This document shows, piece by piece, positions 1 through 53,961 of a stretch of 53,961 bases of DNA. The number at the start of each line of letters is the position of its first letter. Within the stretch, counting starts at the first letter, position 1. The notes under the pieces are model-generated. The model made no database searches, was not told where the DNA came from, and was given only the letters and a program-made list of their open reading frames with translations. Both the position numbers and the translations under genes were made by a program. Source of the stretch: an uncultured Burkholderiales bacterium (GTDB lineage: Bacteria > Pseudomonadota > Gammaproteobacteria > Burkholderiales > JALYOK01). The DNA lies in contig CAZAWU010000004.1 of assembly GCA_964488915.1 (NCBI GenBank), positions 1 through 53,961 of the forward strand. Direction: 5' to 3'.

Positions 1-55
1 CATCTTCGCGAGGACCGGCGCGAGTTCCTCGAACATGATCGCGCCGGGGCGAAGT
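1..55. repeat. 55-nt exact terminal direct repeat (copy 1), circular-assembly overlap
   Basis: Positions 1-55 are identical to 53907-53961. Confidence 0.97.
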
Positions 56-546
56 TTCAGCACTTCCGCTTTCAGCGCATCTCGCTCCCGCTCCGCCTCC
101 TTCAGCGCTGCGGCTTGTCGGATGAGTAGGTCGGCGACGCCAGCAACAACAGAACCCCAACTTCCAACGCGAAAAGCCATATTGTTCAGCGCTGTTATTG
201 CCGCTGCCACCTCCCCATCCTCTGGCGGCTTGCGGAAGGCGGCCAGGTCAGCCATGAGAGCAAGCACCTCTCGCTCTAACAAGCGATTGGCTACCTGCGT
301 GGGGTCGCCAGCACCCATCTCACAGTTTGGGTCTTGAGCAATCTTCTGCTTTAGCCAGTCTGCGTCAAAATGCAGTCTAGCTGGGGCGTGAGCGGCGGCG
401 AGTTCGGCCTCGACAGCCTCACGCAATCGTATCTGCGCGACACGACTTTCGTCAGCCTTTGTCACCATCTCAGCAAGCTCTTGCTCGCGACGCTCCAACT
501 CCGCAATGCGGGCTGTGAGGGCTGCAATGGTGTCCTGGTCAGACAT
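1..546 (-). CDS. Hypothetical coiled-coil protein spanning the contig junction (continues 53906-53892; 186 aa)
   Basis: Manual translation from ATG 546 (MSDQDTIAALTARIAELERREQE...) is open through position 1 and stops at TGA 53894-53892, overlapping the next GTG; absent from the ORF track. Confidence 0.85.
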   Translation of the reverse strand, partial: MSDQDTIAALTARIAELERREQELAEMVTKADESRVAQIRLREAVEAELAAAHAPARLHFDADWLKQKIAQDPNCEMGAGDPTQVANRLLEREVLALMADLAAFRKPPEDGEVAAAITALNNMAFRVGSWGSVVAGVADLLIRQAAALKEAERERDALKAEVLKLRPGAIMFEELAPVLAKM

Positions 547-1012
547 GCCGCCAACTCTTTCCTGTTTTGATGCAATGAATGGCGTTTTCGGAAACGCCGT
601 AGCGCTTCGCGATAACCCTGTGCAGTTGTCCGCTCTCTCTGATCGCACGCACATCGTCCGCAGTTAGCTTGGAACGCCCGTTTGCCTCTCCGCGCGCTTG
701 CCGCGCCTTGTTGTTTCTGTCGCGCGTGTTCTCAGTGTTAGTCCCAAGGAATAGGTGTGATGGCTCAATGCAACATCTGTTGTCGCAGCGGTGCAGAACG
801 TGCAACCCGGGGCCTATTTCTCCAACAAAATGGAGATAGGCCAGCCGATGCGTGGAGATCAGTTTGCGACCGATCTTCAGTCGTCCATAGCCATATCGGT
901 CGTGCGAAAGGGCGCGCCACTCTAGGCATCCGGTCGCCGTTCGCGTTGCACCTTCGATAAGCCGAGCGCGAAGTTTCGCCGTCATCGGCGCTGGTGTGGT
1001 GGGGGTGGTCAT
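539..1012 (-). CDS. Free-standing HNH homing endonuclease with C-terminal HTH-like domain
   Basis: HRLAY...VLHRCDNRCCIEPSHLFLGTNTEN; tail GRSKLTADDVRAIR; start 1012 overlaps upstream TGA (ATGA). Confidence 0.9.
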   Translation of the reverse strand: MTTPTTPAPMTAKLRARLIEGATRTATGCLEWRALSHDRYGYGRLKIGRKLISTHRLAYLHFVGEIGPGLHVLHRCDNRCCIEPSHLFLGTNTENTRDRNNKARQARGEANGRSKLTADDVRAIRESGQLHRVIAKRYGVSENAIHCIKTGKSWRHV

Positions 1013-1356
1013 GGGGACACCAAAACAATGACGGTCACCCACAGCAGTTTGCAGGCGACATGGAGCAGTTGGTCGGAGCGGTAACTGATCCGATTGCTGA
1101 TTTTGGCCGCATCAATCGCGGCATGAAAACCCGCCTCACAACACCCGATGACAAGGCTTCCGGTCACGAGCCAAACGGCACCGCCTTGAATGATGGCATG
1201 CGAGGCTAGAGCCTCCGGCCAAATCTTCGCGCCGACCGGCGTCGTCCAATTCTTGGCCCCGGCGAGAAAATCACCTTGCCAAGCGTAATCGCACAGACAG
1301 TGCAGCACGATCATCGCTGCAAAAATTTCCACCGGGCCGTTCAAGTCAAGTATCAT
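1009..1356 (-). CDS. DUF3307-like membrane protein
   Basis: HCLCDYAWQGDFLA-x-AK, HAIIQG and DQLLH motifs; hydrophobic segments. Confidence 0.7.
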   Translation of the reverse strand: MILDLNGPVEIFAAMIVLHCLCDYAWQGDFLAGAKNWTTPVGAKIWPEALASHAIIQGGAVWLVTGSLVIGCCEAGFHAAIDAAKISNRISYRSDQLLHVACKLLWVTVIVLVSP

Positions 1357-1534
1357 TGTCCAAATCCTCCAGCGTGACCGGCTTGAGAAAGACGGTGTTC
1401 TTGCCTGATCCGCCGCACCAATTGCACTGGGCGTGATGGCTTACCTTGTCGTAGGGCCATGGTAGCGGCGTCATTTCCAGCCACCCTGAACCGTCACAGC
1501 ATTCGCAGTCGACAATGCGAACGTCATCGCTCAC
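1346..1534 (-). CDS. Small zinc-finger protein (DnaJ-type CxxCxGxG repeats)
   Basis: CECCDGSG and CNWCGGSG. Confidence 0.75.
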   Translation of the reverse strand: MSDDVRIVDCECCDGSGWLEMTPLPWPYDKVSHHAQCNWCGGSGKNTVFLKPVTLEDLDNDT

Positions 1535-2091
1535 GGCGTCACCTTCTCAGATAGGGCGGCGTCCTTCGTGATTCCAAGCGCCGCCTTGACCGCGTGCCGT
1601 CGCGCCCACTCTTCGCGCGGTATCTCGCGAACGCGGTCGAATTCATATTTCGCTTCGTGGTGCGCATCGCAGCCTGCTTGCGCTGCAAGCGCTTCCAAGG
1701 TCAGCTGGCATTGGCCTATCTCGCGCGGCACAGCGCCGGAAGGCCTGGAATAGGTGCGGCCTGCGATCGCGTGAATGTCAGCCAACTGAATGCCGCGAGC
1801 CTGCGCCAACTCTATGGCCTCTTCCAAGAAACGAAATGTCCGCTCATCCGCGTCCATCGCTACAGGGCCGAACATCTCGGCAGCCCATGCCAAAACAGCA
1901 TGAGGTCGCTCCCGCGCCGCCTCCACGCCGCGAAGGGCTGAGAGGAGCCGGCGGCGGTTTGAAAATGAAAGCTTACTAAGCGCGACCTTAGCCTTGACGC
2001 CATCCATGCTGAGGGCCTCAACGTCTGAAGTTGCATCACCGATCAGAGCGTCCAGCCGCTCGATCTCTGCAAGCAGTTCTGCGTCGGTCAT
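1531..2091 (-). CDS. Hypothetical protein with possible MazG-like nucleotide pyrophosphohydrolase domain
   Basis: WAAEMFG...ERTFRFLEEAIELAQA...REIGQ resembles all-alpha NTP-PPase EExxE motif; ATGA-coupled start. Confidence 0.5.
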   Translation of the reverse strand: MTDAELLAEIERLDALIGDATSDVEALSMDGVKAKVALSKLSFSNRRRLLSALRGVEAARERPHAVLAWAAEMFGPVAMDADERTFRFLEEAIELAQARGIQLADIHAIAGRTYSRPSGAVPREIGQCQLTLEALAAQAGCDAHHEAKYEFDRVREIPREEWARRHAVKAALGITKDAALSEKVTP

Positions 2092-3218
2092 TGCACCGTG
2101 CTCCCAATGTCCTGGCCCGCTGCCTGCCACTGCGTGAAGGTCTTGTAGCTGCCAGTTGGCGACTGCCAGTAGGCTCGTGACGGCTCAGCCAGCGTGTAAG
2201 TGTTGTTCGTGAACCTGATATTCGGCGGCACGATGTCACCAACGTACCCAACATGCGCCGCGCCGCTCAGCCGAATGTCGTTATTCCGAATGAGGAAGTT
2301 CGCCAGGCTGGTCGGAAATGGGGCGACTTCAGAGCGCGCGACGTTCTGAAGGCAAATCGCGTTCGTCCCATCGGCGATGATCAAGTTCCCGTATAGCTCC
2401 ACGTTCTGCGAGTTGTTGAACGCGACCTGCGCGATTTCCCAGCACGATTTGTCCAACCCCTTCACCGACGACGCGTTGCCGTAGATGGTGTTCCACCTGA
2501 TCACTGCATCCCATCCGATTTCGTGATCGATGCCGGACGACGTGTTGTTCCAAACCGTGTTGCTCTCGATGAGCGACTTGACGTTCCCGTCGTTCCAGAT
2601 CCCGCGACCGTAGTTGTCGTGAACGCGGTTGTTGCGCCAGGTCACGAACGCGCCTGCAGGGTCTCTTGTTCCGACGATCTTTGATCCGCCCGCGTCCCAC
2701 TCTGGGTCAAACCGGGAAGTGTTGTTAAAGCTGATCTCGTTATTCTCGATCAGGATGTCGATGGCGGGGCCGCCTGAAACCCCGTATCGTTTGTTGTGGT
2801 GTATCCAGTTCCCAACGACCTTGCCATTTGCCTCAACGCCGGTTTCGCATGCGGTCAACTCGTTATCGTCGACCACGCCAAGAGGGCGGGTCCGGACGCA
2901 TGACGCCGTGAACCGTTTCACTACAAACCCACGAACGGTGTTTGGAGCGGTCGCGCCATAGGCGGTTGCAAGGCCGATCGCGACAGTTCCCCGACCATCG
3001 ATGATGCACTGGCGACGTGTCGCGCAATAGACGGTGCTGCCGTCGCCGATCGTTGCAGTCGACCGCAGCCGATAGGTGCCGGGCTGCAAGCAAAATGTCG
3101 TGTTTGGCGCGCTCACGATCGATCCGAGCCGGTACGCATCGGCCGGGGTCACGACGGTGCAGGCGTCGGCCAGCCACGCGCTGGCGGCGAACAGAACTGC
3201 GATGATCATGCGCTTCAT
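2088..3218 (-). CDS. Secreted right-handed parallel beta-helix (pectin-lyase-like) protein
   Basis: Signal peptide MKRMIIAVLFAASAWLADA; repeated N/I/G-rich units (IENNEISFN, WRNNRVHDNYGRGIW, IESNTVWNNTSSGI). Confidence 0.8.
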   Translation of the reverse strand: MKRMIIAVLFAASAWLADACTVVTPADAYRLGSIVSAPNTTFCLQPGTYRLRSTATIGDGSTVYCATRRQCIIDGRGTVAIGLATAYGATAPNTVRGFVVKRFTASCVRTRPLGVVDDNELTACETGVEANGKVVGNWIHHNKRYGVSGGPAIDILIENNEISFNNTSRFDPEWDAGGSKIVGTRDPAGAFVTWRNNRVHDNYGRGIWNDGNVKSLIESNTVWNNTSSGIDHEIGWDAVIRWNTIYGNASSVKGLDKSCWEIAQVAFNNSQNVELYGNLIIADGTNAICLQNVARSEVAPFPTSLANFLIRNNDIRLSGAAHVGYVGDIVPPNIRFTNNTYTLAEPSRAYWQSPTGSYKTFTQWQAAGQDIGSTVQ

Positions 3219-3237
3219 TGGTTGGTCCTTTCGTGGT

Positions 3238-3423
3238 TCAGTCAAACCCGCCCCGGAATCCATACGCCGCTATTTCCGCTATCGCCGGCGCCGGCCGCCA
3301 TTTGACGCGCATCTGCCGCCCATGCTCAACGCCGATGTGCCAGGCGATCGATGCGCAGGCGTAGGTTACGCCGATCGCGGCGAGGAAGAGAAGAAAGCGG
3401 ATGTCGTCTTTGTGGATGCTCAT
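3238..3423 (-). CDS. Small membrane protein
   Basis: One hydrophobic helix; start overlaps upstream stop. Confidence 0.6.
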   Translation of the reverse strand: MSIHKDDIRFLLFLAAIGVTYACASIAWHIGVEHGRQMRVKWRPAPAIAEIAAYGFRGGFD

Positions 3424-4031
3424 ATCTGGCCCAATCCCTTTGCCTGTTTGTACGCATTGAAGTTGCCGATAATCCGTGACAGTTCCGCAGCGGCGCGCGA
3501 TCCCTCGACAATCTCAGCACGGCTTTCTACACCGCAACGGGTTTTGAGTTCAGCTGTTGCGCTCGGCTCGTCCAAGAACGCAAGCCTTCCGTCCATAGCC
3601 ATGGCGTCAAGGTATCCCCAAAACTCCGGGTCCTTACAAAGCAGCGCCGCCCGTGCTGCAGGCTTCATGTCTGCCCATTTGGTGGGCTTGTGTGGTTTGG
3701 GAGGAGTGCCGTTTCCAGCACCCGACACTTCGGCAGGGATCGAACCCGCACACCCTGATACGGAATGGGCCTTTGATGAAGGCGCTGGCGTTGTCAGCTC
3801 ATCACCCGATGGGTTGGCCCGAGTGTCCACTTCCTTCCGTGCTCCCAAATTCGTATGTTCATCACTCGCAAGCGGCCCAACGATGACCACCGCAAACCGC
3901 TCGCCGTCCAATCCGTCAAACGGATGCGAGCCGGGGCCGTCCTTCTCCAACTGCAGCACGATCTTGCGGCCGGATTTGTTCTCATTCCAGTTGAGCAAGA
4001 TCGCTTCCCCTTTGTAAATTGGACCGGTCAT
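3420..4031 (-). CDS. Hypothetical protein
   Basis: Start MTGPIY is ATGA-coupled to bet stop; continuous with operon. Confidence 0.7.
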   Translation of the reverse strand: MTGPIYKGEAILLNWNENKSGRKIVLQLEKDGPGSHPFDGLDGERFAVVIVGPLASDEHTNLGARKEVDTRANPSGDELTTPAPSSKAHSVSGCAGSIPAEVSGAGNGTPPKPHKPTKWADMKPAARAALLCKDPEFWGYLDAMAMDGRLAFLDEPSATAELKTRCGVESRAEIVEGSRAAAELSRIIGNFNAYKQAKGLGQI

Positions 4032-4939
4032 TGCGCGGCCCCGCCGCTCAATTCGCTTGTGCGCTTCTCGATGTATCTCTTGACCGCGAGCGCATCGGTT
4101 TTCGCACGCGCCCAAAACTCTTGAAGCGTGGCGCGATTGGTTTCCGACCATGCCTTGATTGTCGCGGCGTCTTTCGCGTCGTGCAGAAATTCAACGCAGC
4201 GGTCGGCAAATGAGCCGATTGGCACGGCTTCAAGCGGTGATCCCGGCCCCCAAATACACATCAGGCTATCTTTGCCGGCGATCAGCTTTAGTCGATCTTC
4301 AACCGCGTGCTGTTCGGCAAGCTCGCTCGCCGTCGCGTCGATCGTTGCGCGGTCCATTTCTTCGGCGGCATAGACGCCAGCCAGGTCTTCGGGCCAGCCC
4401 TTGCGAAGGGCTTGGGCCTCAGCTGTTTTGCAAATCATAACCCGGGGCATCTTCCGCCAGTTGCCGAACGGCAGTTGAAACTCGCCGGTAGGCTTCCCAT
4501 TGCTCCAGATTTCCTTGAGCGGTGCGAACTCCGACCAATAGGCGGTACCTTTGAGCGGATGCCATTGGCCGTCAGGTCCGTACTTGAAGACAGTCACCAC
4601 GGCGCGCTCGATCCCGAGCGGGTTTGTCTCAAGGTCTTTGGCGCGGTCGTCGTAAACGATTTCCGGTTCGCCTTCGCTCGGACGGTACTTGCCTGAGCGT
4701 TCGGCAACAGCGCGAAACCCGTCGATGCCAGTGATGATCGACATTTTGCGTTTCTTGGGATCGTCCTTGGAATAAACGACCGCGTAGATTTGCTTACGGA
4801 ACGGGTCCAAACCGACGCGGCGAGCAGCCTCAAAGAACAGGTTGAATTCATCGTCTGTGCAGTCGGCGGCAACTGTGCGCCGGATCAGGTCCAACTGCTT
4901 CCCGGTGTATTCTGGCCGAAGTGCTACGGCGTTGCTCAT
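4028..4939 (-). CDS. bet: Bet/RecT-family single-strand annealing recombinase
   Basis: CTDDEFNLF...GLDPFRKQIYAV...ITGIDGFRAVAERSG...WRKMPRVMICKTAEAQALRKGWP. Confidence 0.92.
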   Translation of the reverse strand: MSNAVALRPEYTGKQLDLIRRTVAADCTDDEFNLFFEAARRVGLDPFRKQIYAVVYSKDDPKKRKMSIITGIDGFRAVAERSGKYRPSEGEPEIVYDDRAKDLETNPLGIERAVVTVFKYGPDGQWHPLKGTAYWSEFAPLKEIWSNGKPTGEFQLPFGNWRKMPRVMICKTAEAQALRKGWPEDLAGVYAAEEMDRATIDATASELAEQHAVEDRLKLIAGKDSLMCIWGPGSPLEAVPIGSFADRCVEFLHDAKDAATIKAWSETNRATLQEFWARAKTDALAVKRYIEKRTSELSGGAAQ

Positions 4940-5382
4940 TTGCGTCCCTTTCTGTTTCTGTGTCGGCGCTGTGTTTCTGCTTGGCAGAGATGGCAAATGC
5001 GCTGCCCTCTGATGTTCTTTCCTGAGTATGGGTGTCCTGCCGGGCAATGTTGCTTGGCCCTGCTGTGATGGTTGAGGCTCATCAACGGGCTGCGCCGAAG
5101 GTTTTCGCTTCGCGTCACCGGCTCAAGATGGCCTGGGTTCACGCACCGTCTGTTGCGGCACTTGTGGTCAAGATCAAGGCCAGCCGGTATCGGCCCAACC
5201 GCAACCTCAAACCAAAGCCGATGCGCGACCTTCGTCTTCCATGCGCCATTGTCCTTGACGGACATCGCCCCGTAGCCATTTTTCTTGACGTGACCGACCC
5301 AAATCCAGCAGCTACTTTTCTTGTCTGGCACTGTCTTGGCCCGCAGCCGCTCAGCAACGTCGCCAACTGAAACGCCCCTCAT
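4936..5382 (-). CDS. HNH homing endonuclease with C-terminal Cys/His motif
   Basis: AHRLWF...LDHKCRNRRCVNPGHLEPVTRSEN; CPAGHPY...ICHLC. Confidence 0.9.
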   Translation of the reverse strand: MRGVSVGDVAERLRAKTVPDKKSSCWIWVGHVKKNGYGAMSVKDNGAWKTKVAHRLWFEVAVGPIPAGLDLDHKCRNRRCVNPGHLEPVTRSENLRRSPLMSLNHHSRAKQHCPAGHPYSGKNIRGQRICHLCQAETQRRHRNRKGRK

Positions 5383-5897
5383 GCGCGCCTCACAGTCAGG
5401 CTGACGCTTCCATTGGACAGCACGGCGCCGGGAACGGTCTTCTTGTCTTTCAGCGCGGCCTTGATCGCGGCCTTGTCGAGCGCCGGGTCTTGCGGCTTCC
5501 AGAACTCAGCCGGTATCGACGCTTCGTCGGTGATGACCAGGCCAGGCGCGCGGCGGCCAAGGCTCAGCGTGCACGTAGGAAGTTCAAGCGGCTTCGTGAT
5601 TTCGCCTATGACCATCGCCTGCTCAATAGCAGACCGCAGGAAACCTATCCGCGCGTCGTAGCGCGCCTTACGCGCCTCGAATTTCTCAATCGTGACGGCA
5701 AGCCCTGCGCTCATCGTCTCCGCTTCTGTCAACAGATCCACGACGCCAGCAATTGCCCCGTGCAGGTCGGTCTCGCCCTCGATCGTGTCGCGGGCGGTTT
5801 CTTCGTCCATGCCCGGCAGCTTGGACAGCGTGTCGCGCAGCGCCTCGGCGGCGCGCTTTTCGCGTTCGAGCGATAGGATTGCGTCGCGGTCTGTCAT
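5379..5897 (-). CDS. Siphovirus Gp157-family protein
   Basis: DTIEGET...ITDEASIPAEFW...DKAAIKAALKDKKTVPGAVL; next to annealase. Confidence 0.85.
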   Translation of the reverse strand: MTDRDAILSLEREKRAAEALRDTLSKLPGMDEETARDTIEGETDLHGAIAGVVDLLTEAETMSAGLAVTIEKFEARKARYDARIGFLRSAIEQAMVIGEITKPLELPTCTLSLGRRAPGLVITDEASIPAEFWKPQDPALDKAAIKAALKDKKTVPGAVLSNGSVSLTVRRA

Positions 5898-6331
5898 CGT
5901 GTTCGCACCTTGACGACAGACCCGTCGAGCTTCTTTTTCAGCCGCCACTTCGGCTTGCTTAGCTTCTTCTCCACCTCCGCCTTCGCCAGCCGCGCAACAC
6001 GAAGCCGACGCTCTTTCGCAGATTGCTTGCGCTCGCGCTTAGTGTGAACGGCGTGACCCTCCGCGAGGGAAATGATGCAGTTGTCGACGCTTGTCTCTCC
6101 GCCGTCTTTGTGGGCGATTGGCCAGTGCTCGATTTGGATGCGCTTGACGTTTTCAGGCGTGATTTCGGCACGAGTGCGCGGGCAAATAACGATAGGGCGA
6201 ACGTCTTCGCGCTGACCAAAGCATCCCCATGAGCCACAATCATTGCCGGTATCTGGGTCAATAGGTTGCACCCGCAACTGCCTCAGCAGCACGGCTACGA
6301 TCTCCCACGCCTTCAGCGGTCGCCTGCTCAC
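5894..6331 (-). CDS. Degenerate HNH-like nuclease
   Basis: QIEHWPIAHKDGGETSVDNCIISLAEGH and C-terminal KKKLDGSVV. Confidence 0.6.
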   Translation of the reverse strand: MSRRPLKAWEIVAVLLRQLRVQPIDPDTGNDCGSWGCFGQREDVRPIVICPRTRAEITPENVKRIQIEHWPIAHKDGGETSVDNCIISLAEGHAVHTKRERKQSAKERRLRVARLAKAEVEKKLSKPKWRLKKKLDGSVVKVRTR

Positions 6332-6531
6332 TTCCTCACCCCCTCTACCATGTTCCGCGCCGTCACCTCTGCAAGCCCAATGCTCTTGAGCAATTCAACC
6401 GCAAATGCTGGCGTCATTGTCGGTGTGTCCCGGTACAGAAACAACGCATGTTGCACGCGATAGACGCGGCGTGCGTGAGCCTCTGACCGGTCGCTTGTGG
6501 CGGCTCGGGAGAGGTGCTGATCCAGCGTCAT
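6328..6531 (-). CDS. Hypothetical protein
   Basis: Overlapping start/stop with neighbours. Confidence 0.6.
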   Translation of the reverse strand: MTLDQHLSRAATSDRSEAHARRVYRVQHALFLYRDTPTMTPAFAVELLKSIGLAEVTARNMVEGVRK

Positions 6532-6728
6532 GCCGCCTTCTCCGCTTCCGCGTAGGCTGCAAATGCCGCGTCGATGAAATCAAGGATGCGCAGAGTTTCC
6601 ACCGCCTTGGCCCTGTCGAGATAGGCCCCGTCGAGATTGGCCCCGGCGAGATTGGCCCTGGAGCCGCCTTCACCTAATCGCCACTTACGATGTTCTTCCA
6701 GAATTTCCTTCAGCTTTTCCGGCGTCAT
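6528..6728 (-). CDS. Short pentapeptide-repeat protein
   Basis: LKEILEEHRKW...RANLAGANLDGAYLD; three 15-bp repeats at about 6616-6660. Confidence 0.7.
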   Translation of the reverse strand: MTPEKLKEILEEHRKWRLGEGGSRANLAGANLDGAYLDRAKAVETLRILDFIDAAFAAYAEAEKAA

Positions 6729-6961
6729 CCCTCATATCTCCCATTTGCGACGAACCAAGCATCCTCAAGTTCGCTGACCGCATCGGCCCACTCATCGCAC
6801 CATTTGCCGGTCCGCCTGCATTCTTCCCACGCCTGATCCTCGCTCACGCCGCTCACGTCGTCGCCAGAGAGCGCCATCGAATAATCGAGGTTCGCCTCTT
6901 GGTTGAGGCTCTTTGCCTTGGCCTCAAGGGCGTAAGCGAGTTCGAGTGCGAAGCCGATCAC
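6725..6961 (-). CDS. Hypothetical acidic protein
   Basis: ATGA overlaps with neighbours. Confidence 0.6.
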   Translation of the reverse strand: MIGFALELAYALEAKAKSLNQEANLDYSMALSGDDVSGVSEDQAWEECRRTGKWCDEWADAVSELEDAWFVANGRYEG

Positions 6962-7170
6962 AGCGCTTTCTCGGCAAATTCAATCACCTCGACCGGCACG
7001 CTGCGTTTCGTGTGCGTGCAAACCTGAAGCTGCACCTTGACAGTGCGCAAAATCTCGCGGGCCTGCGATGCGATGGCGTCGCCTTGTGAAGCTTGTATCT
7101 TGTCGTCTTTGATGTTGTTGAGGGTTTCCCAAAGCGCTTGCTTAAGGGCGACCGCTGATAAGTTTTTCAT
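6958..7170 (-). CDS. Hypothetical protein
   Basis: ATG with upstream GAGGAG-like SD; helical composition. Confidence 0.7.
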   Translation of the reverse strand: MKNLSAVALKQALWETLNNIKDDKIQASQGDAIASQAREILRTVKVQLQVCTHTKRSVPVEVIEFAEKAL

Positions 7171-7666
7171 ACTCTCTTCTCCTCTGTCGTGACTTCGATA
7201 ATGTCCCGTTTGCTAGCGCGATTTCGTACCGCGACATCCGAGATAGACACTCTTTGCTCAGGTCTAGCAGCAGCAAATGGCATTCCGCGTATTCGCCGAA
7301 AGCTGATGCGCGGCGGCGGCGGTCGTAATCAATTTTTTTCGCTCGGTATTCTGGCTGACGGCAATACTCGACGTGTCGCGCCATGTTTGCCTTGCGGTGC
7401 GCGCGCTCTTTCTCGCGGTCTGCTGTTGCTTGATACCAGGCTGCCTTCTTGACCTTCAGCACGGCAAAGTTCTTCACCCGGTAGGCCGCGTCGTAGATGC
7501 GCTTTTCCTCTTTTTTCTGTTCGTTCGATTTATTCACACGTCTCGCTAATCCATTGCACCGTCTACTGCAGAATAGGCGCATGCCTCGGCGGTGCGCGCG
7601 GTTCACTGCGCCAGCCTCTTGCTGACCAACCGTGCCGCATTGGGCGCATGTGAATTCGACCTTCAT
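7142..7666 (-). CDS. Hypothetical Zn-binding basic protein
   Basis: MKVEFTCAQCG...FCSRRC; SD GAGGG upstream of 7666. Confidence 0.7.
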   Translation of the reverse strand: MKVEFTCAQCGTVGQQEAGAVNRAHRRGMRLFCSRRCNGLARRVNKSNEQKKEEKRIYDAAYRVKNFAVLKVKKAAWYQATADREKERAHRKANMARHVEYCRQPEYRAKKIDYDRRRRASAFGEYAECHLLLLDLSKECLSRMSRYEIALANGTLSKSRQRRREYEKLISGRP

Positions 7667-7676
7667 CCATCCCTCA

Positions 7677-7707
7677 CAAAAACACGAGCGCCGCAAAGCG
7701 CTCGTGT
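7677..7707 (-). terminator. Intrinsic terminator-like hairpin in leftward operon
   Basis: Perfect 10-bp stem ACACGAGCGC/GCGCTCGTGT, 6-nt loop, followed by T-run on minus strand. Confidence 0.7.
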
Positions 7708-7712
7708 GCCGG

Positions 7713-7907
7713 TTACTTCTGTGTTGCTAGAAGCGCAGTCAGCGCAAATTCAAGCTGTGCGATTGCGTCCTTGGCGTGGTACACGCGCCGGGCAACGGCC
7801 TCGGGCGTCTCGGTGTTGTCGGCCTCGATGGCCGCAGTGATCGCCCGTGCGGCCTTCTTCGTGTCGCGCAGGGCTTCGGTGTAGCGCTTCGTTGTAGCTT
7901 CGTCCAT
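7713..7907 (-). CDS. Hypothetical protein
   Basis: AAGGAGG SD 6 nt before ATG 7907. Confidence 0.7.
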   Translation of the reverse strand: MDEATTKRYTEALRDTKKAARAITAAIEADNTETPEAVARRVYHAKDAIAQLEFALTALLATQK

Positions 7908-7941
7908 TTTCATCCTCCTTGGCCTGAGTTGGCAGCCCAAA

Positions 7942-7961
7942 GGGCGCTATCTAAAGCGCCC
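7942..7961 (-). terminator. Intergenic hairpin, possible terminator or antitermination site
   Basis: GGGCGCT-N6-AGCGCCC followed by TTTG on minus strand. Confidence 0.4.
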
Positions 7962-7987
7962 GAGGGTAAGTCGGTGATGTGGGCGAT

Positions 7988-8260
7988 CTAAGACCGCTCG
8001 CCCCTTTCGTTTGTCTCGTGGCCCCAATTGAGGGCTTTGAGCGCCTCCGCCCGCATTGTCTTGCGGTGCGCCTGAAATTCAACGCTTCCGACATTCAGTC
8101 CGTGGTCGGCATAGTTGATGGCCTCGCTCAGGGCCTCTTCCATCTTCTCAATAAGGCCGAGGGCCTGGTTGCAGATAGCTTGATCGGTGTAGCTGCCGTC
8201 TTGCTCGCAGCGCGCCGAGAGCTTCGCCAGCCGGTCTTTAATGTCGTCCAGGTCGTACAT
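7988..8260 (-). CDS. First gene of leftward early operon, hypothetical
   Basis: GAGG SD; directly downstream of predicted leftward promoter. Confidence 0.75.
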   Translation of the reverse strand: MYDLDDIKDRLAKLSARCEQDGSYTDQAICNQALGLIEKMEEALSEAINYADHGLNVGSVEFQAHRKTMRAEALKALNWGHETNERGERS

Positions 8261-8312
8261 CTGAGCCTCTGCCCTATTTCCGCCGGGACCATTCCCGGTG
8301 CGTCTGAGGGGA

Positions 8313-8341
8313 AAGCTAAGCGCTAAACTTTACCCCGTCAA
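8313..8341 (-). promoter_or_regulatory. Leftward sigma70-type promoter
   Basis: TTGACG-17 nt-TAGCTT. Confidence 0.65.
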
Positions 8342-8343
8342 GT
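8327..8343. promoter_or_regulatory. Putative 17-bp operator 1
   Basis: ACTTTACCCCGTCAAGT, imperfect palindrome over the leftward -35. Confidence 0.6.
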
Positions 8344-8353
8344 AGGAAAATGC

Positions 8354-8370
8354 ACTTTACAGGGAAAAGT
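8354..8370. promoter_or_regulatory. Putative 17-bp operator 2
   Basis: ACTTTACAGGGAAAAGT, same half-site, over the rightward -35 (TTTACA). Confidence 0.6.
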
Positions 8371-8390
8371 TTTTGTGTCACCGTCCCGGC

Positions 8391-8579
8391 ATGATGTCAA
8401 AAACCCAGATAAAGCGGCTACGGCTCGCATTAGGACTTTCGCAGGCACAACTCGCGGCTGAGGTAGGCGTGCACTTCACGCTCGTTTCGTCGTGGGAGGC
8501 GGGGCGACGCAAACCGAGCGGCCCGGCACTGTTGCTTTTGAAGCAGATGGCTGAGCGACTGAAGGGGACGGCAGAATGA
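8391..8579 (+). CDS. Cro-like XRE HTH regulator
   Basis: IKRLRLALGLSQAQLAAEVGVHFTLVSSWEAGRRKP; first gene of rightward operon; no SD. Confidence 0.9.
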   Translation: MMSKTQIKRLRLALGLSQAQLAAEVGVHFTLVSSWEAGRRKPSGPALLLLKQMAERLKGTAE

Positions 8580-9025
8580 CAATACGGAACGGGTTTGTTT
8601 ATTTTGCCGCCATTGAAGGCGGTGGTCCCGTAAAGATCGGGCACACGCGCTGCGCTGCCCTGCGGCGCGAGCTTCTTCAAGTTTGGCTGCCGTATCAGAT
8701 TGACATATCTGCGAAAGGTCGGGGCAATCAGTACCACGAGCTAGCCGCACACTTTCTTTGCAGGGACCATCACATAAGGGGTGAGTGGTTCCGGCCGCAC
8801 TCACTGCTGGACGTTCTCATGGAAGAGACGCGGCGAACCGGGAAGCTTGCGCAGCGCATCTGTGACCTGGCCGAAGACCTTCGCAAACGTCACTACGCAG
8901 GAGACAAGGTTTTTGGTGCGTCTACAAAATACGCATGGCGAAACCGGCAAGGCGAGGCAAAACGCAAGCCGTCGCGCCCTGTAGAATTAGCGCTCAAGCG
9001 CATGGAAAAGGAAGTTGTGGCATGA
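8576..9025 (+). CDS. T5orf172/MUG113 (GIY-YIG-like) domain protein
   Basis: GFVYF...GPVKIGHT...E...H...HIRGEWF. Confidence 0.8.
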   Translation: MTIRNGFVYFAAIEGGGPVKIGHTRCAALRRELLQVWLPYQIDISAKGRGNQYHELAAHFLCRDHHIRGEWFRPHSLLDVLMEETRRTGKLAQRICDLAEDLRKRHYAGDKVFGASTKYAWRNRQGEAKRKPSRPVELALKRMEKEVVA

Positions 9026-9273
9026 CCGAACCACTCAACTACGGCAAGAGCCAGCTCACAGTGTGCGAGAGGGTAGGGCTATTGAACCAAATAGAGGCCC
9101 TTGACGACTGCCTTGCAGATGTGCGGGCGTTTCTTGAGCCGATTACGCTTGGCACCTATCGCGGCGCGTCGAATTTCGCAATCGCCGACATCGAGGGGTT
9201 CCGCGAACAGCAGCAGGCGGCAAAGAAGCTTCTCGCGGTGCTGAACGAGGGGGAATTACATGCAAGAAGCTAA
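9022..9273 (+). CDS. Hypothetical protein
   Basis: ATGA-coupled start at 9022. Confidence 0.6.
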   Translation: MTEPLNYGKSQLTVCERVGLLNQIEALDDCLADVRAFLEPITLGTYRGASNFAIADIEGFREQQQAAKKLLAVLNEGELHARS

Positions 9274-9445
9274 GAAATTAGACCACGATACGGTGATGGC
9301 GATAGTGGTCGACGCCCTAACCAGCCAACGCATTTGGAACGGCAAGCGGCTGACAACCAAAGAGTGGGCAGAAACTTACACGCGGTATTATTTTTCGGAG
9401 GAAATGGAACAGGAGCGCCGCGCTCGCGCCGAGGTGAAGTCGTGA
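9260..9445 (+). CDS. Hypothetical protein
   Basis: GAGGGG SD; in operon. Confidence 0.6.
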   Translation: MQEAKKLDHDTVMAIVVDALTSQRIWNGKRLTTKEWAETYTRYYFSEEMEQERRARAEVKS

Positions 9446-9762
9446 GCCTCTGGAACAAAAAGCCCGCCGCCTACACCACGATCCTAACCCGTCTCCAAAT
9501 CGTTGAGGCCGATCCCTCGTTAGGCGAGGGCCGGTGGTCGCGCGAGGAGGAAATTACCAATGACGTTTACAAGCTATTCAAAATCAACGCGCGCCCCGTC
9601 ACGGCGGCTGCGATCGATGCCGTGTTCGCGAAATCCAAATCTGACCCGCTATTCGGCAAGGGTGGACTTGATCGCACGGAAGAATTGGCGAACGAGTTGA
9701 CGAAGCTGTGGCGCACGGCGGAGCAGCCGTTGTTGCTGACGAAATCGAAGGAGACACCATGA
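9442..9762 (+). CDS. Hypothetical protein
   Basis: GTGA-coupled start with GAGGTG SD. Confidence 0.6.
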   Translation: MSLWNKKPAAYTTILTRLQIVEADPSLGEGRWSREEEITNDVYKLFKINARPVTAAAIDAVFAKSKSDPLFGKGGLDRTEELANELTKLWRTAEQPLLLTKSKETP

Positions 9763-10151
9763 GCCGGTCAGGATATTCCGACGACTGCGAGCACCTCGCG
9801 ATGTGGCGGGGGCAAGTGGCTAGCGCCATCCGCGGTAAGCGCGGACAGGCATTCTTGCGTGAGATGCTGGAAGCGCTTGATGCGTTGCCGGAAAAACGGT
9901 TGATCGCTGACAACCTCATCGACAGCGGCGGCGGTGTCTGCGCGATTGGCAGCGTTGGCCTGCGTCGCGGGGTCGATATGAGTACGCTTGATCCGCAGGA
10001 CCAAGAAACGATCGCGCACAAATTTGGCATCGCGCGCCAGCTCGCAGCGGAAATTGCATACGAGAACGATGAGGCCGGATGGAACGACACGCCGGAAAAG
10101 CGCTTCGAACGCGTTCGCGCGTGGGTGATTGATCAAATCAAGGAAGCGTAG
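9759..10151 (+). CDS. Hypothetical phage protein
   Basis: AAGGAG SD; MSRSGYSDD...ASAIRGKRGQAFLREMLEALDALPEKRLI. Confidence 0.75.
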   Translation: MSRSGYSDDCEHLAMWRGQVASAIRGKRGQAFLREMLEALDALPEKRLIADNLIDSGGGVCAIGSVGLRRGVDMSTLDPQDQETIAHKFGIARQLAAEIAYENDEAGWNDTPEKRFERVRAWVIDQIKEA

Positions 10152-10253
10152 CAGTTCGCATGCGTCTTCCCCCCATTGGCGCATGTGACGGGGCGGTGGG
10201 AGACGAGCAAATTGACCGCCGCCCCACCTCGGGGGAAGCAGAAGGGATGGAAT

Positions 10254-10454
10254 ATGAGCCGCGAGCCGCGATTGATTGAGATTGCATGCGAGGTGCTTCG
10301 TGAAACCGACAAAGCATTTCACATCAGCGATGGCGTGCGCGAGGGGTGGGTCCCTAAATCGCAGGTCGAACATCACCCGGGAGATGATCCCCGCAAACGG
10401 TCTAGCGTGATGGTCATGCCTGAGTGGTTAGCAAAGGACAAAGGCTTTATCTGA
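10254..10454 (+). CDS. Small hypothetical protein
   Basis: ETDKAF...WVPKSQV...MPEWLAKDKG pattern typical of small phage proteins. Confidence 0.65.
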   Translation: MSREPRLIEIACEVLRETDKAFHISDGVREGWVPKSQVEHHPGDDPRKRSSVMVMPEWLAKDKGFI

Positions 10455-10464
10455 GGGATGGAAC

Positions 10465-10872
10465 ATGACCACGAAAGCATGGCGTCGCTGGGCGCCGGGA
10501 GAAGTTGAAGACTTCATGCTGCTACTTTCAACCGGCCGATCATTTGCCGAGGTGTGCAAATCGTTCGGCCGGTCAGAGCAAGCGGCGCGCAAGCATCTGA
10601 CCGAGTGCGGCGCAATAAAAACCGTCGAGAGCCGTCTTGGTCGGCTTGCGTATCAGTTCGGCAAATCGGTCGCACCGCTGCCTGTGCCGCTGGCGTTGCC
10701 GGTGAGAGATGGCGACCCAGAGCCGAGTGGGCGTGAGGATGCTTGTCAATGGATCTACGGAACCACTGGCCGGGCGTTTTGTGGCCAACCTACGTTGCCA
10801 GGTTCAAGCTGGTGCGAGACGCACCGGGCACGTTGCTTTGTGAAGGCGAACGGACATGATCAAGCTCGTTAA
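10465..10872 (+). CDS. gcrA: GcrA-like cell-cycle regulator
   Basis: N-terminal HTH-like segment plus C-terminal CQWIYG...FCGQP...SSWCETH, the GcrA-type Cys motif. Confidence 0.7.
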   Translation: MTTKAWRRWAPGEVEDFMLLLSTGRSFAEVCKSFGRSEQAARKHLTECGAIKTVESRLGRLAYQFGKSVAPLPVPLALPVRDGDPEPSGREDACQWIYGTTGRAFCGQPTLPGSSWCETHRARCFVKANGHDQAR

Positions 10873-11203
10873 CCTCGCAACCCCGCCCGCCCTGAACAAC
10901 TTGTTCTTCAACGTCGCCGGCAAGGGGCGCGTGAAGAGTGACCGCTATCGCACGTGGCGCAACGCCGTCACGTGGGAAGTTACGGCACAGAAGCCTAAGT
11001 CGATCAGCGGCCCAGTCGCGCTGTCGATCACGATTGAGGATGGTGCGAGCCGTGCTGATCTCGATGGTTTGGCGAAAGCGCCGATCGACATGCTCGTTGA
11101 TCTCGGCATCATAGACGGCGACGGGCCTAAGGTTGTGCGCTCGATCAAGCTGCAGTGGGGTGCGGGGCCGGGGATGACGGTTGAGGTGAGGGCTGCGACG
11201 TGA
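10856..11203 (+). CDS. rusA: RusA-like Holliday junction resolvase
   Basis: PPALNN...RADLDGLAKAPIDMLVDLGIIDGD. Confidence 0.8.
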   Translation: MIKLVNLATPPALNNLFFNVAGKGRVKSDRYRTWRNAVTWEVTAQKPKSISGPVALSITIEDGASRADLDGLAKAPIDMLVDLGIIDGDGPKVVRSIKLQWGAGPGMTVEVRAAT

Positions 11204-11517
11204 GCGAACACGTAACGCATGAGTTTCTTGAGAAACTGTCCCGCGAGTTGGTGGACAGAGGCAAGTTGATCGAAGCGGGGTGGGTTGGGCTGCGGATCGC
11301 GGCCGTGTCACCTAACGCGCCTCAAATCCAAATTGATGAGATGCGCAATGCTTTCATGGCCGGCGCTCAGCACCTATTTTCAAGCATCATGACGATCTTA
11401 GAGCCTGGAGCGGAGCCAACCGACAAGGACCTTGATCGCATGTCGCTTATCGCGAGCGAGCTTGATGAGTTCATAACCACTTTCAAACTGCGGATCAAAA
11501 CGGAGGGTCGCGCATGA
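11200..11517 (+). CDS. Hypothetical protein
   Basis: Coupled overlaps; EMRNAFMAGAQHLF. Confidence 0.7.
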   Translation: MSEHVTHEFLEKLSRELVDRGKLIEAGWVGLRIAAVSPNAPQIQIDEMRNAFMAGAQHLFSSIMTILEPGAEPTDKDLDRMSLIASELDEFITTFKLRIKTEGRA

Positions 11518-11813
11518 CCACGATCAACGAGTGCAGCACTTATCGCCCGACAGTATGGCAACGCCTTGGCTTTGGATATGCCTACACACCGACGCAAGAT
11601 GATGAAGACTTCCCAGAGCCTGAATGGGCGCCAGGCGTTTTTCTCACGGAGACATTCGTGCACCTTGATTTGATCGACCGGATCAGGGTGCTTGTGAGCG
11701 GCAAGCTGCACGTGCAGACGCGCAGCAAGACCGATTGCGCGGTGAACAGAGCTTCGACCGTAAGCGCCGCTAAGGTGTTGCCGCCAACATTCGTATTCAC
11801 GCCACCACAATGA
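11514..11813 (+). CDS. Hypothetical protein
   Basis: GGAGG SD, ATGA overlap. Confidence 0.65.
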   Translation: MTTINECSTYRPTVWQRLGFGYAYTPTQDDEDFPEPEWAPGVFLTETFVHLDLIDRIRVLVSGKLHVQTRSKTDCAVNRASTVSAAKVLPPTFVFTPPQ

Positions 11814-12013
11814 CCGGCGCCCGTCTCGCCCGCCTAAAGCGCAAGCTCGACCGGTGGTTCTGGGCGCGTCACAAGCTGCTATTGAGTCGTGTTCCGTATC
11901 GCTACGTATGGGACAGCGGCCGCGTGTTCGACGATCTCGAGCAGCGTGCGCTTGATGACGACGAGGTGTTGGAATTGCCTTGGCTGGATCTGTGGGAGGA
12001 GAGAATTGCGTAA
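11810..12013 (+). CDS. Hypothetical protein
   Basis: ATGA overlap. Confidence 0.55.
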   Translation: MTGARLARLKRKLDRWFWARHKLLLSRVPYRYVWDSGRVFDDLEQRALDDDEVLELPWLDLWEERIA

Positions 12014-12422
12014 GATTGTGCCAGCAGCGCTTGAGCGTTGTCGCGTTCGCACGGGACCAAACGCAACCGATCCGTCATGGGGATTTGTTGGCGCGTTCAT
12101 CTTTCACCCGGAGCGCGGTGAGAAGACGGAGCTGCGTGTGATTGCGAGCGATGGGCGGGACGAGCACGGGCGCGTTTACGAAGATTTGGGCGGGTGGGAG
12201 CACGTGAGTGTGTCGACGGCGACGCGCTGTCCAACTTGGGATGAGATGTGTCGCATCAAGGATTTGTTTTGGACCGAGGACGAGGCTGTGCTGCAATTTC
12301 ATCCGCCTAAGTCAGAGTACGTCAACAATCATCAGTTCTGCCTGCACCTTTGGAAGCCGCCTTATCCTGTTGTGTTGCCGCCAAGCATTCTGGTTGGGAT
12401 CAAAGGGGTTGAAATTGCGTGA
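12006..12422 (+). CDS. Conserved phage protein (WEHVSVS...PTWDEM motif)
   Basis: GWEHVSVS...RCPTWDEMCRIKDLFW...HPPKSEYVNNH..CLHLW; TTG start with GGAGGAG SD. Confidence 0.8.
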   Translation: MRKIVPAALERCRVRTGPNATDPSWGFVGAFIFHPERGEKTELRVIASDGRDEHGRVYEDLGGWEHVSVSTATRCPTWDEMCRIKDLFWTEDEAVLQFHPPKSEYVNNHQFCLHLWKPPYPVVLPPSILVGIKGVEIA

Positions 12423-12642
12423 CGCTCAGAAAACTCCGCAACCAATACCGCAAGATAGCGCGGACGAACTACCGCACGGCAAAACGGCTGCGGTGGCAGG
12501 CCAGGCGTATTACGTCCAATGGTGCCGTGGCGACGAAATCGAGCAACGCATCGCGCTCGGGTGGTCCGTCGCGCAACATCAACCTTGTCACCACAACGAA
12601 TATGCACTCTTGATGCGTGCGCCTGAGGGATGGGAGCCATGA
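12415..12642 (+). CDS. Small hypothetical protein
   Basis: TTG start after AAAGGGG; stop overlaps methyltransferase ATG; preferred over the 12419-12613 frame. Confidence 0.5.
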   Translation: MRDAQKTPQPIPQDSADELPHGKTAAVAGQAYYVQWCRGDEIEQRIALGWSVAQHQPCHHNEYALLMRAPEGWEP

Positions 12643-13436
12643 CGTGGCGCGAGGAGATAATCGGAGATGCGCGGCTGATTCTTGGCGATTGCCGGGAGAT
12701 ACTTCCGACGCTCAAAGCCGAGTCGGTCGATATGGTTTGGACCGACCCGCCCTATGGACACTCAAACCATGACGGCGACTTCAACGCGCGGCTGAATGAG
12801 CATCGCGGCATTGAAGGGCAGCCGATCGCGAACGATGACGCGGACTCGATGCGCGAAGTGGTCGACGCTGCCCTTTCCGAAGCCGCACGCACCCTAAAGG
12901 CTGACTGCTGCTGCTGCTGCTGCTGCTGCGGCGGCGGCCCGCGCCCGACCTTTGCGTGGCTTGCTCAGCGCATGGACCGCGCGGGCCTAGAATTCTTTCA
13001 CTCCGTGATTTGGGACAAGTCTAACCCAGGGCTTGGTTGGCGTTACCGCCGCCAATACGAGATGGTCATGGTCGCGCACCGCTCTGGCGGCAAGCTGCTA
13101 TGGTCTGACCAGGATCGCGCCGTGCCCAATATCTACAAGCTCTTGCCGCCTCGGGACCGCGAGCATCCGAACGAAAAGCCGCACCCGCTTGTCGAATGGT
13201 TCGTGGAAAACCACTCGACCGAAGGCCAGTCCATCCTCGACCCATTCATGGGCTCCGGCACTACTGGCGTAGCTTGTGCGAAGTTGGGACGGAAATTCAT
13301 CGGGATCGAGATTGAAGAGAAATATTTTAACATAGCGTGCCGGAGGATAGATGAAGCCTACCGCCAGCCCAGGCTATTCGCGGACGCGCCGCCAAAGCCG
13401 GTGCAGCACAAGCTGTTCGACGACGCCGCTGAATAA
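12639..13436 (+). CDS. Orphan N6-adenine/N4-cytosine DNA methyltransferase, beta class
   Basis: DPPY (motif IV) precedes HPNEKP and DPFMGSGTTG (motif I); no cognate restriction gene recognised. Confidence 0.92.
   Translation: MTWREEIIGDARLILGDCREILPTLKAESVDMVWTDPPYGHSNHDGDFNARLNEHRGIEGQPIANDDADSMREVVDAALSEAARTLKADCCCCCCCCGGGPRPTFAWLAQRMDRAGLEFFHSVIWDKSNPGLGWRYRRQYEMVMVAHRSGGKLLWSDQDRAVPNIYKLLPPRDREHPNEKPHPLVEWFVENHSTEGQSILDPFMGSGTTGVACAKLGRKFIGIEIEEKYFNIACRRIDEAYRQPRLFADAPPKPVQHKLFDDAAE
12906..12938 (+). repeat. (TGC)8(GGC)3 trinucleotide tract encoding Cys8-Gly3
   Basis: Read directly from sequence. Confidence 0.95.
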
Positions 13437-13578
13437 TTTGGGGACAGCACGGAAACCACAATCCCGCAGCGCGTGTGCGTGGTAAGGTCAGTTCGCCGGG
13501 ACAGGGTTCGCTACCTTGCTCCGATCCTCCCTGAGGAGCTTACCGGCGCAAGTTTTGCCCTGGGAGGGGCTAAGTTTA

Positions 13579-14121
13579 ATGGAATTTCTGAAGCTTTGCG
13601 AGAGCCCGATAGAGGAGCGTCTGGGCTTTGCCTTGGCGTTCGCGTCCTGGCCTGGACTGGCGTCCGACAGCATCACGCGCCAACACGATTTCCACCAAAT
13701 CGGCTCGTTGCTTGGCAGCGTTCTCCGCGCAATTGAGTTTGGTAACGGTTTGACGGGAAACGACATTCTTGAGCCGGTCGTCGAAAGACGGTTGGATAGG
13801 CTCATAGGCACCGTTCGGATCGTGCCGCAAGTAACTTTGCTACGATATCGCGTCGACTTCCTGGTTGCCGCACGGCTGATGGTGGTCAACCGCGATGTGA
13901 CTTGGTTGATTGTTGAGTGCGACGGGGCAGAGTTCCACACAAGCGCCGCACAGCGCGAACGGGACCGCCAGCGCGATTTTGAGATACAGGCCAAGCTCGG
14001 CATCCCCACAATGCGGTTCACGGGTAGCGACATCTACCGTCAAGAAAAGCGCTGCGCCGAGGCGGTTGTCGACACCATGTTGCGGCTGCACATAGCCTCT
14101 TACGAGAGGGTGGCAGCGTGA
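13579..14121 (+). CDS. DUF559/Vsr-like endonuclease
   Basis: ESPIE...YRVDFL...IVECDGAEFH...RDRQRD...RFTGSDI. Confidence 0.85.
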   Translation: MEFLKLCESPIEERLGFALAFASWPGLASDSITRQHDFHQIGSLLGSVLRAIEFGNGLTGNDILEPVVERRLDRLIGTVRIVPQVTLLRYRVDFLVAARLMVVNRDVTWLIVECDGAEFHTSAAQRERDRQRDFEIQAKLGIPTMRFTGSDIYRQEKRCAEAVVDTMLRLHIASYERVAA

Positions 14122-14882
14122 GCGACCGACCAGACAATTACTTCACGATGTTCACTGGAGATTACCTCCGAGACACCATGCACCTAACCACGCGCCAGCA
14201 CGGCGCGTACCTGCTGCTGTTGATGCACTGCTATGGCACCGGCAAGCCACTTCCAGTGAATGATGAAGTTCTGCGGACCATCGCGCGGGAGGGTGGCGCA
14301 GAGTGGAAGGTTGATGGACCCGTCGTCATGAAATTTTTCGATATGGAAGAGGACGGTTGGCACCAACGACGCGTCGATAAAGAAATCGCCAGCGCGCAAA
14401 TCCGGTACGATCGAGCGGTGAAGGGAGCACAAGCCAAGCACCGCAACAAGCAGGCTTCAAGCAAGCCGCAAGCAAGCCGCAAGCACGTGCTTAATGATCA
14501 ACAAGCACCTGCAAACCCTAACCCTACTGCTACGCAGGAAGTAAGTCCTTCGGAACTTACTTCCTGCGATAGCAGCGCGCGACCGGCGTCGCGGCGCGTG
14601 AAAACCGCGCCGCCAGTCGCGCTTGAGGTTCCGCCAGGCTGGGAGCAAAAAAGCGAGAAATGGGCAGACTTCCGTTCAAAACTGAGTGATGGCGAGTGGC
14701 GAGCTTGGTTTGCCAAAGCCAGGCTAAACGGCTCGGAACTGAGCCTTTTGCTCGACAGCGAATTTGCGAAGGACCAAGTGCTTTACCGCTACGGAAGGGC
14801 GCTTGAGGAGCACTTCGGGCGGCGCGTCTCGCTGACTTTCGACCCAGCGGCTTACCAAGCAGCACTGGATAAAAACCCATGA
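14118..14882 (+). CDS. Replication initiator-like protein (DUF1376/YdaU N-terminus)
   Basis: FTGDYLRDTMHLTTRQHGAYLLLLMH...GWHQRRVDKE; central low-complexity linker. Confidence 0.8.
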   Translation: MSDRPDNYFTMFTGDYLRDTMHLTTRQHGAYLLLLMHCYGTGKPLPVNDEVLRTIAREGGAEWKVDGPVVMKFFDMEEDGWHQRRVDKEIASAQIRYDRAVKGAQAKHRNKQASSKPQASRKHVLNDQQAPANPNPTATQEVSPSELTSCDSSARPASRRVKTAPPVALEVPPGWEQKSEKWADFRSKLSDGEWRAWFAKARLNGSELSLLLDSEFAKDQVLYRYGRALEEHFGRRVSLTFDPAAYQAALDKNP

Positions 14883-15226
14883 CCAAACGCATCCCCAAAC
14901 TCAAATTTACACAGGACAAGCGTGGTTTATGGCGCTGGTCTCTGATCGCAGCCAACGGCAAGTGCCTCGCGGACAGTGGCGAGGGGTACGCAACGCGGGC
15001 AAAGGTTGAGAGGGGTGCTTACGCCACGCTCGTGGCCGTGCAGCGGGCTTGGCCACCCTTTTACGTGTGGGCAAGCCAAAGACGCCAAAGCCAGCCAGCG
15101 GCAAACGTCGTCAATCCTCGAAGAGGTGAGTTATGGGAAATCGAGAGGATCAAGTGCGCGCCATCGCTGGAACCATCGGCCAGCTTTTGCGGCATCTTCG
15201 TGACTTCGGGTACAGCGACAATGTGA
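14879..15226 (+). CDS. DUF1508/YegP-like protein
   Basis: DKRGLWRWSLIAANGKCLADSGEGY. Confidence 0.75.
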   Translation: MTKRIPKLKFTQDKRGLWRWSLIAANGKCLADSGEGYATRAKVERGAYATLVAVQRAWPPFYVWASQRRQSQPAANVVNPRRGELWEIERIKCAPSLEPSASFCGIFVTSGTATM

Positions 15227-15345
15227 TCCTTGAGGGGCTAGCAAAGGCAAGTTTCGAGCCACCGCCAAGACCAACTCGGGCTGAGATTGAATCGTTTTTG
15301 GCGCAAGCGCGCCTTATCCACATGGAACCGCAAGGGAGCGCCTAA
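15133..15345 (+). CDS. Hypothetical protein
   Basis: GAGGTG SD before ATG. Confidence 0.55.
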   Translation: MGNREDQVRAIAGTIGQLLRHLRDFGYSDNVILEGLAKASFEPPPRPTRAEIESFLAQARLIHMEPQGSA

Positions 15346-15346
15346 C

Positions 15347-15868
15347 ATGGGGCAGGGGACAATCTACGCCATCATAGAGCAAATCCATCCCACGCAAGAG
15401 CGCGTAAGCAAATCAACAGCTTACGATCCCGGCGATCCATTCAATTCCTCAGAGGAACACCGGCGATCGGCACGCCTATGCACACCGTGGGACCTGTATG
15501 CCAAGCCCGACAAGAACGGCCACGCACCGCTTGAGGGTCATCAAATCCAAGCCGGCAACCAATACAGCACCGATTACAACAAAGCCGGATACGGACGCGT
15601 AGGCGCGCACAGCTACGAGCCCGCAGTCGACAACGGACGCCACGACGAACCAACATGGGTATGGGACGCACGCGACCGCATTGCCAAAGCCCAACGCGCC
15701 CTTCGCCAACACGAGATAGAGCTTCTGGACTGGGTTCTCTTTCACGGCAAAGCAGCAAAAGACTGGGCACGCCACACCGGCCGGCACTCACGCGGCGGGC
15801 TCGACTATCTCAGGGACGCCTTGGACACAATCGCACCAATTTGGCATTTGGCCCCACGAAAACGGTAA
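15347..15868 (+). CDS. Putative late-transcription regulator (Q-position)
   Basis: Last early gene before packaging; C-terminal HTH-like ARDRIAKAQRAL...GLDYLRDALDTIA. Confidence 0.5.
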   Translation: MGQGTIYAIIEQIHPTQERVSKSTAYDPGDPFNSSEEHRRSARLCTPWDLYAKPDKNGHAPLEGHQIQAGNQYSTDYNKAGYGRVGAHSYEPAVDNGRHDEPTWVWDARDRIAKAQRALRQHEIELLDWVLFHGKAAKDWARHTGRHSRGGLDYLRDALDTIAPIWHLAPRKR

Positions 15869-15876
15869 GCGTGGTC

Positions 15877-15904
15877 TTGACGTGATCAAGGTTTGTGGTA
15901 CCAA
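15877..15904 (+). promoter_or_regulatory. Candidate late promoter
   Basis: TTGACG, 16 nt, then TG-extended TACCAA, directly after the Q-position gene. Confidence 0.4.
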
Positions 15905-16052
15905 CTCAGCAAGTTGCCGCTGCTCGCACTCGTTGCAGCATGACGATAAGCCGGTGACTTGGGCGGATGTATCAAAAACTGCAGCGCGAGCCGCGCGGTT
16001 CTGTATTCCGCCCTACCGTCAATCAACTTTTGATCACCAACAGGAACACCCA

Positions 16053-16085
16053 ATGGCCAAGAAGAAAAAGGGCAAGGGCTGTTAA
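16053..16085 (+). CDS. 10-aa basic micropeptide MAKKKKGKGC
   Basis: AGGA SD 7 nt before ATG; stop 12 nt before terS. Confidence 0.45.
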   Translation: MAKKKKGKGC

Positions 16086-16097
16086 TCAGCTTGTAAC

Positions 16098-16571
16098 ATG
16101 AGCGCAGGACGCCCCTCCGATTACACGCCAGAGCTAGCGGAAAAAATACTTACGCGCCTGGCAGACGGTGAAAGCCTCAATAGCATCTGCAAAAGCGAAG
16201 GCATCCCATCGCGCGTAACTGTGTACTCATGGCTGCTGAAAAACGACGATTTTCTTAACAAGTATCGCGCTGCACGCGAGCAACAGGCCGATAGCTTGGC
16301 CGATGACACGCTCGCGATTGCGGACGTTGCAACGCCAGAAAACTGGACAGTTGCGCGGTTGCAGGTGCAGGTAAGGCAGTGGGCTGCGGCCAAGATGGCT
16401 CCGCGGAAATACGGCGAGCGGCTCGACCAATACATCAAGCAAGACACAACGTTTCGAACGGTCTCGGACAAACCCGAGGACACCCCAGAAGCGAGAGACG
16501 CATGGAACAAGACGCACGGAAATGGCCATTTGAACGGCCATGCCAACGGGAAAACGAACGGTCACGGGTAA
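16098..16571 (+). CDS. terS: Terminase small subunit (Sf6-like)
   Basis: GRPSDYTPELAEKILTRLADGESLNSICK...PSRVTVYSWL...KMAPRKYG. Confidence 0.92.
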   Translation: MSAGRPSDYTPELAEKILTRLADGESLNSICKSEGIPSRVTVYSWLLKNDDFLNKYRAAREQQADSLADDTLAIADVATPENWTVARLQVQVRQWAAAKMAPRKYGERLDQYIKQDTTFRTVSDKPEDTPEARDAWNKTHGNGHLNGHANGKTNGHG

Positions 16572-16638
16572 TATTCTTGCGCGTGGTTGAAATGCCGTCG
16601 AGCGAGAAACCTGCGATTTTGAAATAATGTTGCGCGCC

Positions 16639-17097
16639 ATGTCAAAACGGTACGGAACAGTTGAAGATCGGTTTTGGAAAGCGGTCCGGCCGCAATCCGA
16701 TGGTGGGTGCTGGCTCTGGCATGGGCCGCGCGACGAGGCTGGCTACGCGCGGATGCGCATCGGCAAGCGCAAGGCTCGGATGCACCGCTGGTCATACGAA
16801 AGGTTCAATGGCCCAATACCGGAGGGCATGTTTGTTTGCCACCGCTGTGATGTGCCGGGCTGCGTTAACCCGGCTCACCTGTTTCTTGGGACGATGGCTG
16901 ACAATGTGGCCGATAAGGTTGCGAAACGCAGGCAGGCAGTTGGTAGACAATCGCCTCACGCAAAGCTGACCGAAGCCGACATTCTGGCCATTCGAGAAGC
17001 AAACGATACTCATCGCTCACTTGGACGACGCTACGGTGTAACTCACGGAATTATCGGCAAGATCAAGCGCCGTGAGGACTGGAAGCACGTCCCATGA
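16639..17097 (+). CDS. Free-standing HNH endonuclease between terS and terL
   Basis: MHRWSY...VCHRCDVPGCVNPAHLFLGT; paralogue of 539-1012. Confidence 0.92.
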   Translation: MSKRYGTVEDRFWKAVRPQSDGGCWLWHGPRDEAGYARMRIGKRKARMHRWSYERFNGPIPEGMFVCHRCDVPGCVNPAHLFLGTMADNVADKVAKRRQAVGRQSPHAKLTEADILAIREANDTHRSLGRRYGVTHGIIGKIKRREDWKHVP

Positions 17098-19368
17098 GCG
17101 ACAAGGCTACGGCCGAATACGTCTGGAGGCCGCAAACGTGGACCGCAGCACGCCTTTGTGACCTGCCCGTACTTTGACGTGTTGTTCGGTGGGGCTCGCG
17201 GCGGGGGCAAGTCGGACGGTTGTCTGGGTGAGTTCGCCCTACACGCCAAGCGATACAGCAAGGACGCCCGCGGCGTGTTCATGCGGCGTGAGATGCCACA
17301 GGCGGACAGCCTCATCGACCGCAGCCAAGACATCTATGGTCCGATGGGGTGGACGTACCAAAAGGTCGATCGGCAATGGACGGCGCCCAACGGTGCAATT
17401 CTGCGGTTCCGACCGCTTGAAGACGATCGGGACGCCGAGAAGTACCAAGGCCAGCAGTTCACGCGGGTCTACCTGGAAGAGATGACCAACTGGCCGACGC
17501 CGCGTGCACCGGACAAGATGAAAGCCACGCTGCGCAGTGCAGCCGGCGTGCCGTGCCGCTTCAGAGCGACGGCCAACCCTGGCGGTGCCGGCCACCACTG
17601 GGTCAAGCAGCGCTACATAGACCCTGCCCCGCAAGGCAAGGTGCCGCTTGAGGATGAAAGCGGCAAGCAAGACCGCATGTTTATCCCGGCCCGCGTGGTC
17701 GACAACGTACTGCTACTGACCGCGGACCCCGGTTACGTTGACCGGCTGCGGATGACAGGCTCGGAAGCGCTTGTGAAGGCGTGGCTTGATGGCGATTGGG
17801 CTGTCATCGAGGGTGCGTTCTTCGACAACTGGTCGACGCATAGGCACGTAACGCCAGCGTTTGAAATACCGGCGCATTGGGCACGGTTCAGGGCAGGCGA
17901 CTGGGGGTCGGCCCGGCCGTTCTCGATCGGCTGGTATGCGATAGCAAGCGATGACACGCCACTACCCAACGGCATGACACTGCCGCGCGGCGGCATGGTC
18001 CGCTATCGCGAGTTCTACGGCTGTATCCCTGGCAAGCTGAACGAGGGCTTGAAGCTCACAGCCGAGCAAGTTGCGCACGGCATCACAGAGCGCCAGCTAC
18101 CAGACGAGAAATTCGTCTATTCGGTGATGGACCCGGCCGCATTCGCACAGGATGGTGGTCCGTCGATCGTCGAACGCATGATGAAAGCGGGCTCTGGCCC
18201 GTGGCGCCCCGCAGACAACACACGCGTAGGCCGCTTGGGTCACATCGTTGGATGGGACTTGGTTCGCCATAGGCTCGACGGCGAAGCGCCTGAGAGGCCG
18301 ATGCTTGTGGTGTTCGATACGTGCAGCGCGTTCATACGCACTGTGCCGCTGTTGCAGCATGACGAGGCCAAGCCGGAAGACGTTGACACGAACTCGGAAG
18401 ATCACTGCTTTATTGACGATACGCAGGTTTTGACGGATAGTGGGCCTAGGCGCATTGCCGATTTGGTCGGGACTGAGGGGCAAGTTCTGACTGTTGGCGG
18501 TGTGTTTGCCGCTTACCGTTCGTGCCGCATGACGCGGCGCAGTGCAGAGGTAGTGCGGCTGTCGTTCGATGATGGAACGCAGGTCACATGCACCCCGGAT
18601 CACAAATTCCTGACCGTGAACGGTTGGGAGATAGCGTCAAAACTGAGTGGCAAGACCCTGTTGCCATATCGGATCGGTGCCAAGAGTTCAGGGGCGTTCG
18701 ATACTACCTCTGCGGAAAATACTTTCAGCGCAAAGGCGTTAGACTTCATCGCGTTGTGTGGCAGTCGCGTTTCGGAGAAATTCCGAAGGGCACGCACATT
18801 CATCACATCGATGATGACCGATCGAACAACGCCATTGCAAACCTCGATGCGCTCTCACACTCAGACCATCTCAGCCACCACGGCGTTCGGCGGGCTGACG
18901 AATGTCGCGAGCGACTTGAGCGGATCAGACACAAGGCTGTTGCCTGGCACGGTAGCGAGGTGGGGCGCGCTTGGCACAGCGAGCACTACGACAAACACAT
19001 TCGCCCGACGCTTTGGCGGCGCGTTGTCCTCACGTGCCAAGTCTGCGGTAAGCAATACGATACGTGCTACACGAGACGGCTTCAGTCCAAGTTCTGCCAT
19101 CAGAATTGCAAGGCGCGTGCGTTGCGTAAGCGTCGAGCCGATGAACGAGCGGCAGGACGTGTACTGTCTGACGGTTCCTGATTACGGATGCTTCGCGCTG
19201 GCGAGCGGTGTGATCGTGTCGAATTGTGGCGACGAAGCACGTTATGCGTGTGCATCCCGTCCGTGGATCAAGCCGACGCCGCAGGTTGACAAGCCGATTA
19301 CGACGATACGTGATGTGACGCTGAACAAGCTTTGGAAATCGCGGGGCGGAGATAGGGCGAGGGTGTGA
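17094..19368 (+). CDS. terL: Terminase large subunit, intein-containing, with +1 frame break near 17136
   Basis: MSDKATAEYVWRPQ (frame from 17094) joins RGPQHAFVTCPY...GGARGGGKS Walker A, YLEEM Walker B, DWGSARPFS nuclease, EDH/C-DEARY. Confidence 0.92.
18406..19224 (+). mobile_element. Intein (273 aa) in the TerL nuclease domain
   Basis: Block A CFIDDTQVLTDSG, block B TCTPDHKFLT, block F VYCLTV, block G IVSN followed by Cys+1; removal restores EDH-CGDEARY. Confidence 0.92.
18588..19181 (+). CDS. HNH homing endonuclease nested inside the intein in an alternative (-1) frame
   Basis: RLHRVVW...GEIPKGTHIHHIDDDRSNNAIANL...H..HH and CQVCG...FCHQNC; both frames fully open. Confidence 0.88.
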   Translation: MHPGSQIPDRERLGDSVKTEWQDPVAISDRCQEFRGVRYYLCGKYFQRKGVRLHRVVWQSRFGEIPKGTHIHHIDDDRSNNAIANLDALSHSDHLSHHGVRRADECRERLERIRHKAVAWHGSEVGRAWHSEHYDKHIRPTLWRRVVLTCQVCGKQYDTCYTRRLQSKFCHQNCKARALRKRRADERAAGRVLSDGS

Positions 19369-19453
19369 TGGCGCAAAAGATAAGGCCAATCGACATCAAG
19401 TTGAGAGATATCTGTAGATGATCCCGACGGCGATTTCGAAAACAAGCATGGCA

Positions 19454-19636
19454 CTACACCTTGATCGAGTACGGGCAGGATTGATAGGCGCGGATCGTCG
19501 TGTAGTAATTCGAGCCTAGAAACTCGTACACGCAGATCTTGTTCTGTCCGCTGATGAATTCGCCCTTGTAGAACGCGGTCGCCGCTAGCGCTGGCGATGC
19601 TGTGATCAGGGCAAGAATGACGATGAGTTTGTGCAT
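19454..19636 (-). CDS. Small secreted protein (moron-like)
   Basis: Signal peptide ending PALA; two Cys; GGAGG SD; opposite strand to the late operon. Confidence 0.8.
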   Translation of the reverse strand: MHKLIVILALITASPALAATAFYKGEFISGQNKICVYEFLGSNYYTTIRAYQSCPYSIKV

Positions 19637-19746
19637 GGTGCCTGTCCTCCAACGAGGAAATTGAGGCGCCTAGAATACGGCAGAATTGCGACGGCGGAAA
19701 GTCTCTCGACAAGACGCTGGCCCCGGCTCATCCCCCAACATCCCCC

Positions 19747-19777
19747 AAGGGTCAGCCCGCTGTCGCAACCCTTTTTT
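19747..19777 (+). terminator. Terminator-like hairpin before the structural operon
   Basis: AAGGGT/ACCCTT stem with inner CAG/CTG and T-run. Confidence 0.45.
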
Positions 19778-19789
19778 GGAGTGAAGTAA

Positions 19790-20092
19790 ATGGCAAAGCA
19801 GGCGGGCGCAGAAGATAACAGAGATATATTTGAGAAGGCGCTAGATAGCGCGCCTGTCATTGGTGCCGCCATCGGCATGACCGTTGGTGGCGCCATCGGT
19901 AGGAAGCTGGCGCGTAATGCTGCATTGAAAAAATCAAATTTGTTTGGAGAGGGGCGGCGATCAGGAACGCTAGATAAAGCGCTTCGCACGGCAGGATTTG
20001 TTGGCGGTGGTGCTGGCGTTGGGGGCCTTGTCGGGCTTTCGGGTGGCGTAGCGGCGAAGGCGTCGCAGAAGAAGCGAGGCGCGCGTAAATGA
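19790..20092 (+). CDS. Glycine-zipper protein, paralogue A
   Basis: DIFEKAL motif, two GxxxG-rich hydrophobic segments, basic tail. Confidence 0.75.
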   Translation: MAKQAGAEDNRDIFEKALDSAPVIGAAIGMTVGGAIGRKLARNAALKKSNLFGEGRRSGTLDKALRTAGFVGGGAGVGGLVGLSGGVAAKASQKKRGARK

Positions 20093-20403
20093 CCGCAGTC
20101 ACAACGATCACCGGCGGCATTGGTCCCGGCAGTCACCAATTCACGAACATCACGACCGCCACGACCACAACCGTGAAGTCAGGCAGCGGCACGCTTGTGC
20201 GTATCGTGAACAACAAGAAGGTCGCGAGCGGTGTGGTCACGATCTACGACAACACGGCCGGCAGCGGTACGAAGATCGGAACGATCACGAGCCCGGCCAC
20301 GTTGCTCGACAATCAGCAGGTGTATGAATACGGCGTCGCGTTCACGAACGGTCTGACCATCGTGACGGCGCAGGCCGATGACCTGACGGTTGTCTGGGAC
20401 TGA
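20089..20403 (+). CDS. Thr-rich beta-sheet protein, probably virion structural
   Basis: T/G/V-rich composition; in late operon. Confidence 0.7.
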   Translation: MTAVTTITGGIGPGSHQFTNITTATTTTVKSGSGTLVRIVNNKKVASGVVTIYDNTAGSGTKIGTITSPATLLDNQQVYEYGVAFTNGLTIVTAQADDLTVVWD

Positions 20404-20930
20404 TGCCGTACAACGGCCTTCGAGCTAAGCGCGGTCGCGAGCGTCTGGCGCAGGCTCTCATGCAAAAGGATTTCAACCCCAGCCTGCCGGTCGATAACCC
20501 GCGCGTGACCTCGCCTTGGGGTATGCGCACGCACCCGATCCTGAACACGAAGAAGTTTCACGACGGCATCGACTACGGTGTACCGCAAGGCTCGCCGATC
20601 TACGCAAGTGACGATGGGTACATCAGCGCGGCAGGCTCAAGCGACCCGGTGCACGGAACATCCGTGACGGTGAAGCATCCGAGCCGCAAGGGCACATACG
20701 AAACGCGCTACCATCATATGAAGAAGATGTCGAAAGCGGGGCTCAAAGGTGGTTGGGTGAAAAAGGGTGACATCATCGGCTATTCCGGCAACACAGGCCG
20801 ATCGACCGGGCCGCACCTTCATTACGGCATGTGGTTAGGGAAGCAATCCGTTGATCCAGGCTCGTTTGAGAGCATCAGAGGGCTAAGCGATGCGGATATT
20901 GCGCGCATGACGAAACCTAAGCGCACGTAA
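20403..20930 (+). CDS. M23-family peptidoglycan endopeptidase
   Basis: FHDGIDYG (HxxxD) and TGPHLHY (HxH). Confidence 0.92.
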   Translation: MPYNGLRAKRGRERLAQALMQKDFNPSLPVDNPRVTSPWGMRTHPILNTKKFHDGIDYGVPQGSPIYASDDGYISAAGSSDPVHGTSVTVKHPSRKGTYETRYHHMKKMSKAGLKGGWVKKGDIIGYSGNTGRSTGPHLHYGMWLGKQSVDPGSFESIRGLSDADIARMTKPKRT

Positions 20931-23560
20931 TGGCCAAGAAGAGACGCCTGAAATACGGCGCCGCCCTGCTCGACAACGAACCAAGCTCAGCCAAGCCGTC
21001 CGATGACGCACGCACGAGAGAGGCGCGCGCATACAAGCATTGGATGGAAGAAATCGACGCGGCGAAGAAGGAGTTCAAGGACTACTGGGCTCGCGGCCGC
21101 AAGATCGTCAAGCTGTACAAGGACGATCGCAAGAGCAAAGGCGAGGTCATCGGATCAGCCAGCGACCGCATGAATATCTTGTGGTCGAATGTGGAGACGT
21201 TGAAGCCGGCGCTTTACAGCAAAACGCCGATGCCGAACGTGTCGCGACGGTTCATGGATAGTGACCCCGTGAGCCGTACCGCGGCCATGATCCTTGAGCG
21301 CTGCCTGGTCACGGTGATCGAGCTAACCGACATCGATTACCCGCTCTCGCGCGCTCGCGACGACTATTTGTTGCCCGGCCGCGGCACGGTGTGGATCAGG
21401 TTTGCGCCACAGAAGGCGATGATCCCGTATCGGGAGCCGGTCACGAAGATCGATCTTGGAAGCCGTGCCGTTTATCGCCCGTTCAAGGGTGGGGACGAGA
21501 TACCGGAAGACAAGATCAAGGAGGACGAGGAGGGGCTCTACTACGAGGGTGAGCCCGAGGAGCAAATCCTAGCCTACGGCCTCGATCTCGATCACCTTTT
21601 GTGGACAGACTACCTGCACGAACCCGTCAACGATTGGACGAAGATCGGCTGGCAGGCAAAGCGCGTGGATATGAAGCGCTCGAAGCTGATCAAGCTGTTT
21701 GGCGAAGAGAAGGGCCGCAAGGTCAAGCTCAACAAGACGTTCAACGCGCGACCGAAGGAAGAGGGCGCGGACGGTGGCGGCGACCGAGGCAAGCCCGATT
21801 GCGCCGAGGTGTGGGAGATTTGGTCTAAGGACCACAAGTGCGTTTATTGGGTCACGGACGGCCTGCCGGATGAATTGCTCAAGCATGAGGAAGACCCACT
21901 AGGATTGCATGACTTCTGGCCGTTGCCGCGCCCGCTCTTTGCGACCACGACGACAGACAGCCTCATTCCGACACCTGATTACGCGCTCTATCAGGATCAA
22001 GCGGAACAGCTCGACAAGCTCACGGACCGCATTCGGCTATTGATCGAGGCGTTGCGTGTGGTTGGCGTCTACAACGCCGAGATGGCGTCGCTTGATCAGC
22101 TATTGAACGAGACCGGCGAGAACCAGATGGTTCCGGTCGATAATTGGATGACGTTCGCACAGTCGGGCGGCTTGAAAGGCAACCTCGACTGGTTGCCGAT
22201 CGAGATGATTGCGACGGTGCTGACGCAGTTGTTTAGCGCTCGTGCGCAGATCAAGAACGACCTCTACGAAATCACGGGCATCAGCGACGTTATTCGCGGC
22301 GCAACGGCACCTGAAGAGACGGCGACGGCACAGCAGATCAAGGCCAACTTTGGCAATCTGCGTTTGCAGGCGCGGCAAGGCGAGATGGCGCGGTTCGCTC
22401 GCGACACCATTCGCAAGATGGCCGAGATCATTGCGGAGCACTATTCGGAAGAAGCCCTGATCGAGATGTCGGGCATTCTTTCGATGGACGAGTTCAAGCA
22501 GACCGGCGACCCGCAGAAGGATGCGGCGGCGCAGATGAAGGTCAAGCAAGCCGTCACGATGCTGAAATCGGACAAGCTGCGGACGTTCAAGGTCGATATC
22601 GAGACGGATGCAACGGTTGCGCCGGATCAGCAGAAAGAGAAGGAAGCGCGCGTCGAGTTCCTGAGTGCAGTCGCGCCGTTTCTCGAGAAGGCTGCGATGG
22701 TCGGTGCGCAGGCGCCGCAACTCGTGCCGCTGTTGCTCAAGATGCTCGACTTTGGCGTGAAGGGTTTCCGCGCCGGTCGCACGCTTGAGAATGCGATCGA
22801 AGAAACGATCGGCATGGCCGAGAAGATGCAGCAGGAGGCGCAAGCCAGCCCGCAGCAAGCGCCCGCCGATCCGGCCGCGGAAGCAATGGCCGCGAAGCTT
22901 GCGGCCGAGACTGAGAAGCTCAAGGCCGAGTTGGCGCAGTTGCAGGCCGAGGCGCAGGTTAAGGCACAGGAGAACGAGGCCAAGAAGCTTGAGGCTGAAG
23001 AGCGTCGCAATCGTGAGCGTGAGACGTTCCGGCAAACGATGCTCAAGGTAACGCAAGAGGTCGAGAACCGCCGCCTTGAGCATGAGAAGCAGTGCAAGCT
23101 ACTTGAATTGCAGATTGCGAAGGCCGAACTCGAATTGCAGCAACTCGGGGCGTCGCCTGAGCTACCGCAGGAGCAGGTTGGCGCAGATGCAGCCGAGCAT
23201 GTGGCCCGCGCATCGGCGGCGCAAATCCAATTGCTGGAGAACAAGAAGAAGTTCGTTCAGTTGCAGCAGGAATTGGCCGGCATCGAAGGGCTTGGCTCTG
23301 CATTGAGCGCGATCAGCACTGACGACATCGGCACGCCGTTGTTCAACAAGCCGAAGAAGCGCACGAAGAAGTTCACGCAATTCATCCACGACGAGCAGAC
23401 CGGCAAGATTATCGGCGGCACGACGGAAGAGATCGAGGTCGAGGACAACGCGCCGGACAACAACCCGGACGGCGGTTCCAAGCAGCACCAATTCGTCAGA
23501 GACGATAGCGGCGCGCTTGTTGGCGTGATGACCGAGGACAGAGAGGAAGACGCGGCATGA
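20930..23560 (+). CDS. Portal protein with long C-terminal coiled-coil extension
   Basis: 876 aa after terL; NILWSNVETLKPALY, DLYEITGISDVIRG, TATAQQIK; heptad-rich tail. Confidence 0.85.
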   Translation: MAKKRRLKYGAALLDNEPSSAKPSDDARTREARAYKHWMEEIDAAKKEFKDYWARGRKIVKLYKDDRKSKGEVIGSASDRMNILWSNVETLKPALYSKTPMPNVSRRFMDSDPVSRTAAMILERCLVTVIELTDIDYPLSRARDDYLLPGRGTVWIRFAPQKAMIPYREPVTKIDLGSRAVYRPFKGGDEIPEDKIKEDEEGLYYEGEPEEQILAYGLDLDHLLWTDYLHEPVNDWTKIGWQAKRVDMKRSKLIKLFGEEKGRKVKLNKTFNARPKEEGADGGGDRGKPDCAEVWEIWSKDHKCVYWVTDGLPDELLKHEEDPLGLHDFWPLPRPLFATTTTDSLIPTPDYALYQDQAEQLDKLTDRIRLLIEALRVVGVYNAEMASLDQLLNETGENQMVPVDNWMTFAQSGGLKGNLDWLPIEMIATVLTQLFSARAQIKNDLYEITGISDVIRGATAPEETATAQQIKANFGNLRLQARQGEMARFARDTIRKMAEIIAEHYSEEALIEMSGILSMDEFKQTGDPQKDAAAQMKVKQAVTMLKSDKLRTFKVDIETDATVAPDQQKEKEARVEFLSAVAPFLEKAAMVGAQAPQLVPLLLKMLDFGVKGFRAGRTLENAIEETIGMAEKMQQEAQASPQQAPADPAAEAMAAKLAAETEKLKAELAQLQAEAQVKAQENEAKKLEAEERRNRERETFRQTMLKVTQEVENRRLEHEKQCKLLELQIAKAELELQQLGASPELPQEQVGADAAEHVARASAAQIQLLENKKKFVQLQQELAGIEGLGSALSAISTDDIGTPLFNKPKKRTKKFTQFIHDEQTGKIIGGTTEEIEVEDNAPDNNPDGGSKQHQFVRDDSGALVGVMTEDREEDAA

Positions 23561-23904
23561 TGCGTATTTCCATCGACGAACTGGCCAAGTCCGTTGCGGA
23601 CGAGGCGCATCGCAGAACTGGTTTGCTCATAGGCTACGACGCCACGATGGACGATGTGGGGCAGCGTGTGCTGTTCACGTTCGTGCGTGATGGGAAGTAC
23701 GTCTACGAAAACGCTTCATATGAAGAGTTGAAGCGTCCGCCCGGCTGGCAGCCGATATTTGACCGGCTCGTGGGTGTGGTGTGCGAAGGAACTGTGCGCC
23801 GTGAGAACCGCGGCGAGCCGGAAATCCCGATAGTGATCGATCAGCGCGGCAAGCGGCATTTCCGCATGGTCGCAGAGACCGGTTACCTCGGTCTTAGGAG
23901 ATAG
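23557..23904 (+). CDS. Hypothetical protein
   Basis: ATGA-coupled to portal. Confidence 0.65.
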   Translation: MMRISIDELAKSVADEAHRRTGLLIGYDATMDDVGQRVLFTFVRDGKYVYENASYEELKRPPGWQPIFDRLVGVVCEGTVRRENRGEPEIPIVIDQRGKRHFRMVAETGYLGLRR

Positions 23905-23907
23905 CAA

Positions 23908-24336
23908 GTGGCGTCCTACAACAAGCATCAAGCCTTCGTCGAGCATTTGGCCGAGGGGGTTCATAACTTCACGTCCGATGCGACGTGCACGCCGACAGTG
24001 GCATTGACGGCAGCGGCAAACGCACCCGTTGCCACGAACAGCGTGCTCGCGGATTTGACGCAAGTCAGCTACACGAACCTCTCGGCGCGCGTCATTACGG
24101 TCACCTCATCTTCGCAGTCGTCCGGCACATACAAACTCGTGCTCGCCGACTTGGTGCTGACCGCATCGGGCAGTGTGGCGACGTTCCGTTATGTCGACGT
24201 GTACAACGATGATCCAACGTCGCCGGCCGATCCGCTCATTGCGTGGTACGACTACGGCGGGGACGTGAGCTTGGCGAGCGGTGAGACGTTCACGGTCGAT
24301 TTCGACGCCACCAACGGCTTTTTTCAGATCGCTTGA
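23908..24336 (+). CDS. Putative virion structural protein
   Basis: GGAG SD; beta-rich, LIAWYDYG...GETFTVDF. Confidence 0.7.
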   Translation: MASYNKHQAFVEHLAEGVHNFTSDATCTPTVALTAAANAPVATNSVLADLTQVSYTNLSARVITVTSSSQSSGTYKLVLADLVLTASGSVATFRYVDVYNDDPTSPADPLIAWYDYGGDVSLASGETFTVDFDATNGFFQIA

Positions 24337-24342
24337 GGTCAC

Positions 24343-24597
24343 ATGGCAGCGCTGACCGCACAACAACGCACAGACGCACATGCTGATTGGCAGCGGACGT
24401 TTGCGAGCGCCGAGACGATTGCTGTTGAAAGGGCTGACGTGAAGGCAGCGTTTGATGCAATGGACGATTGGCTTGATTTGAACGAGACAACCTTGAACCT
24501 CGCCATTCCCCTGCCGGCACGAACCAACCTGACGGCGGCACAGAAGCGGCGACTGTTCTTGTGGGTTGTCCGCAAGCGCTACGAAACGGGAACATAA
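24343..24597 (+). CDS. Hypothetical protein
   Basis: GAGG SD. Confidence 0.7.
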   Translation: MAALTAQQRTDAHADWQRTFASAETIAVERADVKAAFDAMDDWLDLNETTLNLAIPLPARTNLTAAQKRRLFLWVVRKRYETGT

Positions 24598-24600
24598 AAC

Positions 24601-25092
24601 GTGGCAACCGGGAATACTTTAGCCGTCTTTCTGCCGATGGGTTACGAGCCGCCATCGTCGAACTATGCGACGCTCGACACGCGCAATGGCCATCCCGTTC
24701 TCGACTTCGATACGACGACGCAAGAGACAGCTATTTGGACCGGCGTCTTGCCGCGTCACTATGCTGGCGGTGGTATTACGGTGTACATCCATTGGGCCGC
24801 GACGAGCGCGACTTCCGGCACGATAGGGTGGGACGTCTCGTTCGAGCGCATCGGCGACGGCTCGCAAGATATCGACAGCGACGGATTTGCAACGGCGCAG
24901 ACCGTCACCGCGGCAACCGTGCCCGGCACATCCGGCAACGTGGACATCACGAATGTGGCGATCACGGACGGCGCGAACATTGACAGCGTTGCGGTCGGTG
25001 AGGCGTTCCGCATCCGTGTGCGCCGCGATGTGGCGAACGACACGGCGTCGGGCGATGCGGAGTTGATTGCGGTCGAGCTGAAAGAGACCTAA
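24601..25092 (+). CDS. Stand-alone beta-sandwich domain paralogous to the tail-fibre C-terminus
   Basis: Aligns by eye with the last ~170 aa of 47388-48950. Confidence 0.7.
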   Translation: MATGNTLAVFLPMGYEPPSSNYATLDTRNGHPVLDFDTTTQETAIWTGVLPRHYAGGGITVYIHWAATSATSGTIGWDVSFERIGDGSQDIDSDGFATAQTVTAATVPGTSGNVDITNVAITDGANIDSVAVGEAFRIRVRRDVANDTASGDAELIAVELKET

Positions 25093-25838
25093 TGGCCGTT
25101 TATATGAATGTGGCCAACGTGGACGTTGTTTATTCGTCCTCGGCCGTGGTCACGGCGGCGCCGATCACGATGGCTTGCTGGTACAAGAAGGACAGCCATC
25201 CGGACGGCAACTACCACGTTGTTATGGGCATCAACTCCACCGGTGCCCCTGAGAACGGATGGATTTTGTTCGTCGACAACAGCGACGTGCTGAATTTCCA
25301 GACACTGGATGACGGCGCAAGCAGCACGGCGCAGCAGTCAGGAAGCGGCGGTTCAGGGTGGCATCACGCATGTGGTGTGTCGTCGGGTGCATCAAGCCGG
25401 TTTGCTTATCGCGACGGCAGTGCAGGTACGGAAAATACAGGGACGCAAACACCAACGACTGCGGGACTTAATCGCACCTCGCTTGGGAACTACTACTACG
25501 CACTTGGCGGCAATTGGTCGGGCATCAACCAGACCCAGAGCGTTGCCGAAGGTGCGGTGTGGAACGTAGCGCTGACCGCTGACGAGATTACGAGCTTAGC
25601 GCGCGGCTATTCGCCGTTGCTGGTCAGGCCATCGGCGCTCGTTTGGTATGTGCCGGCTGTGCGCACGTTGATTGATCTGAGGGGTAACGCGATATCAGGG
25701 GCAAACTCTGGCATCGTCGATCACCCGCCGATATTGAACTACAAACCAGTAGCGAACATCTTGGGCATTGCGCCGGTCGCGTCGAAGGCGATGCCGATCT
25801 TTAGCCGCACGCCAAGGTTCTTGAGGAGAGCTGCATGA
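25092..25838 (+). CDS. LamG/concanavalin A-like jelly-roll protein
   Basis: ITMACWY...WHHACGV...YRDG...AVWNVALTADEITSL. Confidence 0.85.
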   Translation: MAVYMNVANVDVVYSSSAVVTAAPITMACWYKKDSHPDGNYHVVMGINSTGAPENGWILFVDNSDVLNFQTLDDGASSTAQQSGSGGSGWHHACGVSSGASSRFAYRDGSAGTENTGTQTPTTAGLNRTSLGNYYYALGGNWSGINQTQSVAEGAVWNVALTADEITSLARGYSPLLVRPSALVWYVPAVRTLIDLRGNAISGANSGIVDHPPILNYKPVANILGIAPVASKAMPIFSRTPRFLRRAA

Positions 25839-26326
25839 GCCGTTTCTATTCCGCGCCACTGAGCGGCACAATTACCAATGCTGGCGGAGACACGGACATC
25901 TTCAGCATCCAACCGGCCGACGACAAGCCGATCAGGCTGTGGGGCTTCACGCTCGGCAACGTGTCTGAGGTAGGTGACACGGCGGAAGAGGCATTGCGCA
26001 TAACGGTCAAGTACGTGCCGGCCACTTTCACGGTTGGCTCGGGTGGCTCTGCGGTCACGGCAGTCTCGCCGGTTGATGATCCAACTGGCGCGGTGTGGGG
26101 TGCAACGGTGCGCGTGAACGACACGACGGTGGCAACCTCAAGCGGCACGGTAATCGTGCGCGACGAATTTGCATGGAACATCCGCAACTCGCCGTATGAG
26201 CATTGGTACCCGACGGAACGGTTTTGCCCTCTGGCAATTCAGACAAATGGCATCGTTATTAGGTGCGAGACCACACCGGCGGACGACTTTACGTTTTCCG
26301 GCACGGTGTACTTCGAAGAACTGTAA
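25835..26326 (+). CDS. Putative virion structural protein
   Basis: GAGGAG SD; T/G-rich beta composition. Confidence 0.7.
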   Translation: MSRFYSAPLSGTITNAGGDTDIFSIQPADDKPIRLWGFTLGNVSEVGDTAEEALRITVKYVPATFTVGSGGSAVTAVSPVDDPTGAVWGATVRVNDTTVATSSGTVIVRDEFAWNIRNSPYEHWYPTERFCPLAIQTNGIVIRCETTPADDFTFSGTVYFEEL

Positions 26327-26332
26327 TAGCCT

Positions 26333-27319
26333 ATGGCGCGGTTTTTCTATAAGCGCGTTGCAAAACGACGTTTAAGACGCCGTGTCTGGGCTCTTTCAAG
26401 ACCGCTTGTTCACTACACGATAACAGCGGCACAAGGCAGTTACACACTATCCGGCCAAGCGGCGAACTTGCTGCAAGGCTATCTGGTCAGCGCAGGGCAA
26501 GGCTCATACAGCCTAACCGGCCAAGCGGCGACGTTCTCGCGAACGTACATCGCTGTTGCTGGCCAAGGCTCGTACTCGCTAACCGGTCAAGCGGCCGGGC
26601 TCAATCAGGGCTATGGCTTCGCGGCTGATCAGGGCAGCTACGCGCTAACCGGTCAAAGCGCGAACCTGCTGACCGCGCAAATACTGACCGCAGCGCAGGG
26701 CTCTTACGCGCTAACCGGACAAAGCGTCGATCTCCGCAAGGGGCGCACGCTCACGGCCGAGCAAGGCAGCTACGCACTAAGCGGCCAGGACGTCACGTTC
26801 GGTCGCATCTACGTTATGGCCGCAGGGACGGGCTCTTACAGCCTGACCGGTGTAAACGCTGAGCTTAGCGTCCCTGCGGCTGTACCTACTCCAGAGCCTG
26901 CCGCACCAGGCGCAGGTGGTGGTCCGGCCGCGTACTGGTATCGCGGCAAGTACCGCAAGGAAGTGCGGCGCACGATCGATGCGGCGATACGCGAGCTAAG
27001 CGACATCGGGGAAACCCGCTCGCCGCGGTCCCGCAAGCGCAAGATCAGGCGCGTTGCGCGCGAAGTATCGGACGCACTGCAATTCGACGTGCCGGCGCAA
27101 CTGCACCGTATGCCGGAGTTCAATGCGCTTGACCCGATCAGGCTCAAGTTGCTCGAGACGAGCTTAGCGCTGCGTGAAGCCGAGATGGCCGCAGAGATGC
27201 GCCGTCAGAAGGCGGAAGAGATGCAACGCTTGTTCGCTGAATACGAGGCAACGATGCAGCGTATTGAGCGTGAGGAAGAGGAAGAGGCGATAGCCTTAAT
27301 CATGGTGATGGCAGCGTAA
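26333..27319 (+). CDS. 22-aa-repeat fibre-like protein with C-terminal coiled coil
   Basis: Seven AxQGSYxLTGQ units; acidic helical tail. Confidence 0.8.
   Translation: MARFFYKRVAKRRLRRRVWALSRPLVHYTITAAQGSYTLSGQAANLLQGYLVSAGQGSYSLTGQAATFSRTYIAVAGQGSYSLTGQAAGLNQGYGFAADQGSYALTGQSANLLTAQILTAAQGSYALTGQSVDLRKGRTLTAEQGSYALSGQDVTFGRIYVMAAGTGSYSLTGVNAELSVPAAVPTPEPAAPGAGGGPAAYWYRGKYRKEVRRTIDAAIRELSDIGETRSPRSRKRKIRRVAREVSDALQFDVPAQLHRMPEFNALDPIRLKLLETSLALREAEMAAEMRRQKAEEMQRLFAEYEATMQRIEREEEEEAIALIMVMAA
26426..26887 (+). repeat. Seven degenerate 66-bp coding repeats
   Basis: Recurring CAAGGC-TCx/AGx-TAC-...CTAACCGGxCAA. Confidence 0.9.
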
Positions 27320-27321
27320 TC

Positions 27322-27663
27322 ATGGCACTGCAAAGAAACTGCGATGTGTGCGCCGAGAAATACGGCGTAGGCGATCCGCGTAACTGGCACGATCCAAACA
27401 ACTGGCCTGCCGAGTGCATGGGCCATTATCGCAAACGGCGCGGCGAGGATCGGATCGGTCTTCAGATCATGAAGGACATCGAGCCGTACAAGAACGTCGT
27501 TGACGGCAATGTCATCGGTGGGCGCAAGCAGCACAGGGATTTCTTGAAGGCGCGCGGCCTTGTCGAGGTTGGCAACGAGAACGTTGAAAAACGTTACGAG
27601 CCGGTCCCGGGCTTGCGCGACGACTTGAAGCGTGCGCTGCGAGATGTGCACGGCGACTTGTGA
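27322..27663 (+). CDS. Conserved small phage protein with N-terminal CxxC
   Basis: CDVC; VIGGRKQHRDFLKARGLVEVGNE. Confidence 0.75.
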   Translation: MALQRNCDVCAEKYGVGDPRNWHDPNNWPAECMGHYRKRRGEDRIGLQIMKDIEPYKNVVDGNVIGGRKQHRDFLKARGLVEVGNENVEKRYEPVPGLRDDLKRALRDVHGDL

Positions 27664-28037
27664 GCAAAGACCCGCCGGGCCTGGACATCTTCGAGATTGC
27701 TTTAGGCAATCCGCCAGATGAGGAGATGGCGCCGCGCACACTGGCTGATCGCGCCATTGAGGAAGCTGGCGTCGCTGGTGGCACGATCTTGGGCGCCATT
27801 TTGGCGCGGCGCATAGGTCGAAAGAGGCTGCACAAGCTTGTACGAGATGAGCACGCAGCGCGTATTGCCAAAGACAAAGCGCGATCGAAGTTGGTTGATG
27901 ATGCGATCGAAGGGGCGGCGCGTCTTCGTGATGCGCGCACGATCGGAGGCGCGGTAGTGGGCGCAGCCACGGGTGGCATGATTGGTGAACATGCCTCGAA
28001 TGAGGCGCGGCGCTGGCGTAAGCGCGCAAGGAAGTAG
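27660..28037 (+). CDS. Glycine-zipper protein, paralogue B
   Basis: DIFEIAL motif, two Gly-rich hydrophobic segments, basic tail. Confidence 0.75.
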   Translation: MSKDPPGLDIFEIALGNPPDEEMAPRTLADRAIEEAGVAGGTILGAILARRIGRKRLHKLVRDEHAARIAKDKARSKLVDDAIEGAARLRDARTIGGAVVGAATGGMIGEHASNEARRWRKRARK

Positions 28038-28054
28038 GCTGCGATTGACGCGGC

Positions 28055-28078
28055 GGGAAGCGAGTAACCCAAACCTCG
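28055..28078 (+). promoter_or_regulatory. 24-nt leader motif, copy 1
   Basis: GGGAAGCGAGTAACCCAAACCTCG, identical at 32986. Confidence 0.6.
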
Positions 28079-28090
28079 GGAGTGACGAGC

Positions 28091-29212
28091 ATGGCAGGAC
28101 GGCGCACTGCGTCTGACGACGCTGCGGAAGACTTTGATGTCATGGAAGCCGAACCGATGACTGGCGGCGACTATGACGATGACGACAGCGATACGGGGGA
28201 AGATTGGGACGCCAACGAATTGGCGCGCGGCGACGGCGAGAAAGAGGGCGAGCCGCTCGAGGATGAAGAGGAAGAATTAGAGGCGTCTGACGAAGACGAG
28301 GAAGACGGCCCTGACGACGAAGACGACGAGGAAGAGGAAAGTGACGACGAAGAACTAGAGGCGATAGACCCGCCGGCGAATTGGCCGGAACAGGAGCGCC
28401 AGTTCTTTGCCGAGCTCCCCCCGCAGTTGCAGCACGCTTACATGGCGCGCGCGCAGCACATGACGGCCGATTACACCCGCAAGACACAAGCGCTCGCGGG
28501 CGAGCGGCAACAGATTGCGCAAGAGCGTCAGACAATCGGCGATTTGCAGCGCGTGATTGGTCCGCATCTACAGAATTGGGCGTTGAACGGCATGGGGCCG
28601 GCGCAAGCCGTACAACAGCTTATCGCCCTGTCCGACATGGCCACACGAGACCCGGCCGGCTTCATTCAGTATTTCGCCAATCTTCGCGGCGTCAACCTCC
28701 AAGCCCTGCAGCAACAGCAGGAGAACGAGTACGTTGACCCGCAAGTACAGGTGCTGCGGCAGCAGCTTGCTCAAGTTCAGGCCCATTTGAACCAATCGAG
28801 CCAGCAGCAACAACAGTACCAGCAGCAGCAGTACCAGCAGCAGTATCAAACCGCGTTCAACACGACGAGCGCGGCCATCAACGACTTCGCGCGCCAATCT
28901 GACCAGAACGGAAATCCGCTCTATCCACACTTCGACGAGGTAATCGACGAAATGGCGGGGCTGATCGAGAGCGGTCAGGCGCGTTCCATGCCCGAAGCCT
29001 ACAAGAAGGCGGTTTGGCTCAATGACAACACGCGGCAGAAACAGCTTGCCCGTTCGCGAGCAGAAGCGAATGCGAAAGCCCGCCGTCGTGCTGAGAGAGC
29101 CTCACGCGCAGCTTTCTCGCTTACCGGTGCATCTGGGGCCAATGGCGCATTTAACCCAGGGGATCTATCGATCCGCGACACGATTACATCGGCGTGGAAT
29201 GGAGACCTCTGA
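28091..29212 (+). CDS. Scaffolding protein
   Basis: Very acidic N-terminus, DYTRKTQALA coiled coil, Gln-rich; directly before capsid gene. Confidence 0.8.
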   Translation: MAGRRTASDDAAEDFDVMEAEPMTGGDYDDDDSDTGEDWDANELARGDGEKEGEPLEDEEEELEASDEDEEDGPDDEDDEEEESDDEELEAIDPPANWPEQERQFFAELPPQLQHAYMARAQHMTADYTRKTQALAGERQQIAQERQTIGDLQRVIGPHLQNWALNGMGPAQAVQQLIALSDMATRDPAGFIQYFANLRGVNLQALQQQQENEYVDPQVQVLRQQLAQVQAHLNQSSQQQQQYQQQQYQQQYQTAFNTTSAAINDFARQSDQNGNPLYPHFDEVIDEMAGLIESGQARSMPEAYKKAVWLNDNTRQKQLARSRAEANAKARRRAERASRAAFSLTGASGANGAFNPGDLSIRDTITSAWNGDL

Positions 29213-29244
29213 CCCATCAACTCATTTTGGAAGGCTAAGGAAGA

Positions 29245-30210
29245 ATGCCTAGTCCCAACCTGTCCGAAATCACCACGACCACGATGCGCTATCGGTCGGG
29301 GAAACTTCGTGACAACATGTCGAAGAACATCGCTTTGCTGATGCGTCTTCGCGACAAGGACAATGCGTCTCCCGTCTCTGGCGGCGAGCACATTGTTGAA
29401 GAGCTCGAATACGCGGAAAACAGCACGTTCATGTACTACTCGGGTGACGAGGTACTGAACGTGTCGGCTTCCGACGTGTTCACTGGCGCAACGTTCGACT
29501 GGAAGCAATGCGCAGCCGCGGTCAAGATCAACGGCCTCGAACTGCTCAAGAACTCCGGTCGCGAGAAGGTCATTGACCTACTTGAAGCCCGCATCAAGAA
29601 CGCCGAGAAGACCATGCTCAACAACATGAGCACTGGCGTCTACTCGGACGGGACCGGCACGGGCGGCAAGCAGATCGGCGGCCTGCAACTGCTTGTGTCC
29701 GACGCGGGCACCGGCACCGTTGGCAATATCAACTCGTCCACGTACTCGTTTTGGCAAAATGCGGTATACGACTTCTCGACGAATGGCGTCGCGGCTTCGG
29801 CCCTGACCATCCAGGACGCGATGAATTCGCTCTACCTCTCGCTCGCGCGCAATCGCGACGTGCCCGACCTGATCGTGGCCGATAACACGTACTATGGGTA
29901 CTACTGGAAATCGCTTCAGGCGATCCAGCGCATCACGGACGAAAAGATGGCAAGCGCAGGCTTCCAGACCTTGAAGTTTATGGGCGCTGACGTCGTGTAC
30001 GACGGCGGTTTCTCGGGTACGGCCCCGAGCGCTCATATGTACTTCTTGAACACCGACTATGTGAAGTTCCGGCCGCACCGGGACCGCAACATGGTCCCGC
30101 TGAACCCGGATCGGTTCTCAACAAACCAAGACGCAATGGTGAAACTGATTGGATGGGCTGGCAACATGACCATCTCCAATCGGTCGCTCCAGGGCGTCAT
30201 GGTCGCGTGA
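29245..30210 (+). CDS. Major capsid protein
   Basis: 321 aa after scaffold; MPSPNLSEITTTT...KLRDN...ALL; WKQ-x-AAAV; GTGTGGKQIGGL. Confidence 0.88.
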   Translation: MPSPNLSEITTTTMRYRSGKLRDNMSKNIALLMRLRDKDNASPVSGGEHIVEELEYAENSTFMYYSGDEVLNVSASDVFTGATFDWKQCAAAVKINGLELLKNSGREKVIDLLEARIKNAEKTMLNNMSTGVYSDGTGTGGKQIGGLQLLVSDAGTGTVGNINSSTYSFWQNAVYDFSTNGVAASALTIQDAMNSLYLSLARNRDVPDLIVADNTYYGYYWKSLQAIQRITDEKMASAGFQTLKFMGADVVYDGGFSGTAPSAHMYFLNTDYVKFRPHRDRNMVPLNPDRFSTNQDAMVKLIGWAGNMTISNRSLQGVMVA

Positions 30211-30227
30211 TAGGGGAGGTTTGAAAC

Positions 30228-30725
30228 ATGGCTTACCACATCACGACTGGCGAAATCGGCGGCCAGGCAATCAACGAAACGTCGACAACGCAGTATCACC
30301 CGCTTGGGAAGATCGTTACTGCACGCGATCCGACCTACGGCGAGGGCGAGTTCATCTATCTGTTGGGCGTCGCATCAACGGTAGTTGGCTCTGTGGTCAC
30401 GTACCACCCCTCGACGTGGCAGACGGCGCTTTGCCCGGTGGGCAATGCGATCCCGAAGCCTATCGCGGTGGCTATGTCGGCAAACGTGGCGGCGTCTTAC
30501 GGCTGGTATCAAATCAGCGGTTTGGCGGTTGCTGCGAAGTCGGCGACGATTTGCTGCGTTGCCGGCGCTGGTATCGCGGTCAAGACGATTGGCTTGATCT
30601 CGAAGACCGGCTCGCTTGCTGAAATCCAGGGTGGCGTGTGCGCTACGACGGCTTCGGCCGCAACGGGCCGCACGACGGTTCTGATTTCAATTCACAGGCC
30701 ACACATGCAAGGACGGATTACATAG
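30228..30725 (+). CDS. Capsid-associated (decoration/cement-like) protein
   Basis: Follows capsid gene with strong SD; PLG...GEFIY...YGWYQISG. Confidence 0.65.
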   Translation: MAYHITTGEIGGQAINETSTTQYHPLGKIVTARDPTYGEGEFIYLLGVASTVVGSVVTYHPSTWQTALCPVGNAIPKPIAVAMSANVAASYGWYQISGLAVAAKSATICCVAGAGIAVKTIGLISKTGSLAEIQGGVCATTASAATGRTTVLISIHRPHMQGRIT

Positions 30726-30729
30726 GCTT

Positions 30730-32166
30730 ATGCTTATCACTACAACTGATGGGGCGGCGAACAGCCGCCCCAGCTCTTACCGCGTGCCGGAGGTTGACCT
30801 CATGGTGCGCTACCAAAACCCGGACGCCAAGGCGGGCCTGACTATTCCGGTTCACCTTGTCTGCAATACGCCGGAAGAGGATTTACTCGCCAACATCAAG
30901 GCTAACAGCGCTAACCCTGCCCGTGGATGGATTGCGACAAGCGCGGCTCACGAGAGCAAGGCCGTGCTGTGCGGCTCCGGTCCGAGTTTGGCCGATGACC
31001 TGGCGGTTGTTCGTGCCATGCAAGCGGATGGCGCGACTGTGTTCGCGATGAACGGTGCGGCCAACTTCTTGCGGCGCAACGGCATCATGGCCGACTACCA
31101 AGTGATTGCGGATGCGCGCGAGAGAACGGCCGACCTGGTTGGCGAGGCGAACGGGCACATATTTGCAAGCCAAGTGCACCCGGAGTGCTTCAAGCGCGCG
31201 CCGGAAGCCATAATGGTTCACGTCAATTACTACTCAGACCATACCGAATTTTTGACCATCATCGACGGCGTTGGACCAAATGAGTTTGTGCTCGTTGGTT
31301 CTCACGGGTCAGTTGGGAATGTGGCGCTCGGAATTGCGTACGCGATGGGCTTCCGTGATCTGCACGTGTTCGGGTACGACAGTTCGTTTCGTGAAGAAGC
31401 TGGGCACGCGTTTGATCAGCCGATGAATGTCACAGAGCCGGTTTGCGAAGTTGAGTATCAGGGCAAGAAGTACCGCTGCACGTTCACGATGAAAAGCCAG
31501 GCGGATGTGTTCCCACGGCTTGCCTACGAACTGGAAGAGATGGGGGCGCGGTTCACGGTTTACGGGTCAGGGTATTTGCAAGATCGCTGGTATGGCGAGA
31601 AGGCCAAGACGCTGGAGCAGCGCGAGGCGGACAAGTATCGCGAGATGTGGGACCACGCGCAGTATCGCAAGCTCATTCCCTCGCTTGATCACGTTGACGC
31701 TGCGATCGAGAAGCTAAGGATACGGCCAGGCGACGGGCTTGTTGATTTCGGCTGTGGAAGCGGCCGGGCAACGAAGATGTTTCAGGACAAGGGCATCTAT
31801 GCGGTGGGCGTCGATATCGCTCGCAACGCCGTGGACGCTGATCTCAAGGGCGCGTTCGTCGAGGCGTGCCTCTGGAAATTGCCGCCGCTTCGTGCGGAGT
31901 GGGCATTTTGTGTCGACGTGATGGAGCACATACCAACTGAGCGCGTGGACGATGTTCTTGCGAGCATCGCGCGCACGATCGACTTGCGCGGCGCGTATTT
32001 CGCGATTGACAGTGCGCCTGATGAAATGGGCGTGTTGATTGGACAGCCGTTGCACCTGACCGTGCGGCATCCGGCATGGTGGGCACGGCGGCTTAGAGAC
32101 CACTTCGCGCATGTTGAAGAATGTGACGGCGGGGTGTTTGTCTGTTCGAAGAAGTTAGCGGCCTAA
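30730..32166 (+). CDS. Maf/MptE-like (DUF115) domain fused to class I SAM methyltransferase
   Basis: VLCGSGPSL, VFAMNGA, GFRDLHVFGYDS; then LVDFGCGSG, GVDI, CVDVMEHIP. Confidence 0.8.
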   Translation: MLITTTDGAANSRPSSYRVPEVDLMVRYQNPDAKAGLTIPVHLVCNTPEEDLLANIKANSANPARGWIATSAAHESKAVLCGSGPSLADDLAVVRAMQADGATVFAMNGAANFLRRNGIMADYQVIADARERTADLVGEANGHIFASQVHPECFKRAPEAIMVHVNYYSDHTEFLTIIDGVGPNEFVLVGSHGSVGNVALGIAYAMGFRDLHVFGYDSSFREEAGHAFDQPMNVTEPVCEVEYQGKKYRCTFTMKSQADVFPRLAYELEEMGARFTVYGSGYLQDRWYGEKAKTLEQREADKYREMWDHAQYRKLIPSLDHVDAAIEKLRIRPGDGLVDFGCGSGRATKMFQDKGIYAVGVDIARNAVDADLKGAFVEACLWKLPPLRAEWAFCVDVMEHIPTERVDDVLASIARTIDLRGAYFAIDSAPDEMGVLIGQPLHLTVRHPAWWARRLRDHFAHVEECDGGVFVCSKKLAA

Positions 32167-32185
32167 TCGCTATCCTCCCGACTTG

Positions 32186-32215
32186 GCGGCTGGCGCAAGT
32201 CAGCCGTCCTTTTTT
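32186..32215 (+). terminator. Intrinsic terminator-like hairpin
   Basis: 9-bp stem with GCAA tetraloop followed by CC and six T. Confidence 0.6.
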
Positions 32216-32227
32216 GGAGTGCACGAA

Positions 32228-32479
32228 ATGCACGGACGTGATTGCAACAACTGCAGCTATTTCGGTCACGAGCGTGTCATGTTGAGGGGTACTGAATACG
32301 GCTCGTGTCGCGTCGACGGGCCGTCGACTAGCTCCACATATATCGGCTCAGGTTTCTACGGAGAGGCTTGGGTCGGTCAGTGGCCGTTCGTCTCGCAGAA
32401 TGCTTGGTGTGGGCGGTTCGTCAAAGATACGAGCCGTGTCGCAACAAGCGTGTCAGTCGGTAACCCAACACTCGAATAG
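32228..32479 (+). CDS. Small Cys-rich protein
   Basis: CNNC...C...WCGRF; GGAG SD. Confidence 0.7.
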   Translation: MHGRDCNNCSYFGHERVMLRGTEYGSCRVDGPSTSSTYIGSGFYGEAWVGQWPFVSQNAWCGRFVKDTSRVATSVSVGNPTLE

Positions 32480-32489
32480 GAGAATACCC

Positions 32490-32810
32490 ATGGCCTTCGA
32501 TGTCCCCTTCGGCAAGAAAGTGCGCATCCCCTTCACGTTTCTCGACGCTAACAGCCTTGCCGCCAAGGTTGACGGCACGCCTACTGTTTCCACGACGTTC
32601 GGCTCGGTTGTTGAGGTGGTGAGCGACGGCGCCGGCGGCTTCAGCGCGCTTGTTGACCTCGGTGGCGTAGGTTCCGCGTCCGTGTCTGGCGTGGCCGACG
32701 TCGATCTCGGCTCGGGCGTGAAAGAGCTTGCGTTCACGCTCGGCGATTTCAACGGGTTGGCGTCGCCTGAAGCGACAGCGGTCAGCGTCGGTAACCCGGT
32801 TGTTGAATAA
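32490..32810 (+). CDS. Small beta-sandwich (Ig-like) protein
   Basis: AGGAG SD; alternating hydrophobic beta pattern. Confidence 0.7.
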   Translation: MAFDVPFGKKVRIPFTFLDANSLAAKVDGTPTVSTTFGSVVEVVSDGAGGFSALVDLGGVGSASVSGVADVDLGSGVKELAFTLGDFNGLASPEATAVSVGNPVVE

Positions 32811-32971
32811 TGAACCGCGTGGCCCGAGCGCCCAAGTATCCGTTCAAACCGCGTGAGCATGTGCAATGGGGCGGTGTGCTCCTTGGGACCGTTCCAATTG
32901 CTGCGATGCTCATTGTGATGGTTGCGGCGATGGCTTGGGATGCTTGGGCCACGCGAGCTTTTTGCAGCTAG
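32810..32971 (+). CDS. 53-aa single-pass membrane protein
   Basis: Manual translation MNRVARAPKYPFKPREHVQWGGVLLGTVPIAAMLIVMVAAMAWDAWATRAFCS; TAATG coupling. Confidence 0.55.
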   Translation: MNRVARAPKYPFKPREHVQWGGVLLGTVPIAAMLIVMVAAMAWDAWATRAFCS

Positions 32972-32985
32972 CCGCACCCGCGGCA

Positions 32986-33009
32986 GGGAAGCGAGTAACC
33001 CAAACCTCG
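32986..33009 (+). promoter_or_regulatory. 24-nt leader motif, copy 2
   Basis: Identical to 28055-28078. Confidence 0.6.
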
Positions 33010-33022
33010 AAAGGAAGAAGCA

Positions 33023-33679
33023 ATGTCAATGCAAGAAATCGGTTCGCCTACCGCAATCCCGCGCAAGGCTGACTTCTCGACGGTCATTCCGCGGTTCTTC
33101 ACGCAGGAAATCGCAACGGATCAGGTGGACGGGCAAACCGGCCTCAAGGTTTATCGCACGGTTGAGTACGTCGAATTGCTGATCCCAGGCGACAAGGGCG
33201 CAGCGCCGGTGAAGCGCGTGAACGATCAGATCCGTGCGATGTACCGCGATCAGTATGCGCGGTGGAAGGAGCAAGGCGGCGGCGCTGATATGGTCGGCGA
33301 CGGAATACCGCTCAAGCTGTGGCCCGGCATCAAGCAGGAAGTCGCGCGCGGGCTTGAGAACATCAACATTTGGACCGTGCAGCAGCTTGCTGCGATGTCG
33401 GATAGCCGGTGCACGCAGCCGGGAACGATGGGCTTGCGCGATTTGCGCGACAAGGCGCGTGCGTTCATTGAGAGCGCATCACAGACGGCGCCGATTGCGG
33501 CGTTGCAGGCGCAGCTTGACGACATGAAGAAGCGTGAGACGCTTCGGGACGATCAACTGAAGCAAGCGCTTCAGCGTGCCGAAGAGGCTGAGGCGAAACT
33601 GGGCGGCGTGAACGTGAAACACGAGACCATGCCGGAATTGAACACGCCGCGCGGGCGGCAAAAACAGGAAAGGGAATAG
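33023..33679 (+). CDS. Conserved head-region protein of unknown function
   Basis: AAAGGA SD; C-terminal coiled coil. Confidence 0.75.
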   Translation: MSMQEIGSPTAIPRKADFSTVIPRFFTQEIATDQVDGQTGLKVYRTVEYVELLIPGDKGAAPVKRVNDQIRAMYRDQYARWKEQGGGADMVGDGIPLKLWPGIKQEVARGLENINIWTVQQLAAMSDSRCTQPGTMGLRDLRDKARAFIESASQTAPIAALQAQLDDMKKRETLRDDQLKQALQRAEEAEAKLGGVNVKHETMPELNTPRGRQKQERE

Positions 33680-33685
33680 ACTACA

Positions 33686-34045
33686 ATGCCCATTCAAACC
33701 CAATTGATGAGCGCGGGCTTGCCGGCTGGTACGGCGCAGGCGCTCAATCGCGTTGCAACGTTTGCGCTGGCTGGCTCGACGCAATCGGATGGTACGAAGA
33801 TTACGGCTCCAACGGCGATCTTTACGTCCGGGTCCGGTAGCGCGGTGTTGCCGACGCCGAATGCGGGCGACGTCATCAACTTCGTGAACGTGTCCGGTAA
33901 CACCGGCACGATCTTCCCGGCCAGCGGCGGCACGATCAACGCTCTGTCTCAGGACGCGTCTATCTCGATTGCAACGGCGAAGTCGTGCCTGTTCGTCGCG
34001 CAGTCGGGCACGCAGTGGCGCACCATCCCACTAGTCCCATCGTAG
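33686..34045 (+). CDS. Putative virion structural protein
   Basis: T/G/A/S-rich beta composition. Confidence 0.65.
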   Translation: MPIQTQLMSAGLPAGTAQALNRVATFALAGSTQSDGTKITAPTAIFTSGSGSAVLPTPNAGDVINFVNVSGNTGTIFPASGGTINALSQDASISIATAKSCLFVAQSGTQWRTIPLVPS

Positions 34046-34055
34046 GCCAACTCAC

Positions 34056-34754
34056 TTGAGTTTGCTTACGTTGGTGAACGCCGCACAGGCGTTGCTCAAC
34101 CTTCCCGTTACCACAACCGTGATGACGAATACCGGCGAGGCGCAGGTCCAATTGCGCCAAATCGCCATTGCGGAAGGACGGGCGCTTGCTCGCGTTCATC
34201 CGTGGCAAAGGCTGATCACGGAAAACTCGTTCACGACGACCGCGACGCAAGAGCAAACCGGCCACACCATGCCGACCGATATGGGATGGATACTCAACGA
34301 GACCATCTACAATCGGACGAACACGGAGCAAGTGAATGGGCCGCTAAGCCCGCGCATGTGGCAAGAGCAACGCGCCGTCGGGACGTCGATCACGTGGTCG
34401 CAGTACCGGTTGCGGGGCAACTCGATCTACTTCATTCCCGCGCCTACGGCCGGGCAATCGGTGTACTACGAATACGTCTCGAACAAGTGGTGTCAGTCGT
34501 CAGGCGGAACAGCGCAAGAATACTGGCAGGCCGATAGCGATACGGGGCGGCTTGACGAGTACGTCATGACGCTTGGCGTCGTGTGGCGGTGGAACAAGGC
34601 CAAAGGCCTGGCCTACGAGCAGGAATACAACGACTACATGGAAGAACGGCAGCGGTTGATCTCGCGTGATGGAACGCGGCGAACGCTGAGTGTGGCTGGG
34701 CCGCTTAGGTGCGGTCTTGGTAAGGGCAACGTACCCGAAGGATCTTGGACATGA
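34056..34754 (+). CDS. Head-tail adaptor (tail tubular A-like)
   Basis: Position and size; YEYVSNKW, LGVVWRW-x-KAKGLAY. Confidence 0.7.
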   Translation: MSLLTLVNAAQALLNLPVTTTVMTNTGEAQVQLRQIAIAEGRALARVHPWQRLITENSFTTTATQEQTGHTMPTDMGWILNETIYNRTNTEQVNGPLSPRMWQEQRAVGTSITWSQYRLRGNSIYFIPAPTAGQSVYYEYVSNKWCQSSGGTAQEYWQADSDTGRLDEYVMTLGVVWRWNKAKGLAYEQEYNDYMEERQRLISRDGTRRTLSVAGPLRCGLGKGNVPEGSWT

Positions 34755-35098
34755 GTAAGAATGACAGTCGCGACGTGTTTGAGAAAGCGCTTGACGATGA
34801 TCACGTGCTGACTGGTGATCAGGCGGTGGGCCTTCTTATTGCTGGCGTTCTCGGCGGAACGATTGGTGGTAGGGCGCTCGGTAAGCGCCTTGCGTCAAAG
34901 GCGAAAAGGAAGGCTGAGGATGCTGCGATTGCTCGTGCCAATCGTGACGGCACCAAGGGGTGGGGTCGCGGTAAGGACGCAAGGCTCATTGAAGATCGAC
35001 ACACAAGAATGATCAATGCCGGGATTGGCGGTGGTGCTCTTGGCGGAGGTGGTGCGGTTTATGCATCGACGCTTAAGAGGGACAAGAAACGCAAATGA
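34751..35098 (+). CDS. Glycine-zipper protein, paralogue C
   Basis: DVFEKAL motif, two Gly-rich segments, basic tail. Confidence 0.75.
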   Translation: MSKNDSRDVFEKALDDDHVLTGDQAVGLLIAGVLGGTIGGRALGKRLASKAKRKAEDAAIARANRDGTKGWGRGKDARLIEDRHTRMINAGIGGGALGGGGAVYASTLKRDKKRK

Positions 35099-35583
35099 TG
35101 ACGCCGGACGAACGCGCGGGGCGCGATATTTGGGACAAGGTGCGGATGCAAGCGGCTGCACAACAGCAGCAGCAAAAGCCTAAGCCCAACATGGAATGGC
35201 CGAGCTACTATCCGCCATATCCGCCGCAAAGCCCGTCTGCACCCGGCTCGTCGCCTGGTGGTGATCGCGCGCGTCTTGGCGGACCGCAACGGCCGCGTCC
35301 GAAGCCTACGCCAGCGCAACAGCAGCAAGGGCCTATCTCGCCGCGCCCTGATGCGCCGCCTAAACAACGCTGGCGCGGCCAAGGCTCAGCGAGCGCATTC
35401 GACGATCCGCAATCGCAAGGCGATCTGATGCGCGGCGCGTATCAAGCCGGACTGAACGGCGACACCGGCGCGGCCGGATCGTTCCCGCGCGGCTCGGCTG
35501 CGGAACGTGCGTATCAGAAGGGTCTTGCTGATCGTGCGCGCCGTGGTCAATCGATGGGCCGCTATCGGCCGGAGGCAGGCTAA
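35095..35583 (+). CDS. Pro/Gln-rich disordered protein
   Basis: QQQQQ and P-rich tracts; coupled overlaps. Confidence 0.7.
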   Translation: MMTPDERAGRDIWDKVRMQAAAQQQQQKPKPNMEWPSYYPPYPPQSPSAPGSSPGGDRARLGGPQRPRPKPTPAQQQQGPISPRPDAPPKQRWRGQGSASAFDDPQSQGDLMRGAYQAGLNGDTGAAGSFPRGSAAERAYQKGLADRARRGQSMGRYRPEAG

Positions 35584-35975
35584 TGTCCGTTCGTCAGGCA
35601 GTCATCAAGGCGTTTCAGACAAAGGCTGCGGCTGCGGCTGAACCGTTTGAGACGGTGGGTTTGGCTGCGAAGAAAACCACGAAGCGCAAGATCCTTCGCC
35701 CGAAGGTCTACGATCGGATCAAGAAAACCGACGAGGGCTATGTCGGCGATACGAAGAAGGGCAGCGATCTCTTCGAGCGCAAAGACATCAACGGTAAACC
35801 GTACATGGAGCGTGACGATGGCGCTCTGTTCGGGTTGCGCAAGGATGGCAAGTGGGTTCTCGTCGGTCGCCCGCGCCGCAAGAGCGGACCGCTAACACCG
35901 TACATCATCGGCGGTGGCGCAGCGGCGGCAGCCAGTGCGGCCGGGTACGAAGCCGGCAGGCAGTCGCGCAAGTAA
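35583..35975 (+). CDS. Basic protein with C-terminal Gly/Ala hydrophobic segment
   Basis: IIGGGAAAAASAAGY followed by RQSRK. Confidence 0.65.
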   Translation: MSVRQAVIKAFQTKAAAAAEPFETVGLAAKKTTKRKILRPKVYDRIKKTDEGYVGDTKKGSDLFERKDINGKPYMERDDGALFGLRKDGKWVLVGRPRRKSGPLTPYIIGGGAAAAASAAGYEAGRQSRK

Positions 35976-37160
35976 ATGGCCAAGCAAAGCTCTGAACGGT
36001 CTCATTCCCGCGCAAAGCACAAAGCGCGGTGGCGCAGGCCGGAAAGCGAGCAAACGACCAAGGACGATGATCAGCAAGCGGCCTGGCGCAAGGACTACTA
36101 CCGCGGGCCGCGCAAGGACATCGACCCGCAGTCGAATGCGTCGTGGCTGCTTGAGCAAGCCGGGCTAGATCAGCCTTACCGCGACGACGCCGGCAGTTAC
36201 GACTATCGGCAGAAGAAGTGGGATCAGTCGGTTGCTGAGAGAAATCCTGACCTTTCGTGGTTTCTGCCGGCTCTGAGTGACGAGCAGACTGACGAGATTG
36301 CTGGCGGGTTGGAGCGCACACTAGGCTATCTCAACCCATCGATTTATCTGCCCGGCTGGCAGTCGGCGCAACGTCCGTCACAAGACGAGCGCATTCTCTC
36401 GCAACTATCGCCGGAAGATCGTGCCGCGCTTGCGGATATGCACCCGGACGACGCGGACAAGATCGTAAGCGAGGCTGTTCCAGGCTGGTCGCCAAAGATG
36501 AACCCGTTCCCCACGAGTTGGATGGGAACGCGTGAGCGTGAAGGCGATGAGCGTGTTGGGGCGTTGCCGCACTTTATTGATCAGTGGAACTTCTCGCCAT
36601 GGTCGACGGAAGATATTCTCTCGTTCATTGGCCCTGACAGCCCGGATACGGTGCGCCGCGATATCGATGCGTGGAAGGGTGGCTCAAGCTACCTTGATCG
36701 CAAGATCGGCGGCATGGTCGGCGTTGAGAGTGAAGGGCCAGAGACGGCAAACCCGTACGTTGATCCGGTTGAAATCGGTTCGCTTGGCGCCGTTCTCGGT
36801 GTCCCTGGCGCAATCAAGCGTGCAGCAAAAGGTGGAGCAAAGGCAGTGAGCGCGACGACGACCGCATTGAAGAAGTTGAGGAAGAAGCCAAAGCCGCAGC
36901 CTGGCACGCCGCGCGGTCCGTTTGGCGATGAGCCGGCGCCGCAATGGCCGCGCCCTGGCATGCCGAAGCAGCCGCTAACCGCAGCAACCGGCACGCCGCG
37001 CTGGCGCGTGAGCGACCGCAAGGGAGTGCGGAACGACATCAACAGGGCGATGGGTCTTGGCCCGGGTGCAGCACTCGTTGGCGGTGCTGGCCTTGGTGGC
37101 GCTGCACTGTACGGCATCGAGAGCCATCGGCAGAAGAAGGCGCGCAAGGCTAACTACTGA
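35976..37160 (+). CDS. Putative internal virion protein with C-terminal glycine zipper
   Basis: 394 aa; GPGAALVGGAGLGGAALY then basic tail. Confidence 0.7.
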   Translation: MAKQSSERSHSRAKHKARWRRPESEQTTKDDDQQAAWRKDYYRGPRKDIDPQSNASWLLEQAGLDQPYRDDAGSYDYRQKKWDQSVAERNPDLSWFLPALSDEQTDEIAGGLERTLGYLNPSIYLPGWQSAQRPSQDERILSQLSPEDRAALADMHPDDADKIVSEAVPGWSPKMNPFPTSWMGTREREGDERVGALPHFIDQWNFSPWSTEDILSFIGPDSPDTVRRDIDAWKGGSSYLDRKIGGMVGVESEGPETANPYVDPVEIGSLGAVLGVPGAIKRAAKGGAKAVSATTTALKKLRKKPKPQPGTPRGPFGDEPAPQWPRPGMPKQPLTAATGTPRWRVSDRKGVRNDINRAMGLGPGAALVGGAGLGGAALYGIESHRQKKARKANY

Positions 37161-38698
37161 TGGCCTATCGCGAGCGTTCCGGCCCAAGCCGTCAACAGCA
37201 AGGCGTCGCGCGACCACTTCCGCCGCCCGTAGGTGGATGGAACGCGCGCGACGCTTTGGACGGCATGAAGCCGATCGACGCGGTTATTCTCGACAACTGG
37301 TTTCCTCGCCAGTCAGATGTGACCGTCCGCAACGGAATGGACGAGCATTGCAACACCGGCGAGGGCGCGGTCACAGTTCACACGCTTGCGGAATACAAGG
37401 CATCGACGACACGCAAGCTGCTTGCAGCATGTAACGGGAAGCTGATCAACGTCACGACGTCTACACCGTCGACCGTTGGAACAGGCTTCACGAACAACCG
37501 CTGGCGGTGGGTGAATTTCAGCGAGAAGCTGTTTCTGGTCAACGGCTCAGATGCGCCGCAAGATTGGGACGGCACAACACTTACGGCGACAGCATGGTCA
37601 GGCACGGGTCTTACGATCACGACGCTAAGCGACGTGTGCGTGTTCAAAGAGCGGCTGTTCTTTATCGAGAAGGACACGCTGAATTTCTGGTACGCGTCCC
37701 TGCAAGCTGTAACTGGCACGCTAACGAAGTTCCCGCTGAAGTATTCCGGTTCGTTCGGCGGCGTGCTGAAGGCAATGGGGACGATCACAGCGGACGGCGG
37801 TCAGGGTCAAGACGACCTGATGCTGTTCTTCCTCTCGTCCGGCGAGGTGATCATCTACTCGGGCAGCGATCCGGGGGACGCTGCGTCGTGGAGCCGGGTC
37901 GGTACGTTCTACATCTCACCCCCGGTCGGTAACGCGCCGCTCGTGCAGTACGGTGCCGATCTCGTGGCCATCACGGACGGCGCTTACACGCAGATGACGC
38001 GCGTCTTGCCGTTCGGCCGGGCGCAAGGCAGCGAGCTGGATCTGTCCGACAAGATCAGCGGCGCCGTGGTGGCTGCAATGCGCAGCTATCGCGACAACAC
38101 CGGCTGGCAAGCGCTGTTCTACCCTCGCGGCCGGATGCTGATTTTCAACGTGCCGCGCTCGATATCCGGGTTCGATCAGCACGTCATGAACACGGACACG
38201 AAGGCGTGGTGCCGGTTCACCGGGTGGAATTTCGCCGTATTCGGGTTGTTCAATGACAACCTTTATGGCGGCGGTATCGACGGAAAGGTCTATCGCTGCG
38301 ATTACGGCACGAGCGACAATGACACGGCCATCGTTGCAGACGGACAGACGGCTTGGAACTATTTCGGTGTTCCTAACCAGCTCAAGAATTTCACCATGGC
38401 GCGGGTTATCTTCGCGGCCACGAGCGACCCGGCCGCGGCCATGTCGATCGGCACAGACTTTCAAATCACGGTCCCGAGCGCGACCATTTCAACCGCGGCG
38501 GTTGAGAGTGGTGGCGTGTGGGATGTGGCGATATGGGACGTAGGAACATGGGGCGGCTCAACGCAAGCAATCCAAGGCTGGCAAGGGGTCAGCGGGATGG
38601 GTTACTCAGCTTCTATGAGGTTGCGGCTGTCCCTAACGGCGCAGAACGTAAGCTGGAGATCGTCAACGATGATCTTCAAGCCCGGAAGCATGGTTTAA
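37160..38698 (+). CDS. Tail nozzle/tubular protein B-like (beta-propeller)
   Basis: PPPVGGWNARD, DNWFP, WD-like repeats; follows adaptor. Confidence 0.8.
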   Translation: MAYRERSGPSRQQQGVARPLPPPVGGWNARDALDGMKPIDAVILDNWFPRQSDVTVRNGMDEHCNTGEGAVTVHTLAEYKASTTRKLLAACNGKLINVTTSTPSTVGTGFTNNRWRWVNFSEKLFLVNGSDAPQDWDGTTLTATAWSGTGLTITTLSDVCVFKERLFFIEKDTLNFWYASLQAVTGTLTKFPLKYSGSFGGVLKAMGTITADGGQGQDDLMLFFLSSGEVIIYSGSDPGDAASWSRVGTFYISPPVGNAPLVQYGADLVAITDGAYTQMTRVLPFGRAQGSELDLSDKISGAVVAAMRSYRDNTGWQALFYPRGRMLIFNVPRSISGFDQHVMNTDTKAWCRFTGWNFAVFGLFNDNLYGGGIDGKVYRCDYGTSDNDTAIVADGQTAWNYFGVPNQLKNFTMARVIFAATSDPAAAMSIGTDFQITVPSATISTAAVESGGVWDVAIWDVGTWGGSTQAIQGWQGVSGMGYSASMRLRLSLTAQNVSWRSSTMIFKPGSMV

Positions 38699-39120
38699 CG
38701 CTTGTTTTCGATCGAGACGACGAAGTTGCTGCGTGGGTAGCGTCAAGGCTTCCTGTCAAGTTCACGGCCGAAGAGTTCGGACCGTGCACGACGATCGGCA
38801 TGGCCGACAAAAACGGCAAGTTGGTCGCCGGGTGTGTTTATCATCGCTGGAGGGGTTTCGACTGCGAGGTGACGTTTGCGAGCGTGACGCCGCGCTGGAC
38901 GTTACCGCAGAACCTTTCGCCGCTGTTTCACTACCCGTTCGTGCAACGGGCATGCAGCCGGATCACGCTGATCATCGGCGCGAATAACCTGAACGCGATC
39001 AAGACCAATGTTAAGATCGGGTTCAAGGTTGAGGGCAGGGCGAGGCGTGCATACGACGGCGTCAACGATGCGATCATTTTGGGAATGCTGAGAGAAGAGT
39101 GTGGGTGGATCAAGCAATGA
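38695..39120 (+). CDS. GNAT acetyltransferase-like protein (start codon uncertain)
   Basis: LVFDRDDEVAAWV...GKLVAGCVYH...KIGFKVEG-x-AR; usual position after the nozzle. Confidence 0.7.
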   Translation, partial: LTLVFDRDDEVAAWVASRLPVKFTAEEFGPCTTIGMADKNGKLVAGCVYHRWRGFDCEVTFASVTPRWTLPQNLSPLFHYPFVQRACSRITLIIGANNLNAIKTNVKIGFKVEGRARRAYDGVNDAIILGMLREECGWIKQ

Positions 39121-39350
39121 GCGACATACGAAACGACATTTTGCGCGCTGAAGGTCAAGCGTATGGCCGCCAGCGCAAAGACGTGTTTGGCCCCGGTGGC
39201 ACGACAAAGGGCGACCTTATGCGTATCGGTAAACCAAAGGCGCGCTCGCCGTGGAAGAGGGGGCCGTCCCCTGCTGAAGCGGCGCTGAAGCGCACCGGCA
39301 TTATGCAAGCACCGTTCCCGGTGATGAAGCAGAAATTCTTCGGAGGTTAA
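39117..39350 (+). CDS. Small basic hypothetical protein
   Basis: ATGA-coupled. Confidence 0.55.
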   Translation: MSDIRNDILRAEGQAYGRQRKDVFGPGGTTKGDLMRIGKPKARSPWKRGPSPAEAALKRTGIMQAPFPVMKQKFFGG

Positions 39351-39351
39351 T

Positions 39352-40662
39352 GTGGGTAAAGGCGGCGGTGGTTCGGCTCCGGCCGCGCCTGATCCGGTAG
39401 CGACCAGCAACGCACAGGCGCAAGCCTACATCACGGCGGCGCGCGAGAGTTCCAAGCTCAACAACCTCGCGCAGTACACGCCGTATGGCAACGTCACGTT
39501 TGACACAGACGGCAGCGGCGTTCCCATTGCGCAGCGCGTGACGCTCACGCCTGAGCAACAGGCCGCGTTCAATGCGCAAACCGCGTTGCAAGGCACGTTG
39601 AGCGGTGCGGCGGCGCAGCTTGCTGGTAGCGTGCCCATTGGTGCGTTCGGCCTGCCGGGCAACTTGCCGCCGTACACGGTCGGGCTTGAGATGAGCGGTG
39701 CGCCGGATTACATGAGCGGCATCGACTTCGGCCGCGTCACGGCTATGCCGGGCACGGGCGACTTCAGCGCTGATCGCGATAGCTACGCGCGCGCTATGTT
39801 CGAACGCTCGGCCAGCCTGTTGCGGCCGGAACTTGAGACGCAAACGAACCGCACACGCCAGATGCTTGCTGATCGTGGCTTGCCGATCACCGGTGAGGCG
39901 TACAACGGCGAGATGGATCGGCTGAACCGTGCACAGAATGAGACGCTTCAGCGGCTTGCTGACGAAAGCACGATGGCTGGCGCGCAAGAGCAATCGCGCA
40001 TGTTCGGCCTCGGCATGGCGTCACGCCAGCAAGGTATCGGCGAACAATTGCAGCAAGGTCAGGTGCAGTCCGCCGCACGTCAAGGCATCATCGGCGAAGA
40101 GTTGGCAAACGCACAGCTTGGTCAGGGCGCACGTCAAGCCATGATGAACGAGGCGCTGTTGCAGTACAACGCACCGGCACAGGGTGTTGCTACGCTGCTA
40201 GGTGCGTCGCCGCGCACGCCGACGGTGCAGGGTGGAAACATCTATCAGCAGGGCATCCAGGCGCCCGACGTACAGGGCAATACGTGGAATAGCTACAACG
40301 CGCAGATGAATGCCTACAATCAGCGTCAGCAGCAGAATAACGCGATGTGGTCGGGTATCGGCTCGATTGCAAGCGGTTTGATTGGCGTGTTCTCGGACGA
40401 GCGCGGTAAGCAGAATTTCGGCAAGGCGGACAACATCCTTGGCCGCATGGAAAAAATGCCTATCAAGTCGTGGCGCTACAAGCCGGGCATGGGGGACGGT
40501 GGAGCACTTCCGCACGTTGGCCCGACGGCGCAAGACTTCAAAGGCTTCTTCGGTCTAGGCACAGGAACGTCAATCCCGGTTGTCGACGCGGCTGGGGTCA
40601 ACATGGCGGCAACGCAGCAGCTCGCACGCAAGGTGCGCAAACTTGAGAAGAGGGTCGCGTAA
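39352..40662 (+). CDS. Putative ejection protein with C-terminal peptidase S74 chaperone domain
   Basis: MGKGGGGSAPAAPDP start with GGAGG SD; SDERGK...SWRYK...HVGPTAQD and terminal coiled coil. Confidence 0.8.
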   Translation: MGKGGGGSAPAAPDPVATSNAQAQAYITAARESSKLNNLAQYTPYGNVTFDTDGSGVPIAQRVTLTPEQQAAFNAQTALQGTLSGAAAQLAGSVPIGAFGLPGNLPPYTVGLEMSGAPDYMSGIDFGRVTAMPGTGDFSADRDSYARAMFERSASLLRPELETQTNRTRQMLADRGLPITGEAYNGEMDRLNRAQNETLQRLADESTMAGAQEQSRMFGLGMASRQQGIGEQLQQGQVQSAARQGIIGEELANAQLGQGARQAMMNEALLQYNAPAQGVATLLGASPRTPTVQGGNIYQQGIQAPDVQGNTWNSYNAQMNAYNQRQQQNNAMWSGIGSIASGLIGVFSDERGKQNFGKADNILGRMEKMPIKSWRYKPGMGDGGALPHVGPTAQDFKGFFGLGTGTSIPVVDAAGVNMAATQQLARKVRKLEKRVA

Positions 40663-41288
40663 TGCCTCTCAATCCGCAGCTTGGCAACCTCACGATGGAC
40701 GTGTCGTCGCTTGGCCAGCCAAGCAATCGCCTTGGGATGATGAACATCACGAACCAACTCACGGACCCGAGCTTTGCGGTTGGCGGACTTCCTGGCGTTG
40801 GATCGCCGCAACCGGATCGTGACCGGCTTGTGAAAACAGTGATGGGCGCCGTGCAGCCGATGGGCGGTCCGGCCGCGCCAAGCTGGCCGACGCCGCCGAT
40901 CGACGAGAACCTGCGCAACAAGATCACCGGCAACATTGCCCAGTATCGCCCGTCGCCAGGCATGGCCGCGAATAACATCGCGCGCGATACCGGCAACTCA
41001 ACCGATCCGTGGGCGATCGTCGGCAACCGCAATCAGCCCGACAAGGTGGAAATGCCGCTCGCGACCGGCTTCCCGAATATCAAGTCGATACCGGCCGGTG
41101 CGGTCAATCCGCAAACCATGCGCAACGTGGCGATTGCAAATCAGGCGCCGCAGTGGAGTGGCCCAGTTCAACGCCCAGCACTTCCGGCCAATACGTTCCG
41201 GCCGTTCTTCTCGCCGCGCCCGTCGTTCAACCGTGGGATGACGCAAAAAGCGGCGTCCCCGTTCCCGCAATTTAGGAGACCGCGTTAA
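40662..41288 (+). CDS. Pro/Asn-rich putative internal virion protein
   Basis: TAATG-coupled; low complexity. Confidence 0.7.
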   Translation: MPLNPQLGNLTMDVSSLGQPSNRLGMMNITNQLTDPSFAVGGLPGVGSPQPDRDRLVKTVMGAVQPMGGPAAPSWPTPPIDENLRNKITGNIAQYRPSPGMAANNIARDTGNSTDPWAIVGNRNQPDKVEMPLATGFPNIKSIPAGAVNPQTMRNVAIANQAPQWSGPVQRPALPANTFRPFFSPRPSFNRGMTQKAASPFPQFRRPR

Positions 41289-41710
41289 TGCCTAAGAGCG
41301 CATCAACCGGTGCATGGACCGGGCTGCAAGCTCAACCTCAGTTCGCGACGTACCCGACAGCGGGAACGCTGAACACCGGCGGCGGGTCTAGCCCACCGCC
41401 AGCACCGGCGCCGACGCCGCTTCCTCCGCCGGTTACGCCGCCCGTGACCATCCCGCCGATTGATTTGGGAACGGGCGTTGGTCCGATTGGTGGCATAGGC
41501 GGTGGTATCAATCAGCAAACGCCGCAACTTCCGCCGCCGTCGTTCCCGGGCAATTTTGAAGTGCCGTTGCCGCCTACTCCGGTTACGACTGTTGATCCGC
41601 AAACGCGGCTTGTGAATGCGGTAATGAACGCAACCCTAGTGCCTCCGCCAGCGCCGCCGACTGCTGGATCTGGGATCAACCGCGAACGCGGTATGACATC
41701 AAAATTCTAA
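41288..41710 (+). CDS. Pro-rich putative internal virion protein
   Basis: TAATG-coupled; polyproline tracts. Confidence 0.7.
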   Translation: MPKSASTGAWTGLQAQPQFATYPTAGTLNTGGGSSPPPAPAPTPLPPPVTPPVTIPPIDLGTGVGPIGGIGGGINQQTPQLPPPSFPGNFEVPLPPTPVTTVDPQTRLVNAVMNATLVPPPAPPTAGSGINRERGMTSKF

Positions 41711-41726
41711 GGAAGGGATACGTACA

Positions 41727-42323
41727 GTGATTGACCAAAGGCTGTTGCAACAGTTCTTCGTAGACCCGACGACGGGCAAGCCTGCGATGATGCCGCCTAT
41801 TGGGGGCGGTGCGCAGCGTGGTGGCCCGGTTGGCGAGTACGGCTTGCCGGTTGGCCAAGCGTTCGAGATGGAAGAGGGCGCGCCGCAGGGTGTAACGCCG
41901 CCTCCCGGCTATGGCCGCGCACCGATGACGGGCGACGAGGGTGCGTATGGTCCGCCGCCGCGTATGCCTGCTCCACCGCAAGGTGGTCCCGGCTCGTTCA
42001 TGCCGATGGCCGCGCCTGGCGGCACCGGTGGTATCCAAACGGGTCCGTACAACGGTCCGCCGCCGTCAATGCAATCCGGTCCGTACTCTGGTCCGCCGGC
42101 GGAGATGGCGAACCTTCCGCCAGCCCAACACCCGACGCAAGTCATCGGCGATCTCGTCAATCAGTACGCGGAGCAGCGGAAACAGGCGCGCGGCCAGCCG
42201 CAACAGCCGGGCCGTCAGGTGCGCGATCCGCGCGAGCTTGCCGGGGCCGATCCGACGATGATGGATGATGAGAAGCGTCAGCGCCTCATTCAGGCCATCC
42301 TTCGCGCTCGCGGCATGCTCTAG
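41727..42323 (+). CDS. Pro/Gly-rich putative internal virion protein
   Basis: GPY-x-GPP repeats; C-terminal RLIQAIL helix. Confidence 0.7.
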   Translation: MIDQRLLQQFFVDPTTGKPAMMPPIGGGAQRGGPVGEYGLPVGQAFEMEEGAPQGVTPPPGYGRAPMTGDEGAYGPPPRMPAPPQGGPGSFMPMAAPGGTGGIQTGPYNGPPPSMQSGPYSGPPAEMANLPPAQHPTQVIGDLVNQYAEQRKQARGQPQQPGRQVRDPRELAGADPTMMDDEKRQRLIQAILRARGML

Positions 42324-42337
42324 GGGTCACATCGCTC

Positions 42338-43840
42338 ATGGCGGTAGGTTATCAGCGGTGGCCTATGGGCATGCCGCCACCGGTGTTCGGCTACGAGGGA
42401 GAAGAGGGGCAGCCTGCGCTTCCGGCTGTCCCGCAAGTTCCGCCGCAGCCATCGCAACGGCAGCCCTACATGGGTTTCTTGGACGTCGCCGGGCAACCTT
42501 TGCCCTCGCTTGGGCCGGGCGGCGTTGGCGATGATGCACGTGAAGCATACGAACCGCCGCAACTCATTGAACCTCTCGCGCAGCAAGAGACACCGCAAAT
42601 GCCTGCGGGCGGCGGTGGCGGTGGCGAGAGCTATCCGACCGATGCGCAGATTGAACGCCGCCTGAAGCTTGCCGAGATGCTGATGAACAATCAGCAAGAG
42701 GTTAACCATCCGCTGCAGGCGATCGGCAACGTCGTCAACAAGTTCGCGGGCTACTGGCAGGAAAAGAAGGCGCAGGAAGATCAGGACAAGGCCGAACAGC
42801 GCAGGCGCGATATCTACAAGGAAGCGCTAAGCGGCGACACGAACGACCTGAACGCACTGGCGAACAAGCTGCTTGCGAGCAACGATCCTAAGCTCGTTGA
42901 TCAAGGGCTTGACCTGAAGTTGAAGCTTGCGACCGGTGGCCGCGCTCGTCGTGACGCGCCGGTTGTCAAAGACTTCATCGACGGCGACAAGATCGTTCAG
43001 AAGCAGTGGAACGAGCAAACGGAGAGTTGGGAGCCGGTAGGGCAGGGGCCGCGGTATAAACCGGACGGCGGAGGCGGTGGCGGCGGTCCGCGCAAGCAGC
43101 AGGGCGGCGCGGTGCAGTTGCCTGATGGTAAAATAGCGCAAGCTGTCTTCAACCCAGACGATGGGTTGTACTACTACAGGGGCCCTGGTGGGCAGCTTGT
43201 GCCGGTCCCAGAGGGCTCGCGCCCGGTCACGCCGAGCACTGGCGCTCCGCTCAGTCAGAAGGATTACAACAAGGCCAAGCGCGCGCTGGCAGAAGACGAG
43301 CGCGCATTGCAACGCCTCGACCACTACATGCAAACCATCGGTGACACGAACACCGGTTGGCAGCGGTGGGCTGATAGCGTTTCGGCAAACACGAAGACGC
43401 TGATTTCATCCGGCAAGGTGAAACCTAAGTACACGCCGGAAGAGTTGGCGCTCATGGAAGCGCGCGGCGAGTTGCAAGGGCTGCTTGGCCTGTTCCGGCC
43501 TGACATCGTTGGCCCCGGCGTGATGACCGAATACGATGCGCTTCGTATTATTCAGGCATTGGGCGGCGATGTGACGGCGCTGCAAAACCCGCAAGTGGTT
43601 CGCAGCCTGTTGCAGAACGTCTATGCCAGCAAACGGCAGAGCGCGGACCTAAACCGCGATATCGTCAACCGCAACGCGCCGACGTTCAACGATCCGCAGG
43701 TGCAGGTCAATGCGCCTGAGAGCCTCGAAGATCGATCGCAGCAGCCGAAGGCTCAAGCCGCACCGGTCAAGGACGGCGACGCAAAGACGATCAACGGTAA
43801 GAAATACATCCGCCGCGGTGGTAGGTGGTATCCCGCATGA
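42338..43840 (+). CDS. Putative DNA-ejection protein
   Basis: 500 aa, helical; C-terminal KTINGKKYIRRGGRWYP. Confidence 0.75.
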   Translation: MAVGYQRWPMGMPPPVFGYEGEEGQPALPAVPQVPPQPSQRQPYMGFLDVAGQPLPSLGPGGVGDDAREAYEPPQLIEPLAQQETPQMPAGGGGGGESYPTDAQIERRLKLAEMLMNNQQEVNHPLQAIGNVVNKFAGYWQEKKAQEDQDKAEQRRRDIYKEALSGDTNDLNALANKLLASNDPKLVDQGLDLKLKLATGGRARRDAPVVKDFIDGDKIVQKQWNEQTESWEPVGQGPRYKPDGGGGGGGPRKQQGGAVQLPDGKIAQAVFNPDDGLYYYRGPGGQLVPVPEGSRPVTPSTGAPLSQKDYNKAKRALAEDERALQRLDHYMQTIGDTNTGWQRWADSVSANTKTLISSGKVKPKYTPEELALMEARGELQGLLGLFRPDIVGPGVMTEYDALRIIQALGGDVTALQNPQVVRSLLQNVYASKRQSADLNRDIVNRNAPTFNDPQVQVNAPESLEDRSQQPKAQAAPVKDGDAKTINGKKYIRRGGRWYPA

Positions 43841-45945
43841 GCAACGCATCCGAGCGTCGCAATAGTCAGTTCAAGCATGGTGGCGCCGCTCGCGCGCATC
43901 GTGGCTACACTGACGAAGAGATTGCGCGCATGGAAGCGGGGCCATCCGACGATGGCAGTCTGAGCGACGAAGAGATTGCCGCGCTTGAGGGTGCGCCGTC
44001 TGCCGATGATCGAAGCGAGGATGAGAAGGGGGCTGGGTGGGCGCTCAACATTCTCGACACGATTACGCCGTCGTGGGGTGATGAGATTGTCGCCGCACCG
44101 GCTGCGCTTTGGGGCGGGTATGACGAGGCCGTTGCCAAGGCGCGCAAAATTCAGCAGCGCTACCGCGAGCACGAAGAACCGTTTAGCGCTCGCAACGTCG
44201 GGTCTACCGCGCTCGGCATCGTTGGCGGTCTTGCCCCGGCAACCAAGGCTTACCAGGCTATCCGTGGCGTGGCGCGCATCCCGACCGCGGGGCAGGCGGC
44301 TAAGACGATACTGGGCCGCGGTGCCCAAGCGGCTGTAGGCGCCGGCGGCACGGGCGCGCTGTACTCAGAGATAGGTCAGGCTGGCGACGTTGAGGGCGGC
44401 ATTCCCGAGCGGCTCGAGGCGATAGGCGAGGGCGGCGCCGCGGTGCCGCTCATTGGCGCGACGCTAGGTGTCGCTGGCGGCGCTCTGGGTGGCGGTGTGG
44501 CTGGTGCCGGCCGTGTGGCTGGCAACCTCGTTCGCGGCGTAGTGGCGCCAAGACGGCAAGCGGCCCGGTATTTGGCCGAAAAGCTCGACGACGCGGCCAT
44601 GACGGCGGACGATTTGGGCCGGTCCTATGACGACGCGGCCGCGACCGGTAAGCCGGTGGTCTTGGCCGATGTGGGGCCGCAGGGCGTCAAGGGTGTGGCT
44701 GGCGACGTTGCCAGGACACCGGGGCCGGGCAAGGACTTGGCTCAGAAGGTCATCACGGGTCGCCAGGAAGGCCAGGTTGGCCGGGTCAGCGATGATCTGG
44801 CCGAAGCCGCCGGCGGCAAGCCAGGCACGTTTACCCAGACCGCGGACGATCTGGCGGCGCAGCGGGCAGAAGAGGCTAAGCCGCTTTATGACCGTGCTCT
44901 GGGCGGCAACAAGCTGGTCAAATCCGCCAAGGTGGTCGAAATCACGAACCGCCCAAGCGGCAAGACGGCTATGCAGCGCGGCCTCAAAATCGCGCAGGAT
45001 GAGGGCATTCCGGAAAGCGAGCTTGTGATCCGGGACGGCAAGGGCAACGTCGTCGGGTATTCCGCTAAGGCGCTGCACTACATGAAAATGGGCCTCGACG
45101 ACATGATCGAGAGCGCACGCCGGTCAGGCGATAACAGCGCCGCGCGCGCCTACACGATTATGAAGAACGAGCTGCTTGGCGAGATGGATCGGGCCATCCC
45201 CGGTTACAAGCAGGCGCGCGACGTCTTCGCCGGTCACTCCGCGAACAAGCGCGCGCTTGAGCTTGGGCGCGAGGCAGCCACGCCGTCGACGCATCCAGAC
45301 GAGATTGCGAAGACGCTTGCGGGTATGTCCACGAGCGAGCGCGAGTTCTTCCGCCGCGGCTTCGTGCAGCGCATGATCGAGATGGTCGAGAGTGCACCCG
45401 ACAAGGGCAACGCCATCGGCCGCATCTTCGGCAACAGCGCCAAGCGCGCTCGCCTTCGTGCCGTGCTCGGCGATGAGGAATACGCCAAGCTCGCCAAGCG
45501 CTTCGGCGTTGAGGAACAGATGTATGGCACGTATCAGCAAGCCAACATCGGCAGCCCAACGGCAGAACGGCTTGCCGCGCACAACGATCTCGATGACTTC
45601 GTAGTCACGCAATCCCCTGCCGTTGCCCAAGGTTTTGTCAGCTCACTGATGAGCGGGACCATCGGGCCGCTACTGCGGGCAATCGGCATGGACGGCCTAG
45701 CGCGCTTGCTGCGTGGCCTGCCGATCCGTGTGCGTGGCGAAATCAGCAAGATGCTGTTTTCGAATGACCCGAAGCAGGTCAAGGCCGCGCTTCAGGCCAT
45801 CGCCCGTGAAGCTAAGCACGTGAAATCGGCCAAGGCGAAGACGGATGCAACGATTGCCTCGCTTGGTTCGACGGAAGAAGGACAAACGGCAGGTGTAGCA
45901 GCCGCTACAACCGCTTACGGCTACGCGCCTTATCAGCCGTTTTAG
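43837..45945 (+). CDS. Large putative DNA-ejection protein
   Basis: 702 aa, Ala/Gly-rich helical; N-terminal (S/T)DEEIA repeats. Confidence 0.75.
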   Translation: MSNASERRNSQFKHGGAARAHRGYTDEEIARMEAGPSDDGSLSDEEIAALEGAPSADDRSEDEKGAGWALNILDTITPSWGDEIVAAPAALWGGYDEAVAKARKIQQRYREHEEPFSARNVGSTALGIVGGLAPATKAYQAIRGVARIPTAGQAAKTILGRGAQAAVGAGGTGALYSEIGQAGDVEGGIPERLEAIGEGGAAVPLIGATLGVAGGALGGGVAGAGRVAGNLVRGVVAPRRQAARYLAEKLDDAAMTADDLGRSYDDAAATGKPVVLADVGPQGVKGVAGDVARTPGPGKDLAQKVITGRQEGQVGRVSDDLAEAAGGKPGTFTQTADDLAAQRAEEAKPLYDRALGGNKLVKSAKVVEITNRPSGKTAMQRGLKIAQDEGIPESELVIRDGKGNVVGYSAKALHYMKMGLDDMIESARRSGDNSAARAYTIMKNELLGEMDRAIPGYKQARDVFAGHSANKRALELGREAATPSTHPDEIAKTLAGMSTSEREFFRRGFVQRMIEMVESAPDKGNAIGRIFGNSAKRARLRAVLGDEEYAKLAKRFGVEEQMYGTYQQANIGSPTAERLAAHNDLDDFVVTQSPAVAQGFVSSLMSGTIGPLLRAIGMDGLARLLRGLPIRVRGEISKMLFSNDPKQVKAALQAIAREAKHVKSAKAKTDATIASLGSTEEGQTAGVAAATTAYGYAPYQPF

Positions 45946-46243
45946 CGGCCGGGAACACGATCACGTTCGCCGCGCGCTTGACGCCCATGCGCGCCGCACG
46001 CTGACGAGCGCTAGGCTTGAAGTCGTCGGTTGCCACGCGCTTCCACTTCTTCTCAAGCGGTTGCGTTTCCGGTTCCGGCTCACGTGCCTCGACCTTGTGC
46101 CAATCCTCGACCCAACTCACATCGATGTTGGACACGATAGCCCCGGCAATGAGGCACAGAAGGCCGGGAACGCCAGCCGCAAGCCACGCAAGCGCGCAGA
46201 TGCTGAGCGAGACGAGCCAGGAATAAATCTCGGTGCGTGTCAT
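45905..46243 (-). CDS. Membrane-anchored hypothetical protein
   Basis: N-terminal hydrophobic helices; ATGA-coupled. Confidence 0.6.
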   Translation of the reverse strand: MTRTEIYSWLVSLSICALAWLAAGVPGLLCLIAGAIVSNIDVSWVEDWHKVEAREPEPETQPLEKKWKRVATDDFKPSARQRAARMGVKRAANVIVFPAAKTADKARSRKRL

Positions 46244-46488
46244 GTGCGGCCCTCTGCTTTGGCGATGGCGGCTTTGGCTTTGTCCCATGCGTTATGCTTT
46301 CGGTCGCTGATGCGGACCACTTCGCGCAGAGCTTCTAAAAGCTCCGGCGCTGCGGCGATAAGGCGGGCGTTGGCTTGCTCTGACCCTTCTGCAGGCCAGC
46401 AAGTAGCGATTGGGTCGGCGTGGATCATTGTCATCTTGACGACAATTAGCTTTACCGCAGTCCAAGGCCCTGGGGTGTAATTGGTCAT
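46240..46488 (-). CDS. Small conserved phage protein
   Basis: YTPGPW...EQANARLIAAAPELLEAL, a common early-gene motif. Confidence 0.8.
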   Translation of the reverse strand: MTNYTPGPWTAVKLIVVKMTMIHADPIATCWPAEGSEQANARLIAAAPELLEALREVVRISDRKHNAWDKAKAAIAKAEGRT

Positions 46489-46647
46489 TTGTCACCCCTC
46501 GGCCACCAAGGCGGACGGTATCCGCTCGACATGGCCAGCGTAGCGGTTGCAACAGGGCCGGTGATATCGATATCGCCAGCCTCGTATCGACGGACGGTGC
46601 GGCCCGGATCGCCGCGCGCGGATGCGTTTGAACTCCTCGGCCTTCAC
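46485..46647 (-). pseudogene. Frameshifted HTH regulator remnant
   Basis: MKAEEFKRIRAR in one frame, DPGRTVRRYEAGDIDITGPVA...WWPRGDK* in another; span 163 nt; both ends overlap neighbours. Confidence 0.7.
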
Positions 46648-46922
46648 CGTGACACCTTCACCGGCCGCACCATCGCCTCGCTGTGTGCCTCTTGTGCCTT
46701 ATCCCGCCAGTAAGCCCATGACGCATCGTGCAGCGCGTCGCTGATCACCTCGTCAAGTTCCTGGGCGCATTTCCGCAAGCCGTCATGTGACGATGTGCGA
46801 AGCAATTCGAGGCATTTGCGAAACTCGCGCACGGCGTCGTCTGCGACTTTGATGACGGGCATAGCCTCGCCAAGCTCGCGGACTTCGGTCGGCGCGACGA
46901 AGTTGTGAGAGACGTGCATCAC
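46644..46922 (-). CDS. Hypothetical protein
   Basis: Coupled in inverted cassette. Confidence 0.6.
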   Translation of the reverse strand: MMHVSHNFVAPTEVRELGEAMPVIKVADDAVREFRKCLELLRTSSHDGLRKCAQELDEVISDALHDASWAYWRDKAQEAHSEAMVRPVKVSR

Positions 46923-47104
46923 TCTTGATCCTCCTGCAAGTTTAACGAATTGACCGCGCGAACGATCAACTCTGCGTTTTTGTCATAATTCTCAAATCTC
47001 TCGTTCATCGTTGCGATGATGGTAATTCGCCCCTGCTTGTTCATTCGTGCGATGTGGAAACGCTCATGGACAAACCAGGGCTTTTTCGTTGCGACGTGGA
47101 TCAC
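46919..47104 (-). CDS. Hypothetical protein
   Basis: GTGA-coupled with GGAG SD. Confidence 0.6.
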   Translation of the reverse strand: MIHVATKKPWFVHERFHIARMNKQGRITIIATMNERFENYDKNAELIVRAVNSLNLQEDQE

Positions 47105-47310
47105 AGCGTTTCTCCCACTAGGGCAGATACGCTAACGCCGTAAGCCTTTGCTATGGCGCGCAACTTCGTGAGCGACGGCTCTTTGATCTTACCGGTCTCA
47201 ATCTGAGATAGGTAAGCGTTAGAAACGCCGCTTCTTGCCTCAAGGGCGCGGAGCGTCATGCCCCGGGCCTCTCGGTAAATCTTAAGTCTATCAGCGAGTG
47301 CTATGCTCAT
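47101..47310 (-). CDS. XRE-family HTH repressor-like protein
   Basis: RLKIYREARGMTLRALEARSGVSNAYLSQIETGKIKEPSL. Confidence 0.92.
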   Translation of the reverse strand: MSIALADRLKIYREARGMTLRALEARSGVSNAYLSQIETGKIKEPSLTKLRAIAKAYGVSVSALVGETL

Positions 47311-47316
47311 GCGGCG

Positions 47317-47345
47317 TATCTAAGCATACTTAGCAGAGCTTGCAA
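47317..47345 (-). promoter_or_regulatory. Promoter for probable leaderless XRE mRNA with operator-like palindrome
   Basis: TTGCAA-17 nt-TAGATA-6 nt-ATG; CTAAG-N4-CTTAG at 47320-47333. Confidence 0.6.
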
Positions 47346-47387
47346 CAGAAATCTGCGCAACAATCTTGCTTTCTATGAGGTAAACAA

Positions 47388-48950
47388 GTGCCCTGGGGTA
47401 CGACCACATTCAGCCTTTTGTATTCCTGGATTGCCCGCCGCGATGCAGGCTCGCCCACGAACATCATCGGCGCAACCGAGATGGAAGCGCAGGACCAGGA
47501 CTTCGCGGACGGTCTTGAAGCTTGTATCAAGCACAACGGCGATATCGCGGCGAGCGCGGCTTTGCCTATGGGCGGGTTTGCGCACACGAACGTAGGTGCC
47601 GCAACAGCGCGCACGCAGTACCTACGCGTTGCCGAGTTCCAAGACGGCGGGCACGTGTGGGTTGCTGGCGGCGGTACGGCCGATGCAATCACGGCCACCT
47701 ACTCGCCAGCCGTCACGTCGCTCACAAACGGCATGTGTTTGCGGTTCCGAGCGGCTTCGGCGAACGCAACCACAACGCCAACATTCGCGCCGAACGGCCT
47801 TACGGCCAAGACGATCATCAAGGGCGCGAGTACCTCGCTTGTCGCGAGCGACATTGCCGGGCAACATCACGAGTGCATCGTTCAATACAACAGTACCGAT
47901 GACAAATGGCATTTGCTCAATCCCGCCTATGCCGTCTTCTCTCCTGCTGCCGCGCCTCCTGATCTCGCGTCGCTGACGACGGACAGCACGGGCGGCGCAA
48001 CCGGCGACTTTCTGCCGTTCATCGACGTGTCCGAGGCTAACGCCGCGAATAAGGTCACGGTTCAGGATATCTTCACGAACGTTTTCGCCAACTTCACGGC
48101 AGACAGCACTGGCGGCGCTACATCCGACAAGTTGCTTTTCTCAGACGCGAGCGAGAGCAACGCGGCGCAGACGGTCACCGTTGACAATTTTGTGGTCAAC
48201 AGCTTGCAGCTACTGACCACGGACAGCACGGGCGGCGCAACGGGCGACCTTATCCCGTTCGTCGATGTGTCGGACAGCAACGCGGGCAACAAGGTCACGG
48301 TTGCCGATCTCTTCTACAACGCGATGAACAATGCGACGGCGGAAACGTCGTTACAGCCAGCCGCTGATCACCTCATCATTCGCGACAACAGCGCAAGCGC
48401 CTATCGCAAGATGCTCGCGCAGTACATCGGCGCAGGCAAGCAAACCATTTGGGTACCCGCCGGCGCTATGGTTGCGCGCACAACGAACGGCGCGGCAAGC
48501 GGTACGGTTGAGACGACGACAAATAAGGTGATGATCCGCACCTTGGACTTCGATGCATCAACGGCGGAATATGCGCAGTTCAGCGTGCAGATGCCGAAGG
48601 GGTGGAACGAGAGCACGGTTACGGCGCTTTTTGTGTGGTCACATCCATCCACAGCCACCAACTTTGCCGTGGTGTGGGGCATTCAGGGCCTAGCGGTGTC
48701 AGATGATGATGCGCTCGATACCGCCTTCGGTACGGCTCAAACCGTGACGGACACGGGCGGTACGACGAACGACATTTACCGTAGCTCGGAAACATCGGCT
48801 ATCACGCTTGCGGGCTCGCCGGCAGAGGGTGACGTCGCCATATTCCAGGTATATCGTGACGCGGCTGCGGGAGGGGACACTTTGGCGGTTGACGCTCGTT
48901 TGCACGGTGTTGCACTGTTCTACACCACGAACGCGAACACGGATGATTAG
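47388..48950 (+). CDS. Tail fibre/spike protein
   Basis: Anchor-like N-terminus (QDFADGL...G), 40-aa internal repeats, C-terminal beta-sandwich. Confidence 0.8.
   Translation: MPWGTTTFSLLYSWIARRDAGSPTNIIGATEMEAQDQDFADGLEACIKHNGDIAASAALPMGGFAHTNVGAATARTQYLRVAEFQDGGHVWVAGGGTADAITATYSPAVTSLTNGMCLRFRAASANATTTPTFAPNGLTAKTIIKGASTSLVASDIAGQHHECIVQYNSTDDKWHLLNPAYAVFSPAAAPPDLASLTTDSTGGATGDFLPFIDVSEANAANKVTVQDIFTNVFANFTADSTGGATSDKLLFSDASESNAAQTVTVDNFVVNSLQLLTTDSTGGATGDLIPFVDVSDSNAGNKVTVADLFYNAMNNATAETSLQPAADHLIIRDNSASAYRKMLAQYIGAGKQTIWVPAGAMVARTTNGAASGTVETTTNKVMIRTLDFDASTAEYAQFSVQMPKGWNESTVTALFVWSHPSTATNFAVVWGIQGLAVSDDDALDTAFGTAQTVTDTGGTTNDIYRSSETSAITLAGSPAEGDVAIFQVYRDAAAGGDTLAVDARLHGVALFYTTNANTDD
47960..48400 (+). 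repeat. Three 120-bp coding repeats plus one degenerate copy (approximate bounds)
   Basis: T(T/A)DSTGGAT(G/S)D...V(T)V units; ACGGACAGCACGGGCGGCGCAAC at 47979 and 48219. Confidence 0.85.
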
Positions 48951-48953
48951 TGA

Positions 48954-49625
48954 ATGTCGCTGCTAGTCAATCAGCTTATCGGCTTCGGTTCCGGCGCGTC
49001 GTTCAATCCGGTTACAAACGTCTATACGACGGGAACGGCAGCAAGCGAGACGGTTCCAACCGGGGCGTCATATTGCACCATGACAGTGTTCGGTTCCGGC
49101 TCTGGCGGTGGTCGACCGGATGGCACGGGCAATGGTGCGTCAGGCGGTGGGTCTGGTGGCTACGTACTGCTAACGCGTCAAGTTCTTCCCGGCGAATGGG
49201 GGTCAACGCTTACCTACACAGTTGGGCAAGGTGGTGCTGGCCGTACAGGATCAACCGGCAACGGCACGCTTGGTACGGACTCGACCATTTCAGGGACACT
49301 AAACGGCCTTGCAATCACAGTGAGTGCGCAGGCCGGTGTCACTGGTAAGAGTGCTGGCACGGCGGCCTCAGGCGGCGCAGCATCAGGCGGCGACACAAAC
49401 ACGAATGGCGGGGCGTCTGCCGCCTCTTCAACTGGATCAGGCACGGCCGGCGGTGACACGCCTAATGGTGGCGCCGGCGGCGCGGGTGGCGGAACAGCGC
49501 CAACAGCAGGTAGTAATGGCTCGTCGCCCGGCGGTGGTGGTGGCGGCGGCGGTAGTGATGGTGTTGGGGCAGGGGCAAATGGTGGGGCAGGCGCAAACGG
49601 GCGCATCACATTCGCGTGGACGTGA
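48954..49625 (+). CDS. Glycine-rich tail-associated protein
   Basis: LIGFG start; GGGGG tracts; GANGRITFAW end. Confidence 0.75.
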   Translation: MSLLVNQLIGFGSGASFNPVTNVYTTGTAASETVPTGASYCTMTVFGSGSGGGRPDGTGNGASGGGSGGYVLLTRQVLPGEWGSTLTYTVGQGGAGRTGSTGNGTLGTDSTISGTLNGLAITVSAQAGVTGKSAGTAASGGAASGGDTNTNGGASAASSTGSGTAGGDTPNGGAGGAGGGTAPTAGSNGSSPGGGGGGGGSDGVGAGANGGAGANGRITFAWT

Positions 49626-49628
49626 CAC

Positions 49629-50132
49629 ATGCCAACATGGCCTAAGCCTAACGAGCTCGTGAGCTATTACGGTGACCCGGATGCTGGTGGCGACGGTATC
49701 GCCGATCGTGTGTGGGAACTCGAAAACCTCGTCCGCTTCGCTCCGCCCTACAGCATGTACCTGGCATGGGCGCCGCACAAGAAGCTCAACTCCATCACGT
49801 GTCACAAGAAATGCGCAAGCTCGCTGCTCAAAATCCTCGAAAACATCCGCGACCATTACGGCTCACAGGGAGCGATCGAGAAAGCGCGCATGCACCTTTT
49901 TGGAGGGGCATACAATTTCCGCCTTTCACGCGGGTCAACGAAACTGTCGGAGCACGCCTACGGGGCAGCGATCGATTTGGATCCGGAAGCAAACCAAATG
50001 GGCCGCCCCTACAAGGAAACGCTCGGCATGATGCCGCAAGTGGTGGTCAACATCTTCAAAGCGGAGAGCTGGCGATGGGGCGGAAATTTCAAGCGCCCCG
50101 ACGCAATGCACTTCGGGGCGGTGTCGCCGTGA
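49629..50132 (+). CDS. Endolysin, M15-family peptidase
   Basis: YNFR...LSEHAYGAAIDL...WGGNFKRPDAMHF. Confidence 0.9.
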   Translation: MPTWPKPNELVSYYGDPDAGGDGIADRVWELENLVRFAPPYSMYLAWAPHKKLNSITCHKKCASSLLKILENIRDHYGSQGAIEKARMHLFGGAYNFRLSRGSTKLSEHAYGAAIDLDPEANQMGRPYKETLGMMPQVVVNIFKAESWRWGGNFKRPDAMHFGAVSP

Positions 50133-50452
50133 CAGTGATCGAGACAATATCCTTAACGGTTGTCACCGTCGGCGTTGGCTTCATGCTCCTCATTGCGTCC
50201 CCGATGCCACGCTTCAAGCCAGATCCGCCACCGGCTACAGACGAAAAACAACCGGCACGCGAAGTAATCATCGAAAGTCAGGATTTGCGCCCTGACGTGC
50301 ATCGGGTGCTGCCATTGCCGCAAGTGCCGCTTGATGATGAAATAACACCCGAAGCGCAAGCGGCGCTTACGACAATCGAGCAGCGCGTGCAAAACATCGT
50401 GGCCAGAACAAAGAGGATTGAGGCCAAGATCGACGAGCCTGCGAAGAAGTAA
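50129..50452 (+). CDS. Membrane-anchored protein with C-terminal coiled coil
   Basis: GTGA-coupled; N-terminal TM. Confidence 0.6.
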   Translation: MTVIETISLTVVTVGVGFMLLIASPMPRFKPDPPPATDEKQPAREVIIESQDLRPDVHRVLPLPQVPLDDEITPEAQAALTTIEQRVQNIVARTKRIEAKIDEPAKK

Positions 50453-50470
50453 CGAGGGGCTATTTGCGTC

Positions 50471-50719
50471 ATGGACTGGAAAGCCTGGATCGGGCCTGCG
50501 ACTTTGGTCTATGTGATCAGTGTTAGCGTTGCCGGTGTGTGGTGGGCGTCTGACCTCACGACGCGCATTTCGGCCGCGGAAAAACAAGTCACGACGTCGG
50601 CCGGCACGGCAGAGCGGATTGTGCGGCTTGAAGTACTGATCACTCACCTCGACAGCCAACTCAACCGGATCGAGAACAAGCTCGACCGGGATCGTACCGC
50701 GGGGGGATCGTCGCGGTGA
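50471..50719 (+). CDS. Membrane-anchored coiled-coil protein (holin/antiholin candidate)
   Basis: One TM then ERIVRLEV...IENKLD. Confidence 0.6.
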   Translation: MDWKAWIGPATLVYVISVSVAGVWWASDLTTRISAAEKQVTTSAGTAERIVRLEVLITHLDSQLNRIENKLDRDRTAGGSSR

Positions 50720-51042
50720 GCGGACTTACATTCATGGATCGAGCCTTTCCGTATTTGGTAGCCGTCGCGCTATCGACCTCTTTGGCCATCAATCTATTGT
50801 TGCTCGACGCGGTGGTTTCCAACCAACTCAAGCTGGCACTGATCGAGAGTAAGATTTCTGTGGGCACGGGTGATCGGTATCGGGCGGCCGATGCGCGCCG
50901 CGATTTTGAGCAAATCCGCAACTTAATCGCCCAAGACCGCAAAGCACTGGATGTGGCAGTGCAGACACGCGACGAGAAGTTGCTTGTGATAGAGCGGAAG
51001 TTGAAGGCAATAGAGGCGAAGCTTAACGAGAAATCGGAGTGA
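50716..51042 (+). CDS. Membrane-anchored coiled-coil protein
   Basis: One TM then helical domain. Confidence 0.55.
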   Translation: MSGLTFMDRAFPYLVAVALSTSLAINLLLLDAVVSNQLKLALIESKISVGTGDRYRAADARRDFEQIRNLIAQDRKALDVAVQTRDEKLLVIERKLKAIEAKLNEKSE

Positions 51043-51048
51043 TTTGAA

Positions 51049-51621
51049 ATGCGTCTTTCAGGAATTTTGCTTCTCGCAGTTGTCCTGACCCCATCCGCAT
51101 TTGCGCGTGACACATATGTTGGCGCTTACGGTGGCGCATCATGGGACGACGTGATCGAAGCTCCATTCGTTTCCGACAATCCTGGGATCGTGATCGGCGG
51201 CGTTCTCGGCACATCCATCCCCTCTGTGCCGGGTCTGTACGTCGAAGCTGACGTGTCTTTCCGCTCGAACGAGGTTGACTTGTTTGGCGGTGCTTTGACC
51301 GCCGATCACGACACTTTCGCCCTGTTGGGCAACGTCATGTATGCGACCGGCGTTGGCATCGATGGCGTGAAAATTTACGGTCTGGTCGGGGCAGGATACG
51401 GCAGAACCGAGGCAACGTTTGAGAACATCACCGTTCTTAACCTTTCGTCGGCCGGGTTTGCCTGGCAAGCGGGCGTAGGTCTCATGACGCCGGTGACGGA
51501 GGGCGTGACGGCCGGCCTCGGTTACAGGTTCCTTCAATCCCCAACCATTGACGTTCTGGGTACGGAGCTTAGTGACGGCCGCAACCACTCTGCCGTCTTG
51601 GAGCTTCGCGTCGCGCTGTAA
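51049..51621 (+). CDS. Outer-membrane 8-stranded beta-barrel protein (OmpA-TM/Lom-like)
   Basis: Signal peptide ending SAFA; YVGAYGG, YGLVGAGYG, FAWQAGVG, LGYRF, amphipathic last strand. Confidence 0.85.
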   Translation: MRLSGILLLAVVLTPSAFARDTYVGAYGGASWDDVIEAPFVSDNPGIVIGGVLGTSIPSVPGLYVEADVSFRSNEVDLFGGALTADHDTFALLGNVMYATGVGIDGVKIYGLVGAGYGRTEATFENITVLNLSSAGFAWQAGVGLMTPVTEGVTAGLGYRFLQSPTIDVLGTELSDGRNHSAVLELRVAL

Positions 51622-51633
51622 CGGGGTGGTGCG

Positions 51634-51720
51634 ATGAAAGACGGCAACCAACTGCTTCCATTGATGATGACGGCAACGCTGATCTTCGCTATATTGGCGT
51701 TCTGGCGGCTACACGCATAA
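51634..51720 (+). CDS. 28-aa single-TM micropeptide
   Basis: MKDGNQLLPLMMTATLIFAILAFWRLHA; GGTGGT upstream. Confidence 0.4.
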   Translation: MKDGNQLLPLMMTATLIFAILAFWRLHA

Positions 51721-51781
51721 GCAATGTTCCGCCTCACGGGGTGGCGGTAGGTAACCCCGCATCGATTGAGAGGGAATGCAC

Positions 51782-51970
51782 ATGACCGCTGTTTGGGAAT
51801 TTCTGGAAGGCAAGAAATCCTATCTCGTTGCCTTCATTGCCGCCGCTATCGGCCTGACAACCGCCATAGTTCCTGACTTCACCGTTCCAGAATGGGTGTG
51901 GTGGATCTTGAGCGCGGCCGGCCTTGGTGCCGTGCGCGCGGCGATCCCGCCGAAGCCGCCAACGCCGTGA
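51782..51970 (+). CDS. Holin candidate (2 TM)
   Basis: GKKSYLVA...WWILSAAGLGAVRAAI; directly before spanins. Confidence 0.65.
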   Translation: MTAVWEFLEGKKSYLVAFIAAAIGLTTAIVPDFTVPEWVWWILSAAGLGAVRAAIPPKPPTP

Positions 51971-52371
51971 CGACCGTCAAGCTCGGCGCGTACCTCATCG
52001 GCGCCCTTGCGCTCCTCTGGCTTGGATGGACGGTGGCCGGATGGGCGGCAGATTCCGCTAAGCTCGTCACCGTCGAGCAAGACCTTAGGATGGAGCGCGA
52101 CAAGCGAGCCGCATCCGAGCGTGCCCGCCAGAAGGCCGACGACGACCGCACACTGGCGTCAGCGCAGCTTGAGGTTTACCGGGAGCGAACCGAAGATGAA
52201 ATCGCATTGCTCAAGGCCCGCGTGCCGGTACTCGCTAACAACAGCGCTGCTTGCCGCTTTAGCGCTGACATCAGCCGCCTGCTCAACGATGCCAGACGTA
52301 GTTCAGGTGAACTGCCCAGCGCCCCCCGGCCAACTGTTGGTGGAACCATTATCTCTTCCGCCACTCCCTGA
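51967..52371 (+). CDS. Rz: Inner-membrane spanin
   Basis: N-terminal TM then coiled coil; overlaps o-spanin. Confidence 0.75.
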   Translation: MTTVKLGAYLIGALALLWLGWTVAGWAADSAKLVTVEQDLRMERDKRAASERARQKADDDRTLASAQLEVYRERTEDEIALLKARVPVLANNSAACRFSADISRLLNDARRSSGELPSAPRPTVGGTIISSATP

Positions 52372-52501
52372 ACGGGAAATGACGCAAGAGGAGGCCGTCG
52401 TGGCGTGGCTTGAGGACATCGAGCGGTTTCGCATCGTGCGTGACCGGCACAAGGCGCTCATTGGCTGGGGTCAGGTTCATTGCGGGTGGGCGGTGCCGTA
52501 A
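52196..52501 (+). CDS. Rz1: Outer-membrane lipoprotein spanin
   Basis: Hydrophobic signal with lipobox-like SAAC, Pro-rich mature part (CPAPPGQLL..LPPLP). Confidence 0.75.
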   Translation: MKSHCSRPACRYSLTTALLAALALTSAACSTMPDVVQVNCPAPPGQLLVEPLSLPPLPEREMTQEEAVVAWLEDIERFRIVRDRHKALIGWGQVHCGWAVP

Positions 52502-52781
52502 GCGCGGCGCGGATGGCGGCTGCGATGGCGCTGCGGATCACGCTCTCGCATTCCTCGCGATAATCTTCCATGAAGACCTCATCCGCCATCGGAATAAGAG
52601 CCAGCCTTGCAGCCCGCACCGTCTCATCCGTCACGTTCGCCGCAAGGGCCTCGATGGCGGCGCGGGCTTGGCGTTCTGCCGTTTCGACCATTCGGCGAAA
52701 GGCAATGTCGCCGGACGCCTCCCGTAGTTCAAATGCACGCGGATCAATCGCCCGCGCGACCGCCTCAACAACCTGGCTCAT
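52458..52781 (-). CDS. Hypothetical protein, last gene of leftward operon
   Basis: VEAVARAI...ARAAIEAL...AAIRAAL; AGGAG SD. Confidence 0.7.
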   Translation of the reverse strand: MSQVVEAVARAIDPRAFELREASGDIAFRRMVETAERQARAAIEALAANVTDETVRAARLALIPMADEVFMEDYREECESVIRSAIAAAIRAALTAPPTRNEPDPSQ

Positions 52782-53056
52782 GTCTTTGCTCCTGCGGCGG
52801 AGAGCATGGCGGACCAGACATCGCGCGGATGTGCGAACACGTTGATCGCTCTGGCATGCGCCATGTCGTGCGCGTCAATCATCGCCTCTGTCGCCACCTT
52901 CGGGACAATCGCAAAGCCCGCGGCGTCGAGGGCGGCGATGACCTTATTGGCCTGGTCCACGCATATGTTTGCGAATACATCCTCAAGATCGCTTGAGGCA
53001 CCACCAGAGCCGTAATCGTAAAGTGCTTGTGCAATCGCAGTCTTTGCCTCACTCAC
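52778..53056 (-). CDS. Hypothetical protein
   Basis: AGFAIVPKVATEAMIDA...VWSAMLSAA, a common phage motif. Confidence 0.7.
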   Translation of the reverse strand: MSEAKTAIAQALYDYGSGGASSDLEDVFANICVDQANKVIAALDAAGFAIVPKVATEAMIDAHDMAHARAINVFAHPRDVWSAMLSAAGAKT

Positions 53057-53294
53057 GGCTTTCCCCTTTCAGTTGGGCGATGATGCGGGCGGCGTAGGTT
53101 TCATCGGTTGGAAATATTTCGTATTCATTGCTATACGGTGATGCCCCTGCCGCATGGGCCTCCGCCACCACCGGCTGGAGCGCGTCGAGGACGGCGCAAA
53201 TGGCGTCACCAAGGTACATCTGTTCATCGTGCTTGGGTAAGCCAAGCTTAGAGAGAAATACCTGCTTCAACTCTTCAATCGTCGGCATCGTCAT
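53049..53294 (-). CDS. Hypothetical protein
   Basis: GAGGA SD, ATGA overlap. Confidence 0.65.
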   Translation of the reverse strand: MTMPTIEELKQVFLSKLGLPKHDEQMYLGDAICAVLDALQPVVAEAHAAGASPYSNEYEIFPTDETYAARIIAQLKGESRE

Positions 53295-53545
53295 GGCGCG
53301 GTGTCCTCTTCCCACTTAGCCCACATACCGTATCTCTGCACGTCTTCGGCCTTCGGGTTCCAGCAAGCCCCTGCCTCCGGGCTGGCTAAAATATCCAACC
53401 ACATTCCGTTTTTCGTAGACCAAGGCATCACACCGACGAACTGATCGCTCGACAGACCTTCTGATTTGTAGAGTAGTAAGCACTCGTAGTCGCCGTCCGG
53501 CAGCCGCTCGCTTACCTTAAAAAACTCAAGAGACTTCACCTTCAT
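53291..53545 (-). CDS. Hypothetical protein
   Basis: ERLPD...LL...W pattern; ATGA overlap. Confidence 0.65.
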   Translation of the reverse strand: MKVKSLEFFKVSERLPDGDYECLLLYKSEGLSSDQFVGVMPWSTKNGMWLDILASPEAGACWNPKAEDVQRYGMWAKWEEDTAP

Positions 53546-53558
53546 GGCGCGGTGTCCT
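53291..53558 (-). repeat. 17-bp direct repeat at two consecutive gene junctions (53291-53307, 53542-53558)
   Basis: AGGACACCGCGCCATGA on the minus strand at both sites. Confidence 0.9.
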
Positions 53559-53895
53559 TCTGGAGGGCGCGGCGGAGTTGGCCAAGAGTGAAGTCGCAAC
53601 GGCCGCTCGTCCCTTCGTCGCCGTCCTCATCGTCGGGACTATTCAGAACAACTTCTAGACCCGTCCCATCTTCCCACTCCGGCCCAAAGTTCTTGAACAC
53701 AGGCGCAAAGATTTTTGCCAGCAAAGCAAGCTTGGCCTCTGCTGCGAGGGCGCGGGCTTTGATTTTCGCGAACGCTTCAGACAACGCCTCAATCAGAACT
53801 TCTTCATCTGGCGCTTCCATAATCCCTTCAACGAGCGCATCGATAAGATTGTCCAAGCTACGTTCGGCCTTCCTCTCAAGTTCGCTTGTGCTCAC
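53542..53895 (-). CDS. Hypothetical acidic protein
   Basis: GTGA-coupled to the junction-spanning ORF. Confidence 0.65.
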   Translation of the reverse strand: MSTSELERKAERSLDNLIDALVEGIMEAPDEEVLIEALSEAFAKIKARALAAEAKLALLAKIFAPVFKNFGPEWEDGTGLEVVLNSPDDEDGDEGTSGRCDFTLGQLRRALQKDTAP

Positions 53896-53906
53896 GTCAG
53901 CACCCC

Positions 53907-53961
53907 CATCTTCGCGAGGACCGGCGCGAGTTCCTCGAACATGATCGCGCCGGGGCGAAGT
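53907..53961. repeat. 55-nt exact terminal direct repeat (copy 2)
   Basis: Identical to positions 1-55. Confidence 0.97.

Follow-up and report, generated by a model that had tools for sequence, protein, structure and literature searches.

The terS-terL junction of the phage genome

The window, i.e. the whole stretch of 53,961 nucleotides that was analysed, holds a phage genome of 53,906 bp that closes into a circle and has its portal and major head genes intact. No close relative of this phage was found among the GenBank phages (INPHARED) by distant blastn, which returned only matches of 65-77 nt to Arthrobacter phage terminases. The region of the small and large terminase genes, terS and terL, contains the following features:

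16098..16571, + strand: terS, small terminase of the Sf6 type (Pfam PF20901 Sf6_terminase, E=1e-37)
16639..17097, + strand: HNH_3 homing endonuclease gene between terS and terL (PF13392, E=1.6e-13)
17094..17097, + strand: ATGA overlap of the terL leader start and the HNH stop (sequence; GTGA at the equivalent place in L075)
17094..17135, + strand: terL leader in the 0 frame, 14 codons, MSDKATAEYVWRPQ (translation; W, P and Q invariant in the family)
17103..17114, + strand: AAGGCTACGGCC, conserved part of the HNH element's 3' flank (found in the window, L075 and HNH-less frameshifted alleles)
17121..17136, + strand: invariant frameshift cassette GTC TGG AGG CCG CAA A, 16 nt (the same in 6 lineages)
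17125..17129, + strand: Shine-Dalgarno (SD)-like GGAGG, 3 nt 5' of the proposed P-site codon (sequence)
17133..17136, + strand: proposed shift site CAA_A, with Gln in the P site and A 17136 skipped (predicted)
17137..18405, + strand: TerL N-extein in the +1 frame, RGPQHAFVTCPYF..GGARGGGKS (Walker A)..EDH (homology, Terminase_6N)
17175..17177, + strand: TGA that closes the non-shifted product of 27 aa (inside CTT TGA C, 17172-17178)
18406..19224, + strand: intein, 273 aa, C...SN/C, inserted in the TerL nuclease motif (EDH|CGDEARY) (PF14890, E=5.9e-11)
18588..19181, + strand: second HNH_3 ORF, nested in the intein in another reading frame (HNH_3, E=1.5e-15)
19225..19368, + strand: TerL C-extein with stop (sequence)

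The position of terS matches that in L001, L003, L006 and L007, and the HNH ORF, if called mechanically, starts at 16627. TerL was assigned to Terminase_6N (Pfam PF03237, E=2e-7) and has the features of that family: a Walker A ATPase, the motif W-x-P-Q-x-G-P-Q upstream of it and a C-terminal nuclease. The search for homologues yielded 6592 sequences (best at 98% identity), and the N-extein shares 98-99% of its amino acids with P0001. Nearly all of the top 120 database matches contain the motif, and in a 20-sequence TerL alignment W11, P13, Q14, G16, P17 and Q18 are invariant. A PDB profile search gave no match, and AlphaFold2, run with the 20-sequence alignment, reached a pLDDT of ~30 across the N-terminal ATPase domain, and the model was therefore set aside. 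The intein runs from C-F-I.. to ..V-S-N/C, carries the Intein_splicing blocks (PF14890), is absent from P0001 and lies at the same site in P0009. It also carries the second HNH_3 ORF in a different frame, as seen in the two loci whose frames were analysed (window and L028).

The start of terL is interrupted by a frame break. An earlier reading, made from the sequence only, had noted that ATG 17094 overlaps the HNH stop and that its frame runs out at TGA 17175, and the sequence agrees: the overlap with TGA 17095-17097 is ATGA, and the 0 frame reads MSDKATAEYVWRPQ TWTAARLCDLPVL and ends at TGA 17175-17177. The TerL body, GPQHAFVTCPYF..GGARGGGKS, lies in the +1 frame relative to this ATG. Past the HNH stop the body frame (17095+3n) stays open; it is, as had also been noted, the frame of the HNH ORF. 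Its first canonical start is GTG 17158, and the claim that this codon lacks an SD was borne out by the 20 bases 5' of it. Within the cassette, GGAGG (17125-17129) is followed by CCG (17130-17132), CAA (17133-17135) and the extra A (17136), in accordance with the described spacing of 3 nt between GGAGG and CAA. When one base is left out near CAA_A the translation becomes MSDKATAEYVWRPQRGPQHAFVTCPYFDVLFGGARGGGKS, which rebuilds the W-x-P-Q-x-G-P-Q start in the way that the sequence-only reading had recognised. The extra base is absent at that position in 49/49 in-frame homologues. A codon-agnostic pattern of the frameshift ('W x P Q + 4 nt + G P Q x A F ...') gave one match in the window and none in 100 shuffles, so that the break exceeds chance; run on the collected loci, it matched frameshifted relatives only. 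The frame break of terL was thus confirmed.

Conservation of the frame break

Logan contigs from 4 runs, which belong to 2 studies, all reproduce the extra base without any differences, and it was also found in ENA, NCBI, JGI and Logan assemblies made by different assemblers. As the run-level comparison concerns assembled contigs, a minor in-frame subpopulation would escape it. The extra base lies in a run of AAA only, not in a long homopolymer, and a sequencing or assembly error, for which just the a priori frequency of single-base errors speaks, has in our opinion a negligible chance of being the explanation. Moreover, the break recurs in other phages. Six frameshifted lineages were recovered from independent assemblies, namely the window, L002-L005, L006, L007, L068 (the sole match of the codon-agnostic scan of JGI metagenomes) and L075, and all six break frame at GTC TGG AGG CCG CAA A. 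Since five diverged relatives break frame at the same site, adjoining a selfish nuclease gene, we favour recoding over error. The sequence-only reading had left the choice between programmed recoding, which might limit TerL, and a single-base error or mutation; recoding as such is supported, and assembly error and private mutation fall with the four run assemblies and the five other lineages. It had also suggested that close relatives without the extra A would speak against recoding, and on that point the outcome was mixed: the five diverged lineages have it and L001, the closest relative (98.7% amino-acid identity), is in frame and lacks it. The latter does not refute recoding because the first 60-90 nt of terL in L001 differ throughout.

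The terL proteins of the frameshifted lineages are 74-78% identical (four of the five others compared). Between these lineages pS is 0.5-0.85, with flanking synonymous sites near saturation, and dN/dS is 0.08-0.14. For L003 and L006, which have a common leader, dS is 0.87 and dN/dS 0.11, and for the window and the in-frame L001 these values are 0.49 and 0.024. The low dN/dS at such high pS and dS implies that terL remained functional long after the break arose. An inactivating frameshift, which would make terL a pseudogene of a defective phage or prophage, could be invoked on the grounds that L001 is in frame and that frameshifted alleles are rare in the collections. Nevertheless, we judge it very improbable, as the break is common to six diverged lineages, dN/dS in these (0.02-0.14) is like that of in-frame pairs, the comparison of L003 with L006 directly contradicts it, the cassette is invariant, and the genome is circular with portal and capsid genes in order.

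Conservation extends to the nucleotides of the site. None of the 4 degenerate codons in the cassette varied, against 38/47 in the next 60 codons (Fisher p=0.003; five lineages compared, L075 left out). From the GPQ codons on, the changes between lineages are overwhelmingly synonymous in the +1 frame, and even the codons for G-P-Q-x-A-F-V-x-C-P, which lie 5' of any start codon, change almost only synonymously in that frame. Upstream of the cassette the +1 frame is closed by TAG or TGA; in L003, L006 and L007 the TAG lies just 5' of TCT GGA, which leaves the cassette as the only place for the shift. No conservation is seen in the 0-frame tail, which in the relatives reaches its stop 18-61 codons past the first cassette codon GTC. 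GGAGG and CAA_A occur together in 6/6 frameshifted and 0/49 in-frame alleles, and each occurs alone in 4 in-frame alleles. The locus thereby shows what is generally expected of a selected recoding site: a break and a nucleotide context that are both conserved, between two frames that are both under purifying selection. The invariance of the cassette could partly reflect the recent horizontal spread of one patch rather than selection on nucleotides; the adjoining leader and downstream codons have diverged, unlike the cassette itself.

Frameshifted alleles are rare. The homologous loci in IMG/VR were all in frame (55/55), as were the 2 loci in GTDB genomes, and a search of IMG/VR with the frameshift pattern retrieved nothing, so that 0/55 IMG/VR loci stand beside the 1 match of the JGI metagenome scan. 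The cassette pattern retrieved one in-frame terL (L008) and two unrelated matches from IMG/VR. P0044 and P0091, which have short N-termini, proved to be in frame and are either gene-calling artefacts or lack a canonical start.

The proposed shift site and other routes to TerL

We consider it likely, on the basis of these comparisons, that terL needs an obligatory +1 ribosomal frameshift, with the shift probably occurring at CAA_A. Ribosomes would start at ATG 17094, presumably coupled to termination of HNH translation via the ATGA overlap, and would first translate the 0 frame as MSDKATAEYVWRPQ. Once CAA 17133-17135 occupies the P site, a fraction of them would skip A 17136 and continue with CGT GGA CCG CAG (R-G-P-Q...), to yield a TerL with the W-R-P-Q-x-G-P-Q N-terminus that is normal for the family, and those that do not shift would produce a useless peptide of 27 aa. 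The GGAGG located 3 nt 5' would pair with 16S rRNA and stimulate the shift as in prfB.

SD-like sequences at a spacing of 3 nt are known to stimulate +1 shifts (PMC5009743; PMC12421855). The sequence-only reading had called the geometry prfB-like, which holds for the spacing of GGAGG, a purine run exactly 3 nt 5' of the P-site shift codon that is invariant in 6 lineages, and fails for the shift codon (CAA_A, where prfB has the slippery CUU_U with its good re-pairing) and for the A site (a sense codon, ACG, AGG or AGU, where prfB has UGA followed by C). Further likenesses to prfB are the +1 direction, the early position of the shift in the ORF (codon 14 in terL, codon 25/26 in prfB) with a short non-shifted peptide, and a cassette that is conserved at the nucleotide level. 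The terL site differs in that it lies in a phage terminase gene, on a mobile patch, and release-factor autoregulation is impossible because the A site holds a sense codon. CAA_A should be a poorer slippery codon than CUU_U, given the first-position mismatch when CAA re-pairs to AAA, and to our knowledge it has not been known as a slippery shift codon. Within the coding strands of the genome GGAGG is strongly avoided (20 observed vs 70±7 expected, a 3.5-fold depletion), and GGAG or GAGG serves as the start SD of many genes.

At the A site the window has the 0-frame codon ACG, where L003 and L007 have AGG and L006, L068 and L075 have AGU. AGG makes up 8% of the Arg codons of this genome and AGT 6% of its Ser codons, and such a rare codon may add a pause in five of the six lineages. 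For the window no obvious A-site pause is expected, as ACG is the commonest Thr codon (49%). Slow A-site codons are part of the yeast +1 sites CUU_AGG_C of Ty1 and CUU_AGU_U of EST3 (PMC5009743). The five lineages, with CAA_AGG_C or CAA_AGU_U, have the A-site codons of these yeast sites (Ty1, EST3, ABP140); the terL site differs from these in being bacterial with an SD stimulator, in the tRNA-Gln in the P site with its weaker +1 re-pairing, and, in the window, in the common ACG. A conserved RNA structure at the site received no support from RNAalifold on five frameshifted lineages (1 covarying pair, with an unfavourable covariation term). A small GGC-UACG-GCC hairpin is present in the flank at a variable distance from the shift site; it was not counted as a stimulator.

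TerL could in principle be made along other routes. Translation might simply begin at GTG 17158 or a later GTG, yielding a protein without the W-R-P-Q-x-G-P-Q segment and dispensing with recoding; gene callers did produce such shortened proteins (P0006, P0015, P0020), and GTG 17158 is the first canonical start of the body frame. Yet no SD precedes it, the codon is GTC in L007 and L068, the 6-7 codons 5' of it (GPQHAF) are kept in the +1 frame with synonymous changes only, and the W, P, Q, G, P and Q of the motif do not vary across the family. The codon was consequently rejected as the true start of terL for its missing SD and the GTC in L007 and L068, and an internal start in general seems to us a slim chance. 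Slimmer still is read-through of the HNH stop TGA 17095, which the sequence-only reading had proposed to give an HNH-TerL fusion and to which the coinciding HNH and TerL frames in the window and L075 lend some appeal. The fusion swaps the invariant W-R-P-Q for S-G-G-R-K, no read-through context was seen, and L003, L006 and L007 have no HNH gene (L007 a remnant only) and carry TAG in that frame directly before the cassette, so that it is not a general route.

The end of the 0-frame ORF, CTT TGA C at 17172-17178, is by coincidence the literal prfB heptamer, and a +1 shift there would enter the TerL frame at GAC GTG. We give this little credence, since the 3-nt spacing holds no SD on the 5' side, the stop is missing in L003, L006, L068 and L075 (CTT CGA or TTT CGA, the former in L003, L068 and L075), and the product would lack GPQHAFVTCPYF, a stretch under purifying selection in the +1 frame. 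Finally, the frame might be repaired in the RNA, by transcriptional slippage, editing or the splicing of an HNH-containing group I intron, as the group I introns of phage genes often house HNH genes. A run of AAA is too short for efficient polymerase slippage, however, and an Rfam scan of 15500-20000, introns included, found nothing at E≤1, from which we conclude that there is no group I intron. Three of the frameshifted lineages are moreover entirely without HNH, and splicing 5' of the cassette cannot delete a base between CAA and GGN, so that RNA-level repair is as improbable as an internal start. A ribosomal +1 shift at the cassette remains the reading that we prefer.

The HNH element and its 3' flank

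The HNH_3 gene sits where terL starts in relatives that lack HNH: neither L001 nor L011, the closest relatives, has it, and in both of these the terL ATG is found at the homologous position. It is also absent from L072. HNH genes are present at the terS/terL junction of the window, L074, L075, L076/77, L078 and L079, and the five homologous genes (six contigs read) all lie directly 5' of a terL of this TerL family. The catalytic domain and the sporadic presence at one fixed site among close relatives are typical of a free-standing HNH_3 endonuclease. Among the frameshifted lineages the gene is intact in the window and L075, reduced to a remnant in L007 and lost in L003, L006 and L068. L075 has its native leader MNAATAEIRQEV fused to HNH, with the cassette after the HNH stop. 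In the window and L075 the HNH stop is followed by the flank AAGGCTACGGCC, which in-frame alleles lack; the HNH-less L068, L003 and L006 retain AAGGCTACGGCC or ACGGCTACGGCC. When the window is compared with L001, and L068 with L072, replacement in terL is limited to the first 60-90 nt (50-55% identity there vs 80-98% beyond). Judged from these alignments, the cassette is not native to terL and forms part of the sequence that flanks the HNH homing element on its 3' side. In the FDVLFGG subfamily the frameshift accompanies HNH or its remnant in 3/3 cases, and none of at least 12 in-frame alleles has either; in more distant subfamilies, alleles with HNH show no frame break.

The element inserts one or two codons 5' of the Trp codon and brings the cassette along with a new start codon and leader, a patch that outlives the decay or loss of the HNH gene. 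Why it should carry an extra base can be accounted for as follows, albeit tentatively. If the nuclease recognises the conserved W-R-P-Q-x-G-P-Q codons beside the place where the element inserts, a register shift of 1 nt would make the carrier allele uncleavable, and the GGAGG-CCG-CAA_A context would let ribosomes compensate for the extra base. The +1 site may then be an indel for which ribosomes compensate and which shields the target site of the element itself, and the extra base a putative self-immunity determinant of a terL-targeting HNH element; a selfish element would thus impose recoding on an essential packaging gene and spread the recoding site by co-conversion, as a one-base counterpart of T4 gene 60 with mobA.

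The free-standing Seg and Mob endonucleases of T-even phages co-convert flanking markers. They share with the terL element the position of the HNH gene between two essential genes and a short patch of the adjacent gene that has been replaced, whether or not the nuclease gene is there; the terL-linked gene differs in belonging to the HNH_3 family, and its site-specific cleavage and homing are predicted. The non-coding insert of T4 gene 60 is thought to protect against the mobA nuclease (PMC5009743). There too an essential phage gene is recoded immediately 3' of an inserted homing endonuclease gene, by a hop of 50 nt where in terL one base would be skipped, and the likeness of terL to this 'protective insert plus recoding' is one by association, i.e. 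the presence of HNH with the frameshift. The only other recoding proposed for a phage terminase gene in the literature searched is a bypass linked to UUA decoding (PMC5009743), with another mechanism, in another host group and without a link to HNH.

We know of few programmed +1 frameshifts in bacteria and phages, chiefly prfB, certain tail chaperones and, in Listeria phage PSA, a few genes for structural proteins. A description of the present site was not found in the literature on terminases and frameshifting that was searched, the coverage of which is incomplete; if confirmed, it would be, within that literature, the first programmed +1 site known from a large terminase gene. Gene callers shorten these TerL proteins (P0006, P0015, P0020 and the 736-aa call in the window), and consequently the true N-terminus is missed in annotation and in terminase-based phage classification. 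An SD-like stimulator without a stop codon would offer a clean natural test of +1 shifting by SD tension alone, and the link to a homing endonuclease would provide a concrete and testable case of selfish elements that make recoding sites and spread them between phages.

A frame break in terL shared by diverged lineages

The 5' end of terL, the large terminase gene of this phage, was found to be built as the sequence-only reading had described it: the overlap of ATG 17094 with the HNH stop, the +1 frame of the body and the one-base repair all follow from the window sequence.

17094, + strand: ATG of the terL leader, overlapping the HNH stop and opening a 27-codon ORF (MSDKATAEYVWRPQTWTAARLCDLPVL, then stop)
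17095-17097, + strand: TGA stop of the HNH_3 gene, read from the sequence
18406-19224, + strand: TerL intein of 273 aa, taken out for the repaired protein

The translated window shows the long terminase ORF in frame +1 relative to ATG 17094, open from the HNH stop on and with GTG 17158 as its first canonical start codon. Omission of one base between CAA (17133-17135) and GGA (17140), where the window has four bases (ACGT) at the place of a single codon in in-frame homologues, yields MSDKATAEYVWRPQRGPQHAFVTCPYFDVLFGGARGGGKS. The repaired, intein-free protein is a Terminase_6N TerL (Pfam) with thousands of homologues (best: database protein P0001, 98% identical), and among those of full length nearly all have W-x-P-Q-x-G-P-Q in a single frame; W11, P13, Q14, G16, P17 and Q18 are invariant in a 20-sequence alignment. 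The motif deviates at the protein level in the homologues P0046 and P0103 (VWAPQGPQ, without the x residue, and VWEAQPRQ as second variant).

A single-base error or private mutation, the alternative that had been put forward, did not hold. The region 16900-17500 is covered by assembled Logan contigs from 4 public runs of 2 studies (sand and bioreactor metagenomes) with zero differences, and the break recurs in contigs derived from ENA, NCBI, JGI and Logan assemblies, which rules out an assembly error. The comparison of related terL genes called for in the same reading recovered the extra A in five further lineages (L002-L005, L006, L007, L068 and L075), at the same place and at 72-88% TerL identity among the lineages compared, which rules out a private mutation. 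The proteins P0006, P0015 and P0020 had been called with truncated N-termini, and their contigs contain the same break. L068, a distinct 53,970-bp contig reading GTC TGG AGG CCG CAA A GTT, was the sole match in a scan of JGI metagenomes with a pattern (TGG NNN CCN CAR NNNN GGN CCN CAR ...) constrained by nothing but the amino-acid motifs and a gap of 4 nt; L075, the sixth case, was met through an HNH homologue search.

A dead terL is likewise excluded. Synonymous divergence among the frameshifted lineages is close to saturation (pS 0.51-0.85), with a dN/dS of 0.08-0.14, the same range as for in-frame pairs. L003 and L006, which have a leader in common and therefore inherited the break, have diverged to a dS of 0.87 at a dN/dS of 0.11; for the window and its in-frame sister L001 the values are 0.49 and 0.024. 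The window assembly is moreover a closed circle (bases 1-55 exactly repeated at 53907-53961; genome 53,906 bp) in which the portal and major head genes have their full length.

The site of the frame change and its cassette

Junctions in frameshifted lineages
Window: ...CAA A CGT GGA CCG CAG
L002-L005: GTC TGG AGG CCG CAA A GGC GGG CCG CAA
L006: ...CAA A GTT GGC CCC CAA
L007: ...CAA A GGC GGT CCT CAG

The invariant W-R-P-Q is encoded by the 0 frame, upstream of the break, and from the GPQ codons onward the +1-frame differences among five lineages compared are nearly all synonymous (GGA/GGG/GGC/GGT, CCG/CCC/CCT, CAG/CAA, ...). In L003, L006 and L007 a +1-frame TAG stands directly 5' of TCT GGA GGC, and the 0 frame of each lineage continues as an unconserved tail, ending 18-61 codons past the first cassette codon GTC. 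Selection on both sides, the upstream TAG and the unconserved tail argue that the ribosome must switch from frame 0 to frame +1 inside CAA_A or immediately behind it. The annotated start GTG 17158 is not a conserved start, as the codon is GTC in L007 and L068. The exact prfB shift heptamer CTT TGA C occurs at the end of the non-shifted ORF (17172-17178), but was rejected as coincidental: it is a product of the TerL-frame Tyr-Phe-Asp codons, has no SD 3 nt upstream, reads CTT CGA in other lineages, and a shift there would remove the conserved GPQHAFVTCPYF. In an in-frame terL subfamily (L022-L024, L033, L069) no ATG, GTG or TTG lies between the upstream stop and W-R-P-Q (e.g. L069 2440-2500); the sole candidate start is a CTG overlapping the stop of the small terminase gene terS (CTGAGTGA), and gene callers therefore truncate these proteins (P0044).

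The cassette GTC TGG AGG CCG CAA A is identical in 6/6 frameshifted lineages. None of its 4 degenerate codons varies among five lineages compared, whereas 38/47 comparable ones do among the 60 codons that follow (Fisher p=0.003). TGG AGG, and likewise CAA followed by A, occurs in 4/49 distinct in-frame alleles, both together in 0/49, and both in 6/6 frameshifted alleles. GGAGG is strongly avoided in the window's coding strands (20 observed vs 70±7 upon synonymous shuffling), and GGAG or GAGG are the start signals of many window genes. The GGAGG ends 3 nt before CAA; SD-like sequences at 3 nt stimulate +1 and at 9-14 nt -1 frameshifting (PMC5009743), and the prfB sequence logo has the 3-nt spacing (PMC12421855). 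In the 0 frame, CAA is followed by AGG in L003 and L007, by AGU in L006, L068 and L075, and by ACG in the window, in whose genome AGG (8% of Arg) and AGU (6% of Ser) are rare and ACG is common; AGG and AGU are the slow codons at the yeast Ty1 and EST3 +1 sites (PMC5009743). No conserved RNA structure was found around the site, and no Rfam family matched the region.

The claimed prfB-like geometry thus stands for the stimulator, its type and spacing being those of prfB in all cassettes. The site has CAA_A as proposed shift codon instead of CUU_U and no UGA in the A site; it departs from prfB in two defining features, and classing it as prfB-type is not warranted. We infer the skipped base and the role of GGAGG from sequence comparison: when tRNA-Gln occupies CAA in the P site, the duplex of GGAGG with the anti-SD would sit too near that site, and its strain would favour a one-base forward move, by re-pairing on AAA or by +1-frame binding of the incoming tRNA, in most lineages while the A site awaits a rare tRNA.

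The HNH element upstream of terL

Four HNH_3-type genes or fragments occur in the window:

542-931, - strand: early-region HNH_3 copy
5098-5364, - strand: early-region HNH_3 copy
16639-17094, + strand: HNH_3 gene next to terL
18588-19181, + strand: HNH_3 ORF inside the TerL intein (E=1.5e-15)

The closest relatives (L001, L011) have terS, a 66-nt spacer and the terL ATG, whose position is taken in the window by the HNH start (16639). The HNH protein has many homologues, and each of five homologous genes (on six contigs read) is located immediately 5' of a terL of the window's family; the adjoining terL carries the cassette in L075 and is in frame, from a more distant subfamily, in L074, L076/77, L078 and L079. 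In L075 the native leader MNAATAEIRQEV (in-frame L072 counterpart: MGAAAAEIRQEVVWRPQ) is fused in frame to HNH, and the HNH stop is followed by GTGA-GCGGC-AAGGCTACGGCC-ACAGAAGTC-GTCTGGAGGCCGCAAA, which places the insertion one or two codons 5' of the Trp codon. In L068 the very same flank follows a native leader, with no HNH between them; L003 and L006 retain ATGACGGCTACGGCC, and L007 retains ~35 HNH codons. In the pairs window/L001 and L068/L072 replacement is limited to the first 60-90 nt of terL (identity 50-55% there vs 80-98% beyond). Within the FDVLFGG subfamily, which contains the window, the frameshift accompanies HNH or an HNH remnant in 3/3 cases, and 0 of at least 12 in-frame lineages have HNH.

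The comparison indicates that start, leader and cassette all came in with the HNH element. The shared flank, the leader replacement and the subfamily association thus point to the cassette as belonging to a mobile patch that was spread by a homing endonuclease directed at terL, or together with one. A more tentative idea, by analogy and on balance doubtful, is that the extra base might protect the carrier allele from its own nuclease, which would parallel the protection against mobA that has been proposed for the insert in T4 gene 60 (PMC5009743).

The window phage has an unusually large number of homing endonucleases. Of the two copies in the early region, one is 43% and the other 35% identical to the HNH next to terL. 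The HNH ORF within the intein (18406-19224) lies in frame +2 relative to it, and the intein frame crosses it without stops as a Ser/Thr/Ala/Arg-rich stretch; this has the appearance of an overlapping homing-endonuclease gene nested in the intein, as opposed to an endonuclease domain read in the intein frame. The related locus L028 (~1080-1850) is arranged in the same way, its HNH being 52% identical, and the intein core of P0009 is of similar low complexity. L068 contains a different intein (~2750-3790) with a long low-complexity core, just before the TerL motif TRVYVEE (YQGQNF/C...N/TRVYVEE, slashes marking the intein borders), an insertion also present in P0037, P0049 and P0056.

SD-stimulated +1 frameshifting is of a known kind. 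The sole terminase recoding found in the literature searched is a putative bypass in Streptomyces phage Hau3 (PMC5009743), and nothing resembling a terL CAA_A site was found in work on terminase frameshifting. Judged from named homologues, the host is probably a proteobacterium. What appears to be new is terL as a recoded gene, CAA_A as shift codon, an A site without stop codon, and carriage of the site on the flank of a homing endonuclease.

Follow-up and report, generated by a model that had tools for sequence, protein, structure and literature searches.

Comparative analysis identifies three small open reading frames, P1, P2 and P3, in the 53,961-nucleotide stretch of DNA studied here (the window) as functional protein-coding members of an undescribed family, which we name GZ. 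All three lie on the forward strand exactly where the sequence-only reading had placed them, and they share the architecture that it described, namely an N-terminal motif, then two Gly-rich segments joined by a basic linker, of which the first (14-18 residues, uncharged and rich in Gly and Ala) is followed by GRK or GKR and the second is 16-23 residues long, and finally a Lys/Arg tail (Table 1). The motif D(I/V)FE(K/I)AL, which had been proposed for the N-terminus, is indeed present in each of them, and a regular expression for it, run over the six frames of the window, matched P1, P2 and P3 only. In P2, however, its form is weaker and apparently duplicated, LDIFEIAL being followed by RTLADRAIEE immediately 5' of the first Gly segment. 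P2 begins with a GTG codon that overlaps the stop codon of g113, and P3 is joined by ATGA overlaps to the gene of the SU10-type adaptor upstream and to g162 downstream.

Table 1. GZ genes of the window, their parts, and the motif-like start of g162
Feature	Position	Strand	Details
P1	19790..20092	+	family member, 100 aa, ATG start; slot between large terminase and g104/M23 peptidase
P1 N-terminal peptide motif	19811..19846	+	EDNRDIFEKALD
P1 first Gly/Ala-rich uncharged segment	19847..19900	+	SAPVIGAAIGMTVGGAIG, then RK
P1 second Gly-zipper segment and basic tail	19988..20089	+	..KKRGARK
P2	27660..28037	+	family member, 125 aa; slot between g113 and scaffold gene
P2 degenerate motif	27672..27707	+	PPGLDIFEIALG
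P2 first Gly-rich segment	27765..27806	+	AGVAGGTILGAILA, then RRIGRK
P2 second Gly zipper and tail	27939..28034	+	TIGGAVVGAATGGMIG; tail RRWRKRARK
P3	34751..35098	+	family member, 115 aa, ATG start
P3 motif	34760..34795	+	NDSRDVFEKALD
P3 first Gly-rich segment	34820..34870	+	QAVGLLIAGVLGGTIGG
P3 second Gly zipper and tail	35009..35095	+	..KRDKKRK
Motif-like N-terminus of g162	35113..35148	+	RAGRDIWDKVRM; orthologues retain RDIWDKV, WDVWDKL or RDDIYTVLE

Kinship, selection and extent of the family

The similarity of the three proteins stays significant after correction for composition. Composition-adjusted BLASTP gave E=1e-7 for P1 and P3, 9e-6 for P2 and P3 and 0.007 for P1 and P2; the Smith-Waterman scores of the pairs exceeded all 2000 global shuffles (z 6.5-8.4) and 1995-2000 of 2000 shuffles that preserved composition in 15-residue windows (z 4.0-4.4). 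P2 is also conserved in a relative, L006, where its orthologue is 94% identical at the protein level. This is the sole orthologue pair close enough to test and yielded a dN/dS of 0.06, the lowest of three values (0.06, 0.18 and 0.33) obtained for pairs of orthologues or near-orthologues; the protein is under strong purifying selection, its middle region included. It is conceivable in principle that the frames are not genes and that their similarity is a by-product of Gly/Ala/Arg-rich frames in GC-rich DNA, as the greater length of the opposite-strand ORFs over P1 and P2, the biased composition and a C-terminal profile that matches reversed sequences too might suggest. This explanation is hardly credible, being practically refuted by the windowed shuffles, by the dN/dS of 0.06, and by the number of homologues, 82 of them full-length and with conserved termini, in which a non-repetitive motif is invariant; moreover, indels match P1, P2 and P3 exactly, which they do not for the antisense ORFs.

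The full extent of the family was revealed by an exhaustive HMMER search of 1.84 billion proteins, which returned at least 82 clusters at 50% identity, all of 83-167 residues; P1 matches the family HMM with E=5e-24. In a word-indexed protein search, a three-sequence profile had found just three outside homologues, and a 29-sequence profile, swamped by Gly-rich words, added one. A typical member has about 112 residues, about 21% of them Lys or Arg, and a net charge of about +10. The consensus reads MAKK..EDNRD[IV]F[ED]KALD, followed by a first Gly/Ala zipper of 16 residues that ends in GRK or GRR, a variable, strongly basic and helical linker, a second Gly zipper, and KKRRK at the stop codon. 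Mean column identity is 16%, and not one of 85 members contains a cysteine.

The family had been suspected to be unrecognised, and the databases bear this out. Scans of the three proteins and 85 members against Pfam, PHROG and NCBIfam produced glycine-zipper matches below threshold only: P1 scored 18.2 bits against Gly-zipper_Omp (gathering cut-off 25), P2 scored 18.0, 17.6 and 17.5 against Pfam glycine-zipper families (cut-offs 25, 24.2 and 28.9) at residues 94-114, and P3 had no Pfam glycine-zipper match. A profile search of the PDB and a fold search of BFVD gave chance or low-complexity matches only, and tblastn of 50,697 phage records with a consensus-like member returned nothing, although in a database of this size a match to the motif alone cannot reach E<=1, so that divergent members may be missed. 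AlphaFold2 predicted helical, non-globular models of low confidence (pLDDT 49.6 and 66.5 with 8 and 85 sequences), in which P1 would form one helix at residues 21-51 (pLDDT 80-89) and another, of low confidence, at 77-94. Antisense ORFs longer than P1 and P2 overlie both genes (19606-20139 and 27512-28072); since ORF picking by length prefers them, gene callers of that kind may miss P1 and P2.

Distribution and turnover of GZ genes

A single clade of uncultured Mx8-like podophages, which have an SU10-type adaptor, accounts for all members examined, and GZ is restricted to this clade. Members were found solely in loci that have the g394 block and whose capsid protein shares 78% identity or more with that of the window (29245-30210); motif-pattern matches in IMG/VR and four sampled representatives all belong to the same clade; and about 60 more distant relatives, as well as the cultured relatives Mx8 and ppBjS10J-1, have no GZ members. 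Phylogeny confounds the association between GZ and the g162/g130/g394 block. RNA-labelled metatranscriptome runs contained only short contigs of diverged relatives.

There are from 1 to at least 6 GZ copies per genome, all co-directional with the structural genes and commonly linked to their neighbours by ATGA or TAATG start/stop overlaps. The idea that each copy sits at a module boundary did not survive the comparison, as relatives use at least 13 different gene junctions of the structural module as slots. The window and L006, which are 91% identical, show seven ORF-precise differences; in L006, P1 is missing, as is P3, and three different copies are present, P2 being the sole copy in common (one of seven). 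The slot of P1 is empty in L006 and X7, with a read joint from 19771 to 20083; contigs of the groundwater run X5 skip P2 exactly, joining 27659 to 28034; and P3, absent from L006, is skipped in X5 and X7 contigs from 34750 to 35095, with four shared bases. The closest relatives of a copy are often found in different slots, as for P3, whose nearest relatives (49% identity, full length) occupy a different slot in L003 and L013; the best cross-slot pairs reach 64% (73 aligned residues), 49% and 44% protein identity. Tandem copies occur as a triple in L110 and as a pair in L006. GZ copies are quickly gained, lost, tandemly duplicated and relocated.

The suggestion that GZ is a small mobile cassette that spread within the genome thus holds in part: presence and absence are ORF-precise and slots change, but terminal inverted repeats and near-identical copies in different slots were not found. 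In 15 copies, the longest inverted match between the ends was 4-7 nt, within the range of shuffles (mean 3.6-5.7, maximum 6-10), and there were no target duplications beyond start-codon context. Because neither end structures nor near-identical copies were seen, spread within the genome is established on the evolutionary scale only; the comparison demonstrates cassette-like turnover, not active transposition.

Against this background, GZ genes might be selfish, ORF-sized elements that insert at gene junctions and bring the phage little or no benefit, and their conserved ends would then serve their own propagation or tolerance. ORF-precise presence and absence in at least 13 slots, and nearest relatives that occupy different slots, would suit such elements, as would the GC3 of the ORF-sized copies, which is consistently below that of flanking genes (0.39-0.70, mostly <0.60, compared with 0.61-0.81; 0.51 for P1 and for P3). 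In addition, the window genome contains an intein with an HNH gene, indicating that selfish elements circulate here. However, profile scans found no nuclease, recombinase or transposase domains in GZ proteins, inverted repeats and target duplications are missing as described, even the best cross-slot pair is just 64% identical, and both the strong purifying selection and the retention of the motif as protein, not DNA, speak against such elements; we consider a purely selfish nature improbable. It is very doubtful, too, that GZ genes are recombinase-less, ORF-only cassettes that actively insert at the stop/start junctions of a polycistronic operon, each with a portable virion-addressing peptide. 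Insertion might in that case proceed via start-codon microhomology and the phage's own single-strand annealing recombination, and any newly landed or fused copy would immediately be loaded as cargo.

Two known kinds of accessory element invite comparison. Morons, such as lambda bor and lom or gp15 of HK97, an exclusion gene that lies among the tail genes, are likewise accessory genes between essential late genes of otherwise collinear genomes, with a composition unlike that of their neighbours. Classical morons, however, are single-copy and have their own promoter and terminator, whereas GZ has neither and forms a multi-copy family with conserved termini: a scan of 18 kb for consensus sigma-70 promoters and intrinsic terminators found no promoter-like site on the forward strand, one sigma-70-like site on the opposite strand, and no terminator-like site beside P1, P2 or P3. 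The MPME elements, whose inverted repeats are 11 bp long, occur as identical copies at different sites, carry a 6-bp filler and are able to insert within genes; the copies of GZ, in contrast, have no inverted repeats, are divergent and always respect gene boundaries. What GZ shares with MPME1/2, for which an inverted repeat IR-L has been named, is that both are single-ORF insertions (~0.3-0.44 kb) that differ between near-identical genomes and have no recognisable transposase (PMC3029335).

The N-terminal peptide and the C-terminal tail

The motif E-D-N-R-D-[IV]-F-[ED]-K-A-L-D is an acidic, amphipathic stretch of 12 residues, located about 10 residues from the start of the protein. Its R and the next D (R11 and D12 of P1) are present in 80 of 80 members, the preceding D in 79 and the F in 77. 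A role as DNA or RNA element was ruled out because the synonymous sites of the motif codons vary freely and nothing was found in Rfam; the conservation pattern of the motif marks it as a protein-level signal. It is also portable between proteins: two unrelated families of small ORFs (L007, L008), which have no Gly zippers, contain it close to the C-terminus, and in L069 and L003 it is joined to a body that resembles g130. The start of g162 contains a motif-like segment (Table 1) that falls below the PSSM cut-off applied to motif members; g162 is thus a possible second carrier of the peptide, the link being weak. The I-F-E within the GZ motif fits the pattern [LI]-x-E, which is that of T4 protease sites.

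At the other end of the protein, the KKRRK tail was considered as a mere carrier of the Shine-Dalgarno sequence of the next gene. In some GZ tails the codons do spell GGAGGAAG ahead of the following ATG, but many use CGT, CGC or AAA codons without it, and the idea was rejected as a general explanation. A C-terminal GZ profile found no match to g130 or g394 at E<=1, so that the apparent sharing of a C-terminal module, made up of Gly zipper and basic tail, with these proteins is a visual resemblance only.

Function of the GZ proteins

The reading that we prefer, while giving it somewhat less than an even chance, is that GZ proteins are late-expressed accessory proteins addressed by their invariant N-terminal peptide, probably into the virion, where they would be internal or ejected. 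Copies would be co-translated with virion proteins, and the peptide would let all of them dock on one and the same phage component, probably the interior of the procapsid, the scaffold (28082-29212) or the portal (20930-23560). GZ would then constitute a repertoire of small basic proteins, variable in its membership, which enter the capsid along with the DNA and are later ejected, comparable to the internal proteins of T4; the basic linker and tail would rest on the DNA, and the two Gly zippers could pair as a helical hairpin or oligomerise, with a possible action on the host envelope after ejection. The embedding in the late operon, as seen in co-direction, the lack of own promoters and terminators, and the start/stop overlaps, supports this reading, as do the restriction to one clade, the turnover of copies and the nearly invariant, portable peptide; the net charge fits DNA contact. 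It counts against a virion-internal location that glycine zippers are better known in membrane proteins than as capsid contents. The search for a prohead protease detected no protease family among the scanned subset of window genes, and no docking partner was identified.

T4 IPI, IPII, IPIII and Alt resemble GZ proteins in that they are accessory proteins of small size and basic character whose genes accompany the head genes; gene content is variable, diversity between related phages is high, and the N-terminus has a short peptide that is conserved. Diverse as the T4 internal proteins are, a capsid-targeting sequence is their only common element (PMC3012670). GZ proteins likewise present a conserved N-terminal peptide on diverse small basic proteins, a resemblance that is functional only: there is no sequence relation, GZ adds two Gly zippers and a C-terminal KKRRK, and its copies occupy at least 13 slots instead of one locus. 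Furthermore, the GZ phage is a P22/Mx8-like podovirus with no recognisable prohead protease among the genes scanned.

It seems improbable that packaged GZ proteins are nothing but counter-ions or condensing proteins for the DNA, or helpers in packaging or assembly, and that they play no part once ejected. Their Lys and Arg content, their charge, the KKRRK terminus and the position in the late operon would agree with such a task, which leaves the two Gly zippers, the invariant acidic peptide and the rapid diversification and copy turnover unexplained; besides, relatives without the family package DNA normally. The N-terminal half of GZ is reminiscent of the inovirus coat proteins M13 g8p and Pf3 coat, in which an amphipathic, acidic N-terminus is likewise followed by a hydrophobic helix containing Gly and Ala and then by a basic segment that faces the DNA. 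However, there is no homology, and GZ proteins are twice as long, have a second zipper and belong to a tailed phage with an HK97-type capsid.

A membrane-penetrating role had also been proposed. GZ proteins could act late on the envelope and remain unpackaged, as lysis-timing or pore-forming (holin- or antiholin-like) proteins, cationic outer-membrane disruptors or superinfection blocks, with the Gly zippers as membrane-embedded hairpins and the basic parts toward the cytoplasm; we regard this as rather unlikely. Several members match glycine-zipper membrane families weakly (at E<=0.01, 20 of 85 for PF13488, 19 for PF05433 and 8 for PF13441; best E 2.5e-6), the acidic N-terminus before the first segment (mean charge -1.6) and the basic linker behind it (+7) suit an N-out orientation, the charged tail (+5) is like that of holins, and copies adjoin an M23 peptidase gene in L008/L108, L082, L113/L114 and L069/L003, although most copies do not. 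Yet the uncharged segments average only ~16 and ~19 residues, with a mean Kyte-Doolittle hydropathy of 1.38 and 0.93, and the best 19-residue window averages 1.2, the usual cut-off being 1.6. The segments are thus too short and too weakly hydrophobic for classical membrane helices, for which reason membrane penetration stays a guess, and there is no support for a classical transmembrane protein or holin. A two-span hairpin would moreover place either the linker or the tail outside, contrary to the positive-inside rule; the motif is found on proteins without any hydrophobic segment as well; and at 50471-51042 the window has a pair of other small genes, both of which code for a hydrophobic segment at the N-terminus.

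The comparison with known membrane proteins leads in the same direction. Holins and pinholins are as small as GZ proteins and, like them, have hydrophobic helices rich in Gly and a basic C-terminus of high charge, and the pinholin S21 68 has a glycine-zipper helix interface. However, a holin has at least one transmembrane helix of ~18-20 hydrophobic residues, which the hydropathy averages of GZ do not provide, and is normally encoded by a single gene beside the endolysin in a lysis cassette, whereas divergent GZ copies are scattered among head and tail genes, many of them far from any lysis cassette, and have a strongly basic linker. PF13488 (Gly-zipper_Omp), PF05433 (Rick_17kDa_Anti, 2TM) and PF13441 (YMGG) have GxxxG-type repeats and short Gly/Ala-rich helices in common with GZ, which differs in having two zippers 30-60 residues apart in place of one compact domain, and whose N-terminal motif and basic tail are foreign to these families. 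A lipoprotein signal peptide with lipobox cysteine, as in SlyB/PCP, is absent from the charged, cysteine-free GZ N-terminus.

If the peptide does address proteins to the virion, a capsid-targeting tag would be described for the first time in a P22/Mx8-like podovirus; to our knowledge, none is on record for such phages. Its 12 residues could then be used to load foreign proteins into capsids of this type, and the GZ family, absent as it is from Pfam, PHROGs and NCBIfam, would represent a diversifying arsenal of ejected proteins, among which anti-defence or entry functions are found. Whatever the function, each of the slots respects gene boundaries and translational coupling, which makes GZ a clean natural system in which small genes are gained, lost and moved within an essential operon without a recognisable mobility enzyme.

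A small gene family of one phage clade

P1, P2 and P3, the three small ORFs of the window, follow one feature order, as the sequence-only reading had proposed: a D[IV]FE.AL motif, a Gly/Ala-rich segment of 14-18 uncharged residues, then GRK or GKR and a basic linker, another Gly-rich segment (16-23 residues) and a K/R-rich end. Their mutual similarity, though modest, is genuine. In composition-adjusted BLASTP, E is 1e-7 for P1-P3, 9e-6 for P2-P3 and 0.007 for P1-P2, and the Smith-Waterman scores exceed those of 2000/2000 global shuffles (z 6.5-8.4) and of at least 1995/2000 shuffles that keep the composition of 15-residue windows (z 4.0-4.4); the similarity thus stays significant after composition correction. 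No further match to the motif was found in the six frames of the window.

A first profile search returned one P2 orthologue at 94% identity, two more P2-like proteins and one P3-like protein; an exhaustive HMMER search (1.84 billion cluster representatives, E<=1e-3) yielded 82 proteins of 83-167 aa, all matching end to end. This family, here called GZ, has the consensus start M-A-K-K-x-x-E-D-N-R-D-[IV]-F-[ED]-K-A-L-D-Y-A-P, followed by xxGxxxGGxxGRR, a variable basic stretch, GxxxGxxxG and K-K-R-R-K at the stop. A dN/dS of 0.06 was obtained for P2 against its 94%-identical orthologue, and of 0.18 and 0.33 for two other pairs; that the three ORFs are not genes at all is extremely improbable. 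They belong to a real, unnamed family, and the earlier suggestion that it had gone unrecognised is borne out by the libraries. Pfam gave only glycine-zipper models, all sub-threshold, for about a quarter of the members, PHROGs one marginal match among 85 members, NCBIfam nothing but weak glycine-zipper lipoprotein matches, and a PDB profile search only low-complexity chance matches; there were no relatives in 50,697 phage records, and source records name members 'hypothetical protein' or not at all.

The window itself is a 54-kb phage genome of 59% GC, whose capsid protein is 57% identical to that of Bradyrhizobium phage ppBjS10J-1, 47-49% to those of Myxococcus phages Mx8/Mx9 and 47% to that of Stenotrophomonas phage BUCT555. 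Mx8 and ppBjS10J-1 have no gene related to P1-P3. Among 82 loci around capsid-gene relatives, searched with an iterated local profile, the family is confined to those with a capsid protein at least 78% identical to the window's, and every carrier has, besides the g394 gene, an SU10-type adaptor of >=56% identity. No member was found in this search in some 60 loci of more distant relatives, or in one locus with 81% capsid identity that is devoid of g394. A back-translated motif pattern, run against 2.9 million IMG/VR contigs, matched 24 stretches, of which every family-encoding one belongs to the same clade; the contigs of three sampled homologues (P0013, P0009, P0045) and of the P3-like P0005 show the clade's gene order. 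The family is therefore restricted to one phage clade, its carriers being uncultured phages from sand-filter, biofilter, bioreactor and groundwater metagenomes.

Turnover of copies in the late operon

L006 is a 32-kb contig with DNA 89-95% identical to the window; the two are set apart by indels of gene size, located where family members lie. P2 is the sole copy common to both; P1 and P3 are missing from L006, which has three copies of its own. The P3 insert spans one ATGA to the next, and at the empty site the adaptor stop is joined straight to the start of g162. P1 was probably lost in L006, because the empty site retains AGCGTAAATGACC, matching the last codons of P1. The L006 copy at 10383-10799 is bounded by the repeat GGAA[A/G]TAGG, to which P2 and that copy each contribute their K-stop codons; this indicates tandem duplication or unequal exchange. 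Contigs from the groundwater run X5 skip P2 exactly (27659->28034) and likewise P3 (34750->35095, with four shared bases). All three genes are thus polymorphic among relatives at least 88% identical. One further gene-sized indel, between g165 and the MptE-like gene of L006 (window 30741->30778), holds a gene outside the family. In L110, three tandem copies directly precede a TerL with 91% identity to that of the window. The upstream spacers of the last two copies are identical, as are the C-terminal codons of the first two, indicating a recent tandem duplication.

Across the clade, genomes carry from 1 to at least 6 copies, which all run in the direction of the late structural operon and are tightly coupled with it. 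Family copies were seen at no fewer than 13 junctions: upstream of TerL (the L110 triple), TerL to g104 or M23, g328-g113, g113-scaffold, g165-MptE-like, g53 or g98 to g218, g119-adaptor, adaptor-g162, g162 to M23 or g394, M23-g394, g394-g512, g512-g436 (with a divergent copy at g436-g140), and upstream of g500. The first description, placement at module boundaries, therefore has to be widened to any late-operon junction. The nearest relatives of a copy often sit in other slots: P3 and the g165-MptE copies of L003 and L013 share 49% identity across the whole of P3, a g119-adaptor copy (L007) and a g328-g113 copy (L008) 64% (73 aligned residues), and an adaptor-side copy (L009) and a g512-g436 copy (L015) 44%. 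GC3 in the window is 0.51, 0.62 and 0.51 for P1, P2 and P3, lower than the 0.61-0.81 of their neighbours.

The proposed small mobile cassette stands as regards turnover, with ORF-precise presence and absence and use of other slots, but several features typical of known mobile or inserted elements are lacking. We looked for and did not find terminal inverted repeats, direct repeats beyond start-codon context, near-identical copies in different slots, enzymatic domains (Pfam scans), an own promoter or a terminator adjoining a copy. Turnover is shown, an active transposition mechanism is not, and that GZ genes are selfish ORF-only elements is improbable. The MPMEs (PMC3029335), likewise tiny single-ORF insertions by which near-identical phages differ, are the closest precedent; in contrast, they have defined inverted repeats and identical copies and can interrupt genes. 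Tested for membership, the family fell outside Pfam glycine-zipper domains, holins, MPME or IS-type elements, and morons.

Several neighbouring features were recorded alongside. The M23 peptidase gene shifts place between genomes, adjoining terminase/portal in the window, L006, L082 and L113 and following the adaptor in L007, L008, L003 and L069; in most genomes compared, a family copy directly adjoins it. The TerL insertion is missing from the 98% identical TerL of L006. The repeat GGGAAGCGAGTAACCCAAACCTCG (0 expected by chance) lies about 4-13 nt upstream of the scaffold gene, depending on the start codon used, and 14 nt upstream of g218; it is kept in L006, both sites being just downstream of family slots, and may be a late regulatory or leader element. 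The 60-aa ORF may be a secreted or lipoprotein moron, the MptE-like fusion, kept throughout the clade in domain variants that range from 263 to 709 aa, a virion-modifying enzyme, and the 328-aa repeat protein, encoded between portal and scaffold, a fibre or decoration protein; the 190-aa protein near the right end looks like a Lom/Ail-type moron.

Coordinates of family copies, motif-bearing genes and neighbouring features
Feature	Location	Strand	Description
P1	window 19790-20092	+	ORF, 100 aa
P2	window 27660-28037	+	ORF, 125 aa; GTG start overlaps stop of upstream gene
P3	window 34751-35098	+	ORF, 115 aa; ATGA overlaps at both ends
Copies in L006, not in window	L006 9357-9653, 10383-10799, 16373-16723
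Tandem triple	L110 1481-2640
g162	window 35095-35583		motif-like N-terminus
g130	window 35583-35975		Gly-rich segment and basic tail at end
g394	window 35976-37160		Gly-rich segment and basic tail at end
Small ORFs with C-terminal motif	L007 13873-14061, 15308-15664; L008 14876-15058, 15982-16374		peptides DTRDVFEKVF.., DTRDVFEKA[LF]E..
Family N-terminus fused to g130-like body/middle	L069 8774-9208; L003 16919-17329
TerL	window 17158-19368
Intein-like insertion in TerL	window 18389-19228		~273 codons, CFIDD...VIVSN|C
HNH endonuclease ORF	window 18588-19181		197 aa, HHIDDD...; within insertion, frame differs from open TerL/intein frame
60-aa ORF between TerL and P1	window 19454-19636; kept at L006 1599-1781	- (window)	signal-peptide-like start MHKLIVILALITASPALAA...
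M23 peptidase gene	window 20403-20930
328-aa protein	window 26333-27319		~seven repeats (A/T)AxQGSYxL(S/T)GQxA, then charged coiled-coil-like tail
Exact 24-nt repeat	window 28055-28078, 32986-33009		GGGAAGCGAGTAACCCAAACCTCG
200-aa gene	L006 13557-14159		missing in window
MptE-like fusion	window 30730-32166		478 aa, MptE-like (PF01973) + methyltransferase, among head genes
Terminator-like hairpin	window 32185-32208		strongest of structural region; 10 bp stem, 7 G-C pairs, T-run; just after MptE-like gene, overlaps predicted g98 start
190-aa protein	window 51049-51621		signal peptide; outer-membrane beta-barrel PF13505, E=2.5e-10

The N-terminal motif and the possible function of GZ

While mean column identity across the whole family is just 16%, the motif E-D-N-R-D-[IV]-F-[ED]-K-A-L-D is strongly conserved: of 80 members, all carry R and the next D, 79 the preceding D, 77 the F, 76 the K, 73 the L and 73 the final D. 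Codon use at these positions is unrestricted (GAT/GAC, five codons for Arg, TTT/TTC, four for Leu), so it is the peptide that is constrained, not the DNA or RNA. I, F, A and L are spaced so as to form a single hydrophobic side of a short helix, with paired charges flanking it, and AlphaFold2 predicts a helix at 11-19 and a long helix at 21-51. The motif also lies close to the C-terminal end in two further families of small ORFs, both devoid of a glycine zipper (...DTRDVFEKVFGG* and ...DTRDVFEKALEANN...; L007, L008), and therefore behaves as a portable module. The family N-terminus is found fused to g130-like proteins, and a looser version heads g162 and its orthologues (RAGRDIWDKV in the window). 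The C-terminal ends of g130 and g394, IIGGGAAAAASAAGYEAGRQSRK and GAALVGGAGLGGAALYGIESHRQKKARKANY, are Gly-rich and basic as well; the C-terminal family profile gave no significant match to either.

A typical member has about 112 aa, a net charge of +10 and no cysteine, with mean charges of -1.6 in the N-terminal part, +7 in the linker and +4.6 in the tail. That such proteins are purely counter-ions for DNA is improbable. The two uncharged segments (16 and 19 residues) have mean hydropathies of 1.38 and 0.93, and the best 19-residue window averages 1.2, which is weak for classical membrane spans. This hydropathy, together with the charge topology, the copy number and the presence of the motif on non-hydrophobic proteins, speaks against envelope-active proteins working in the infected cell, a rather unlikely reading suggested by the glycine-zipper resemblance and by the frequent adjacency of copies to the M23 gene.

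We tentatively favour packaged internal or ejected accessory proteins. A short docking peptide would be common to small, very basic proteins that form a changeable set and are produced along with the virion parts; their basic portions would lie on DNA, their Gly zippers would form a hairpin or oligomer and might act on the envelope after ejection. The internal proteins of T4 are diverse, having only a capsid-targeting sequence in common (PMC3012670), and GZ resembles them in logic, though not in sequence. Both the family and its dynamics are new and well supported; the function proposed for it is hypothetical. On our analysis, GZ would represent hyperplastic small accessory genes with a common addressing peptide, in an unusual layout of dispersed cassettes that respect gene junctions.

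Follow-up and report, generated by a model that had tools for sequence, protein, structure and literature searches.

The enzyme gene and its place in the head operon

The window, an approximately 54-kb stretch of DNA from an uncultured phage, contains a head operon on the forward strand. The first gene of this operon (28082-29212), preceded by a leader motif at 28064-28078, encodes an acidic, Gln-rich, scaffold-like protein. It is followed by the genes of the major head protein, which belongs to the backbone of the operon (29245-30210; phrog_9953, E=6.8e-109), and of a small, 165-aa head (virion structural) protein (30228-30725; phrog_29386, E=3.6e-23). After a gap of 4 nt comes the gene that is the focus of this analysis, an ORF with an ATG start at 30730-32166 on the forward strand that encodes exactly the 478 aa originally predicted. 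We found no promoter and no terminator between the head genes and this enzyme gene. Farther downstream on the same strand lie two more backbone genes, encoding a conserved 218-aa protein (p217; 33023-33679; phrog_20268) and the head-tail adaptor (34056-34754; phrog_6013), relatives of which match PF24175 (SU10_adaptor). Ser/Thr/Gly-rich accessory proteins are encoded at 25835-27319 and 33686-34045.

The original prediction placed the enzyme inside the capsid module, following capsid and decoration genes. The position stands, as the gene lies directly after two head genes (phrog_9953 and phrog_29386), but the term "decoration" does not, as the 165-aa protein is known only as virion structural. 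Its homolog in Mx8 (AAK94384) is annotated as "major virion structural protein," and a search with its profile found no relative in the PDB. A terminator-like hairpin with a 10-bp stem (seven GC pairs) and a T-run is located 19 nt past the enzyme stop codon (32185-32216, forward strand). We considered it as a conserved operon end and rejected this because it is seen here but not after the gene region in L001, L002, and Mx9; thus, it is a local feature of this window.

The enzyme has two domains, a DUF115/Maf-like transferase and a class I SAM methyltransferase, as delineated by Pfam, an AF2 model, and sequence motifs. Both had been predicted, and Pfam matches both; the motifs named in support of them can each be located in the translation (GSGPSL at residue 82, NGA at 108, GYDS at 215, DFGCGSG at 339, and DVMEHIP at 396). 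The PF01973 core spans residues 52-222 (30883-31395) and includes the GSGPSL loop (82-87), an invariant D128, and a GYDSS motif with an invariant D217. It continues into a conserved extension (residues 223-295; 31396-31614) that consists of a GHAFDQPMN motif, a beta-hairpin, and a long helix. The remainder (residues 296-478; 31615-32163) is the methyltransferase domain. The AF2 models are of high confidence (pLDDT 89.7 for the full-length enzyme and 92.1 for the N-terminal domain). The enzyme is soluble, with no hydrophobic or transmembrane segment and no signal peptide in its 478 aa.

Relatives of the two domains

The N-terminal domain matches PF01973 (MptE-like) over nearly the whole model (positions 3-170 of 171; E=4.6e-21), and its score of 75.8 bits compares with a Pfam gathering cut-off of 34.6 bits. 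This family is named after MptE, the archaeal 6-hydroxymethyl-7,8-dihydropterin pyrophosphokinase (HPPK; MJ1634 of M. jannaschii, PDB 8sd5). The original prediction had proposed fold searches with both domains as a check, and against the PDB (Foldseek, AF2 model) the top match of the N-terminal domain is not MptE but the M. magneticum Maf protein 5mu5 (E=8.6e-10, TM 0.61, 22% identity). MptE 8sd5 is second best (E=5.7e-5, TM ~0.5, 10-12% identity), and GT29 sialyltransferases rank after it (E=6e-5 to 5e-2). Sequence comparisons agree: a profile search matches 5mu5 at E=1.4e-13 vs 8sd5 at E=6.6e-3, with the sialyltransferase Cst-II at E ~1, and phmmer also places 5mu5 on top (E=3.5e-8).

Maf proteins are flagellin nonulosonic-acid O-glycosyltransferases, with representatives in M. 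magneticum (5mu5), C. botulinum, and G. kaustophilus. They share the PF01973 core with the phage enzyme but are longer (~630-670 aa), with an N-terminal Rossmann-like and a C-terminal helical domain, both of which the phage enzyme lacks. Instead of this three-domain architecture, the phage enzyme has only ~50 residues before its core and the methyltransferase after it. The NCBIfam PseD model reflects this, covering only model positions 224-377 of 640 with 28.9 bits vs a cut-off of 670. The extension at residues 223-295 aligns no further than Maf residue 429. MptE, which is a stand-alone enzyme of ~240 aa, has no such 70-residue extension. The GT29/GT42 sialyltransferases (ST8SiaIII, ST6GalNAc2, and Cst-II) have in common with the phage enzyme a modified GT-A/Rossmann fold for binding of CMP-sugars, but this likeness is weak and the sialyl motifs are not alignable, so membership in these families is not established.

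Two acidic residues of the core, D128 and D217, are invariant in 62 homologs and align with positions 324 and 415 of the M. magneticum Maf, which have been reported as essential for activity (bioRxiv 10.1101/2020.06.03.131540). We examined these residues as a means to discriminate between Maf and MptE and rejected them, because both Asp and the GxGPS loop are also present in M. jannaschii MptE (8sd5), so that the residues alone leave glycosyl transfer vs kinase-like chemistry undecided. It is relative similarity and gene context only that favor a transferase over a pterin kinase.

The C-terminal domain is a methyltransferase by both sequence and fold. Pfam models Methyltransf_23/25/11/12 match residues 331-458 (E ~1e-6 to 4e-5), and the class I hallmarks are invariant among homologs: DFGCGSG at 339-345 (motif I), the acidic residue D362, and DVMEHIP at 396-402 (motif IV). 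A PLHLTV...WW motif is likewise conserved. The fold matches many SAM methyltransferases (E ~1e-7); as to substrate class, sequence and fold matched generic small-molecule methyltransferases alone. Cellular homologs of this domain provide some context. In a Verrucomicrobia MAG (L198), they adjoin a Maf-sized, 578-aa PF01973 protein and a TPR-GT41 protein, and in the related MAGs L188 and L194, the methyltransferase is likewise paired with a DUF115-like protein of 577-578 aa.

A two-gene cassette in related phages

The gene order around the enzyme is conserved. The original prediction had proposed a synteny survey next to capsid genes, and the order major head protein, small protein, enzyme, ~217-aa protein, and adaptor is kept in all 10 enzyme-seeded loci examined and in 58 of the 61 IMG/VR loci that could be evaluated. 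One cassette-bearing locus (L171) is prophage-like and lies in an Isosphaeraceae contig of 649 kb. Enzyme relatives are encoded by at least 559 IMG/VR stretches, and roughly a third of the sampled related capsids have a DUF115 gene in the slot. A 15-kb megablast against 50,697 phage records found no close cultured relative, tblastn of the enzyme gave a single match (to the methyltransferase part only), and the enzyme gene is absent from the cultured capsid relatives Mx8, Mx9, and ppBjS10J-1. A scan of species genomes yielded full cassettes in MAGs only, while cultured strains have only cellular homologs of the methyltransferase.

The content of the slot is modular. In relatives, the DUF115 domain is fused to, or adjoins, a GT8-like module, which matches PDB 6mw5 (E=4e-4) and proteins from the slot (E=1e-18 to 1e-83). 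Methyltransferases in the slot come from three unrelated Pfam families (Methyltransf_23/25, FkbM-type Methyltransf_21, and Methyltransf_24) and occur as separate genes or as fusions in either order. Two loci (L011 and L012) carry an additional NDP-sugar epimerase/dehydratase gene. These slot variants, together with the cellular neighbors described above, favor a glycan function. The swapping of transferase and methyltransferase parts within one slot suggests that the surface of the phage is under pressure to diversify, with debris adsorption, grazers, capsid-sensing host defenses, and particle stability among the candidate causes.

What is new in this analysis is that the enzyme is co-inherited with the small head protein across 66 loci. 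Divergence of the small protein follows that of DUF115 (Mantel rho 0.79, p<=0.0005), and the partial correlation with the major head protein controlled is also 0.79. In contrast, the major head protein and DUF115 are uncorrelated (rho -0.06), and the enzyme correlates weakly with p217 and the adaptor (rho 0.12-0.14). The divergence of p217 has a rho of 0.46 with the major head protein and 0.14 with the enzyme. The phylogenies agree. On the small-protein tree (116 rows), enzyme presence takes five changes, compared to a mean of 26 when shuffled, and none of 500 shuffles was as low; this tree includes a 76-row clade (support 99) in which all are enzyme positive. On the major-head-protein tree, enzyme presence takes at least 9-12 changes. 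Thus, the enzyme and the small head protein form a mobile two-gene cassette that is inherited apart from the major head protein. The locus had been described as a one-gene system that adds and methylates a sugar; a virion-directed enzyme with these activities is still the best-supported reading, but a two-gene cassette fits the co-inheritance better.

This co-inheritance makes the small head protein the leading acceptor candidate, although it is linkage and not proof of an enzyme-substrate relation. Small proteins encoded next to the enzyme have a higher Ser/Thr fraction (0.198 vs 0.155, p=1.3e-5), and T63, S129, S143, T149, and T150 are lineage-specific Ser/Thr positions, the last four of which may serve as acceptor residues. 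We do not use the Ser/Thr enrichment as proof of an acceptor, since it is limited to few lineages, and the raw difference, while significant, is not so after phylogenetic control, which has just one to three supported independent contrasts.

Proposed function and alternatives

Based on these results, we propose that the enzyme O-glycosylates and methylates the small head protein, a prediction to which we assign a probability of roughly 55%. The enzyme would be cytoplasmic, expressed late, and directed at the phage's own particle. Its N-terminal domain would be a Maf/sialyltransferase-like transferase that moves an activated sugar onto Ser/Thr of the 165-aa protein encoded immediately upstream, and the C-terminal domain would then use SAM to methylate the transferred sugar. 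The 48 other ORFs of the window include no genes for a sugar-nucleotide or CMP-nonulosonic-acid pathway, for flagellin, or for folate/pterin metabolism. With no sugar-nucleotide pathway in the window, the donor is a guess; it would be supplied by the host and is probably CMP-linked and of the ulosonic-acid type. Related phages would exchange the cassette of both genes, and since such exchange is independent of the capsid shell, it would alter the chemistry of the head surface, with a possible benefit to the phage. More tentatively, and at somewhat less than even odds, this may be a widespread, undescribed "capsid serotype" cassette, made up of a Ser/Thr patch on the small head protein and a Maf-derived transferase (in various combinations with GT8-like and methyltransferase modules), by which Mx8-like phages that infect Gram-negative bacteria would exchange the glycans coating the head irrespective of the capsid shell; the donor might then be a sugar common to all hosts, e.g., CMP-Kdo.

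Parts of this proposal resemble known systems. Like Maf, the phage enzyme would act in the cytoplasm, presumably on a not yet assembled structural protein of high abundance; unlike Maf, which is encoded in flagellar glycosylation islands, it is fused to a methyltransferase and encoded in a head operon. Cluster O mycobacteriophages have three glycosyltransferase genes and an O-methyltransferase gene with which they modify proteins of the capsid and the tail tube (PMC11600133, citing Freeman et al. 2023). The cluster O/F systems are similar to ours in that phage glycosyltransferase and O-methyltransferase genes are carried by some relatives only, although virion modification is a prediction in our case. 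They differ in that the genes are separate and the hosts are actinobacteria, whereas here we find a Maf-type fusion; in addition, that source describes no dedicated co-inherited acceptor protein for the mycobacteriophage system. Virion glycosylation has been shown experimentally for just a few actinobacteriophages, in which it changes recognition by antibodies (cited in PMC11600133). Our literature search found no paper that describes phage DUF115/MptE-like/Maf enzymes. If our proposal is correct, self-glycosylation would also be found in a large set of phages that infect Gram-negative bacteria, by means of a different type of enzyme borrowed from flagellin glycosylation. The phage enzyme would be a minimal Maf, i.e., the core domain without flanking domains, that comes with a 165-aa candidate cognate acceptor, and such a pair would be a handy system for studying substrate choice of Maf-type enzymes and for glyco-engineering.

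Other readings have to be weighed against glycosylation of the small head protein. The same chemistry could be directed at another virion acceptor, i.e., the major head protein, the upstream repeat-rich/lectin-like accessory proteins, or tail fibers. This would fit a gene within the structural operon, the range of proteins (both capsid and tail tube) reported for the mycobacteriophage enzymes in the source cited above, and the Ser/Thr/Gly-rich accessory proteins of the window, but it is at odds with the correlation analysis, in which the enzyme follows the small head protein (0.79) but not the major head protein, and p217 and the adaptor only weakly. The upstream accessory genes of the window are also not conserved in other cassette-bearing loci. 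We therefore consider a different virion acceptor improbable. The original prediction of a virion-protein acceptor is thus the best-supported reading, but on the basis of co-inheritance, the small head protein ranks ahead of the Ser/Thr-rich accessory proteins and fibers that it named. The target might also be a host molecule (LPS, capsule precursors, or flagellin) that is remodeled during infection or lysogeny, for instance to block superinfection. Phage enzymes that alter host O-antigen glycans are well known, Maf enzymes modify flagellin, and the donor must in any case be host derived. However, the enzyme gene lies inside the late head operon, 4 nt from the gene before it and without its own promoter, its position is kept in 58 of 61 loci, it is co-inherited with a virion protein, and its product lacks both a membrane segment and a signal peptide. 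Remodeling of a host surface glycan, which had been the second option of the original prediction, thus finds little support, and we judge it unlikely.

Other chemistries can be considered as well. Based on the MptE relationship, the N-terminal domain could be an ATP-dependent (pyro)phosphotransferase that, with the methyltransferase, adds a phosphate or methyl-phosphate type group, instead of a sugar, to either a small molecule or a protein of the head. The family name, the GxGPS loop and both Asp in common with M. jannaschii HPPK, and the rank of HPPK as second-best fold match all speak for this, and glycans elsewhere are capped by kinase and methyltransferase pairs (WbdD of E. coli O9a). Nevertheless, we give this reading a low probability because sequence and fold both place the domain much nearer to Maf, the conserved 70-residue extension is not in MptE, relatives show repeated GT8-like fusions and a nearby NDP-sugar epimerase gene, and the window has no folate/pterin gene context. 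Finally, a gene near packaging and head genes that includes a methyltransferase domain could serve to glycosylate or methylate the bases of phage DNA during packaging. This appears very improbable: it leaves the co-inheritance with a structural protein unexplained, we know of no sialyltransferase-like DNA transferase, the methyltransferase domain falls outside the DNA-methyltransferase families, and the phage encodes separate N6/N4 and D12-type DNA methylases elsewhere.

The head module and the enzyme gene

The window represents a tailed phage, as genome or contig; a terminase with an intein is followed in order by a portal, an acidic scaffold-like protein, a major head protein (29245-30210, +; phrog_9953, E=6.8e-109), a 165-aa virion structural protein (30228-30725, +; phrog_29386; hereafter the small head protein), the enzyme (30730-32166, +), a 218-aa phrog_20268 protein (33023-33679, +), an SU10-type adaptor, and tail genes. 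The original prediction of a Maf/MptE-like domain fused to a methyltransferase was borne out at the level of the gene: the ORF encodes 478 aa, all five quoted motifs are found (residues 82, 108, 215, 339, and 396), and Pfam assigns both PF01973 (MptE-like, formerly DUF115) at residues 52-222 (E=4.6e-21, 75.8 bits vs a cut-off of 34.6) and class I SAM methyltransferase models at residues 331-458. No hydrophobic segment was found in the enzyme, and its AlphaFold models are confident (pLDDT 89.7 for the full length, 92.1 for the N-terminal domain). The methyltransferase domain resembles only generic small-molecule methyltransferases.

The enzyme gene begins only 4 nt beyond the stop codon of the small head protein gene, and no promoter-like or strong terminator-like site lies between the head genes and the enzyme gene. 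A strong terminator-like hairpin follows the enzyme gene (32185-32216) and is not conserved in relatives. Between this hairpin and the 33023 gene are two small ORFs (32228-32479 and 32491-32810), neither with a family match; one is Cys-rich (about 83 aa), and the other (106 aa) has the 15-nt motif GTAACCCAAMMCTCG on its 5' side. This motif has exactly three copies in the window (28064-28078, 32460-32474, and 32995-33009; chance expectation 0.01), each just 5' of where a late gene begins (scaffold, the ORF at about 32491, and the 33023 gene), and may serve these genes as a common leader or translation signal.

Myxococcus phages Mx8 and Mx9 and Bradyrhizobium phage ppBjS10J-1 encode major head proteins with 47-57% identity to the one here. 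These cultured phages lack the enzyme gene: their small structural protein gene is followed directly by the 218-aa protein homolog. The Mx8 homolog of the small head protein is annotated as a "major virion structural protein." Elsewhere in the window, the large terminase (17158-19368) contains the intein splicing domain PF14890, and there are three HNH_3 endonuclease ORFs. The portal-scaffold interval holds many more genes than that of Mx9, including one for a 248-aa protein with a concanavalin-A-like lectin domain (25092-25838; Laminin_G_3, E=1.7e-11). A 328-aa protein (26333-27319) has ~7 repeats of QGSY(S/A/T)L(T/S)GQ at the protein level, none detected in the DNA by Tandem Repeats Finder, and then a charged helical tail.

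Co-inheritance of the enzyme and the small head protein

Metagenomic sequences often encode the fused DUF115-methyltransferase architecture (at least 882 clusters by word-index search; 227 representatives at E<=1e-30), and at least 559 IMG/VR stretches carry the enzyme family; 50,697 phage records gave a single match, to the methyltransferase part only. Among species-representative genomes, the complete arrangement is confined to MAGs (Arenimonas, Gallionellaceae, Phenylobacterium, Rhodospirillaceae, Rhodobacteraceae, Dehalococcoidia, and Isosphaeraceae), and the 649-kb Isosphaeraceae contig suggests an integrated prophage. The order scaffold, major head protein, small protein, enzyme, about-217-aa protein, adaptor was seen in the 10 enzyme-seeded loci examined. 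Of the IMG/VR loci seeded with the enzyme, 61 could be evaluated: 60 have the major head protein gene 5' of the enzyme, and in 58 the small protein gene is immediately 5' (median gap 44 nt). When loci were seeded with the capsid instead, 22 of 67 (33%) had a DUF115 gene in the slot between the small protein and about-217-aa protein genes. Phages whose major head proteins share 86-89% identity with that of the window have a very different enzyme there (GT8-like-DUF115-FkbM, with DUF115 31-34% identical).

We compared pairwise divergences across 66 loci by Mantel correlation. The divergence of the small head protein tracks that of the DUF115 domain (rho 0.79, p<=0.0005; also 0.79 with the major head protein controlled), while that of the major head protein shows no correlation with either (-0.02 and -0.06, respectively) but does with the 217-aa protein encoded downstream (0.46) and with the adaptor (0.51). 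Adjacency alone does not explain the link, since the 217-aa protein gene is equally near the enzyme and yet barely tracks it (0.14). A first comparison, limited to 11 loci, agreed. In the tree of small proteins (116 rows), 5 changes suffice to explain where the enzyme is present, against a mean of 26 after shuffling (none of 500 shuffles was as low), and a 76-row clade that includes the window (support 99) is wholly enzyme-positive; the capsid tree (54-72 rows) requires at least 9-12. Since seeding with the enzyme makes a locus positive from the outset, the information lies in the clustering and in how the capsid tree differs. Altogether, the small head protein and enzyme genes form one exchangeable unit, a result that is new in this analysis.

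The small head protein is also a candidate acceptor. Small proteins encoded beside the enzyme are richer in Ser/Thr (fraction 0.198 vs 0.155 otherwise, p=1.3e-5), including in the last 20 residues ahead of a conserved RP motif (5.6 vs 3.4 such residues), with lineage-specific Ser/Thr columns at residues 63, 129, 143, 149, and 150 of the window protein. This is a lead rather than proof: because enzyme-positive small proteins form few lineages, there are 1-3 independent contrasts, and the enrichment is not significant after phylogenetic control.

Possible Maf-like or MptE-like chemistry of the N-terminal domain

By both fold and profile, the N-terminal domain is nearest to the Maf glycosyltransferase structure 5mu5 (M. 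magneticum), which is the top PDB fold match (E=8.6e-10, TM 0.61, 22% identity). Ranked after it are MptE/HPPK 8sd5, a pterin pyrophosphokinase from an archaeon (E=5.7e-5, 10-12% identity), and GT29 sialyltransferases; in the domain profile search, 5mu5 scored 1.4e-13, 8sd5 6.6e-3, and Cst-II about 1. A modified, Cst-II-like GT-A fold is reported for the central Maf domain (PF01973), and M. magneticum Maf is reported to require the residues at positions 324 and 415 for activity (PMC11339370; bioRxiv 10.1101/2020.06.03.131540). D128 and D217 of the enzyme align with these positions and are invariant across 62 homologs. However, MptE also has Asp at both positions as well as the GxGPS loop, so these residues mark the superfamily, not the reaction. 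True Maf enzymes also have N- and C-terminal domains, both of which the phage enzyme lacks. Fold and profile place the domain nearer to Maf than to MptE, the key residues do not discriminate between the two, and we call the enzyme Maf-core-like: its N-terminal domain is predicted to work like the Maf core, and we do not class the enzyme as a Maf.

Context favoring glycan chemistry

Glycan chemistry is favored by the context of the slot and of the homologs. The window has DUF115-methyltransferase in the slot; relatives have the swapped order (methyltransferase-DUF115), DUF115-methyltransferase-DUF115, a GT8-like module fused to DUF115 with an FkbM-type methyltransferase, GT8-like-DUF115 with an adjoining separate methyltransferase gene, GT8-like-DUF115-Methyltransf_24-DUF115, or DUF115 alone. 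In the PDB, the GT8-like module hits 6mw5, a GT8 protein-glycan galactosyltransferase (E=4e-4), and it recurs in slot proteins (E=1e-18 to 1e-83). DUF115 is partnered by methyltransferases of three unrelated Pfam families, which argues that methylation is part of the predicted pathway. In two relatives (L011 and L012), the head module has an extra NDP-sugar epimerase/dehydratase gene. In a Verrucomicrobia MAG (L198), the nearest cellular homolog of the methyltransferase domain has as neighbors a PF01973 protein the size of Maf (578 aa) and a TPR-GT41 protein, apparently a protein-glycosylation type of neighborhood, and in the related MAGs L188 and L194 the methyltransferase is likewise paired with a 577-578-aa DUF115-like protein.

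No sugar-nucleotide or nonulosonic-acid genes were found among the 48 other ORFs of the window, so we infer that the host supplies the sugar donor. CMP-Kdo is always made by Gram-negative hosts. Given this constant supply and the ability of the C. botulinum Maf to use CMP-Kdo (bioRxiv 10.1101/2020.06.03.131540), Kdo would be a reasonable candidate donor, though a guess. Our literature search found no published work on phage DUF115/MptE-like/Maf enzymes. The closest documented case is that of mycobacteriophages, whose virions are glycosylated: capsid and tail-tube proteins are modified through an O-methyltransferase gene together with glycosyltransferase genes (PMC11600133). The cassette enzyme system is probably real and functional.

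Several relatives have further features. The L011 epimerase/dehydratase gene (10738-11652; PF01370, E=6.9e-47; also in L012) lies within the head-tail module, where the enzyme is the domain-swapped form. Two relative proteins, P0153 (1049 aa) and P0166 (751 aa), extend methyltransferase-DUF115 by 280-560 seemingly internally repeated C-terminal residues with no Pfam match. In Planctomycetaceae MAGs (L185-L187, L191, and L208), proteins of about 1020-1040 aa end in a homolog of the methyltransferase domain. The L198 cluster (221-10105) encodes the 578-aa PF01973 protein, a 943-aa TPR protein, the close methyltransferase-domain homolog, and the TPR-GT41 glycosyltransferase, and is possibly an uncharacterized protein-glycosylation island.
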